A stretch of 64,000 nucleotides of DNA from Bugula neritina (GCA_964035545.1 OZ037766.1:27883673-27947672), one strand, 5' to 3'. Shown: positions 1 to 64,000, counted from the stretch's first letter. Made by a program: numbers and translations. The notes: generated from the sequence alone by a model not told the origin.

Positions 1-41
1 TCACTATGTCTATTATACATGTAGTATCTGTAAATACTTAC

Positions 42-1959
42 TAAGGCATTTTCTTAAGGTAGGATAGTACACATAGCCAATGCAACAAACAATATTAGCT
101 TCTGGACAGGAGTTGTCTTCTACAATAGTGATGTACTCCTCATAGTATTCTGTTGTTGTTCTAAAACAGGGGACACAAGTTGTTTTAGAAGTGAGTAGAT
201 TTTAACATATACGTAGAAACTTTTTAGAAGTAATAGAATTGCAATTAGAAAGTCCCATGTCTATAGTTACTATTTTTTGCTATAACTACGATATTTTTCT
301 GTAACTTACTATTTTCTCACATATGATACTGTAACTCATTTAATAGGTTGATGCACATTTTTGTGAGGTTTCACGGTACTGCACAGAATTAATAAAAGGT
401 TAAGAATGGAAAACCGATATCTTTTCATGCAGCATCAATGCACCTTGGCTTCAAAGTTATCAATTCAAATCAAATAGAGTTTGAAAGTTTTTGAAAGTTC
501 TATAAATAGATGAACGTTTAGTAGAGATAAATTTCGTTATGTGAATATATTAATTAACTTTATATCGTCAACTAAAACTGTCTAATCTATGCACCCATAA
601 TTGTTTGACAATGTACAATGATAAAGTTTTACTGTAGTGTATGCCTGAAGAGCTTTTTAAAATATAGGGAGTAGCTTTGAATAGTGATACAGCTATAAAC
701 TGCTGTTGCATTTGCCTAAAATAACTTGTTACTATGAGATACTAAAATAACCTTACACTGTTGTGTTGAAAGCAGGAAAATAAAAGGGAATGCATTGGAT
801 ATGGCCTATAAGCCCACATACATAACGACCTCCTCTTTGTACGACTTTAGTTACTACTCTGGCTCGGACCTGTCAGCACAACACAGAATGAGCACAATAT
901 TGTATTACAAATTACAAAAATGTATTATGCAGCCAAATAGAAATATTTGTATATGTATAAAGTTCTGGCAGGCTCATATTTGGTCATCAATCTTAAAATT
1001 TAATGCTTGTTTACCATGGTTATAACCACAGAGCTTATTATTAAGTTTTTTTCATTAATTCAGGAAACATCTAAAATTTTAACCTTTCCTTGTATATGTA
1101 AAATTTAATAATAGAACTTGTAAACTTAAAAAACTCACCACTTTCTTTATGCGTGTAATTGTAGTTGGAGTTGTGCTACAACAGGTATTAGGGTTGTCTC
1201 CTCCCTGGACTGATCTTTTCACTATTTCACCACCATTTTCTAACAAGTCCTAAATATATATCAAAAAGAAAATTAGTTTAAATCTTCCCTGAAAGCGCTT
1301 TGATTGTGATAATTTTTAATTGAAAGACAAAATTTATTGAGGTAGATGCAGTGATGAAAACATTTGAAAAAACCCATGTTTGTAAATAAAAAAATATTGT
1401 AATAGAAGTTATGTTCTTGAAAGAGAGTTTTAACCCAAAGCTCGTAAAGACAATGTTAAAAAAGTTAGGCTGTTTAACTTTCTCTGTTCATGCACCTATT
1501 TGAGTCTAACACAAAATAATTAAATATAGCAAAAGTTTTAACAAATTGCATTTCTCTATTTTTATAGAAAATTTCCAGTACACTAGTTACCACATACACT
1601 GTGTTCTTGTAATTGACGAAATTGCAGTTGATTTTATACACATTTATAATACGTGTACATTTTGATTTGCGGTGTATTTTTACATAGTGTTATTATATGT
1701 GAAATGCTATAATAAAATATATTGGAGACAATTCTAATTCACTCACCAGTGCATGGATGCATTCATCAATCATGCTTTGTCTTTCTTCAGCAGAGAGCAG
1801 TGACAAGGCATACCGAGCTCCTGCATCTAGCAGATTCTCCCCATCTTCAGGTACAGCTATGCTGTCATTAAAGTCTTGTCTGTGGAGAGAACCCGGTTGT
1901 GGGATACCTCTGACACCCACAGCAAGTACTAGCAAGGTGATGACAGCTATGAGCTCCAT
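42..1959 (-). CDS. g1: secreted prepro-protein with EMI-like Cys-rich domain (3' partial, last exon outside the window)
   Basis: Exons 1959-1747, 1249-1139, 869-757, 160-42, all GT-AG, intron phases 0,0,2,1. Protein: MELIAVITLLVLAVGVRG (signal)...DECIHAL/DLLENGGEIVKR-SVQGGDNPNTCCSTTPTTITRIKKV/VRARVVTKVVQRGGRYVCGLIGHIQCIPFYFPAFNTTV/TTTEYYEEYITIVEDNSCPEANIVCCIGYVYYPTLRKCL. Supported by exon-by-exon paralogy with g2-g5. Confidence 0.9.
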
Positions 1960-2353
1960 GATCCGAACACCTGCAGTGGAATAAGAGAGTAGCAAAATCT
2001 TTGTTGTGTGTTAAGCTACAGAATTTATACACCAAAACAGGTCAAACAACAGGTAGTTCTATGTAAATATTATAACACACTATGCACGCAGATGCAACTC
2101 ATCAGATGTTAGACAACATACATATCTAAAGCATCATATAGACAACGTTGCTGTTAAATAAAATAACATTTTTTCATGCAAGTTTGTACCATATTTATAA
2201 TAATTATAAGAAAATAGTAAGTTTTAAAATAAAGTACTATGTACCTATATAGCAGCTTTCACAAGCTTTCAGCCTATAATATTGCTTTGATAGCTTGAGT
2301 GAAATGAAGGCTTTACACAGAAATTTAGACTACTAATAAAATTTCATATTTCT

Positions 2354-2410
2354 ACTCACTTCCTCCCAGTATGTAAAATGATCTTTGCCACTAGCTTTAG
2401 ATTATATAGT
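2354..2410 (-). promoter_or_regulatory. Putative TATA box and short non-coding first exon of g1
   Basis: The minus strand reads TATATAAT, then TCATT about 25 nt downstream, then a GTGAGT donor (2359-2354). A CAG acceptor at 1973-1971 lies just before the ATG. A similar TATA + short exon + donor layout is seen upstream of g2 (~10840-10915), g3 (~19370-19445), g4 (~24429-24517) and g5 (~36072-36160). Confidence 0.5.
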
Positions 2411-2707
2411 CTTCAACACAGCCTAATAAAAATGCAACATGATTGCTGTAATCTCTCACACAAATAAAGTCATCAAAAAGCATGTTTGCCAACTTTTTCC
2501 TCCTCAATAATCATGTGAAAAACCGCAATAAACAATTTAAATAATGTGTAGGTTGATGAAAGATTATAACAGTATAAATAAAGTTATACTAATTAATGGT
2601 TAGTTGGCCAAGCGGTGTTTTAGTATTCAAGTTGAACATCGTGATCTCTATATGTTAGGTCAACCAATGTTTTTGAGATTATTATTTGTCACTCTGACAT
2701 TATTTAC

Positions 2708-2887
2708 AATTTTCAAGCTTGATGCTCAGACTTAGTATCTATGATCACATTGGCTTTAGATTTTGGTGTCAACTTTTCTGTTAGGCATGGCATGCTATAG
2801 CATGCCATGCCTAACAGAAAAGTTGACACCAAAATCTAAAGCCAATGTGATCATAGATACTAAGTCTGAGCATCAAGCTTGAAAATT
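2708..2887. repeat. Perfect 180-bp palindrome with no spacer
   Basis: The 90-bp arms are exact reverse complements about the centre CATGCTA|TAGCATG (2797/2798); both ends are AATT. Confidence 0.95.
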
Positions 2888-3392
2888 CACTAGTAATGAC
2901 ATCTCTATGACATTTTCTATTCATACTTCCATATCAGATAAAATCACTGCTGTTTCCATTTTTCATTCCTGTTTTTCTGTGTTTGTTGCATTGTCACCAT
3001 CCACATTCAGTTGAAACTAATATTTGGCCTCATATAGTATTATGACTTAATGCACACATTACACCTGCATGGTGATCTCTTCCACACAATATTACTCTTT
3101 TACTCTCTTCTATGTGTTTAAACCTGCATATAATGTATATAGCCTGGGTTCTAAAGAGAAAATTGTTTTGTTCTCTATCGCATCTTCTTAACTTATGTGT
3201 TAAGGATTGGTAGAAAACAATTTGTCACATGTTTCCTATCCTATTCTTTGTGTGTCAATACTGTTGTCAGTGTTTTTTATCAGAACTGTTTAATTATATA
3301 GTTGGCCTGATAAGTACATTAACTTAACGGTGATTAAAGAATATGCATGCATAGATAATATACAAAGAAAACGCAATATAATTTATGCTGTA

Positions 3393-4721
3393 GGGGTAAC
3401 GGGGGGGGGGGGGGGGGGGGGGGGGGCACAACGGTCATAGGGGTACAAAAAGCCGGCCAAATTGTGAGAGAACTTATTGACTTAGAGTTGTGATTTTTTT
3501 TTCATAAAAAGATATTGACATAATTATTCAGCCCTTGTAGTTTCAACACTTGCGGAATATACGTGTTGAAAAGGCGAGCAAAAAACTGTTTTTACCTACT
3601 TTTTGTAAATTTTTTAGGATGTCGTTAAAGCTTTATAACTTTTTACACTCAAAGGCAAGAAGCCTAGATTTTACTAATATTGTTGCCATTGCTTGTTTCT
3701 ACATCGCTTAACTAGTATAACAGCAAACTATGAAATAAATTTTCCTTGAGGCACATTTATTTTCAATTTGGCCACATGGGGCACAATGGACCACGCTGAT
3801 TATTGCACCCTGATCACTGTTATTAGTCTGTTTGCCCAAAAAGTTGGTTGAAATGTTACTAAAATCTATAGATATATAGCCATTTCTGACCTTTTTGTAA
3901 AGTATCAAAGACATCATGGTAAGACTACAAAACTACAAGTTGAAGCTCCCTAATATATACATCTTGTGAGGTTAAAGCTTTGCCATTTTATACATAATAC
4001 AAAACACTCTGCTGTTGCTACTTGCTACTAGTAGATAGCCATGATATTTATTATATATTACACCATCGAGGGAATATACATGTATTTGACTAAAATAAAT
4101 TGTGATTTGCTCATTTGCTCCCCCCTCTCCCTTCCGTACTCCAGTCATAAACTTCAGCCATGCACCTTAGCTACAGTTCATAGAAAAAAGTCGACTTGCA
4201 ATTTTGTAGTACATGTTGCTAAAGTTGTTTTTTGATTAACGTTCTTCTGAGGTGAAAATAACAGAACATTTTTAGTTTTAAATAGTAATGATAATGGCAC
4301 TGCAGAACCGAGTGAGGTGCGTTTGATTTTGCCTTCCTCTGCTATCCGTAGGGGCACCAACTGTACAGCTAAAACATGAATCTTGCTGTAGATCTGAAAG
4401 AGTATCTTTATTTATTTGTAATATTAAATAAATAAAGATCAGATGTAACAAAATATGCAAAATTTCAATATATTTGTTGTGTCCCACCCAGTGGCCCATT
4501 GTACCCCGGTACCGGGGCACAATGGGCCAATTTTTTCGCCATAAAAATTTCATTATTCTGAAAGTTGCAAGAGAGATAGAAACAAAAAACTGGTACCTGT
4601 AATAGACAACAGATGCAGCATTAAGACCAGAGATTATTGAATTAGTAACTTGAAAAACAGACAAATGAGAGCAACAAATGCAAAATTCGGCCCGTTGTGC
4701 CCCCCCCCCACCCGTTACCCC
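3393..4721. mobile_element. Non-autonomous DNA transposon (MITE), Tc1/mariner-pogo-like
   Basis: TIRs GGGGTAACGGG(G)nCACAACGG ... CCGTTGTG(C)nACCCGTTACCCC, flanked by TA on both sides. Internal GGGGCACAATGG sub-repeats at ~3778 and ~4494-4527. No transposase ORF. Confidence 0.8.
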
Positions 4722-7700
4722 TATGGCACATTCTAAAAGATATTGCTACTCTTAGTATTTTAGTAACTTTACTTTAGTTGGAGTTTGTTTCATCTGCTTC
4801 TGGATATAACTGACATGTCTTATGCAAGCATTATGACAGTTCAAAGCTGATCGTCATCATCAATTCTCTTAGTTTCAGATTGACTGAACTATTAATTTAT
4901 AAATGTAAAAGATGATCTGATATATTTCAAACATTCGAGAGAAATTAAGATATATATTGTTATAACAACGTATACATACGCTAAATAGAAGCAAACTAGT
5001 TAAGGAATTTAAAATTGTTAATAAGAACATGTAGCCTAACATTTGCAATTATGAATGTATACTTTACAAAAGCCAAAGCTCATGATATTTATAATATTAA
5101 GCTGTATGTGTTTATTTATATTAACATAAATCAACATATTCCCTTCTTGCTTTAGTCTTTTCGACACGAGAAACAAGGTGAATTTTTATTTTGCTTTGCT
5201 TTATGAGAAGTGTTTTAAATATATTATAAAGCCAAACTTAATTGCACGACTCTATAGTTATATGTTAATGAATTTATTATTATTAATGCTTTGGCATAGC
5301 TCTAGAGTCTAGATTAAACAGTTAGTTTCTTCATTAAAATAAAATATTCATAACTGCCTACATAAAAGCTGTTTTTGTGAAAATGTGGTTAGCAAAATGC
5401 AAAATGATTTAAAACAATGTAAACAGTTAAACTGTTGTATGAACCTAATCATAAGTATATTTGGCATTTGCAAAATGAGTTGAGATGCATATAACATATC
5501 AGTTGTCATTCATTTCATCCATTCACTTTTGATACATCAGCTTTGAATTGGAGAAACACCAAATTGCAAATCATCAATTAATAAAATGTAAACAAATGAC
5601 AACATATGTGACCCACCACCACAAAACCAGGAACGTTTGTGAAATTGTGAAAATTGATTTGTATGTTCAATTATTGCTTTATATAAATGTGCCAAGTTCC
5701 TGGTTTTGTCAGTCGGGTCACATATTTAATTGATGATTAATATTGTTATTTATTTACTACAACCAAAGTGCAAAATTACAATCTGAATGTAGCCAGATGG
5801 TCATCTACTTAGTTGATTTGCCTTGTAAACTTAATCAACCACAACTGCATGGCTGGTGCTATACTCTCTTTTTCTGGTTTACATGCAACTTCCTTTTGTG
5901 GATAATTGATGAAATTTTCAATCATTTGACAAACTGCTTTTGGAGAGTTTTTTTCATGTTGCTTTGAAAAAATGATTTTTTTTTCTTAATGTATACGCTT
6001 CAAAAGAAATAATTTCCCTTATCAATAAGAATATATATCTGGCTGCAGTTACACACCTGCCAAAGTACAACTCTATAACAGAGAACACATTTCGCAATAT
6101 TAATTGATATATATATATATATTTGCTAGCTATCAAGAAGAAAAATTAATAAACGCTATCCATGATGCAATGACGATGTAGAAGTATATAAATGACATTG
6201 TTTTCAGAATTTATTTTAAAAAATCGATTTATTGGTGTAATACATATGTGATGAAATTCAATTTTATATGAAAAATTAAACAAAAGATCAAATTTTTTAT
6301 TTTGTTTTGAAAATGATTGAAGCAATAATTTCATCAGCTAATTTAACTTATATAGTCAGTTTTCTCAATGATAGCACTCATCAAAGGTTTTTAGTCTATT
6401 TAAGTAATGTGATTGTAAAATTAGAATAATGTTAACATTAAATTCAAGAGTAAAAGCTTTCTTACATTTAACATCATCAATGGTTTTGCTGCCAAAATAT
6501 ACAAATGTGCATGTAGACTGTCTGTGTTAGACTGGTTAATAGGTGTGTGATGGTGAACAGAAAGGACTTCATGATAAAATCTCTAATCTTACGTTATATA
6601 GTTGTAGCATGAGCATATGCCATTTCCTGTAAACATATGTGAGCAAAAGAATAACTGGTACCCATACTTGTGTACCACCGAAGACTACTCTACAAAACAA
6701 TTACTTTATGTTTAGCCCTAGTAGGTTATGTGTACCAGATCCGAAAGCATTCTCATGCCCAAGTATCTTTAAGGTTAAAAAGCATAACTAAAACAAGTTT
6801 AAACATTCTGCTAGAAATAATATCACAAAAATTAAATTAATATTTTGAACTTGTAACACCAGAACTACTATGTACTGCAGCTTGAGAGCTTCAAGGCTTT
6901 TAGATGCATGAATGGAGAGAAAAACTGAGAATCTAAAGTTCTCTAACCAATAATATAAATTTTGATAATAGAATTTCTATTTTTTATAAGTTGTTACATT
7001 AATTTTGCCTATTTAATAATATATGGCCTTAGAAAGTTGATGTGGCCCAATAGTTTTATGAGTATGTTCTTATCATATGCAATTATAGACAACAGCTTTT
7101 AAAAAGTAAATTCAGTATGACAAATGATCATATATGTTGGTTTTGAATTTATATAACGTAATTATATTAGCTGCTATACATATGAGCACACAGAGTTGGT
7201 CAACTAAAATTTATTTACCTTTCTAATCTTTGAATTATACATATTAATAGTTAAAAATTTAGCTCTCACACCGTATCTAGTATATAATTGTTATTGTGCA
7301 TTCACATATTATTATTATGTTATATCATGGTACAGAAAAAATTTCACTATAAGGACCAATTACTAAATCAATATTTATTGCATATAATATGCAATTTTTA
7401 TATTAGTCAATAAAACTTGAAATGAAAAACACCATTGCTTGGCAATTGTTAGTCATGGAGTGTACAACTTATACTTCTTTTTTTATTATACTTTGAAAAT
7501 TTTGTTTTAGTCAAGCTTTGCAAGTTTTTTACATTTTATTTTGAATAAAAACAGACATGACAACACATACAGGTCAAAATGTTGAATATAAATTTGTCTA
7601 TAAATGAGACTAATGTTAATAGAATGCACTAAAAATTCTCCTATCTTTCAAATATAACGTTATAAAAATATAGTTTAACTCAAAATATTCAATATTACAT

Positions 7701-7836
7701 TATACTATAATAGAAAATCCTTTTTAAAACATTGAAGGCATAATATAGTACAATATGTAATTTTTAATGATTTCTGTTGCATATTATTGACAAATGAACG
7801 TTTAGTAAACATAGTCAGCTTGTTGAGCTCTATAAT

Positions 7837-10421
7837 TCATCCAGAAATAAGCGAGGTAAAATAGAGAACATCTCGATATTCTCTCATTAAACTCAGGTGC
7901 CTCTCTGCTTCTATAAAAGCTACAAACACACAACAAAAGCATAACTGTATTAAATATTTATAATAACATGAATGCGTATTTGTTGATGCGATAAAAATGT
8001 GCATGAACAGAATGTGAGAGTTATCTGCTATTCAACCTAGCTAGAATTTAAAAGGAAAACCTCATAAAAAGCATCATGTTAAATAATGATGGAAAGATTC
8101 TTGGACATTTAGAGCAATAATTTTACCACATTAGGTTCCATATAATGAAACTAAACTGCTAATGTTTTATTGCTGTCTCCAAATTGGTTTTACGACATTT
8201 TATTGCATAGCTTTTTCTTAAACCCACAACTATCATATTATGTTTTCATTTTTAAAATGTATTTCATGACACCAAATAGTATTTTTTTAATAATGACTAC
8301 CAAAACTATATTGCTGTAGACATTGTTTTTTAAAAAAGAATAATTTGCTATCTATAATACATGTAGTAGCTATAATAAATACTTACTAAGGCATTGTCTT
8401 AAGGTAGGATAGTACACATAGCCACTGCAACAAACAATATTAGCTTCTGGGCAGGAGTTGTCTTCTATAATAGTGATGTACTCCTCATAGTACTCTGTTG
8501 TTGTGCTAAAACAGAAGACTCAAAATATTTTGTTTTACAAAGAGTATGCTTCAACATATTCCAAATTATGCGAGTATTTTTTCTTTTAACAAACTGCAAA
8601 TTTTATTTTATATTTTGTAAGTATAATTCTAACTATGCTATATTTGCAATCCTGTTATAGCTTCTGGTTATAGAGTGTTGGTTTTTCTTGAACCTGATAA
8701 ACTATATTTTGATTTGATGTTAAAGCTTTAGTAAATATATATTTATTACCCAAAGTTATTAGTTAATTTATAAATCAACTTAAACTCTCTAATGTAAAAC
8801 CTTATGATCGTTTAACAATGTACAATGGTTAAAGTTGTATCACTGTGTAGGACAGCCTAAGCTATAGCTGATTTAAAATAGCTATTAGGTTTGAATACTG
8901 TTAGATGAATACTGTTGCTTTTGCAGTAAATAATTATATGCAATAAAACAATCTTACATGGTTTCGGTAAATGGAGAAATGCATCTGAATGCGCCCATAA
9001 ACCCACATACATAACGACCTCCTCTTTGTACGACTTTAGTTACTATTCTGGCTCGAACCTGTCAGCACAACACATAGAGCACAATGTAGTATAACAAGTT
9101 GCAAAAATGTATAATGCAACCAAATAAAAGCATTTTTTGTGTATATAAAGCTTTGGCAGGTTCATATTTGGTCACCTCACTCGAAATGGTGCTGTTATAA
9201 TGAAAATTATAATCACAGATTGAGCTCATCAACAAGTTCTGTTATCAAAAAGCATTTGAAATTTCCACTAATATTTGTATGTAAAATGCAAAACTAAAAA
9301 CTGTAACTTTTAAAAAGCTCACCAATTTTCGTCTGCGTGTAATTGTAGTTGGAGTTGTGCTACAACAGAAATTAGAGTTGCCTCCACCCTGAACAGATCT
9401 TTTCACTATTTCACCACCATTTTCTAACAAGTCCTAAATATATATCAAGAAGAAAATGAAAACAATGCAAAACTACTTAAATGACAAACTATACATTTTC
9501 CCAAATCTCCACAGTGCTCACTGCTTATGAGTTTAAGTCAACAAAATTGAAAACACTCTTAGCTTCTACCAAAGGTAATCGTTTGAACTAAAAAATAAAC
9601 TTTGCTGTAATTGTTGCTACATCATCAGGTGATCAGTAATGGTGCAAGGTGCTATCATATGTATTATTGTAGCCAGTTTACATGTGTGCAGCACAACATT
9701 CTATGCTTACAATGTTTTCTAAGACAGTTTAGGTTCATGAAATACAGAGAAGCTGTTATTAGATGTTTCTCTTTTAATTTGGAAAAATACATCTAAATTT
9801 TCAAATAACATAATGAGAACACTTCTCATTATATTATTATTTGAAAATTTAGATGTATTTTTCCAAATGTCATAATCTAATGATATGGTTGATACTTTAA
9901 AGGACTCAAATCCTCTGTGATTACATATCCTGATATATCATGATATGCATGCATAACACAGATAAACTGCACTAGCTACTTGCATCACCATGCCACAATT
10001 CAGTCAAGATCGACACACAAAAAATCTTAATATATCTATACAAATACAGCAGAACTGATTTTAAAGAAAAGTTGCAGTTGACTTATTTTGCATAGATTTT
10101 GATTCTTTATATGCATATACACATTGTCATATGTAGTATATTTTATGCAGATCATATTATGAGAAATGCCATAATAAAATATATTTGAGGCAATTCTAGT
10201 TCACTTACCAGTGCATGGATGCATTCATCAATTATGCTTTGTCTTTCTTCAGCAGAGAGCAGTGACAAGGCATACCGAGCTCCTGCATCTAGCAGATTCT
10301 CCCCATCTTCAGGCACAGAAATGCTGTCATTAAAGTCTTGTCTGTGGAGAGAACCCGGTTGTGGGATACCTCTGACACCCACAGCAAGTACTAGCAAGGT
10401 GATGACAGCTATGAGATCCAT
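7837..10421 (-). CDS. g2: secreted prepro-protein with EMI-like domain, 208 aa, complete
   Basis: Exons 10421-10209, 9433-9323, 9058-8958, 8505-8387, 7919-7837 (627 nt, open frame, TGA stop). Contains IVKR-S, NFCCSTT, YVCGFMGAFRC, CPEANIVCCSGY; tail TFIEAERHLSLMREYRDVLYFTSLISG*. Confidence 0.9.
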
Positions 10422-13068
10422 GTTCTGAACACCTTCATCAATCAAAAAATATAGAATGAAAGAGTACAACATAATCTAGGGTTAGAACTTTGCTTCGTGT
10501 GAAGCTACAGTCTTTACAACAAAGATGGATCAAATAAATATGAGTTTCAGATAACATCGTTGCACACAAATAGAAAATATTAAATTCTAACTTAGTTGCG
10601 GAATTAAAGGTTATATATAACATAGAGAAGGTGTATTATTGGAGAAATCTGAAAAGCCTGCGCATGCATGTATCCTAGATTTGAAATAATATAGCAAAAG
10701 AAGTTATCATATCACAAGAATTTTAACCAGCACTCCAAACCAAAATGTATCAATTTACACTATACAAGACATTGTAAGTTTGTATTAGTAATTATAGGAA
10801 AATAAAGAATGAAATAAAGTTCTGACGTAATGCAGTAACCATACCTGGGAGCTTTGTTGCTTCGGTGGCTGTAGGAGTGTAATGAAGAGTGTACACAGTC
10901 CTATCTTATATAAACAATTTTCTCTAGCAGTAAAACTGATGCTCATCACTGTTTATAGCCATCTCTATACCACACAAAATCATATAGTAGTATATATGTT
11001 TACTGGCTTTCTCTTTTACACTATTTATTGCATCACTGAAAACTAATAAAAACATGTAGGCCTACGCTGATTATAACTTCTGCAAAATTAATTATTATAG
11101 TATAGAAAACAATTTGCTGGCCTGCATGGTAGTGTTTTAGCATTTAGTTATTCATACTTTTGTGAGAATCAAAATAACCAATGTGCTATTTCATTTAGGT
11201 CGTGCATGTTTGGAATACCATTAAAATCATAGTTTAATTTATTCATCAGGTTTCATAGCAGCTATTAGAGCAAAATTATATGTAACCAACTGAGACCTTA
11301 CAAAGTAAATAGGTTATAATTTATGTTACTAGCATTCTAAAAATCATTTAGTGTTACTAATTTTAACTCAGTTTGCATCAGTAGCTCCTAGATATATACA
11401 GAGACTGAGGAAATCAGCATCTTATATATAAACATTATGGCTCTGTTCAAAGTTTTTCATTATTGCTTGTACTTCCAGTATAGTCTAGAGTCCATGAAAA
11501 AATTATTTGCTGCTTTAAAATATTTGTGGAAATATTTAGCATGATACATTTATAGAAAGTAATAAAGCTGTTTCTAAAATCTATCATTACATTTTCCTTC
11601 ACTAGCTGTAGAACTAAAGTGATTGCATTCAAAATCTCAAAAGTTGATCAACTCAATTTAACTTTTTTATCATGCAAATTAAGCTCAAAAACACAAGTCG
11701 TAACATAACATTTAGATATTTCAAAAAAAATAATAACTTGCGTAGATAATCAAACTTACCACGTAATATCAGATTTCAATATAGTTTAAAAAAGTTTGAA
11801 AAATAATATTATTTTAATTGAATTATATAATGGACTTCTGCTATAGTAGCTGGGGATATTGCTAATTTACATGCATTGATGTCTTATATTATACAACTAA
11901 AACTTAACTGGAAACTAATTTATATAGCATACTGATATTGCATAGTGACAAATGCACTTATGAGTTCATTATCGAGTCAGCATTCGAGTGCAATTGTTTC
12001 TTTTTACTTCAGTCAGAAAACTGGAAACTAAATTTTAATTTTGTTCTGCCTTTGAAAATGTTCCCCAATTTATAAAAAAAAAACATTAAACATGATTGTA
12101 CAAATATGGTGTTACTTTGTTTGCATATTATAACTATTACAATAAATTAACTTTGTATAATATATTCTTGCGGGAGTACAGTTTCTTCAGCAGATGTTTG
12201 TAATTCCTATTGGCTTTATCGAAAACAGCTTTTGGCAATGTTTTGTATGGGGCTGCAGTTGACCTGAATTGAAACAGCTCAAAAACTTTAAACTTTCAAA
12301 CTGTATTAAAAACTTTAATAAAATTTATTTGACATTTATATATTGGAAAGATTTATATTTGATTATTATGATGCAGTTTAGTGCCTGCATATACTTTCTA
12401 TATAAACATGTTGAATTAGAAAAACACGAAATTGTAAATCATCAAATGAGAAGACGAGATGTAAACACATGGCAAATAACTTAAAACCACATTTATTTGA
12501 CAATGGAAATATTCCTTATTTATTATATAGGGCAGAGGACAAATTGCTATAATCTGAATGCCATCATACTACGGCCATCTACTTGCTGATTTGCCATGTG
12601 AACTTTTGACCACTGCTGGAGGTCTACTAGTCATAGAAGTAATTAGCTGGCCGGAAGTTTTCCTGGTTTACAAGTTCCTTTTGTGAATTTAATAAAATCT
12701 TTCATAACTAGATCTGTCTTAAAAAAGGTTCTTTCTTATTGGGCTGTGAAAGCCACCACAATTAGAACAACTTTTTTGTATAGAAAGGCAGTTTTCTTTA
12801 CCTGATTCAACTATTTCAGCCACATTTTCTACAATTAATTGAGAGAATAACATGCATGGTATTTTTATATTCATGCAACTTGTATTGAAATAATCCGAGT
12901 ATTATTTTTAACTTAAGCTACAAAATGTATAATAATTTAATAATTTACTTCCAACAACACAAATTAAAAATACTTGAAACGCAGGGAAGAAAAGAATAGG
13001 GAAAATAGTACCAAAGCTACTTAAATGTATTATAGCTATTATAGCTTATTACATATATATTATATATA

Positions 13069-13100
<32 letters not shown>

Positions 13101-16100
13101 CTGTAATATATATATTACAGAAAATTGCAATATACATTCAATTTTTTACAATTTTCTAGATTCAATAATATAGTCATCATATTAAAATTTTCCATACATT
13201 TTTTTAAAAACAAATGTCATTTTTTATTATGTAGTAGATGTACATTATGTGGTATAACTAACACGATAATATAATTTGTAGTATAGTAAGTATTTAAACC
13301 TTTTAATCTTTTCAGCAATGGCACCTTGCTGGTTTATCATAGTCCAGTTGCTGTATAACAACAGTTTTGCTACCAAGGTGAAAATGTTTGTTAGCTCTGT
13401 ATGTGTTTGACTAATTTATAGGAGATACACGTGTGATTGTGAGCATAAAAACTTTAAGATAAACTCCTTAGTTCTTTCTGATTTTACTAATATTACTTAG
13501 ACTCTGAATTTTTCAAAATTTTATTGCAGAGGCTGAAAAGATTTGTTTAAAATATTTCACACTTTGTATCAGTTGTATAGTCTGAAATGCAACTACAATT
13601 GAAAAAGAAGTTGTCTTCTTTTTAAAAACATTTTGCATCTGCCCTTGAACCAAATGGTGATTATTAGAAACCTAAAATATAAATAATTATTTTTTTACAT
13701 TCAAGTGGTTACCTAAATGCTAAACATTGTTTATAATCAATATAGCTTCCAACCTTTAGCTTGTAATTTATAAATAAAATTACCCTATAATTGTGAGCCC
13801 CTCACAGAAAATAATAGGTTTATAACTTTCTAACCACTTTTTAACCACTTTTAGAAATGAAAAGTCTTAAATGCATTTCAGCTACATTGAGCTATGCCTG
13901 CAGTACTGTTAGTCACAAAAATAATTTAATTTAATTGTTTTTTAATATTTGAATAATCACTAGGTGAAGGGAGCTACAAATATAAAAGTATGACTTTTAG
14001 TGAGGCTCTGTAAGCATTGATCTAAATTATAATTTCTTTGATTATTATCTTTTCCTTTATTGAAACAAACAACTTGTGCACTAAAAACTCACAAGACTAT
14101 TCGTACTAGATTTTACCCATTTTGATAGTTGTTTAAATGAATTTATTTTACACGTTGTCCTATATAAATGATGTAGATAATGCTGAAGGTTTTAATTATA
14201 TTTGTTAAGTTTAAATCAACTTTTACAAAATGAAAGAAATGATCTATGTAAGAAATTATAACTAAAATTGTTATTCTATGATCTCAGTCATATATGTTTT
14301 CTTTTCTTAAAAACAACAAATGTTCCAAAACAATTAGTACTTCACGTATGCATTACCATAATATAATTGCATACTCTAGTATATTGGTATCATACCGATG
14401 CATGTGGATATTTAAATACAGGTTAATTGAATCAAAAAAGAAATTTGGCACATTGCCAAATTAAAAATTTTGGCAAAAGCAACCTAGTCACACAACTCCA
14501 ATTTTACAACCACAAATGAAAAATATCTGAAAAAGCATTTATTGAGACAAAAAAATTAAAAGAAAACATTTTTTATTTTTATTTAGTTTGTAAAGAAGTT
14601 ACATTATACATGAACTTAGAATAGCTGTAATTAAACATCTGTTTGTCTTCATGTTTTAAGAAATACTATATGATTTTTAACTAAATTATTTTTTAGCTAG
14701 CTATAAGACATCACTTAAAGTTTTGAGTGTTAGCTAATGCAATAACATCTTTGTTCCGGTATAATTTACCAGAATAAAAATGTTTTTGCAATGCACATGG
14801 CAATCTGAATTGCATTGAAATGCAAAAAAATAATTGCTAATAGTGCTTAAAGTAATTAGTGTAGCTGAAAACTATAACTATCTTTGAATGATTTATTTCA
14901 GAAGTTTCTATATAATAGAATATTTTATGCGCTTTTACCAAATCCAATGAACTTGCGTGACTGCAGTGAAGTAAATAGGAATGGCTCAAAAAGTTAAAAA
15001 GACAACTCTTTCATTTTATATGAACAATTTTTGAATATTTAATATGAGGTAATTTTAAACTGCTAATTAAAAGATGTTTTTTGTTGTCGTACATAATTAT
15101 AACATGAATAAAAAATAGTTGCATGTATCTTATGGAATATCTCATGATTATACATTAAGAAATCAAACTCTTTTGTAATTTAATGCAAACGCAACACCCT
15201 TTCAATTTAAAACTCAGTAGTTTAATTCAAATAATCATCTATAAGTGTAATTGTTTGCATGGAAGCAATATGGTAATAGCTATAAAGATAATATATAGTA
15301 TGACTGCACTGGGGTGCAGCTTGCTATAATGGAGAGTTGTGTTTTAGTCTTTCAAGTGAATAACACAACAATAGCAACTTAGTTAAAACTATGAAGAACT
15401 ACTGAGCAGCAAAATGAAATAAAAACTTTATGTAATTACTGTACTGTGGTTTATGTAATTAAGTTGACAAATTTTATCAAAAATTTAACAAAATTCATTA
15501 TTTTCTTGTAGTTGAGTTTAATTTGAAATACAATGGAATAAGAAGCCATATAAGTTATATATTATTTTTCACAAAAGATGCAGTTGGAAACCCACAGTAG
15601 AAGTTAAATTTATGGCGTACTATCATTGTAATAACAGTGCATGCAAAATATCAAGCATACAAAGGAAATTTCAAAACATGAAAAATTACATGCTTTTATT
15701 TGAAGATTTTATGTGAAACAAATTAGGTCTGTTACCAATTTTTATTAGTAAAACTTTTACTGATAGATCTTACACCAAACTCTAAATTTGAGCCATAATA
15801 ACTATGTTGTTTTATATAAGTTAAAATGTTTATTAGTTGGTATAAATATTTTACTAGGTCCCATCTTCATTCATCTTTCTGAATTGTAGTGCAAATTAGA
15901 CCTTGCAAAAACAAATTTAGATTTAAATAATTTAATAGTTAGGTAATTTATAGTTTGCAAAACTAATGTTAATGCTATAATAAAACATAGTAGTTGTGAT
16001 GAAGATATTTGGAGTTAACCTCTTTTTTCAACAATTTTGTTACTTGTTTTCAAGACCAAATAATATTCCAGTGTTTAATTATTTAGCAAAGTGCATTATA

Positions 16101-16167
16101 TTGTGTAAATTATGTAAATTTCATAACAAAAAGAAAAATATAATAAAACAATTATTGTAAAAGAAAA

Positions 16168-16420
16168 CTGCTGTGGTCTAATGGTCAGAGCTCTAGCTTG
16201 TAGCTAGCTAGTATATGACTCATGTATGCTTAATCATAACTTTGAATGGTTTGTGTCAAAAAGAGTTTTTGCATGACTATAATTATTTACCCCACGCTAT
16301 AAAGCAAATCCCTCAACTAACATTGTTGACATGAAAGACATGACAACTCCCAAGTATGCTATATTCTAACAAATATTCCGACTATATGAAGTTCCTTAAG
16401 AGAAGTGGCAACCTGCTTCA
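16168..16420 (+). mobile_element. Degenerate tRNA-derived SINE fragment
   Basis: CTGCTGTGGTCTAATGGTCAGAGC resembles the A-box head of the SINE at 39299; weaker similarity continues downstream (GGTTTGTGTCAAAAAGAG...ACTATAATT). The 3' boundary is approximate. Confidence 0.4.
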
Positions 16421-17183
16421 TATATTGAGAGATTTTGAGATTGAATGCTGTGTTTTAATGTATATATAATGTTAACTACTATGGAGCTTATTTTGAAAAA
16501 CTATATAGCATAGCATTGGTATATCTCCTGCAAAAAATTCTTATGGATTCAATTTATTATATAAGAACAAATTGTAGATTAACTTATGTGGCAGAGGTTG
16601 AAATGTCGTAACTTGGCATCTCTTAGCTAAGTTAAATGTTGTAACATTTTAGTATGATCAAACAAAAAAGGCACTAAAACCACTTAAAACTTTACTGTTG
16701 GTTATTAAAACAACAAAAGCTAATTTCACTACAGTAAAAAGATAAAATAACCAAGGCTCATGCAGTCAGTGTTTAAAAAAACATAAAGGCCTATAATACT
16801 TATTTGTATGACTATTTTTATTTTTTCCTTTGGGAGTGCATGAGAATTTGTTTTGTAAAATAATTATATATATATTATTGTTGAATACCATTTATGTTCA
16901 TACATTTTTATTAGCTTTAATCAGTTTCAATTTAAACGATATATAATTCAAATAATTGGTTAAAAATTAGATGGATAATTAATGGTTTTCAATTTGAAAG
17001 CTGAAAATTGACAGCGTTATTAAGGCTAATATTAGACATATGGTTTGATTAGACAGTACAATATAAACGTGGTGAAAAGAGTTACACAAAGTGTTGCTAT
17101 AGTAAGAAAGAATATTCTACTTATAATCAGTCAATTAGGCTCTCCTTGTTTTATGTTATTATGTGTAATATGCTTTATCCAGA

Positions 17184-19115
17184 TCATAGAGCGCCTAATA
17201 AGTAGAGAGTATCTTGATATTCTCTCAATAAACTAAGGATGTTCTCCAGTTGTATAAGAGCTAAAACATATAACAATAACAACGTAGATTAAAAAGCATT
17301 TCCAAAATTATCTTAAAGGTCAAGATTGATGCAAAGTAATATAACAAACTGCTGCATGAAAACTCAATTCTGATATACTGTAAGGCTGAAGTTTTGATTA
17401 ATAATAGCAACTAAGCTATTGAAAGAGTAATCGATGTCTATAGAATTTAAAAACTTTTTCACCAGTTTTCATTATATGAGCCTCTTTTATTATATCGCAA
17501 ATACAGCTATATTGACTGTAATGTTTTATTATGCATGCTAGCTGTCTTATAGATTCAAAATAAAGTTTATAGATGGCTATTGACATACTTAGACATTGCC
17601 TAAAGTAATGGTAGTACACGTATCCGTTGCAGCAGACGACATTAGCATCGGGGCACTCTGGGTCCACCTCAATATAGTTGTAGTCTACATAATATTCTGT
17701 TGTAGTTCTGAAGTGAATAAACATGTAGTTCATTATGCAGTAGCCAAAAAAGACTCAAAGAAACTTTGAGTTTTTCTGTAACAATCAGCATTTAAGGAAT
17801 ACTAAATTATACATAAATATGCTATAGAGTTTATTAACTCTGCAGTTTAGAAAGACAAATATTAAAATATATACTAAAATTTGCACAACAATTTAATAAT
17901 AAAAAGGTAACAAATAGTATGCTATGTAACATTTGTCTTACACAACACGAGGCGATCTAGAAGAGCATCTGCGTGTTCCAAATAGTCCGCATTTATAACG
18001 TTTTCCGACATAAACAGTCTTCCTTATGGTCCTAGCCCGAATCTATCAAAAATATATTTGCGGTTTTTTTATTATCGGCTCTACAACAATGAAATGTTAT
18101 AATAACAATGTACTATAAATAATATGATTTATTGCAATGCAATATATTAATATAATTTATACTGTCTATAACATAAAGCTGCTATAGTCAGCAACATGTT
18201 ATAAAACAGGTTTGTCTGGTAAAGATACATGCATACCTTTTCATGCAAATTTGTACCAAATATAAAAGCATATACATTTACTACTTTCAAAGCGACAATT
18301 GTATTCACCAGTAATTATATAAATACTAAATTTGTTGATAAAAAATTGTTTTAAAATTCTAATTAAATATTCAACTATATTTTGAAATTACTAAGGTGAG
18401 TCAGATTAGACGACAACTTTAAAGTTTTTCTAAACTCACCACTCTCTCTCTACGTACTATACCAACAGTGAGAGTCTTGTTACAGCAGAACTGAGAATTG
18501 TCTCTCTCATAGATTGACCTTTTAGATATTCTATTGCCTTTCAGCATGTCCTAAAATATATATAATACAATTATACAAACCAATGTTATTGTCAACAAAA
18601 ATAACCGTCAGATATTTTAGTTTATGATCAATTTAATTATGATTTGCAGATAGTAAAAATTTTAATACTGTTACATAGATTATTATTCAGCTCGATGTCA
18701 AAACAGATTGATTGTAATATATAATGGCTATTTTTCTTATAAGATAGAATACAGGATTTAATGCATGAAATTTTATGCAAAGTTAAATTAGGGTAAAACA
18801 AAAAAATGCTCAATATGTCATTTGAAATTCTATAACTTCAACTTAACTAACTACACAGTTATTGTTAACTAAAGTAAAAATTACAGAATATAATCAAAAT
18901 ACCAGTGCTTGAACACACTCATCAATCATGCTTTGCTTTTCATCAGCAGAAAGCAGTGACAAGGCATTTTCAGTTTCCCAACTCAGCAAAGTTCCATTAT
19001 CTCCAGGGACAGGTATGCTCTCATTCTAGTCTTGTGTGTGGGAAGAGTCCAGCTGTGGTAGACTTTTGACACCCGCAACAAGTGCTACTAAGGTAATGAC
19101 GGTTATGATCTTCAT
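17184..19115 (-). pseudogene. g3: family paralog with a single premature TAG at codon 30 (null allele or young pseudogene)
   Basis: Exons 19115-18903, 18550-18440, 18042-17942, 17707-17589, 17260-17184, with splice sites and frame intact. TAG at 19028-19026 where g1/g2 have TTT. Downstream: ISKR-SIYERDNSQFCCNKT, YKCGLFGTRRC, CPDANVVCCNGY, tail TLIQLENILSLLREYQDTLYLLGAL*. Confidence 0.85.
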
Positions 19116-20599
19116 ATTTAACTTCTGTAAGAACAGCAGATATAATAAAGAAATATCATTATGATTATTTTTTAGATAAAAACATGGTTTGAAGTAAGAA
19201 ACAGTTGAATCTAACGAAAGACTAAACTGTATATTGCATAAAATTAGAAGTAGACACTCATGCATGGAATAATTGCACTGAAACAAACCTTGTTGTCGTT
19301 TATAATGTACTGTTTACTGTAAAGTAATTGGCAAATAACAAATAATATATGGAGCTTGTTATAGTGTTACACTTACAAGAGACTAGCTAATTAAAGCAAG
19401 GTTGACAAGAAATGAAGAGTAACTTAGAAAACTTCTATATATATATGAGTTCTTTCTGATAATATCATGCTTGACCTTTTACTATCTATAATGGAAAAGA
19501 AACTCTTCATTACTAGCAACAGGAAAAGTGGTGCTGGCAGACACTATAATAATTTATTACTCAGTTATTGCTCCAAGTTAATGCCTAATTACTTTGCTTT
19601 GTTTGCTACTAAAAAGATAGAAGCTGGAACAAATTCAAATTTCTGGAAAAGAAATTTAAAATGAGCTAGATCAGCACCAATGAATAGTTTTAACATCGAA
19701 GCGCATGGGTCATGATAAGGTTATTGCTATATGCCAGACTATGTTTATGGTATAGTAAGACCCTGATAGTCATTGGCTTTAATAAAAAAGCATAAGCAGG
19801 GTATATAATGTACTAAAATAAAGTACTGCATCTGGGCTGATTAAGTAACCCCCTATAGACACTCCAACAGCAAATGTCAGTCATTTTTATTAACATTCAG
19901 GCTGAATCGTACGTTGTACGGTTATATATGTACGTTGCGGCAATGATCAAACACTGCTTGATTAAAAAATTACTCTTGGTTCCTTTTGGGCAGCAAAAAA
20001 ACGCAAAATGTGAGATTGGGTAAAATCTATATGTCATTTTTTTGAACAGTTATAACCAATGAGTTAGTGTGGTACTAAAATGTATTTTAAAAAGAGAGTT
20101 TTCTTCTTTTAATTGCTTTTATCTATAGTGCATAATTATATTCACATTACATAAAAAAGCTGTTGTCACAAATGTGTCATGAACAATATCCGAAAACATT
20201 TAAGTGACAACAGAAAAGAATTAGCTTAATTATGATTGGTTACAGCTCAACAACATGCACTGTACTTTTTTAGTATGTGGCCGTATTTTGAGAAGTAATA
20301 GCAGAGTCATGTTGTTTTTGCTGTTGTGAGCTACTGTGCAGCAAACTGTGTCTAGAGGGTAAGATCTCACAACTGTACTGTGTTATATATAATGATATAA
20401 TGGTGAAATTCATTATTATATATATGAATTATAATGAATTGTTGACATATGCAATCTAATATTAAGTAAAATAAATTGATTTTATTTATTATTTATTTAT
20501 TTATTATAGTCACTAATAATTTTGGTTTCATGCGACATTTACATTTATAAAAGCTAAAATAATTATGATATATACCATGTGATGTTGAGTAGATATAAA

Positions 20600-20753
20600 C
20601 ACAAACATGCACACACACATGCACACATGCACACACGCACACATGCACACACATGCACACACACATGCACACACACACACACGCACACACACATGCACAC
20701 ATGCACACACGCACACATGCACACACACACGTGCCACACACCCGCACACACAT

Positions 20754-20811
<58 letters not shown>

Positions 20812-20960
20812 ACGCACACGCACACGCACACGCACACGCACACGCACACGCACACGCACACGCACACGCACACGCACACACACACATGCACACATGCACA
20901 CATGCACACATGCACACACGCACACATGCACACACATGCACACACACACACGAACACACA
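20600..20960. repeat. Compound (CA)n/(CACACG)n/(CACATG)n microsatellite
   Basis: Directly visible; source of the HT/CV/RV low-complexity ORFs. Confidence 0.97.
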
Positions 20961-22880
20961 AAAATGAAAACTGACAGTGGCCAGTGTTCTATACATATAC
21001 TTAATATAGCATAATTCCAAACTATAAAAATAGTAAATTTTAGCTATCAGCATGTTGCAAAAAGACATATATTGATTATACACTATTTTTGCTCAAAATA
21101 GATGAGCTTCAAAAACAAGATAATTATTGTTTTTTAATGTAGTAGTTTCTTGCCAGATGGTTTATGCATATGACTATATGTTGTTATTGTTGTCAAGAGT
21201 TAATTCAAAAACATTCCAACAGCCAGACATAATGATGAGACAAAAAAGTATAATTATATATTATTAACAAATTATTTTGCTATATTTCTTTCTTAGCTAC
21301 AAAATATTGATAGTAAAAACACAAGTCTTTATACGAACACAACAAAATTTGAGTGCAAAAGTTCACTTGCATTTGGCATAAAGTGGTGAAAAACATACCG
21401 GGAAATCAAAAAACAAATGAATATGCAACAGAAAGATAAGAACATTCTAAGTTCTCTCTATCTAGGTCAACCAATAAAATGTCAAATTTAAATCATGTTA
21501 CCATGACCAGCAATTGTTTTCTAACAAAATAGATCAATCGGTTTGCTGTGGCCTGATTTCAAAGTGGCCTGGTTTGTGGAAAAATTTAACTAGCAGTTGT
21601 TCTTGGTTTCAAGTTCGTTTGTCAAGTAAAACCTCTGCCGCAATAATATTTCTGTTCAAATATCAACAGCATCTACTACATAAATTATATTATTCTCACT
21701 AGACTGTGCAGGAAGTGAGTTAATGAGTAAAACAATAATATCTTTTGTCATCATGTAGCAAAAAATAAAAACATTTAAAAAGTCACAGCTAAAGGAAAGC
21801 ATAAGTGGATCAAAGTGCAAGTTTTACAAAACAACTCAAATCTATTAATTTACTGTTGACTGACAACAGATGAAGTTTATAGAGTAGGCTGTGATAGAAT
21901 TATAATAAATATACAGCTACTTGTATCCGAATTATGTATCATAATATTGAAAATAATGCATACACAAGTTGATTAAATATGACTGCTTTATTGATATTAG
22001 ATGTTTTATATATATTATACATAGTTGGTTGTAGTCTCATTATTAGACGTATAGCTGCAGTATATATAATAATAGAAACCTAATTTTTCACAAAATATGA
22101 AATAATAAAGTTGTTTGATCTCCATCTTATAATGAGTTTTATATAGTAATGGTTTTCAAAAGCTGTATAATACACAGCAATTTAATAAGTTTATAGCATC
22201 AGACAAGACAAAGAATGCGAAAGTTGCACGTGAAAAGTAAGTTTATTGGTGCAAAAAGGCTTAGTTTGAGAATGCAACAAATATTTATTTTGTGTCATCT
22301 GATGAGAATTTTATCTTTTAGTGCTGATCTCTGCTATACTTTTATAAATACTCATAGTTAAAAGTAATTTTGTAAAATATTAGAAAAACCAAACAAGATG
22401 AGTCTTTTTATTTATTTAACCAGTGAGAAAAGGTGCAGCTTTTCAAATATTTTAATACTTTAATACAAGCTATATCACCACTACTATAGTTGACTGTCTT
22501 TTAAAGGAAAAATACATGTCTTAAAAATAATCTTTTATTTATCAAATCATAATTTTTCTGCAATAATATATTAAAAAAATTGATATTATATTTGATGTTA
22601 TAGCTATGTTAAATAGTGCTGTCATATTTCTTAGACTACTAGTAAATTATGTTTAAATATGATGATAAGCAACGCCCTGGTAATATTTCCTAATGGAAAT
22701 TGTAATATTCAAAAATGAATTTTTTTCTAAATATATGCTGCATGTGAGTAGTTTCAAATTAGGTATATACAAAGCATGATGTGGCAGCTTTCAAATATAT
22801 ATAATCACCAAATAATTTATACATGTCCTATAAAATTTTGCTATACATTTTGTTTATAAATACATTAACTAAATATGTAC

Positions 22881-23000
22881 TCAGGCATTGTCTAAAGCCA
22901 TTATATAATATATAGTGCACAAATAGCAATTGCAAAGAACAATATTAGTCTCTATACTAGAGTTATCTTCCACTGCTTCTAGTACTCTGCTATAGCTGTC
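22881..23000 (-). pseudogene. Decayed copy of the family's 119-nt exon
   Basis: Minus strand: TTTTTAG acceptor, then TAIAEY*, a frameshift, VEDNSSIETNIVLCNCYL...FRQCL, then GT. Aligns to g1/g2 TTTEYY...VEDNSCPEANIVCCxGYV...RQCL with a stop, indels and lost cysteines. Confidence 0.75.
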
Positions 23001-24811
23001 CTAAAAAGAATGGGAAAGACGTTCTTAGTTTTGAGCAATTATACAATTGAATAGATTTATACTCAAATAAGTTTGCATAAAATTACTATTATTATTACTC
23101 TTTGGATGTCAATTTGTAATGCATAGAATGTGCTTATTGTAGTTTTACCATTTTCATCTCACTATATATAACAATTAACCTCTGATTCTAGAGTAATTGC
23201 TTTTATTTAAGTTTACTAGGCTATATAGTGTTATTGGATGTAAAAAACATATTTTATTAGATAAAATACCCAACTAACTTCAACATCACTTTTCTAATGT
23301 ATTATTAACTTATTGTGGCTTGGAAATGTGTGAATTAGATGATAATTATATACCACTACATATGGCTGCCTATGTGCTTATATGCTACTTTAAAATAGTA
23401 ATTAAAAACTAAATAATTACATAGATTTGCTATGCCAGAAGCTAAATCTGAAACTAGTTGTACCTTCTTCATAAAAGCAAATTCTATAACCCTCATAAAA
23501 CCTTTAAATAGACCCTTATGTGCCATTTACTATAGGAAATAATGTTTTTGCCATGCACATAGCTTTAATTAATTGAAATTGCTTACATGAACACAATAAT
23601 ATATCACCTTGTTTAGCTGTGAATATTTAATATAAGCTGGAGCATAATCTGCTTTCTGTTGCTGCGTACGTGACTGTGAAAACTATAGAAGTAATTGTCT
23701 GCACATGTATAAGTTATGCAGAGTGATCTTGTGAACCCTCATATAACTCAGATCTTGTTAAACTAGTATGTTGCCGGCAACTAGAACATATTTTTGATTG
23801 AAAACTCAATTAGCTGCAATACAAACAACTATCTAGGCATTTGTTGAAGAGATATGGTATAGTAATACATGAATATGAGTGCAGTGCAGCTAGCATATTC
23901 AGAGTTGTGCTCCCACTCGTTGAGTTATAAGCAATAATATAGCAACATCCTTAAAGGCACACGGATAACCACTGAACAAGATAATGAAAGAAAACTTCAA
24001 GTGAAATTGCCGCGATAGGGTATATGTATGTAACTGTTGACAATTTTCGTTCTACTTTCTAGCTGAGTTTAATTTAAATTTACTTATATGTCATTATATT
24101 TTGTTTCAGTAAAAGGGTTGATCATAGATATAAGCTAGACAACTGCATATAATAAGACGGAGAACCAACTTGTGTAGCTTTCATAACTATTATGCCATCA
24201 GCCTGATTTAAACAATTTATTTGTGAACTGGATACACTTAGAATTCTTATCTATGCTAATGCTTTTATATCTATTCTATTGAGGATAAAAAAAATTCACC
24301 AGCATGGCATGCAAATTTAACATTTGAAAAGAAAAGTAGTTTGAAAAGCTTTATTCTAAGATCAGATCAATATACATGATGAGTGCAAATTCTTTGTATT
24401 ACCAGTGCTGCAGTTCCTGTTTTATAAGTATATAAGAAGTTGCATAAACAGCATTGAATTTATTTGAATGCAAAGAAGTGATCATAATATACTTTCTCTC
24501 CATCTTTTCAAGTAAGTTTTGTTTTATTTATAAAATTTCATCAACACATTTCTTAGCAAGAATTATTAGGCTTTAAGTAATAAACAATTCAAAAGTTGTA
24601 TCATAACATTTTAAATTTTGTTTCATGATGCAAATGCATAAATATTTTTTGAGATATTTTATGCCCACTATTTATGGGAAAACCTAACAGTTTGATAAAC
24701 TATGTCAACATAGAATATTTGATATATTGTAATCCAAATCTTTTGATTTTTAAATTTGCATTTGCTAACAATTTATTTGAATTACACCATTGTAGAATCT
24801 CCCCTGAAGCT

Positions 24812-26576
24812 ATGAAGCAGATTATAATACTTCTCATGATCACATTTATGCCAATTATTTTGGCAAGGGGTAAAATTCTGTCAAGTGATCTTTTTGATGA
24901 GAATTATTATCAATCTGACGATCTTCTTTCAACTACACCTCCTAAACCCTCTTTAAGTGATGTAGATGACCCAATTTCCCATCTTTCTCAAAGCGAAATC
25001 AGAAAATTATTAAGAGAATGTGAAAGCTCTCTGGTAAATATAGTTTTAAAGCATTTAGTTTTACAACAACTTTATAAAAAAACCACATTAGGTAAATATA
25101 ACTAATGTGTTGAAAATTTGCATCAAAATATCATATTAATATATTATCATTACATTATTTATATAGTCAAACTAATAAAAAATTTTCACTTTTTCTTTTG
25201 ATTAGGTTTGCTTTCCAAACATTAGAAAACTTTTTTGTCTTCAATATCAAATGTCTTCAAACAATTATTTTTATTCATGGAAATTTAGGCATTGCAATTT
25301 AAGATTTAGACATGAGTTATATTGGATTTGTAATTTTGGCCTATAAGCTTCACATGGCAGGGCGAAAAGAATTTGGGCCTCTTTTAGAACATGTTCAATA
25401 GGTAAATTTACAAATTCTTTAGTGGATACTTTATTTAACTTGTACCCTTTAAGGTTTGGTGTCGTGGGAGGTGTATATTAAGAAAAATGCTACATTTAAA
25501 AACAAGTCAATTAGGTACCTCAAAGCAATAAAGCACCTGAGTTATTTTTATCTTGAGCATCTGATATAGTGCTGGTAAAATATTCTTTTTTGTTTTTGAC
25601 TTACAGTAAAATAGAATAGAGAACCAATTATGTTATGCAATGACTCGTGAGGGTTTGTTAATAGTAAGTAGCATTACAATCTGTAGATTGAAGCCGGGGG
25701 TATCATAAGACCAAAGAGAGATGTGGAATATGACAACTCTCAGTGGTGCTGCAATAAAACAAACTTGGCCACTCAATACCTTAAGCAAAACGTGGTAAGT
25801 GATATACTGAAAGACATGTCATTTATGGGCTGCATATACTTTAGTCATTGATTATACATTATAAAGCTGCATGCAACTTTTTATCTTTACAAATTTTAAC
25901 ATCTCCAGTTATGTACTTAAAAGAACTTGTATTGTCTTGTAGATCAGAGCTAAAGTGGTCACCAAGCTTGTAAAACTTGGTGGCTCATACTCTTGTGGTT
26001 TCTTAGGTTTAGGGAAGTGCAGCTCCTCTAGTGACAGTGTTATGTAAGTATTATATACGCTACAATATTTAACATGATCATAAATGCTAACGAAACCTCA
26101 ATTTGTATGCTAATAAAAATAATCTAAAAGCTACAATCAGCAACTATTCTTTTAGCACAGTTTTCCTTACTAGATCTGCATGTACCGTTATTTCTACACA
26201 AATATCCAAATATTTCATCATTTTTTCAGAACCACTACAGAATATTACGTTACCTATGAGTATTTAGCAGTAAAAGATGCCTGTCCCGCTGAAAATACTG
26301 CCTGCTGTAATGGGTTTGTATACTACCCATGGTTTGACAACTGTTTGAGTAAGTATAGATGCACAAATTCTAATATAATACTTTTCTGATGAACTGTATG
26401 TGCAACGCATTGTGAATCTTTTGATGTAACTTTTCATTTATCCCAAATGTTCTAAAATATATGTTTATACTATTTTTTGTTTAGCATACCAGGAAGTTGA
26501 AAATAATTTGCAAATCATAAGAGACAACAAAGATATAATAAGAAAATTGAATAAACGTCTTCGTTTCAAGGAATAA
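24812..26576 (+). CDS. g4: secreted prepro-protein with EMI-like domain, 213 aa, complete
   Basis: Exons 24812-25033, 25687-25794, 25943-26043, 26230-26348, 26485-26576 (642 nt, TAA stop). MKQIIILLMITFMPIILA signal, RECESSL, RPKR-DVEYDNSQWCCNKT, YSCGFLGLGKC, CPAENTACCNGF; basic tail TYQEVENNLQIIRDNKDIIRKLNKRLRFKE*. Confidence 0.9.
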
Positions 26577-28069
26577 AATGCTGGGAATATCTTGAAAGCC
26601 TTTACTTATACAGTATTCTAAAACATCATGCAATTTAACCTTTCTTGACTAATCATGCTTTTTATGTTAATACATTCAGTACTAAATTGCTACCTTCTTT
26701 TTTTAAACACTTTTTAACTCTATATATTATATATTACATATAATATTACATGATGACTCTCTATAGCATAAGACTTGCAAAATATCAATTAATTGGTTGC
26801 TTTCAACTTTAAAACCTGCTAAATTTTAAGGTCTTGCTAATACTTTTTCTTTGCATAAATTTTTATTGCTAGCAATACAAATATTTTTAAAATCTAAAAA
26901 TAAATTTCATTTTTCTCATCAAGTCTAGCATATATAGTCTACTCTATTAATAGAAATTAATTAGCTATATATAGTGTTCCAAACATTGAAGGTCACTTAA
27001 CCCAATGATCATGCATTAAAACCTTCTAGTATATACAAAATCTGAGTCAATTATAACTTTTGCACAGAGTTTATCATTTTAGTGATGTTACTATACTAAT
27101 TTGAACCCTGTATAAATTGTTTAATTTGTATAAAAACAGTCATCCAGCTTAATGAAATTGGAAAAATATGTACAGCTATTTATTTGAGCAAAGAAATACT
27201 ATAGGTAGAATGTACAAAACGAATCACTGTTTATTGCTAAAATATTTAGTTGGTAAACTTTTCAATGCATTGCCCTTACTAATAAGTACAAAAACAATGT
27301 TTTATCTATTTTACTTATCACAAATTTTTAATGAGCTTTATTACTTGAAATATTATATAATTATTTAATTGCATAAATTTTGCCTATATATAGCTGGTAA
27401 AAGCTCAGTGTAAATGTAAGAATCTTCGCTTAATAAATTTCAACATGTAAGCATTTTAGATATTTGTTTTGTAAAATTAACAGCTGCACTCAATTATTTA
27501 TGTATCATTATTGAAAAAAACTTATGTATAGAAAATGCAGTTATACAGCAGTTTCGAATAATCATGCTAATACTCATTGAAGACTCAATAAAATTTGCTT
27601 TTACCACAAAAAGTTCTAAAAAGTGTTTTTATGATTTGCAATAAATTTCACAGCATCTTATTTTTGATTCTATTTTTAACTTTGATACTATTAAACAAAA
27701 AATAGTTTCAGGCTGTAAATTATTCTGCTAAAAAACACTGTCCATGAGTTGAAAAGATCAAATAAAGAAAAACTCCATTTGATGCATTGCAATTGAAATA
27801 TAAGCAGTAAAAGCTACAGACATATAACTAGTAACATACTCATAATTTAACCTGTAACATGTTCATAGTATATAATGTATAATTTAATGCATCCCATGCA
27901 ATACTATCAAACAAAGACTATAAATACATATTTATGCATGAAACTCATCTACAAGGTTTGAGTGCATGTATGAAATCTTAGGCTTCATTATTTTTGTAAC
28001 CTGATTGTTTATTATAACACAACTACAAGCATTAAATGTGCATAAGTATATATATAAGGCTATAATATA

Positions 28070-31000
28070 ATCCTTAACTCTCTGTCAAAACTCAATGTTT
28101 TTTCAAATATTTGCAGCGATTTTAGCAAATACTCAGTCAAGAAGGAAGTTAGAGTAGTTGAATTTCCTTGCAAGAAAATCACAATCTTATATTTTTCAGA
28201 AACCATAGTCATGCAAAAAATTCTTGTCTACCATCAAAATCGGTCAGTTTTTCTGAGTTGAAATATGAAAAATTGTCTAATTACATTATCCATAATGCAT
28301 TGCGCTGGGAAAATGTTATTGTGAATTCATCAAAAATTAAGCCCACCTTTTGAATACCTTCTTGAGATCAAAACGTAAAAGTTATTTGTAGTAGGCCTAT
28401 TACAAAACTTGATTGCTCTTGCATGCTTAATAATAATTATGTCACGTTAGCAGTGTAGGACAATTAGAAGACAACTCTAACAAAGTAATACAAGTTGTTA
28501 TTTTATAGTTTGTAACTTTCCAATTGATAACTTTCAAATTGCTAATTATACAAAATGTAATACAACTAATCAAATCTTCTGAAAACAAAAGTTCCAAAAA
28601 CAATCTCAATTGTATCAAGCCTGCCTATTTGTACCTATTTAAACATTTTTCTGGTACGTACATATATAACTAAATTCTTTGCCTATAATACAGTTCCATT
28701 ATAACTATATTACTCTTTAAACTCTGCTCCTGAGAGTTGAGTATAGAACCATAATTTAAAAATCAGAAGTCTGCACAGAAGCAACTTGTGAATTATCATA
28801 ATGTTCATATTTTGTTTACTTTTTTACTTTCAATACTATTATATGGGATAATTAAATAGAATAAAGCTCAAATATTCAGAATCAACGATGTTAAAAAACT
28901 AAAAGATAATTAGAGATCAGCCAAACTTTTAACTTCTTTTGAAACAATTATTTGCAATTCAACTTTATAAACTATTTTAATTTAGCTGTTTAACAAATTT
29001 TTCTAACTATATTGACTCGATTTTTTGTCCAATTGCTTATATAATATTATCAAGGTAAAATACCAACAGAGGGCTAATATAATATTGTGTCATGAGCCAA
29101 GAAGGAAGTTCCATTAAATATTTTATAGAATAACACACACAATCTTATCTCTTTGATAAATCTCAGTCCTACATTTTATCCACCAAGTCAAAGAATTTCT
29201 AACCTTGCTAGATTCTGCCAAAACTTTTGTATTCATAGAAATCATGTCATAAAAGTAAAGGATATAGAATTTCAAACATGCATACGTACATAGATCTAAT
29301 CTTAAGCACCATAAAAAGAGTTTTAGTTATTTTAGTTCCTTCTTGCTTTAACCTGAGTTCTTATAAAATAAAAACAGAAATACATCTTTCAAGCCCACAT
29401 TATCAAACTAACACCAGTGATGGGCTGATAATATTGTGTCTCGAGCCAAGAAGGAAGTTCTATTATATAAATATTTTATATAATAAACCACATAATCTTA
29501 TCTTGTTGATAAATCTCAGTCCTACATTTTATCCACCAAATCAAAAAATTTCTAACCTTGCTAGATTCTGCCAAAACTTTTGTATTCATAGAAATCATTT
29601 TATACAAAGTAAAGGATATAGAATTTTAAGCATGCATACGTACATAGATCTAATTTTAAGCACCATAAAAAGAGTTTTAGTTCTTTTACTTCCTTCTTGC
29701 ATTAACCTGAGTTCTTATAAAATAAAAACAGAAATACATCTTTCAAGCCCACATTATTAAACTAACACCATCTTTTAATTCCTTCACGGGGTTAAAACCT
29801 AGAATTTATATGTAGTAGGCCTATTGCAAAACTTAATTCCTCTTGCATGCTTCACAATAATATAATGTCATGTTAGCAGTGTAGGACAATTAGAAAACAA
29901 CTCTAACAAAGTAACAAAAATTGCTATTTTATGGTTTGTAATTTTCCAATTGATAACTGTTAATTTGCTCACATAGTATAAAATGTATTCAATTAAAACT
30001 CCTAAAAACAATAACTTTAACAACAAACTCAATATTTTATAAGCAAAAATTTGCTTTAGTGTCTCTATTAAAACATTTTTATAGTATGTGCACATGGCTC
30101 ACTTCTATGCCTATTATAATACTGTTTCATCATAAATATATTACTCTTTAAACTCTGCTGCTGAGAGTTGAGTATAAAACCATAATATAATAAATGAGAA
30201 GTCTGCACTGAAATAACTTGTGGATAGTCATATTGTTCATATTTTGTTTACTTTTTTACTTTCAATATTACTATATTATGTGATAATTAAGCAGAATAAA
30301 ATTCATGCAATTAAGTAGTCAAAATCAAAGATGTCAAAAAACTGAAAGATAATTAGAGATCAGCTAAACTTTTAACTTGTTTCGAAACAATTATTTGCAT
30401 TCAACTTTATAAACTATTTCTATTTAGCTGCCTATAACAAATGTTTCTAACTTAAGAATCAAGGTTTTGCTCAATTGCTTCTATAATATATTATCAAGTT
30501 AACATAACCATGGATGGCTGATAATATTGGATCTTAAAACAAGAAGGAAGTTCTATTATATAAATATTTTATAGAATAAATCACACAATGTTATCTCTTA
30601 AATGAATCTCAGTCCTACATTTTATCCACTAATTCAAATGATTTCCAATCTTGCTAAATTTTGTCAAAACTTTTGTATTCAAAGAAATCATGTCATAAAG
30701 TAAAGATTCTGAAATTTCAAACATGCATACGTACATATAGATCTAATCTTAAGTACCATATAAAGAGTTTTAGGTATTTTAGTTCCTTGTTGCTTTAACC
30801 TGAGTTCTTATTGAATAAAAACAAAAGCACATCTTTCAAGCCCAAATTATTAAACTAACACCAGTGATGGGTTGATAATATTGTGTCATGAGCCAAGAAG
30901 GAAGTTCTAATAAATATTTTATAGAATAAATCACACAATACTATCTCTTAGATGAATCTCAGTCCTACATTTTATCCACCATATCAAATGATTTATAATC

Positions 31001-31300
31001 TTGCTATAGGTTCTGCCAACACTTATGTATTCATAGAAATCATGTTATATACAAAGTAAAGGTTATAGAATTTTAAACATGCATACATACATAGATTTAA
31101 TCTTAAGAACCAAACAATGAATTTTAGTTACTTTTGTTCCTTCTTGCTTTAACCTGAGTTCTTACAAAATTAAAAGCATAGACAATACTGCAAGCTTATA
31201 TTCTATAAGAGCTGATAATAATTTGTCAGTCAAAAAAGTTTTACAAAATGTGTCAACCAAAAAGGAAGTTTTAGGTAAGCTAAAAAAATGCTTTACCAAA
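28070..31300 (+). repeat. ~350-bp repeat family, array A (includes a local duplication, ~28385-29080 vs ~29810-30520)
   Basis: The marker (GAGC)CAAGAAGGAAGTTC recurs at ~29094, 29443, 30540 and 30890; units share AATCTCAGTCCTACATTTTATCCACC and TTTAACCTGAGTTCTTA. Boundaries approximate. Confidence 0.85.
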
Positions 31301-31496
31301 ATGTTTTCATTCTTTGACATATCGAGTTTTGACCACCAGGTTCACCAAAAACCATGGAAGCTCGTACGTCTAATTCTGTGAATATCGTCATAAAAATCAA
31401 ATATATATAGAATACAATTTTTTGATCGCCAATAAATTTTGACACTTTAACTCAGAGTCTTGAAATAAATCAGCTGTCAGTTCAAAGTCAAAAACT

Positions 31497-31719
31497 GTGT
31501 GTGTGTGTGTGCGTGCGTGTGTGCGTGTGCGTGTGCGTGTGTGTGTGTGCGTGTGCGCGTGTGCGTGTGTGTGCGTGTGCGTGTGTGCGTGTGCGTGTGC
31601 GTGTGCATGTGTGTGTGTGTGTGTGTGTGCGTGTGTGTGTGTGCGTGTGTATGTATGTGTTTATGTGTGTGTGTGTGTGTGTGCGTGTGTGTATGTGTGT
31701 GTGTGTATGTGTGTATGTG

Positions 31720-31751
<32 letters not shown>

Positions 31752-32466
31752 CGTGTGTGTGTGTGTGCGTGCGTGCGTGTGTGTGTGTGTGCGTGTGTGT
31801 GTGCGTGTGTGTGTGTGTGTGCGTGTGTGCGTGCGTGTGTGTGTGTGTGTGCGTGTGCGTGTGTGTGTGTGTGTGCGTGTGTGTGTGTGTGTGTGCGTGT
31901 GTGCGTGTGTGTGTGCGTGTGTGCGTGTGTGTGTGCGTGTGCGTGTGCGTGTGCGTGTGTGTGCGCGTGTGTGTGTGTGTGTGCGTGTGTGAGTGTGCGT
32001 GTGTGTATGTATGTGTTTATGTGTGTGTGTGTGTGCGTGTGTGTATGTGTGTGTATGTGTGTATGTGTGTGTGCGTGTGTGTGTGTGTGTGTGTGCGTGT
32101 GTGTGTGTGCGTGTGTGTGTGTGCGTGTGTGTGTGCGTGTGTGTGTGTGCGTGTGTGCGTGTGTGCGTGCGTGTGTGTGTGCGTGTGCGTGTGTGTGTGT
32201 GCGCGTGTGTGTGTGTGCGTGTGTGCGTGTGTGTGTGCGTGTGTGCGTGTGTGTGTGCGTGTGCGTGTGTGTGTGCGTGTGCGTGTGTGTGTGCGTGTGT
32301 GTGCGTGCGTGTGTGTGTGCGTGTGTGTGTGTGCGTGTGTGTGTGTGCGTGTGTGTGCGTGTGTGTGTGCGTGTGTGTATGTATGTGTGTATGTGTGTAT
32401 GTGTGTGTGCGTGTGTGTGTGTGTGCGTGCGTGTCTATGTGTGCGTGTGTGTGTGCGTGTGTGTGT
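31497..32466. repeat. Compound (GT)n/(GCGT)n microsatellite, ~970 bp
   Basis: Directly visible; source of the CV/RV ORFs. Confidence 0.97.
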
Positions 32467-32865
32467 TTCCTAGTTAGATGCTATTTTCTATTTTGGTACA
32501 ATATATCTAGTAATATAGCTATATAACTGTTGTATTGATGGTCAAATATAAAATAAGAGTTATTATTAATTATCTGAAACAATATTCTAATTCTCAAAAA
32601 ATTGTGTGGGACAAAAAAACAGTAATACGTTAATAATATAGACATTATCTTTAACGAATACTTATTAAAGAAACGTGTTTTTTAAAAAATAAGTATATAT
32701 TTATAAAAAAATGCAAAATTAAAAAGTAATGCAGATCAAAACAAAAATTTGTTTCAAGATTAAAGGAAATCTAATAATCTAAAATGTATTTAATTGTAGG
32801 CCTAAATATATATATTTCAATATTATTAGAATAAATTGCACATAAAACACATCTACTATATACCA

Positions 32866-32960
32866 CAGTAGTTCTCAACCTAGGGGGGGGGAATTCCCCC
32901 TTCAAAAGGGGAATTTGGACTTTTTAGAGGGGTAATTTAGATTTTGATAAATTCATGCAG
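32866..32960 (+). mobile_element. Probable truncated hAT (Charlie-like) element end
   Basis: CAGTAGTTCTCAACCT matches the common hAT terminus CAGTGGTTCTCAACCT. I found no partner TIR. Confidence 0.4.
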
Positions 32961-34281
32961 TTTGTTGAAGACTTTTTGAGCTCTCGCAAATTACATGTAT
33001 ATAATGTCTATAAAAACCTCATCTTAGTTTATTTATTTACTCAAACTATAATATTATGCAATCCTAGTTTACTTCTATATGAATGTGTTTATTAATTACT
33101 TTACCCTAACTGCTCTCTGTACTATGTCAAATGGATATCAACTATTTTGCAAAAACCAACAGGCCAACTTTTAGCAGCCATGCTTGCAAGTCATTTATAT
33201 AAACTGTATACTACATATCTGGTGAATGTATTTGCTACACTAAACAATCTGAACCTAAAAATGCAGGAGTGCAATCATATTATTGCTTTTCATAGCAGCA
33301 TCAATGTTTTTAAACTTACAATAAAATGGTGGCGTCTATCAAAAACATTGTGTCTTTCCCCACACTCAATGAACTCAATGAAGAACATATTTCGGTTTGA
33401 GGTAAAAACCGCGCACTAGTATTTATGTTTTTAAAACGAAAACCCAAACCTCCAAACCCCACATCCTGAACCTTTAACTCCCACCCGAAATAATCTTCAA
33501 TCCTAATATTGAAAATGTGCCAATTTTACCCAATTTTCTATTTGCAAGCAAAACAAAAGCAAAAGCATAACAAATCTTTTATATTGTTATTAGCTTCGTA
33601 ACAAAATTTATGATGTTTCTGGAACTTTTTAATTGAATTATAATTTAACAGAAACTATTTAAAATAAAAGAATTTTAAAGCTTTAACATTAATTAAATTA
33701 TGCATGTTTTAAGAGGATTGAAGCAGGCTTTAATAAACAGGCTTATTACAAAAAATGTAACTTGCTAAATTTCTTATATATTGGAGATATTGATCTGATT
33801 TGCTTACAAAGTACATAAAACAGGGATATATTTAAAATGTATATACATGTAATTGTTGCTTTGTTTATGAATAAATTATTTTACTAAATGCCTAATGCAC
33901 TGGCGATTTTAAACACACAGAATGATTATTTTCAGATGAATGCTTTATTTTAAGTGCATAGTGATAATCCCTCACTGTTGTTGATTAGATAACAATATGT
34001 AAGAAAAGTTAAAATCATTTTATTATTTTGTGCTCAAAAATAAAAATGAAAAAAATTGCAAGTTGTATAATTTAAGATTGTACAAGTTCAAATTCAAAAT
34101 GTCTTTTCAAGCATTACAAGAGTTTAAATAGCTTCATTTCGAATTCCTATTACCTGTTTTTAAAAAAAGTGCAAACACGTTATTAAAAATTAAAAACATA
34201 TTACGGGTATATGCATGCAATGTGTATTTAAGTTGTAACAGTGAAGTATATATTTGATGATAAGTGAATCCTGGTAACAAA

Positions 34282-35936
34282 TTAATACCACCCCAACTCA
34301 TGCAGAGCAGCGAGTAAATCAAGGTTGTCTCTAATTTGTTGCAACACTCTTTCTGCTTGTTCATAAGCTGCAAAATAGTACTACAAAATTAAAATCAATC
34401 ACTTTACATAGATTTAAAAGCTTGCATACAGTGGAAACTATATTCTCATCACAGTGAAAACATAATTATGCTGTATTTTGGTAGCCTGTCTTTTGGACAG
34501 TATATTTGATTAGTAAATAGTCTTCCTACTCGTGTGTAAACACATTGGTAGCTATAATATTATTGTTTTTTTTGCTATGTGCGTGCTGTACAATCACAAG
34601 CATTATTTAAAAAATTCTATTCAACTAAAGTATTGAATTTATTAAGTAGAGTAATAAATGATGTTTACACTTACTTAGGCAATTTCTAGCTGGTGGATAC
34701 CAAATATAACCGTTACAGCATACAACATTAACGTTTGGGCATTCGCCATCTTCTACAATGTAGTTGTAGTCTAAATAGTACTCTGTTGTTGTCCTGTAAT
34801 AAAAAATAAAGTGTATCAAAAAACTAAAGTATAAATATTCTTTTAGATAGTTTTTTTAAAGAAAAAACTACACAAATTGACTCTATGTAATTTATATTTT
34901 GGTTGTATGCATATGTATGGCACTTGAAAGTTTTTTGACTACTCAGTGTAATTTTCACAGCACAAATACAGCATTTTTTGGCTGATGTATTATTATGACT
35001 TACACTTTTTCATTTCTTTTGGATGTGCACCTCTTCCACCCAAGAAAGCCACATTTAACAGAATTACCTTGTTCAACATACTTGTCAACAATTCTAGCTC
35101 GAACCTGTCAATGAAATATAAATGATGGAGCTGTCTTAGAAATTGATAAATATTGCAAATATGCATACATTTACTATGCATCAAGGCTGCATTCCGAGCT
35201 ATGTGTAGTAAAAAAAAAAATTGTAGAAAATATAAACAAAATGTGACTTACACATTAATTGTCTCTAAAATACTAATTTGTCCAGGTGCAGCAGCTTTCA
35301 TGCTTTATGCTTGGTAAATGATAATACAGGGCATGCAATTAGCAGAACAAACTCACCACTTCTTGTTTTAGATGAACATTAGCAATTGTTTTGTTGCAGC
35401 AGAATTGAGTATTGTTTCTATCTAAATCATTATTGATTATTGATCTTTTTTTTCGAATTTTGCCTTGCAACTGTGCCTAAAAATAAGAATAGTTGAAAGA
35501 TGCAATATAATTTGTATGTGGTTTAGTATTATATGTTGATATGCTACAAAAATTAAATAAAAACAAAAACAAGCAATTTCTTAAAAAAGCTGTGTAATAA
35601 TTTATTTTAAATAAACAAATGAAAAACCAAAATATTGAAATGGCAAAATATTGAAATATTCATTATCTGTTATGTTATACATTGACTACTGATAAAATGT
35701 GCTGTAACAAACAAAACAAAGCTTACCAATGATTTGACGCACTCATTAATAATTTCCTCTGTTTTCTCTTTTGAAAGCAGTGACAAAGCAAAACGAGTTC
35801 CTGCGCTTATGTAATTACCATCTGGTTTTGGTGTAGAAAACCGGCTGATATACCAGCTTCGAGAAAGATACTCTTCTGCATTACCTTGAGCACCAAAGAT
35901 TACTACCAAAGCTAGAGTTATGATTGCCACCTTCAT
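34282..35936 (-). CDS. g5: secreted prepro-protein with EMI-like domain, 211 aa, complete
   Basis: Exons 35936-35727, 35476-35357, 35104-35004, 34793-34675, 34367-34282 (636 nt, TAA stop). MKVAIITLALVVIFGAQG signal, NECVKSL, RKKR-SII, QFCCNKT, KCGFLGWKRCT, CPNVNVVCCNGY; tail TYEQAERVLQQIRDNLDLLAALHELGWY*. Confidence 0.9.
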
Positions 35937-37419
35937 CCTTCTCTGAAAAAGACTAAAAAATGCATAAAATAACTAAGAAGGAATTAAATTTATTGCAATT
36001 ACTATAAAGACATTATCGTAAATAAGAACTCTTCAACACTATTTAGACATAACTATAGGTATAAGACATATACTTACTAATTTTAGTGTAACCTCCCAAC
36101 TTGTCCCCCAAGCAAAAAATGTGTGGTGAATTTTCATTCAATAGTTGCTTTATATATACTCGAAAGTTGCTAAATTTGTGCTTATTGTTCTTTTCAGACT
36201 ATTTTGTATAGGCACAATTGATCAAGCGCATTTGCGCATTTTGGATACTATTATCTGATGGCATTATCTATTGAAATTTATTTGGTTCAAATCAGACATT
36301 AAGCGCTTTTTCTACTTTTTTACAATTTATTATAAAATTTTAGAAATAGGCTAATTGTCTAAATTTAAAGGTAGAATATGGGAATGTCAATTATTATGCA
36401 TTTATCAGAGTTTTCAAGTTGATGAAAACTTTCTAAAATTAATTTAGAAGTCACTATAGTAATAGAGTGAAGGCTAAAAAAGCAGCTTCAAAACATGCAT
36501 TTTGCTTTATTTAAATAGTAGACACTTTCTATGATCATATAAATCATAATAAAACAAAGTAAACAACCTAAACATGCTTCCTTTTGCAAATAATTCTCCA
36601 CATATGTCTGGTTTAAAACTTTCCAGTTTACTATTAGGCCTATAATCATTACAAATTGTTTATTTTTTATATATATTATTTATATATATTTTTATTTCTG
36701 CTGTATATTATTAAGAAATACTGAAATCAATTTATTTATACAAAAATAATTAATTATGAAAATATGTTTAAAAGTTTAATCTGTCTTTTAAATGTAAAAA
36801 ATATTTAAAAAAATGAACGATGAAACAATGTTATAACAAGATAGCGCCTTCTTCCTCAAAGTAGGCTCAACTATTGTAAAAAAGTTTAAATATTGTGGTA
36901 GCTTTTTGATATTTGTATTTCTTTTAACACATCAATATTCTCATTTAATTTTACTTGTAATCTCTTTTTCTTTGAGTAAAACAGTTTTGGACTGAAATCA
37001 GCATATGGGAATGTTAGGCCCTCCAGTAAGATTCCAAAAATTCAAATATTTCCAGACATTCCAAAAATGACTAATCTTTGGCTGAAAATTGGTAGAAGAT
37101 TCTCGAAGGCATGTTTTCCAGAGTATATAAGGAGGCTAACTCGCAGTGTAGTCTCAGTCTAGAGCTAGAGCTCACCGGATAAAGACCTTACTATTACTAC
37201 AATAAAGCTATCCATCATACATTTCAAGAACCTCTCTCATATCTCTAGTAGACTTAAGGAGTTATTTTCTACGTTTATCTTTCCTGAAACAACAAAACTA
37301 CTGCAACTATATGTTTTAGATAAATTAAAGAAAGCAGTAGTCAAGAAAATTTATGTATAGTTATTAGTATTAGTCACTCAACTGAAAAGTTTTGCTGAAA
37401 TGATAAATTGTTTTGCATA

Positions 37420-38870
37420 TATGATCAAACTAAAACTCATGAAGAGTTAATAAAAAGTTGTCAGTCAAGAAAGAAGTTCCAATAAATGTTTACAAATAAA
37501 ACTCACAATCTTAGTATTATGAGAAATTTTCAGACTACACATTTACAATCAATTTAAAAGGTCTCAAACAATGCTAAGTTTTGCATAAGCAATTTCATGA
37601 AAATAGTGCTCTAAAAGTTTAGGAACTTTAAATTGTATTATATAGATTCATTCTTTATATAATTATCATATATGAAATTATTGTGTTTCTTTCTTGCTTT
37701 AACCTAAGTATTTTATAGAAGAAGAAGAGAAATGGATTTTGAAAACCTGTACACTTTAAGGGCTAACAAGAATGTATCAGTCAACAAGGAAGCTTTAACA
37801 AATATTTTATAGAATAAAACACATACTCTTATCTCGTTGATAAATCTTAGTCCTACATTTTATCCACCAAGTCAAATAGTTTCAAACCTTTTGAGGTTTT
37901 GCCAAGACATTTGCATTCATAGAAATCATGCCATACAAAGTATAAAGGCTATAAGAGTTCAAACATGCATATATGTGTAGATCTAATTCTAAGCACTGCA
38001 TATATAAGGAATTTTAGTTGTTTTGGTTCCTTCTTGTTGTAGTCTGAGTTCTTATTGAATAAAAATAGAAATGCATTTGAAAGCTTATATTCATTAGAGA
38101 CTAATCACAAAAGTGTTATGAGCCAAGAAAGAAAGTTCTATTTGATATTTTTATAGAATAAATTCACAATCTTATCTTTTTGATAAATCTCAGTCCTACA
38201 TTTTATCCACCAAATCAAATCATTTCAAACTTTGCGAAGTTCTGTCAAAAATATTTGTATTCATAGAAATCATGTCATACAAAGTAAAGGTTATAGAATT
38301 TGAATCATACATACATAGATCTAATCTTAAGTACCATATAAAGATTCTTAGTTATTTTAGTTCCTTCTTGATTTAACCTGAGTTCTTATAAAATAAAAAC
38401 AGAAATACATCTTTCAAGCCCACATTATCAAACTAACACCAGTGATGGGTTGATAACATTGTGTCATGAGCCAAGAAGGAAGTTCTTTTATATAAATATT
38501 TTATCTCTTTGATGAATCTCAGTGCTAAATTTTATTCACTAATTCAAATGATTTTAAACTTTGCTAAATTTTGCTTAAATAAATTCCTAAAAGTCACGCC
38601 ATACAGAGTTAAAAGATTTTAAACGTGTGTTTATTGATTTATTCTTAAGTACCATACACTGAGTTTTAGTCTTATGTTTTCTTCAATTGCTTCATCCTAG
38701 GTTTTTTATAGCATTAGAAATAGAAATTACATTGCAGTTAATATTCTATCAGTATATATATATATAACATGCCAGCCAAAGAGGAAGTTTTATAAATGAC
38801 GCATTTATAAAATGAATAATAAATCTTCTCTTTTTGATAAGTTTCAGTCCTGCATATTTTTATTACGATT
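37420..38870 (+). repeat. ~350-bp repeat family, array B
   Basis: Same unit as array A; markers at ~37465, 37785, 38120, 38468 and 38775. Confidence 0.85.
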
Positions 38871-39298
38871 ATCAAGGGGTATTTATAGATTCAAGCTATA
38901 AATTACTTCGCTAAAATATGTTAATACACAATCAGAATGGTCAACATATAAACTATCTAAATTAAAAATGTATTCTGCCAAAACCTTTGTCATTATAATT
39001 ATATACTTGATATACACCTTACAGAAACTATTCATTACAACAGCTATAGAATACTAATATATATCTTTATGAAGTGCACAAAGACTATTTCCAAAGTTAG
39101 ACAAAAAAACTTTAATATTCTTAATTATTCAATTTTGTGCTAAGTTATTGTATCATGTTATATATTCTTGTTCTTATGATTTTTAAGATACTATTTATGT
39201 TGATATAATGATTGAAAAATATTAAAATAAATTAAGTTTGAGATGTTTCCTGAGTATACCAATTAATATTTTGGCTTGCTCATATAATTTCAAAGTTA

Positions 39299-39510
39299 AG
39301 GGAGCAGCCGTGGTCTAGGGGTTAGAGCGTTCGCTTTGTGAACACGAAGTTGTGGGTTCAAACCCCGACAAAGGCCATTGGTGATGTTAGGAAGAGCATC
39401 CAGTCATAATTGCTCCTGTGCCTCATTTGAACATGTCCTTAGCCCGTTCTAACAAAAACCCTTTCCATCAGGGGTTTCTCACAGGGATAGCGACTATAAA
39501 CTTGCGTGAG
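39299..39510 (+). mobile_element. tRNA-derived SINE with target-site duplication
   Basis: A-box TGGTCTAGGGG and B-box GGTTCAAACCC, with GTG in the anticodon-like loop and a non-tRNA body GGTGATGTTAGGAAGAGCATCCAG. Flanked by an 18-bp direct repeat CATATAATTT(C/T)AAAGTTA (39281-39298, 39511-39528). Confidence 0.85.
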
Positions 39511-41058
39511 CATATAATTTTAAAGTTACCAAATTGACGTGGGTTCATACATTGGTTTTGCTAACAACACTTCATATTGTAACTTTAGTAGTGTCTATAT
39601 ATATATATATATATTACTACATATATTACTACATATTTATTATTTTTAAATAAATGTAGTACTTCATACACAAAAGTTATGTTACCTTGTTTAGTATAGT
39701 AGTCATGATAATAATATATAGTTAACTTTTCTAAAATATATAATATTCATACCTTTATATTAACTCAAGTCACCGGCAAAATTTTCTACAAGCGGCTTTG
39801 AATCATTATACACCTTATCTAACTTCAATAGGCTGTATTGTGTAATTCTTAACATTTCATTGGACTAAAAATATTTAAAATTAGGACTAGTTGAAAGCTA
39901 GTTCAATTATCTGAACAAGCAGGTAAGAGTATGCAGCAAACTTTTTTATTCTAAAGTGTTCTGCTGAGTGTTTATTATACCTCTTATAAATCACTTAGTT
40001 TTTATAAAAAATGTTTTCAATCATGCAGTTGTGGTTTGGTGTCTAAGCTATAAGAAAACATAAAAAGTAATTGCGTTCAACATATGTAGGGTGCATACCT
40101 AAATATTTGATTTTTGTTTTAATATTATTACTTCAAACATATATATGTTGACAATTTGAATTTGTACAAATTGTTTTATTGAAATTAAGCTTACTTATGA
40201 GTTATGCCGGGACATACCTGAAAAACATAATTCAAAGCATGATCATCAGCAGTTCATCATTTCTGTTAAAATTTTTTTGGAAACGTGTAAAATTATAAAA
40301 AAAATTGACTTCAATATAAATGTACAACAAATCTTTTGTATTAGTTTAATATTGTCTCATCAGATTTTGCTTCTGAAGTGTAAGCCTCACTATACTACAG
40401 AGTTTGCTTGTTTTATAACAGTATAGTATGATATTTATTATTATTAGATTATTAGATTTATAGATGCAGTATAATTATATGGTAAATATGTATTTTTTCA
40501 AATGTTCTGTTTTTTCATAATATTTTTATTTCATATAGAAAAACTAGATTTTACAAACATATAAAGTCACTATCTTATTAGGCTGTTATTTTCAATAACG
40601 AGATAGTAACTAGAGTGGTATAAAATAAAAAATTGACTTAAGAAAAAAGATATAAATCAAATTATTACCTATTATTTGTATCCTTTATTGTTCAAATGAC
40701 CACTCATATAGTACCCCCACCAATTATTTAGATTGCTTTTATTATAAAATATTATATACTATTAAAATAGTTTGTTTGTGCTTTTTTGCTAGAAATGACT
40801 GGAAAATTTTTTTTTATAAAAAACTGTTCTTTTATTAGGTAGGTTTGTAATACAATTTAATTGAAAAAACAAATTTTTATTGCATTTGATTGTTTTAAAA
40901 AGTCAACGTTGCAATAATTAGTTATGTAAATAAAACCTCTATTGAAGTTAGCTTTAAGGCTTTTAAAGTTTAAAAAATACACAATTTCTTTTTAATTGCC
41001 AGAATAATAATCAATTATGCAAAATATAACCTTGTATTTGGTTTGTTTTATTAAAGTC

Positions 41059-42764
<1,706 letters not shown>

Positions 42765-43375
42765 ACAGCAAAAATTTTCCAACATTGAAAATGTAACATC
42801 ATCTAATAATAATAATTTATGCTAACTACATATACTGCTAAATTTACTAATGCTAAAAAAATAATATATTATTAGGTTAATTATACTAATATTGTGACAG
42901 ATGAATAACTACAAAAGAAAATTTGAATTTAGTTCAAACTTCAAGTAAGTTGTGCTGAAACATTTGGATACAAAAAACTATAAATAATAATACAGACAAA
43001 TAACTGAAACTAATGTTATGTAAAATTTTTCATTGTAACCAGTAATTGAGCTTTTTGTTATAGGATATATCCTCTTTTCTTTTTGAATACAATTTTATGT
43101 ATCCTATGAAATAATAAAACAATGCAATTTTAAAATTCAAAACCTATTTAGTTACTGTCAAAAACTTGAAATAAGCAAAAGTAATTAGATTTATACTGAG
43201 CATTATTGTTGGTTTGGATAGTTAAGATCTTTATGCTTTCTTTTAAAAAAAATACCATAAAAGCTGATGAACATAAGCATACATTATATACTTAAATTGG
43301 TAGTGCATGCGAAGTAACTACCTGAACTTGGTTAAACTATAGTATCATCAAATTTTGTTTGCTATAAATAAAATT

Positions 43376-46300
43376 ATATGGTAAACTACTGAAATATACT
43401 TTAACACATTGAAAAATACTGCAACATACTGAAATATACTGTAACACACTGAAATATACTGCAACATAGTGACATACACTGTAAGATACTGAAATATACT
43501 GCAACATACTGAAATACACTGCTACATACTGAAATATACTGCAACATACTGCAACACACTGCAACATACTGAAATGCACTGCATCACACTGAAATACACT
43601 GCAAAATACTACAACATACTGAAATACACTGTAACATATTGAATTACACTGCAACACATTGAAATATACTGCAACATACCGAAATATATGGTAAACTACT
43701 GAAATATACTGCGACACATTGCAACATACTGTAACATACTGAAATATGCTGTAGCACACTGAAATGCACTGCAACACATTGAAATATACTGCAACATACC
43801 GAAATATATGGTAAACTACTGAAATATACTGCGACACATTGCAACATACTGTAACATACTGAAATATGCTGTAGCACACTGAAATGCACTGCACCACACT
43901 GAAATACACTGCAAAATACTACAACATACTGAAATACACTGTAACATATTGAATTACACTGCAACACATTGAAATATACTGCAACATACCGAAATATATG
44001 GTAAACTACTGAAATATACTGCGACACATTGCAACATACTCTAACATACTGAATTATGCTGTAGCACACTGAAATGCACTGCAACTCACTGAAATATACT
44101 GTAACATACTGAAACACACTGCAAAATACTAGAACATAGTGAAATACATTGCAACGCATTGAAATATACTGCAACATACCTAAATATACGGTAATATACT
44201 GAATTATACTCTAACACATTGAAAAAGACTGCAACATACTGAAATACGCCGCAAAGTACTACAATATACTGCAACACACTGAAATATGCTGTAGCACACT
44301 GAAATATACTGCAACACATTGAAATATACAGCAACATACTGAAATATACTGCGACACATTGCAATATACTGCGACATACTGAAATATGCTGTAGCATACT
44401 GAATTACACTGCAACATACTGAAATACCCCGCTACATACTGAATTAAACTGCAACATACTGAAATACAATGTAATATACTGAACTACACTGCAACACACT
44501 GCAACATACTGAAATAAGCTGTAACATATTGAAATACACTGCAACACATTGAAATATACTGCAACATAACAAAATAATTATATGGTAAACTACTGAAATA
44601 TACTTTAACACATTGAAAAATACTGCAACATACTGAAATATACTGTAACACACTGAAATATACTGCAACATAGTGACATACACTGTAAGATACTGAAATA
44701 TACTGCAACATACTGAAATACACTGCTACATACTGAAATATACTGCAACATACTGCAACACACTGCAACATACTGAAATGCACTGCATCACACTGAAATA
44801 CACTGCAAAATACTACAACATACTGAAATACACTGTAACATATTGAATTACACTGCAACACATTGAAATATACTGCAACATACCGAAATATATGGTAAAC
44901 TACTGAAATATACTGCGACACATTGCAACATACTGTAACATACTGAAATATGCTGTAGCACACTGAAATGCACTGCAACTCACTGAAATATACTGTAACA
45001 TACTGAAATACACCGCAAAATACTAGAACATAGTGAAATACACTGCAACACATTGAAATATACTGCAACATACCTAAATATACGGTAATATACTGAATTA
45101 TACTCTAACACATTGAAAAAGACTGCAACATACTGAAACATACTGCAAGAAACTGCAACATACTGAAATACGCCGCAAAATACTACAATATACTGCAACA
45201 CACTGAAATATGCTGTAGCACACTGAAATTTACTGCAACTCACTGAAATATACTGCAACATTTTGAAATACACTGCTACATACTGAAATATACTGCAACA
45301 CATTGAAATATACAGCAACATACTGAAATATACTGCGACACATTGCAATATACTGCGACATACTGAAATATGCTGTAGCATACTGAAATACACTGCAACA
45401 TACTGAAATACCCTGCTACATACTGAAATAAACTGCAACATACTGAAATACAATGTAATATACTGAACTACACTGCAACATACTGCAACATACTGAAATA
45501 CGCTGTAACATATTGAAATACACTGCAACACATTGAAACATACTGCAACATAACAAAATATATGGTAAACTACTGAAATATACTTTAACACATTGAAAAA
45601 TACTGCAACATACTGAAATATACTGTAACACACTGAAATATACTGCAACATACTGACATACACTGTAGGATATTGAAAAATACTGCAACATACCTAAATA
45701 CACTGTAACATATTGAAATACACTGCAACACATTGAAATATACTGCAACGTACCGAAATATACTGCAACATACTGCAACATACTGAAATACACTGAAACA
45801 TACAGAAATACACTGCAAAATACTACAACATATTGAAATACACCGCAAGACATTGAAATATACTGCAACATACCTAAATATACGGTAATATACTGAAATA
45901 TACTGTAACACATTGAAAAATACTGCAACATACTGAAATATACTGCAAGATCCTGCAACATACTGAAATACGCCGCAAAATACTACAACATACTGAAATA
46001 CACTGTAACATATTGAAATACACTGCAACACATTGAAATATACTGCAACGTACCGAAATGTATGGTAAACTACTGAAATATACTGTAACACGTTGAACAA
46101 TACTGCAACATACTGAAATACACTGCTACATACTGAAATATACTGCAACATACTTCAACACACTGCAACATACTGAAATGCACTGCACCACACTGAAATA
46201 CACTGCAAAATACTACAACATACTGAAATACACTGTAACATATTGAATTACACTGCAACACATTGAAATATACTGCAACATGCCGAAATATATGGTAAAC

Positions 46301-46940
46301 TACTGAAATATACTGCGACACATTGCAACATACTCTAACATACTGAATTATGCTGTAGCACACTGAAATGCACTGCAAATCACTGAAATATACTGTAACA
46401 TACTGAAACACACTGCAAAATACTAGAACATAGTGAAATACACTGCAACGCATTGAAATATACTGCAACATACCTAAATATACGGTAATATACTGAATTA
46501 TACTCTAACACATTGAAAAAGACTGCAACATACTGAAATATACTGCAAGAAACTGCAACATACTGAAATACGCCGCAAAGTACTACAATATACTGCAACA
46601 CACTGAAATATGCTGTAGCACACTGAAATTTACTGCAACTCACTGAAATACACTGCTACATACTGAAATATACTGCAACACATTGAAATATACAGCAACA
46701 TACTGAAATATACTGCAACACATTGCAATATACTGCGACATACTGAAATATGCTGTAGCATACTGAATTACACTGCAACATACTGAAATACCCTGCTACA
46801 TACTGAATTAAACTGCAACATACTGAAATACAATGTAATATACTGAACTACACTGCAACACACTGCAACATACTGAAATACGCTGTAACATATTGAAATA
46901 CACTGCAACACATTGAAATATACTGCAACATAACAAAATA
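43376..46940. repeat. 10-bp minisatellite (TACTGAAATA / TACTGCAACA variants) with higher-order blocks
   Basis: About 355 units in strict 10-nt register; long variant strings recur (e.g. ~43376-43770 again at ~44580-44975). Confidence 0.97.
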
Positions 46941-47192
46941 TGTGACCCAGGCAGTCAGAAAAGCACTTTGTGACAAAATTCACATTTTTAGTTAATGCTT
47001 GATTCTTATTTGCCTCTTTATACTGATTGATTTGCAGTTTAAATTTTTGAAATCGGACTACTATTATAATAGTGGTCCGATTTCAAAAATTTAAAGTGCA
47101 AATCAATCAGTATAAAGAGGCAAATAAGAATCAAGCATTAACTAAAAATGTGAATTTTGTCACAAAGTGCTTTTCTGACTGCCTGGGTCACA
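46941..47192. mobile_element. 252-bp spacerless palindrome; candidate foldback MITE with TGT...ACA ends and 4-bp TSD
   Basis: 126-bp arms with 2 mismatched pairs, centre CTATTA|TAATAG (47066/47067). AATA lies directly on both sides (46937-46940, 47193-47196). The palindrome is certain; the MITE interpretation is inferred. Confidence 0.7.
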
Positions 47193-47989
47193 AATACTTA
47201 AATTAGCAGCTTTTTACATAAATGTCTTTTAATAAAAATGTATCTATTTAGGATCCTATAACATCAACAATGACATTTCTCAAAATATCTAAAATTTGAA
47301 ATGTTTAAATTGAAACTAAAGAATTTGCATTAATTATTTACAATTGCGCTAAAAAGAGGACATTTGAAATTAAAAGAAAAGAATGAAAAAGTGATTTTTA
47401 CTAAACTTAGATAATTTTCGTTACTGTTCTTTAATATTATAGTTTTGTAAGCAAATGCTTCAATGTTTTGTTGACCTTGAGAAATTTCATTTAAAATAAT
47501 TGAATGCATGCAAAAAAAGTTGATGACAAAAATTAAACTGACAGACTATTATTTGTCATATTTCAAAGTTTAAACAAAAATCGGTTTTGTGCAAAGAAAT
47601 AATAAATTGAAGATTTTCAGTCATGTGTCTAATTCAGTTTTATTACCATAAAAGCCAACTTTGTAAAAAAAAGTTGAAAATGATTAGCTTTTAATACGTT
47701 TAGATTATTTTCTACAGAAGAGAGTAAAATATTTTATAGCTTTGCTGTGTACAATTTTAAAAAAAGTGGCTTAAAGCATAAAAATTGATGTTGGCAGTTT
47801 CCATTGTTTACTAATTTAGCAAACATGGTGTTCCTATGGAATATTATATTTAGGCAGAGTGGCACATAGTATAAAATTGATTGAATTTGAATTTATCAAG
47901 ATACAATTTTGTGACCAATTCAAAAAACTCTCTTAAGTAGCATGAAACTAAAACATTTTTTAAATGCAGATTTATTTTAGATTTACTAC

Positions 47990-50900
47990 TCCGACTGCAG
48001 AAAGGCACGATTCCGTGCTTCAGTCCACAAAACCTGTTTTTGGGATTTTCTTCTTTATCTATAATTATCCGAGCGTTAACATAAATTTAGTCTTGAGATT
48101 TATCATGAAGACAACATCCATTGACTTCATAGCCTTTTAGACTTACAAGACAAATTGTTACCAAGTAAAAACACAAAATTACTTCTTTTAGCAGAATTGT
48201 TCACTTTGTGAAACTATTTGCCCTAATCTGTAAGATCAGGTTTGTGATTTGTTTTATGAAATCATTATAGAATTTCCTTCTTGGGGTCACATCTTCATTA
48301 CCCCAAAAAGTGTTATAAAAGTTTAGATTTAAGTTTCAATGAGGTATGCCATATCCTTTTTGAAGCTTAACCCATAAATCTTTATTAAAAATTTTTTTTG
48401 GCCGACAAGTTTTCATCAGCCTTTAGATATTAGAAGCTTACAACTTTTTCTGCTCTTAATAATATAAGATCTCAAGCTAAAGCAAAAAAACTGAAATAAT
48501 TAAAACTCTTTATATGCGGTACTTAAGATTAAATCTATGTATGTATGTTTGAAATTCTATTATACCTTTACTTTTGTATAAAATGATTTCTATGAATACA
48601 AAAGCCTTGGCAGAACTTAGCAAAGCTTATAGTTTTTTTGATTTGGTGGATAAAATTTAAGACAGAAATTTATCAAAGGGATAAGAATATGTGACCTATT
48701 CTATAAAATATTGAATAGAACTTCCTTCTTGGCAGCTCATGACACTTTATTATCAGCTTTTCAGAATTAAATTCTAACTTGATGACTTGCATAAGAAACC
48801 TGAGTAATTGAGCAAGGAACCTAAGCTGGGTGAAAACAATGTGCTAAGTTTAATAACATTAGCAAAAGTTTGAAGTTATCAAAATTGTAATTATTAATTG
48901 TATATTTAGATTAATGCTTTAACTTAAGCTATTATTATAATTTATTAAAAGCATCAATTGTCAATTGTTTCTTGTTGGCATTATTTGCGGAGAAATAATA
49001 TATCATGGGCTGTGAAATGTTAGTTTCTCATTATTTGAGTTGATCCTAAAAAAGTAAAATCGCCTGAGCATTGAAATAAAAAATATTAGCCTAATCAACA
49101 TTAAATAGATGAATGGATAATTTGGGTTAGCTCCGTTTAAATGTAATTTTTTGCAGCACATCAATAGTACTTAGTCTTTTAATTATTTTTCATAATCCGC
49201 AGTTTCAGATGTTTTGTGTTGCAAATTTTCTTTACAAGTGTTTATCAACCCTTACAGAATATAAGCTTGAAACATTTTTGTGCTCTTAATATCATAGAAC
49301 TCAGACTACATCCAGCAAGAAGGAACTAAAAGTAACTAAAATCTTCTTCCTAAGATTAGATCGATGTATGCATGTTTAAAATTCTATAACTTTTACTTTG
49401 TATGACATGATTTCTATGAATACAAATATTTTTGACAAAACTTCGCAAAGTTTGAAATGATTTGATTTGGTGGATAAGATGTAGGACTGAGATTTATCAA
49501 AAAGATAAGATTGTGAATTTATTCTATAAAAATATCAAATAGAACTTTCTTTCTTAGCTCATAACACTTTTGTGATTAGTCTCTAATGAATATAAGCTTT
49601 CAAATGCATTTCTATTTTTATTCAATAAGAACTCAGACTACAACAAGAAGGAACCAAAATAACTAAAATGCCTTATATGGTGCTTAGGATTAAATCTACA
49701 TACTCATGTTTAAAATTTTATATCCTTTATACTTTGTATGAAATGATTTCTATGAATCGAAAAGTTTTGGTAGAAGAAAACCTAGCTTTGTTTGAAACCA
49801 TTCGACATGACGAATAAAGTTTAGAACTGAGATTTATCAACACAATAAGATTGTGTGATTTATTCTATAAAATATTTAACACAATTTCCTTCTTGGCACA
49901 TGACACTTTTTTATTAGCTTAAATTATAAATGTATATAATGGAATCTGACTGCAAAGAGGAGGTCAAAAACTAAGTTTTTATAACACCTTAGCAACATTC
50001 TTTCAAAGGGTGCACTGAGAATTTAGCTGAAGCATTCTTCTTACTTAAATCAGAAGCTAGACTAGATAATTCCTATTATATATACAAATTCTCAGCATTG
50101 AGATTGCTTCTAAAAGATAGGATTGTGATTTTCATGTGAAGAAAGTCAACTGCTTTAACTTCCTTCTTGGCTGAGTGTTTGCTAAAGATTTTGCATGTTT
50201 GAAAAAATTGAGTATCAACAAAACTTTTAAGCAATATTTCAGTAGCCTATATACCTGCACTTTAACATAGAGCTTACTGCAAACATAACTTTTAAATGCA
50301 AATCATCATTTTGAACTGCATTACACTGTAGATCAAAATATCTTTGTAGTATATGTAATTGGGAGTGTTCTTCAAATAGCATTCCTTCCTAAGATGACGA
50401 TAAAGAAATATTATACTTTGAGCTGGCTAAACTATATGTTCAGTTTTTGTTCTTTTTTACCAAGCGACTAAAATAAAATGGCAACCCTAAAAATCATGTA
50501 CGCGAAGCTGGAACAAGTTATAAAGTTGTTAGTATATAGAAAACATTATAGTGTTTGCATCACTGCTGAAAAGTTTGAAATTATCAGAATTGTAATTAAA
50601 AACTATATATAACATAAATCTTTTTAGTAGCAATGTAGGACGTCTGTACAAAAAAAACGAAATGACAAGTTTTAATTGTCATATTGTATAGTTGAAGCCA
50701 AAATCAGTTTGTACAAAGATTTAACAACCTAAAGCATTATAAGCATGCATATACAGTTACTTAGTTTATTACTATAAAAGCCACCTTTATATAAAAAAGA
50801 GGAAGTTGATTAGAACTTTCTTTTTTGGCTAACAAGTTTTTATCAGCCCTTATAGAATATAAGCTAGCTTGCAACCTGTTTCCCTGCTTGTAATATTATA

Positions 50901-53050
50901 GGCACTCACACGTTACAACCAAAAGAAACAAAAGTAACTAAACATTATAAATTGGTGTTTAAGGTTAGATCTACATATATATGCATGTTTGAAATTCCAC
51001 ATTATTCACTTTGTAGGACATGATTTCTATAAAAACAAGAATATTGGTAAAATCTAACATGATTTACAACTATTTGAATTAGTGGATTCAATGTAGAACT
51101 GAGCTTCATCTATAAGATAATATTGTTTGATTTATTCTATTAAATATTTGTTAGAACTTCCTTTTTGGCTCATGACACATAATTATTAGCTTTTACTGAA
51201 TATAATAAGTTTTTATGATGCATTTCTTTTTTTTATTCCATATATAAGAACTCATGTTAAACCAAGAAGGAACCAAAACAACTAAAACTCTTTATATGGT
51301 GCTTAGGATTAGATCTACACATATATGCATGTTTGAACTCTTATATATCCTTTATTATACTTTGTATGACATGATTTCTATGAATACAAATGTCTTGGCA
51401 GAACCTCAAAAGGTTTGAAACTATTTGACTTGGTGGATAAAATGTAGGACTGATATTTATCAACGAGATAAGATTATGTGTTTTATTATATAAAATATTT
51501 ATATAATAGAACTTCCTTCTTGGCTTATGACACAATATTATCAGCCCATCACTGGTGTTAGTTTAATAATGTGGGCTTGAAAGATGTATTTCTGTTTTTA
51601 TTGCTTATATAAGAACTCAGGTTAAATCAAGAAGGAACTAAAGTAACTAAGATTCTCTATATGGTACTTAAGATTAGATCTATATGTATGTATGTTTGAA
51701 ATTCTATATCTTTTATACTTTGTATGAAATGATTTCCATAAATACAAAAGTTTTGGTAGAACCTAGCAAGGTTTGAAACCATTTGACTTGGTGGATAAAA
51801 TGTAAGACTGAGATTTATCAACAAGATAATATTGTGTGTTTTATTCTATAAAATATATAACAGAACTTCCTTCTTCACAGGATAGTTAAGGGCATCCTCA
51901 CTAAGAATATCATAAATTTCTCTCAAAATGTAGTTTAGGTTTTTGAATAATATTGCTCTGTGGGTGGCATGCGTGCTGCCTACTTGCAATTGTTTAGCCT
52001 AAGATCAAACTACAACCAATAAGCAGCAACCTCCATTAGGGCTGCGTTATTTATCAACATTCCATTATGGGTGCTACATAAACAAAGTACAAAGCGAGGT
52101 ATTCATTATAGCCTGCCAGCTAGCAAGCCTGTAATTAGTATGTACGTGCCAATATCTTCTCATCCCTACGTGCTCATTGAAGCGTGAAGTGCTGAGCGCT
52201 GCTAATTACCCATGAAAAAACATGGCATTTTCAGTGTGTAAATCACCAATTTATGGGAAATCTAGGAGAGTTATTGGAAAAAGAAAAAAATTTGCCCTGG
52301 AGAAATATCTCAGGATTCCAGCAGTGCAATTTTTATTCAGATATCATGCTTTGCTGCTGGGATATTTTACTGGTACTGAAAAGTCAGCTTTTCAGGCAAA
52401 ATTGGCCAAAATTGAGCAGTTTTTTTGTCTATAACTTTGCAAAAAAAATGAAAATTGAAATTTCCAAAAAATTTGCACAGGGGAAAAAGAAGATCTACAA
52501 TATAGTTTTTAAATTTTGACTCTAGCACAATTAGGTGAGATTTTATTTTACTGGTACTAAATTCTTATATGATTACAATGCAAACCTCAGCAAGGCAGTT
52601 GCAGCTAAAAGGTTGCCCTTAACTATCCTGTGTTGGCGCATAGCAATTTTTTATCAGCCTAAATTATATATAAGTGATATAATAAACTCGGACCACAAAG
52701 AGGTCAAAAACTAAGTTCTTATAACTTTTTAGCAACATTTTTTTTAAAGGATGCAGCTAGAATTTAACTAAAGCATTCTTCTTGTTTACATCAGAAGCTT
52801 GATTAGCTAATTGATATTATATATATGAGTTCTCAGCATTGAGATTGTTTCTAAAAGATAAGATTGAAAGTTTACTTGAAAGAAAGTCAATTACTCTAAC
52901 TTCCTTCTGGACTGAGTAATTGCTAAAGTTTTGCACGTTTAAAAAAAATTGACTACCAACAATAAGTTAGCTAATATTTCAGTATGCAGTTCAACATAGA
53001 GCTTACTGTAAATGTATTTTTATTGATAATCATCATTATTTTTTGAACTG
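47990..53050 (-). repeat. ~350-bp repeat family, array C, inverted relative to arrays A and B
   Basis: The reverse-complement marker GAACTTCCTTCTTGGC and variants occur at ~48270, 48720, 49545, 49885, 50815, 51155, 51510 and 51865. A block at ~49900-50350 recurs at ~52650-53050. Confidence 0.85.
51876..52632. mobile_element. 757-bp MITE, CMC/EnSpm-like
   Basis: Perfect 19-bp TIR CACAGGATAGTTAAGGGCA. It splits the repeat motif CTTCCTTCTT|GGC and duplicates TT (2-bp TSD). CAC...GTG termini with a 2-bp TSD fit animal EnSpm/CACTA-type elements. Confidence 0.85.
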
Positions 53051-54232
53051 CAACAGACCTACCACCATTGTTTGTATTGTACATTTTGTAGAGAGGATAA
53101 AGTGATATATACTCTGAGCTGAGCTGACAACCTTTTCTCTTGACTTCATCCAGTAAATAAATTCAAAAACAATGACAAAAATTACTATTTTAAAAATATT
53201 CAACCAAAGCTACAACCCCTGTAGCATATTTTAATAATAATATAAAATTGTTATTGTAGAATTCACTATATTGAATATTTTCCTTATACCTAAAAATTTG
53301 AAGTTATCAAAATTTTAATTAGTGACAATGTATTAGAGCTGCTATAATAAAAACTATATTGTTATTCTTTATAAACAAGGTTATTTAAAGCTAGCTTGTT
53401 GAATGCAAGTTCCAGATTTTTAGCTACCAAAATTTATTTCTGGTTTTAATATTACTATGGACCAGTTAGAGAAAAAAAAATTGAAACTTACATTTTATCT
53501 GTTGTGCAAGAGAAATGTTATAGTTTTGTTTACAAAATTATATAGCTAATAATTTGTATGGTTCCAATGAGGTTACATCAAGGAAGGCCGACCAGCTTTG
53601 ACAGATATTTTTTTCTAAATTTACTTTTATTCAAGTAGTGCTTGATTTATAATTTTTTTCTTGGAAACATACATAGTTTGGATGAGTTCTAATCAAATGT
53701 AAGCTAATAAAATGGCATTACAATTATGAAGTTGTTTAAGTTTCGTTTTATCAAGCAGTCATTCTAAAATTAGAGTAACTATATTATAGCAGTGTCATAC
53801 AATTTTTCTTGCTTGATAAAGGATCAGACCTTAAAGAATATAAGCCCAATGATATCACTCTATTAGTTCTACTGACATCCGTTTATAATAGCTAGTGCAA
53901 ACCATTTCTTTGTTAGTTGAGATACTCATCTCACAAAATTTTAATCATTATACAATTTAAGATTATAGCTGTAACTTTCTTTTTACTAAGAAGCATCATA
54001 GCGTAACATTTTTTCTGCTATTACTAAAACACCTTATAATTTGCTCTAATTAATTTTCAAGTCGAAATAATAAGGTTTTGCTTGTCAATTCAACTTTATA
54101 AGTATTTAAAAAAATTTTTGACCCATGACTCAAACCCCTTCAACCAATTACTTTTAAAAAAAATTAACACCTGCAAATGGCTTGCAAATTACTTTTTTTT
54201 AGTATTTGGTTGTCTATAGATAAAGAAAGTTA

Positions 54233-54324
<92 letters not shown>

Positions 54325-54836
54325 CACAAATTCTGAGTGTACATATATCTATAGACCTACCAGGTTTTTCCTAATGATTATACAGGAATGTTCATAAATA
54401 TTCTAGATTGATCAAAGAGATGGGTCATTGTTCATTGTTATTTTCATTAGTCATGTTAACTACTGTCCAGCAATGTAAACAAGGTATTGCGCAATAATTG
54501 CGAAATAACCATGGAAATTCCAATGTTTTGTTTTGTTTTTCTATAAATAGTATTGGCATGTGGGGAATGTTTTCTACTAGAATCTTCTGTACTGGAATGC
54601 TTGAGAATATTCTAGAGCTTTTTGTTTACTATAAATACTGAGGCAGTTGTGTTTACAGTTCAGTTCATTCTCGGAGTTCATTTTTATAAATTCATCTGTG
54701 CATATCTTACTGAAGAAATAAAGTCTACTCTATTTACTCTCAACTGGATTAGCAAGCTGTATGCTACTTGTCTCTATACTTCTGACTACCAGACTTTTCG
54801 AACTCGTCACACTGCTACCTACAGTTTTGTGACAAT

Positions 54837-54853
54837 TGGGGGCTGCTCCGGGA
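54837..54853 (+). promoter_or_regulatory. Primer-binding site, tRNA-Pro-like
   Basis: TGGGGGCTGCTCCGGGA starts 2 nt after the 5' LTR and differs from the canonical Pro PBS TGGGGGCTCGTCCGGGA by a CG/GC swap. Confidence 0.75.
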
Positions 54854-54930
54854 AGTCTCAGTCGCACACAGGGAAGTTATTAGTTACAACGTGAGTATAC
54901 ACAGGATTAATTAACAGTTGTTGAGACATT

Positions 54931-57900
54931 ATGGCGTTGTTGGAGAGAGTGACACAGATGGGTAAAGACCTTGGGTTGGTGGAGGACAAGCTCATAGCTT
55001 TTGTTGAAAAGAACCTACCCATTGTTGCTGCACAAGAAGAAAAAGAAAAGGACCGAGAGGAACGTAGATTAGAGCGTGAGGCAGAAAAGATCAGGCAAGA
55101 GAATGAGAAAGCCTTAATGGAGATCAAGATAAAAGCTGATCAGGAGGCAATGGCATTCAAGGTTAAAGCTGATCAGGAGGCAATGGCACTCAAGGTTAAA
55201 GCTGACCAGGAGGCAGAAGAGAGAAGACAACGACATGAATTAGATATGGAAAAGCTGAAAGCTGACACAAGTTTGGAGCACTCAAGACATGAGAGCACCA
55301 GGTTAGAAATAGCTAACAAACCAAAACCAAAAATACCATTCTTTGATGAGAAGGTGGACGAAATGGATAGCTATTTAGAGCGGTTCGAGTGGGTTGCCGA
55401 AGGATGTAACTGGGACAAGGGAGATTGGCCCTACCATCTCAGTCAGTACCTAAGGGGTACAGCAACAGAAGCTTACATCCGGTTATCACCTACCGACCGT
55501 AGAGATTATAAAAAAGTCAAAGAAGCCTTGTTGGAGCGCTTTAACTTGACTCAAGAGGGCTACAGAAAAAAGCTCAGAGAGGCAGAAGCTTACGAAGATG
55601 AAACTCCTGCCCAACTATTCACTAGGATAGAAACTTATGTGCACAAGTGGGTAGAACTTTCAGGGGGCATGGACATAGCCAAACTAGTGGCGACTGAACA
55701 ATTTATATCATCATGCCCAGACGACCTAGCTGTGCATTTAAAGCAAAGTTCTTACAACAGCAGTGAGGATATGTGTGATGCAGCGTCACTGTTTTTGCAC
55801 GCCCGTGGAAGAAAACTAGCAAAGACTAAGAAAACTAATATAAAAAGGATGGAAAACACACCCACCGGTAGCATGAATGCTGAACAAGGAAGTAAAAGCG
55901 ATGGGGCATGCTTCATCTGCAAAGATAAGTCACACATTGCTCGTAACTGCCCACGGCGAGGGAAGAAGTACTGTTCACATTGCAAGATGAACAACCACAA
56001 TACTTCAGACTGCAGAAAGTATGGTGGAAGGTCAGTGCATGCTGCTGCTGCAATAGCGACTACTCCGAATAAGACTGTGGTCACAGATCCAGGAATCTCA
56101 TCTAAAGTGGAAGAACCTACGGAAATCACAGTTAATGGTAAAAAGTTTGTCAACGCTGCTGTCTGCAAGAATGGACCTAAATTCAAAGATGGGGGCACAG
56201 CGATATTTGATGCGGAAGTCAATGGCCAACGAGCTACTGTAATGCGCGACACCGGCTGTGGTTGCATTGTAGTCAATGCAAAGTATGTGCAACCTCAACA
56301 TTTAACTGGAGAATCAGTTTATCTGAATATGGCTGATGCAAGTGTTAGAGAGGCTCAATGGGCACTTATCTCAGTACGCTCACCATTTTACAATGGTGTC
56401 GTCAAAGCTGCAGTAATGGACAAGACGATTTGTGACCTGCTTATTGGGAATGTGGATGGAGCGAGATCAGCTGACCAGCCCCTGGAAAACTGGAAGGACT
56501 GCGCCGTAACCACAAGAGCTCAAGCTGTCAAGGAGAAGTCAGGAGACAAACCACTGATGATTGATTCAAATGCTAACCCATTAAGTATAGGGAAAGATGA
56601 AATAGCCAGACTGCAGAGGGATGACCCCACATTGGAGCGTTTCTTCGATGCAAAGGAAGTGAAGGAGAAAAAGGGATGCACCACTAGGTTTGTGGTGAGG
56701 AATAAGATTCTGTACCGTGAGTACACCGACTCGAAGTCTGTCAGTGTAAAACCTGTTAAACAACTCATGGTACCCAGTTCTCTGAGGAAGGAAGTTCTAC
56801 AGAAAGCTCATGACTGCATAATGAGCGGACACCTAGGAGTAAAGAAAACCACTGATAGAGTACTTTCCAACTTCTTCTGGCCAGGACTAAACGGAGATGT
56901 CGTACGTTTCTGTCAATCATGTGACATTTGCCAGAAGACGGTGAAAAAAGGCTCAGTCATGAAAGTTCCAGTACAGGAAACTCCACTAATTGACACCCCA
57001 TTCAAGAGATGTGCAATAGACCTAATCGGACCAATTAACCCTCCAAGTGAGAAAGGACACCGCTACATCCTAACTTTAGTTGACTATGCTACAAGATATC
57101 CTGAAGCTACACCATTAAAGAACATTGACTCAGCTACTGTAGCTGAAGCGCTGCTTGACATATACAGTCGTGTTGGGATACCAGAGGAGGTGATAAGCGA
57201 TCAAGGAACTCAATTTATCTCGGACTACATGAAAGAGTTTACCAGATTACTTGACATGCGACAACTTCCTACCTCACCATACCATGCAATGGCCAATGGA
57301 CTTGTGGAAAAGTTCAACGGAACCCTCAAGAGTATGTTAAAAAAGTTGTGTGCTAAAGAGCCAAGACAGTGGCATCGGTTCATCAATGCGGCTCTATTTG
57401 CATATAGAGAAGTCCCACAGGAATCAACAGGCTTCGCCCCATTCGAGTTACTCTATGGAAGAACTGTGCGTGGACCAATGTACATCCTGCGACAACTTTG
57501 GACAAAAGAAGACACTGCCGATGAAGTCAAGACCTGCTATCAACATGTTTTTGAATTGAGAGAGCGTTTAGATGACATGATGGAAATGGCACTAGCTTCG
57601 CTAAAAGACAGTCAAAAAAGATACAAACACTATTTTGACAAGAAAGCTAAGCAGAGAGACTTCAAATCTGGTGACAAAGTGCTCATTCTTCTACCTACGG
57701 ATGGAAATAAATTGCTGATGCATTGGCAAGGACCATTCAATATTGAGGAGAAAGTCAGACTGAATGACTACATTATCAACATTAGAGGCAAGAGGAGAAC
57801 ATACCATGCCAACATGCTGAAGAAATATTTTGAGCGGGAGACGCCTACCGACTCTATGACTGGAGCTGTGAGGACTCTAGATGCTGCTGGTGCTGGAATT

Positions 57901-58047
57901 ATTGATTACGATAAGGAAAGAGAAGGCGAAGATGATTTGTTGGATCTGTACAATAAGAAACAACAGAGTGATGAGATGGGATATGTATTCACAAAACTTC
58001 AGGATCAAGGTGGAGTCAATCAAAGGAAAGGACAATGTTGGAGCTGA
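54931..58047 (+). CDS. Gag-protease-integrase polyprotein (1038 aa) of the Gmr1-type element
   Basis: N-terminal coiled coil; SCAN-like capsid (DYKKVKEALLERF...EQFISSCP); two zinc knuckles (CFICKDKSHIARNC, CSHCKMNNHNTSDC); aspartic protease RDTG; integrase HHCC (AH...GHLG...CDIC) and DDE core (IDLIGP, SDQG, GLVEKFNGTLK). No YxDD RT motif. Confidence 0.93.
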   Translation: MALLERVTQMGKDLGLVEDKLIAFVEKNLPIVAAQEEKEKDREERRLEREAEKIRQENEKALMEIKIKADQEAMAFKVKADQEAMALKVKADQEAEERRQRHELDMEKLKADTSLEHSRHESTRLEIANKPKPKIPFFDEKVDEMDSYLERFEWVAEGCNWDKGDWPYHLSQYLRGTATEAYIRLSPTDRRDYKKVKEALLERFNLTQEGYRKKLREAEAYEDETPAQLFTRIETYVHKWVELSGGMDIAKLVATEQFISSCPDDLAVHLKQSSYNSSEDMCDAASLFLHARGRKLAKTKKTNIKRMENTPTGSMNAEQGSKSDGACFICKDKSHIARNCPRRGKKYCSHCKMNNHNTSDCRKYGGRSVHAAAAIATTPNKTVVTDPGISSKVEEPTEITVNGKKFVNAAVCKNGPKFKDGGTAIFDAEVNGQRATVMRDTGCGCIVVNAKYVQPQHLTGESVYLNMADASVREAQWALISVRSPFYNGVVKAAVMDKTICDLLIGNVDGARSADQPLENWKDCAVTTRAQAVKEKSGDKPLMIDSNANPLSIGKDEIARLQRDDPTLERFFDAKEVKEKKGCTTRFVVRNKILYREYTDSKSVSVKPVKQLMVPSSLRKEVLQKAHDCIMSGHLGVKKTTDRVLSNFFWPGLNGDVVRFCQSCDICQKTVKKGSVMKVPVQETPLIDTPFKRCAIDLIGPINPPSEKGHRYILTLVDYATRYPEATPLKNIDSATVAEALLDIYSRVGIPEEVISDQGTQFISDYMKEFTRLLDMRQLPTSPYHAMANGLVEKFNGTLKSMLKKLCAKEPRQWHRFINAALFAYREVPQESTGFAPFELLYGRTVRGPMYILRQLWTKEDTADEVKTCYQHVFELRERLDDMMEMALASLKDSQKRYKHYFDKKAKQRDFKSGDKVLILLPTDGNKLLMHWQGPFNIEEKVRLNDYIINIRGKRRTYHANMLKKYFERETPTDSMTGAVRTLDAAGAGIIDYDKEREGEDDLLDLYNKKQQSDEMGYVFTKLQDQGGVNQRKGQCWS

Positions 58048-58078
58048 TTATCTAAGCCGAATTGACTCAGAATTTTAA
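57955..58078 (+). pseudogene. Out-of-frame C-terminal remnant of RNase H
   Basis: NNRVMRWDMYSQNFRIKVESIKGKDNVGADYLSR matches the end of Gypsy RNase H (RW..LQ...I....G..N..AD.LSR). Confidence 0.85.
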
Positions 58079-58633
58079 GTAGTTAGGAGAAATGATCAAG
58101 ATAATTTCTCTTAGAATGGGGGGTTGTCACAAATTCTGAGTGTACATATATCTATAGACCTACCAGGTTTTTCCTAATGATTATACAGGAATGTTCATAA
58201 ATATTCTAGATTGATCAAAGAGATGGGTCATTGTTCATTGTTATTTTCATTAGTCATGTTAACTACTGTCCAGCAATGTAAACAAGGTATTGCGCAATAA
58301 TTGCGAAATAACCATGGAAATTCCAATGTTTTGTTTTGTTTTTCTATAAATAGTATTGGCATGTGGGGAATGTTTTCTACTAGAATCTTCTGTACTGGAA
58401 TGCTTGAGAATATTCTAGAGCTTTTTGTTTACTATAAATACTGAGGCAGTTGTGTTTACAGTTCAGTTCATTCTCGGAGTTCATTTTTATAAATTCATCT
58501 GTGCATATCTTACTGAAGAAATAAAGTCTACTCTATTTACTCTCAACTGGATTAGCAAGCTGTATGCTACTTGTCTCTATACTTCTGACTACCAGACTTT
58601 TCGAACTCGTCACACTGCTACCTACAGTTTTGT

Positions 58634-58679
<46 letters not shown>

Positions 58680-59437
58680 TATATACATATATATATCTAT
58701 TAACAAGATTTCCTCAAAATCTTATTAGAATAACAATAATCATGCAGCAAAGTTAAAAAAATTTATATTTTAGAAAGTAAATTTGTTAGTAACCAATTTT
58801 TTCAGTTTATAATGAATTTTTACTACTGATCGAGACATTTATAATCTTGATAATTTCAATATGCACTACGGTTAGACGGAAATTTATTTGTTGCTATTAT
58901 TAAGGAGTCTTTGCAGCACCTTTTCCATAACAGTCATAATTAACTAATATATGGCACAGGACAATTCAACTAATAGAACTATATAAAGCTTTTCACACTA
59001 TAAGGGAGTTGTCTTCAAAATAAGTTTTATGGCAACTGTATTGTTTATATTATTTCATTTTCATTACTATTATTGCGGTTTATAAAAATAAGGGAGTCAA
59101 TTGTTTTGTTTGCTTTATTTGTGAAAAATATTTAGGCTGCTAAATTCAAATTTTAGGTTAGTTAAGTTTGCTCATATTTCATGCCATAAAATAGTTTAAA
59201 GTTTACTTTTTATATTATAAATATCTAGCAATTGTTGTTAATGTAAAATTCATAAAAACCCGTTACAATTGTTTTCAAGTAAAATGTTTAAATTAGATTA
59301 TGTAGCAACATTGTACCACTATCAATGTGCAGATGTTAGGCATTAATTAGAGCAATTAAATAAAACTTAGTCAAATAAATAAAGGAAAGTCTGATCTTTA
59401 TTACACAGGAAGTTCGATTCGTATGGTTTCTTTCTCA

Positions 59438-62400
59438 TTAAAACAGGTTATCGAGGATGCGTTCAAACTTGTCAATATCTACAAGCATTCAGTGTATAAT
59501 AACATACAATTTAACTGCCTGCAATAATTATAGAATGTGTCATAATAGCAGTTCAGAGAAAAATTTATTTAAGTAAAATTTATTGTAATACATAACGTTA
59601 GAAAATGTTTAATTAGTAATTTTGTGACATATTTTTACTTTTTTAAAAATTTGATGTAAAATTCAAATTAATTTTCATGTTTCTTTTTATTATAAAGGTT
59701 TGATTGTTTCAAATTTTTTGTCTGTAATGATGATGATGAAGTTGAGATATTAAATTAATAAAATATGTTAAGTACATTCATAAATTAATAAGAGTGTTGA
59801 TAATTTTACTAAAATTGTAGATTTGCTGCATATAAAAAAGAGAATTGATTGCCGATATTCATTCCTTATTGTGGTGTGCGCTATATTCACCTGTGCAAAA
59901 GATAGTCACTCAACTATAGCGATAGGAACAAAAGGTGATTTTTTCCTTTGCATCATAACAAATTTTTGTAAATCATTAATTTCCCTTTGTTTTAAGCTAC
60001 TGGGAAAAGTTTAACTATAATCTATAGCATCAAATTTACCAACGGAACACTAATTGAATTATACTCATAAACTTTGAAAGATGCAAATAATAATTTTAGT
60101 TGTGAAATCATACCCAATTGTCATGGTATGATTTTAGAATTACAAAATAAACTGCAAAATTTGTCTAAGACTTGATTATACTATAACATACATACGTTTA
60201 TCGAATAAGAGTACATATAGTAATAAAATGACATAGAAATAGAAACATTCTGAACACATGCAATTACTAAATCGAAACTGTGGAAACATCTAATATAAAT
60301 GCGAGTCTGTCCAATTCAAATAACATGCAGACATAACATTTTATAGAACCTTTATGACTTAAAACATCCTGCTTTTTAATGCAATATTTTTTTTAACAAT
60401 AAACAATTCAGATTTTAAACATTAGTAAAATAGCAAGCTGAAAGTTTTAGCAAATAAAAATCCCACATTTGCAGATATAATAAAGGAATAGTATTATGTT
60501 TTTGCAAGTAATATACTAGGCAATGACTGCTGTTTATGTGGATGAGTTTCTAAAAGAGCATAAAGTGTCAAAAAATACAAAACAACTTATAAACCTTTGA
60601 ATTAACTCACCAACGCATGCATCAAGGTACGGAAACCAAAAGTAACCGCGGCAACAGCTTTTAAGTTCTTCCGGACAAAGTTGAGGCTTTGAAAAGTAAG
60701 TGATATCAGTTCGGTAGCAATCAGAGGGCCTAAAAATGTAAAACGTTTTAAATAAAAATTTAGCTAAATATTGTTGTTGATTAATAAAAAGTTTATATTC
60801 TGGATGATAATGCATGTTTAGTGGTTTGAAAGTTTCAAGGGACAAATCATTCAATTGTCAGTTTGGCTCAACATTTTTTGGTTTAATGTGATTACTATGA
60901 TTTGTTTTTAAAAATTAGGTAAATGATGTAATTCAAAATTAATTTCATTCTAATAGACAAAACTGAAATTAACGTGCATATACTGTGAAATAAATTGTAT
61001 GCAGAAGCAAAGTGTCGTTCTTCACGTCTGAATCAAAACAGATAACATTTTTTGTGGATTGAGCATGTAAAAACTTTTAAATGACACAGGATGTTGCAAA
61101 ACTACAGGTAAAGATGTTACTAGTCACATTAGATTTTAATAACGTACTTTGATACAGTTCGAAATCTGGTGCATCGACTCCATCTAAAAAGTCCACAACC
61201 TGTATGATATTTCTCTGAGCGGTAAGTTGTGCAGCTGTACATTACTGTACTTGTTTTCTCCTCAATAAGTGGAGGGAGAATAACTTTACAGCAAGACTTT
61301 TCTTTGTCAATACCTTTATAAAATATCGGAGGTTTCCCTAAGCCAACCTCCCCTTCCTTATCTGTCTCCTCCTCCCACCCAAATGGTTTTTTAAGGCTTG
61401 AAGAAAACCTAAAGTCAATAGAATTATAATATATATTTTATATATATTGGTCATTTTACTTGATTTATTAGTACACACTAGAAATCGCCAGTTTTTACCT
61501 ATGTTTTACAATTTAGCTGCTAATGAACATGTGTTTTTGCCCAAAACCAGTAGAATATGAATCAACACAGCCAAATAATCAAAGTTCTTCTTAACTTTGC
61601 TTGGTTTCCCATGTTTTTTTCTTTATTATTCAGCTACTTTTGATTGCGGAGTGTTATGATTGTTTCAGATATATATTATATGATACATGCAACAACATTG
61701 CAAGCAAATAATTATTATTATTACTAACCACAGAAATTCTTTTTAGTATAAATAAAAAAATAATATGACAACATTATCAAGCACTTAATTTTTACAGGTC
61801 AACAAATGTTTTTAGTAGTAAATAATTAAACTTGCACTGAATTTGTATACTATTGTTTCTAACAGTATACACATTATCTTTATATTCAAAAATGCAAGTT
61901 GGTAAGTTTCATCTCTAACAGTTGTTTTCAAAAACTTTACTTACTTTATATGGCCAAGTGGTCTTGCTTGGGGTTGTGTTGAATTTCTGGATAGTTGCTC
62001 GACTCGACTTTCATATTTTGCCTATAACAATAATAAATGAAAACAGAAGTGAAAATGAACAGATTAATCGTGGCTTTTTTATAGTTTCAACTTTTTAAGC
62101 CCAATATAACTAATATTGTCACTTTTTGAACTTATATTATATAAAAAAAATTAATATCCGTAGCATCTGCAAATGATCAGGTTTTTGAGTTGCCAAGGTT
62201 TAATTTTTCAAAATTTCAACATAATATATAAAGTCTTATCGTGCTATTAGAACAGTGTCAATAAGTTAGGTTTTACATTTTTGCATGCTACTTGTTTCAT
62301 ACGTATTTGAATCCATTAGTATATATAATGCATAATGAGTTTTTTGAAGTTAATATAAACTATAGCTAATACCCTAGCCAAGTTATTAGATTATGCCTAA

Positions 62401-63145
62401 TTGTTTCATAGTATTATATAATTTAATAAGAATACTTAAATAGAGTACTTATAAAGAAAGAAATTAATACAGTTTACAAGACAATAATTTTCATTCGATA
62501 AGCTTTGAATTTATTTTAACCAACCTAAAGAAAATGGTACTAATTCTCATGCAATGATTGAAACACTCCATTAAAAAGAATGTGTATGTTCCTTAGAGGT
62601 TTTTTGCACAAAAATGCTTTTCACAGTCTCATTAACATGATGAAGGCACCCAACAAGTACATGAGTAAGCTTAAATTAAAACTCATTCTGGCTGATCTAA
62701 ATTTGCAGTTTTCTTCAACATTTACGGTAGGTACTCATATTCATATTAAGCTCTATCAAATTGCCCATTAAGTGTATGTACCAAATATAACAATTATAGA
62801 AAACTTTCACATTTTTGATCAAACATCATAGGTCTTAATTTCTAAAAAGACAGCTACATGCATTTAAAATTTTCTAGTTTATTATGTATAGCTTGTTTAT
62901 ATATATATTTTTGGTAACCAACAAAAAATTCAACAATTTTCCTTCTAATTCAAAAATAGAGCTTCAAATCCTCATACCATGCCTTCAGGTGATGGGTCAG
63001 TAGCAAAAAAGTTGTCAATTTTCTTTAGCATAGCCTCTCCTCTCTCGTTATAGCTTTGAATTTCTTTATCAACAACATAATTTTCATTGGCCATAGAATG
63101 TGCCAGTATAAATGAGGCAAGCAAAAATAAGCTTAGTTTAGTCAT
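59438..63145 (-). CDS. g7: secreted family member with the most canonical EMI-like domain, ~221 aa
   Basis: Exons 63145-62978, 62021-61945, 61408-61148, 60729-60611, 59478-59438; phases 0,2,2,1; open 666-nt frame; AATAAA ~40 nt after the TAA. MTKLSLFLLASFILAHSMA signal; KSCCKV...YSCTTYRSEKYHTGCGLFRWSRCTRFRTVSKPSDCYRTDITYFSKPQLCPEELKSCCRGYFWFPYLDACV/DIDKFERILDNLF*. The last exon and a possible extra pro-region exon are less certain. Confidence 0.8.
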
Positions 63146-63608
63146 ATTTAAGCAGCATGTACAAAGTTACACTTGAATTATAGCCCAAGCACAAATGCAA
63201 ACTTGTATATAGGTTCCTGAATTATATACTCTTTATTTTGAGACAAGGAAGTTATGTGATAGTTATATATATATATGTAAATAAAAGAAAGATGCTTACA
63301 AAGTATGCAACAACATATAAACAACTATTCTTACATCATAATCTGAACAAATGGTATTTTATAAGACTTTCTAAAGCAGCTGATATTTAAACTGATGTCA
63401 GGTGTATAAAACCTTGTTTGCAATAAAAAGGGGGGGGGGGGTAAACTTTGAAAGAGCTGCTGTGCACAGTTTGAGGTATAATAATGCTTTAAAATTACAC
63501 CTGGCAAAAATGATGGTGTTTAAATTTTTTTTTATAACAAACTCATTCAGTGAACAAATGCTAAATACAGCATTGATGCTATACTGCATTCTAGCAACAA
63601 CAAAAAGA

Positions 63609-64000
<392 letters not shown>

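What the first reader, a model, noticed from the sequence alone, without database searches (positions are those of the whole stretch)
42..63145. Hidden tandem cluster of at least 7 secreted, stand-alone EMI-like prepro-proteins
Seen: seven spliced gene models plus one relic exon. They share a signal peptide, the Cys scaffold CC..C..C..CP-x5-CCxG[YF]..C, an invariant 119-nt exon (phase 2 in, phase 1 out) and a C-terminal helix-like exon. Established: CCxGY preceded by a C-x7-C loop and Tyr/Thr/Arg-rich strands is typical of EMI domains (EMILIN/multimerin, CED-1/Draper/MEGF10, Nimrod), where EMI normally heads a large multidomain protein. Inference: here the domain appears to be packaged alone like a hormone, toxin or effector precursor, and the family is expanding with gene birth and death. 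I do not recognise it as a named family. Possible roles are immune or self-recognition ligand, adhesive or matrix protein, or toxin.
Basis: partly seen in the sequence, partly recalled or inferred. Interest (0 to 1): 0.9.

Follow-up and report, generated by a model that had tools for sequence, protein, structure and literature searches.

The report
Bryozoan cluster of secreted cysteine-rich protein genes
This stretch of a bryozoan (Bugula-like) chromosome holds a row of real but uncharacterised genes for small secreted proteins that are probably cut from a precursor; their likeness to the EMI domain could not be confirmed, and what they do is unknown.

Summary
The observation largely holds. 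Seven copies of a 119-nt exon with AG/GT borders and one shared phase lie in the window; shuffled sequence gives none. Two more lie just upstream, so the array has nine genes in about 75 kb.

Five genes (A-E) have five exons: signal peptide, propeptide (acidic in four of the five), dibasic cleavage site, an 8-Cys domain of about 100 aa and a helical tail. F has four exons and no cleavage site. C carries an in-frame stop. G's 5' and 3' ends do not close. No relic exon was found.

Independent annotations in Bugula neritina (EB796_014539) and Watersipora subatra match the splice models. Exons are better conserved than introns, with dN/dS about 0.37. No RNA data exist.

The EMI reading is not demonstrated. 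Pfam EMI, PDB sequence searches and fold searches with a pLDDT-74 model gave nothing. Only language-model look-alikes point to EMI/Nimrod-type proteins and to unnamed mollusc and rotifer clusters.

Best reading: an orphan bryozoan family of secreted, convertase-processed beta-hairpin proteins, probably defence or signalling ligands.

The scan noted this family before, in the adjacent window (s1-475877). An EMI-like gene noted on another piece (s1-487308) may belong to it.

The parts
42..1959 (-). Gene A (last exon lies before the window start). Exons: 1747-1959 (signal peptide + propeptide), 1139-1249 (K-R site + CC), 757-869 (C-x7-C loop; 113 nt, 12 nt longer than in B-E), 42-160 (119-nt exon).
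   Evidence: Its orthologue in B. neritina contig L012 has the same exon lengths and splice sites.
7837..10421 (-). Gene B, complete, 208 aa. Exons: 10209-10421, 9323-9433, 8958-9058, 8387-8505, 7837-7919.
   Evidence: 90% identical to P0001 (B. neritina EB796_014539), with no gaps at any of the four junctions. dN/dS 0.37 against that orthologue.
17184..19115 (-). Gene C. Exons: 18903-19115, 18440-18550, 17942-18042, 17589-17707, 17184-17260. In-frame stop in exon 1 at 19026-19028, so it is a candidate pseudogene.
   Evidence: The window stretch about 16625-19869 corresponds to only 175 bp in the B. neritina contig L012.
24812..26576 (+). Gene D, complete, 213 aa. Exons: 24812-25033, 25687-25794, 25943-26043, 26230-26348, 26485-26576. 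R-P-K-R site.
34282..35936 (-). Gene E, complete, 211 aa. Exons: 35727-35936, 35357-35476, 35004-35104, 34675-34793, 34282-34367. R-K-K-R site.
41059..42764 (+). Gene F, divergent, 178 aa, four exons: 41059-41216, 41722-41904 (fused CC + loop exon), 42392-42510 (119 nt), 42688-42764. No dibasic cleavage site before the CC.
60494..63145 (-). Gene G, divergent, 10 Cys. Firm exons: 61148-61408 (fused CC + loop exon) and 60611-60729 (119 nt). The proposed first exon 62978-63145 does not join in frame, and the last exon 60494-60549 is a guess.

Best explanation
The window holds seven of nine tandem paralogues of a lineage-restricted gene family. By sequence the family is found only in cheilostome bryozoans. 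The genes encode small secreted proteins. In the main subfamily (A-E) the product is a prepro-protein. It has a signal peptide, then a propeptide of about 60 aa (acidic in A-D, basic in E) with one Cys. A proprotein-convertase-type dibasic site follows. The released part is about 125 aa and mostly basic. It consists of an 8-Cys domain and a C-terminal amphipathic helix. In the model the 8-Cys domain is one very long beta-hairpin whose tip is stapled by the C-x7-C disulfide, set on a small Cys-rich base that carries CC-x-G-[YF]. Shown: the genes, their exon structure, conservation and purifying selection, and the secretory and cleavage motifs. Inferred: cleavage by a furin-like enzyme in the secretory pathway and action outside the cell as a binding protein. 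My preferred function, at about 35-40%, is a host-defence or recognition effector (opsonin-like or antimicrobial). This fits the acidic propeptide paired with a basic mature part in four of the five, the tandem expansion with turnover, and the fast-diverging hairpin tip. A remote relationship to EMI/Nimrod-type CC-x-G-Y modules is possible but not demonstrated.
For: The motif and the 119-nt exon occur 7 times against 0 in shuffles. Frame-closing models with canonical splice sites exist for A-F. An independent annotation, P0001 (B. neritina), matches gene B junction for junction. P0007 (W. subatra) has the same five-exon layout. The B. neritina contig L012 is collinear at 85-88% nucleotide identity. 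Exons are 92-96% identical and introns 83-90%. dN/dS is 0.37-0.38, and 0.24 for the mature part of B. The whole genome has 9 clustered copies plus a distant paralogue 4.8 Mb away with the same intron phases. The N-termini are hydrophobic, the K-R or R-x-K-R site is conserved, propeptide pI is about 4.3-4.7 and mature pI 8.1-8.9 in four of five, and the tails are amphipathic. The AlphaFold2 model of P0001:106-231 has mean pLDDT 74.4, with strands at 20-43 and 49-72, a small sheet at 82-99 and a helix at 100-124.
Against: There is no RNA or protein evidence at all. The two database proteins are computational annotations. Signal peptide and cleavage rest on simple heuristics, not on SignalP or experiment. 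The model's pTM is only 0.36 and its alignment is shallow, with 2-7 rows over the N-terminal half, so the extended hairpin may be an artefact. The loop divergence between A and its orthologue raises dS as well as dN (omega 0.54), so positive selection is not shown. Gene E reverses the charge pattern, and F lacks the cleavage site. Nothing bears directly on function.
Confidence: 0.6

Rival explanations
1. The mature domain is a true, very divergent EMI domain of EMILIN/MEGF10/Draper/Nimrod type. It has become a free-standing, propeptide-bearing secreted module that binds microbes, apoptotic cells or matrix partners, as the N-terminal CC-x-G-Y regions of those receptors do.
For: CC-x-G-[YF] is invariant, preceded by a C-x7-C loop and by strands rich in Tyr, Thr and Arg. 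The best named families in the ESM-Atlas feature search are EGF_PEAR1L/EMI families (0.76-0.77). Most of the ten shape rows for P0007 are EMI- or EGF-domain proteins such as EGFL7/8 and MEGF10/11. The core of P0001 is nearest a STAB2 N-terminal fragment (0.83). In F, G and the distant paralogue the domain is encoded by two exons, as EMI is in EMILIN1 (PMC3342094).
Against: PF07546 gives no hit at E<=10 on exons or on full-length relatives. No EMI protein appears in PDB sequence searches. No structural match was found: best Z is 3.3, and Foldseek E-values are 0.8 or worse. The family has 8 Cys rather than 7, lacks the W-R before CC, and has 8 residues instead of xGxx before the last Cys. All Atlas scores for named families are below the tool's 0.9 'lead only' line.
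Confidence: 0.3
2. The proteins are hormone- or cytokine-like signalling ligands. Like other prodomain-assisted, furin-released ligands, they would be cut from a precursor and act on a receptor, and the paralogues would serve different tissues or life stages.
For: The architecture is prepro with a conserved dibasic site. The mature part is under purifying selection (omega 0.24). The gene structure is conserved from Bugula to Watersipora. A single-copy distant paralogue exists elsewhere on the chromosome.
Against: There are no cystine-knot signatures (no C-x-G-x-C or C-x-C ring) and no hit to any hormone or cytokine family in Pfam. Nine clustered copies with a pseudogene and presence/absence variation are more typical of effector families. 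No receptor or expression data exist.
Confidence: 0.22
3. The proteins are structural components: adhesive, cuticle, or skeletal or organic-matrix proteins of the zooid wall or the larval attachment apparatus.
For: They are secreted, Cys-rich, and rich in Tyr and Thr, and they are multi-copy. Bryozoans secrete cuticle and adhesives. These points are inference only; the composition comes.
Against: There are no low-complexity or repeat regions, and the size is small. A processed propeptide and a well-conserved globular scaffold are unusual for bulk matrix proteins. No data bear on this directly.
Confidence: 0.1
4. The array is not functional: decaying copies or chance open frames that gene predictors happened to annotate.
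For: C has an in-frame stop, G does not close, and there is no RNA evidence.
Against: Five complete open models have canonical splice sites. Exons are more conserved than introns, and dN/dS is about 0.37 between species. Intron positions are conserved between bryozoan families. The motif count is 7 against 0 in shuffles.
Confidence: 0.03

Closest known systems
EMI domain (Pfam PF07546; EMILIN/multimerin, EGFL7/8, MEGF10/11, CED-1/Draper)
   Same: A Cys-rich extracellular module of about 80-95 aa. It has a short Cys-Cys loop in the middle, strands rich in Tyr, Thr and Arg, and a CC-x-G-[YF] motif close to its end followed by one more Cys. In some family members it is encoded by two exons.
   Different: No profile match. 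Eight Cys, starting with an adjacent CC, instead of seven. No W-R before the CC, and 8 residues instead of xGxx before the last Cys. An extra CP Cys. It does not head a multidomain protein: it stands alone behind a cleavable propeptide and is followed only by a short helix.
Nimrod superfamily (NimB, NimC, Eater; N-terminal CCxGY motif plus NIM repeats; PMC4073527)
   Same: A signal peptide and a CC-x-G-Y motif. Genes lie in clusters. Some members (NimB) are secreted. The family has an immune-recognition role, which is the function I favour by analogy.
   Different: There are no NIM/EGF-like repeats at all, and these define that superfamily. The family here also has a propeptide and a C-terminal helix that Nimrod proteins lack.
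Precursors of cationic host-defence peptides and other convertase-processed secreted proteins
   Same: Signal peptide, acidic propiece, dibasic site and a basic disulfide-rich mature part in four of the five; tandem gene arrays with turnover.
   Different: The mature part is far larger (about 125 aa) than typical defence peptides. It shows no sequence or fold match to any known class, and no activity is known.
Hypothetical protein EB796_014539 (Bugula neritina) and an uncharacterized protein of Watersipora subatra
   Same: True family members. The first is the orthologue of gene B (90% identity). The second is 32-41% identical to genes A-E and to P0001, and has the same five-exon structure.
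   Different: They are computational annotations without name, domain or function. The B. neritina model carries a 22-aa N-terminal extension that is probably an artefact.

Membership tests
EMI domain (PF07546) | Significant match to the curated EMI profile | tested here: not met
   No EMI hit at E<=10 for any exon peptide, for P0001 or P0007, or for the distant paralogue's exons. The six-frame search of the whole genome with PF07546 does not touch this cluster.
EMI domain (PF07546) | Seven regularly spaced Cys in about 80 aa (PMC3342094) | tested here: not met
   Eight Cys (CC, C, C, C, CC, C) over 87-94 aa in A-E, P0001 and P0007. G has ten.
EMI domain (PF07546) | C-terminal consensus WRCCPG(Y/F)xGxxC (PMC3342094) | tested here: not met
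   Only CC-x-G-[YF] is kept. The residues before the CC are mostly V/A/I rather than W-R, and the last Cys follows after 6-8 residues rather than 4.
EMI domain (PF07546) | Sits at the N-terminus of a larger multidomain extracellular protein | tested here: not met
   Complete models are 178-213 aa: signal peptide, propeptide, one Cys domain, one helix. P0001 and P0007 are the same.
EMI domain (PF07546) | EMI fold | tested here: inconclusive
   The AF2 models (pLDDT 58.8 and 74.4) match nothing in PDB or the Atlas. The Atlas's own low-confidence model of P0007 has EMI-bearing proteins among its neighbours at TM 0.17-0.25.
Nimrod superfamily | CCxGY motif followed by NIM (EGF-like) repeats (PMC4073527) | tested here: not met
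   CC-x-G-Y is present. No further Cys repeats follow, and no significant EGF-type Pfam hit was found; the only trace is EGF_Tme5 at E 0.11 on one exon.
Convertase-processed secreted precursors (functional class) | N-terminal signal peptide | tested here: met
   Met followed by a hydrophobic stretch of 10 or more residues (mean Kyte-Doolittle 3.0-3.4) in A-F. This is a heuristic; SignalP was not available.
Convertase-processed secreted precursors (functional class) | Conserved dibasic (R-x-K/R-R or K-R) site between the propeptide and the mature domain | tested here: met
   Present at the same aligned position in A-E, P0001 and P0007; absent in F. Actual cleavage is not testable here.
Cystine-knot growth factors / ICK toxins | Knot signatures (C-x-G-x-C plus C-x-C ring; or the six-Cys ICK spacing) | tested here: not met
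   The motifs are absent from the alignment. The only PDB sequence trace is Jingzhaotoxin-VII at E 0.62 over 24 residues.

The most novel reading that the evidence does not exclude
The family is the bryozoan branch of a spiralian-wide group of free-standing, propeptide-bearing CC-x-G-Y modules. The unnamed mollusc and rotifer clusters found by the Atlas would be its relatives. These modules would be remote kin of EMI/Nimrod N-terminal domains, that is, the recognition head of CED-1/Draper/Eater-type receptors living as an independent secreted, convertase-activated opsonin or cytokine. The long charge-paired beta-hairpin with a variable, disulfide-stapled tip would be the binding surface.
Probability: 0.2. 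Interest if true: 0.6.

Novelty: new variant of a known kind. Interest (0 to 1): 0.36.

Why it matters
Bryozoans are among the least studied animal phyla at the molecular level, and almost nothing is known of their secreted signalling or defence proteins. This is a well-defined gene family that has expanded in tandem. It has a clear precursor architecture and no detectable relatives outside the phylum. It gives a concrete set of candidates for immunity, allorecognition, settlement or signalling studies in Bugula, an important fouling organism and the source of the bryostatins. If the remote link to EMI/Nimrod modules were proven, it would show that this recognition module can exist and evolve as a free-standing processed ligand. 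If not, it is one more lineage-specific Cys-rich secreted family, which is common in invertebrate genomes.

Tried and rejected
RNA evidence. The look-up of sequencing runs returned one run, which holds 97% of the words of an 8.6-kb stretch including introns, so it is DNA and probably the source assembly.

Joined products. Joined (spliced) proteins were never sent to a search, fold or complex tool. Remote searches used single exons by reference, or the database proteins P0001 and P0007. Spliced translations were built only inside local scripts, for alignment, composition and dN/dS.

Wider homologues. The profile of nine exon-4 peptides against 1.84 billion representatives found only bryozoan sequences, plus spurious repeat proteins such as bacterial CBM_14-like CPxGYxWH repeats. 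Three word-index searches found nothing outside bryozoans.

Pfam. Nothing was found on exons or on full-length proteins.

EMI in the genome. The six-frame search with PF07546 gave one spurious 18.8-bit hit elsewhere, so no genuine bryozoan EMI sequence was available for a profile-profile comparison.

PDB sequence searches gave nothing significant.

Fold searches. The first AF2 model was too poor. The second matched only long beta-hairpins of pore-forming toxins at E of about 1 and Z of 3.3 or less, which I read as geometry and not kinship.

Homodimer. The prediction for the mature part gave no verdict, so it is not evidence either way.

Alignments. MAFFT repeatedly misplaced short exon fragments. 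The alignments used for folding therefore carry only the fragments that aligned correctly, plus one partly misaligned row in A10.

Positive selection at the C-x7-C loop is not shown (omega 0.54 with raised dS).

Relic exon: not found.

Literature: no paper mentions EB796_014539 or links bryozoans with EMI.


Full report
WHAT IS THERE

The window is AT-rich animal DNA, about 30% G+C. Earlier notes of the scan call the genome a bryozoan. I confirmed that independently. A Bugula neritina contig (L012, assembly GCA_010799875.2) is collinear with window positions 1-12,700 at 85-88% nucleotide identity. The window therefore comes from a close relative of B. neritina.

A regex over the six-frame translation finds seven matches to CP-x(4-6)-CC-x-G-[YFW]; 200 shuffles give none. 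Each match lies in an exon of exactly 119 nt. The exon is bounded by AG and GT, with one leading and one trailing base of split codons. The seven exons are:
- A, 42-160, minus strand
- B, 8387-8505, minus strand
- C, 17589-17707, minus strand
- D, 26230-26348, plus strand
- E, 34675-34793, minus strand
- F, 42392-42510, plus strand
- G, 60611-60729, minus strand

A six-frame profile search of the whole 216-Mb assembly finds these seven plus two more, 5.9 and 11.3 kb before the window start, and none elsewhere at E<=0.01. The array therefore has nine genes in about 75 kb. Neighbouring 119-nt exons are 5.4-9.2 kb apart. The one exception is an 18-kb gap before G, which holds a 3.5-kb satellite and a retroelement-like ORF.

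GENE MODELS

I looked for stop-free segments shared between copies and listed all AG/GT sites with their phases. This gave models whose frames close to a stop codon for B, C, D, E and F, and for A up to the window edge.

A-E have five exons:
1. A first exon of 210-222 nt with the start codon, a hydrophobic signal sequence and most of a propeptide.
2. A second exon of 108-120 nt with the end of the propeptide, a dibasic site (K-R, R-P-K-R or R-K-K-R) and the first CC.
3. A third exon of 101 nt (113 nt in A) with a basic strand and the C-x7-C loop.
4. The 119-nt exon.
5. A last exon of 77-92 nt.

The intron phases are 0, 0, 2 and 1 in all five. F has the second and third exons fused and no dibasic site.

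Three problems remain. C has an in-frame stop in exon 1 (19026-19028). G's proposed first exon cannot be joined in frame to its CC exon. G's last exon is a guess. I found no relic exon with protein or nucleotide HMMs of the five exon types.

ARE THE GENES REAL?

No RNA run is available, so the support is comparative.

- A profile of the nine exon-4 peptides, searched against 1.84 billion representative proteins, returned two full-length proteins.
- P0001 is hypothetical protein EB796_014539 of B. neritina. It is 90% identical to my model of gene B and aligns without a gap across all four junctions.
- P0007 is an uncharacterized protein of Watersipora subatra. It is 32-41% identical to genes A-E and to P0001, and it maps to its own locus (L011) as five exons broken at the same places.
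- In L012 the orthologues of A and B keep exon lengths and AG/GT sites. Exons are 92-96% identical (82% for exon 3 of A) and introns 83-90%.
- dN/dS is 0.37-0.38 overall and 0.24 for the mature part of B.
- Another member lies on an unnamed metagenome contig (L024).
- A distant paralogue lies 4.8 Mb away on the same chromosome (L023). Its two Cys-domain exons have the same phases, 2 in and 1 out.

These are real, selected coding genes. Transcription itself is still unseen.

THE PROTEIN

- The first exon starts with Met and a hydrophobic stretch (mean Kyte-Doolittle 3.0-3.4).
- The propeptide is acidic (pI 4.3-4.7) in four of five genes and holds one Cys.
- The part after the dibasic site is 124-130 aa. 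It has eight Cys and a pI of 8.1-8.9 in four of five.
- Conserved blocks are the CC after a short N-terminal tail, a basic V-R-A-R-type strand, the C-G-[FL]-x-G-x3-C loop, a T-T-T-E-Y-Y strand, CP-x5-CC-x-G-[YF]-x8-C, and an amphipathic tail.

AlphaFold2 on P0001:106-231, with an alignment made only of database proteins and single exons by reference (A10), gave mean pLDDT 74.4 and pTM 0.36. The model has a very long hairpin (strands 20-43 and 49-72) with the C-x7-C loop at its tip. A small sheet (82-99) carries the CC-x-G-Y part, and a helix spans 100-124. The basic first strand pairs with the acidic, Tyr/Thr-rich second strand.

The alignment is shallow, so the topology is provisional.

IS IT AN EMI DOMAIN?

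[quoted passage not shown] The Nimrod literature adds CCxGY followed by NIM repeats (PMC4073527).

The results were as follows.
- The Pfam EMI profile hits nothing, neither exons nor P0001 or P0007, at E<=10.
- PDB sequence searches with P0007 and with the family profile find no EMI protein. The best trace is an ICK toxin over the CC-x-G-Y stretch at E 0.62.
- Foldseek against PDB, VIA-align against 48,000 chains and the Atlas shape search give nothing significant. The best Z is 3.3, and the Foldseek hits are hairpins of pore-forming toxins at E of about 1.
- Only CC-x-G-[YF] and the short mid-domain loop fit the signature. The Cys count, the residues before the CC, the spacing to the last Cys and the domain context do not.

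In favour there are leads only.
- The ESM-Atlas feature search puts unnamed small secreted proteins of molluscs and rotifers nearest to P0007 (0.90-0.91, 181 shared features).
- EGF_PEAR1L/EMI families follow at 0.76-0.77.
- Most of the Atlas shape neighbours of its own low-confidence model are EMI- or EGF-domain proteins such as EGFL7/8 and MEGF10/11, at TM 0.17-0.25.
- The core of P0001 is nearest a STAB2 N-terminal fragment (0.83).

I could not obtain a genuine EMI sequence by reference for a profile-profile test, because the genome search with PF07546 gave only a spurious hit. My estimate that this is a remote EMI relative is about 30%. It should not be filed as an EMI-domain family.

HOW IT PROBABLY WORKS

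Shown: the secretory and cleavage motifs, the conserved disulfide scaffold, purifying selection and the tandem array.

Inferred: entry into the secretory pathway, folding with the help of the propeptide, cleavage by a furin-like convertase, and release of a basic, disulfide-rich beta-hairpin protein with an amphipathic helix that acts outside the cell.

I favour a defence or recognition role at about 35-40%, for these reasons:
- The acidic propeptide with a basic mature part resembles the layout of defence-peptide precursors.
- The family is a local expansion with old (32-52% identity) and young (A/B, 87%) duplicates.
- One member has a stop codon.
- Gene C is missing at the syntenic place in B. 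neritina.
- The hairpin tip is the most divergent part between A and B, and between A and its orthologue.

That divergence raises synonymous change too (omega 0.54), so positive selection is not shown.

A hormone- or cytokine-like role (about 22%) fits the precursor layout and the conservation. A structural role (about 10%) cannot be excluded. A homodimer prediction returned no verdict and is not used.

NOVELTY AND SCORE

The family is already present in public annotation, but only as hypothetical or uncharacterized proteins. No paper mentions it. As a kind of thing it is familiar: a lineage-specific, tandemly expanded family of secreted, processed Cys-rich proteins. The scaffold itself matches no curated family. 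I rate it a new variant of a known kind, with moderate interest.

Noticed in passing
window 43387-46932: A 20-bp satellite of about 182 copies (70% matches) with strong strand asymmetry (GC skew -0.21, AT skew +0.21 over 44-48 kb). It lies just downstream of gene F, and its translation gives long repetitive open frames on the minus strand.
   Followed up: partly
window 54931-58047 (+): An uninterrupted 1038-aa ORF with a SCAN-like (retroviral capsid-type) region, an integrase zinc-binding domain and an integrase core (rve). No reverse transcriptase hit was found. It looks like a retroelement-derived gene or part of an LTR element, sitting in the 18-kb gap between genes F and G. Described only.
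   Followed up: partly
window about 16625-19869, against L012:2128-2303: The 3.2-kb stretch that holds the whole of gene C (the copy with the in-frame stop) corresponds to only 175 bp in the collinear B. neritina contig. This is a presence/absence difference between close relatives. A C-like exon-4 ORF (P0002) does exist in other public data.
   Followed up: partly
G000:C2:32777965-32778919 (L023:4966-5138 and 5813-5919, +): A distant single paralogue 4.8 Mb from the cluster. One exon carries CC...C-x7-C and ends in phase 2. A 107-nt exon carries YY...CC-x-G-F-x6-C, with phase 2 in and 1 out. It may or may not be the gene noted as s1-487308.
   Followed up: partly
window exon 3 against exon 4 of genes A-E (e.g. 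8958-9058 and 8387-8505): MAFFT repeatedly aligned the V-C-G-[FL]-x-G...C stretch of exon 3 onto the V-C-C-x-G-Y...C stretch of exon 4. Each is preceded by a long strand, which may hint at an ancient internal duplication of a strand-plus-loop unit.
   Followed up: no
window 29079-29770, 30519-31164 and about 37776-38441: Copies of a 354-bp repeat unit (83-92% identical in tandem pairs; 70-81% between the copy downstream of gene D and the one upstream of gene F). It is an interspersed element between the genes.
   Followed up: no
P0001 residues 1-22 (L012, upstream of 6088): The B. neritina annotation starts 22 codons before the Met that begins the signal peptide in all window paralogues. The extension is probably an annotation artefact.
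   Followed up: no
window 20599-20960 and 31496-32466: Long (AC)n/(TG)n microsatellites of 360 and 970 bp lie between the genes. (TA)n tracts at 42145-42342 sit inside the last-but-one intron of gene F, and others lie at the window end, 63613-64000.
   Followed up: no
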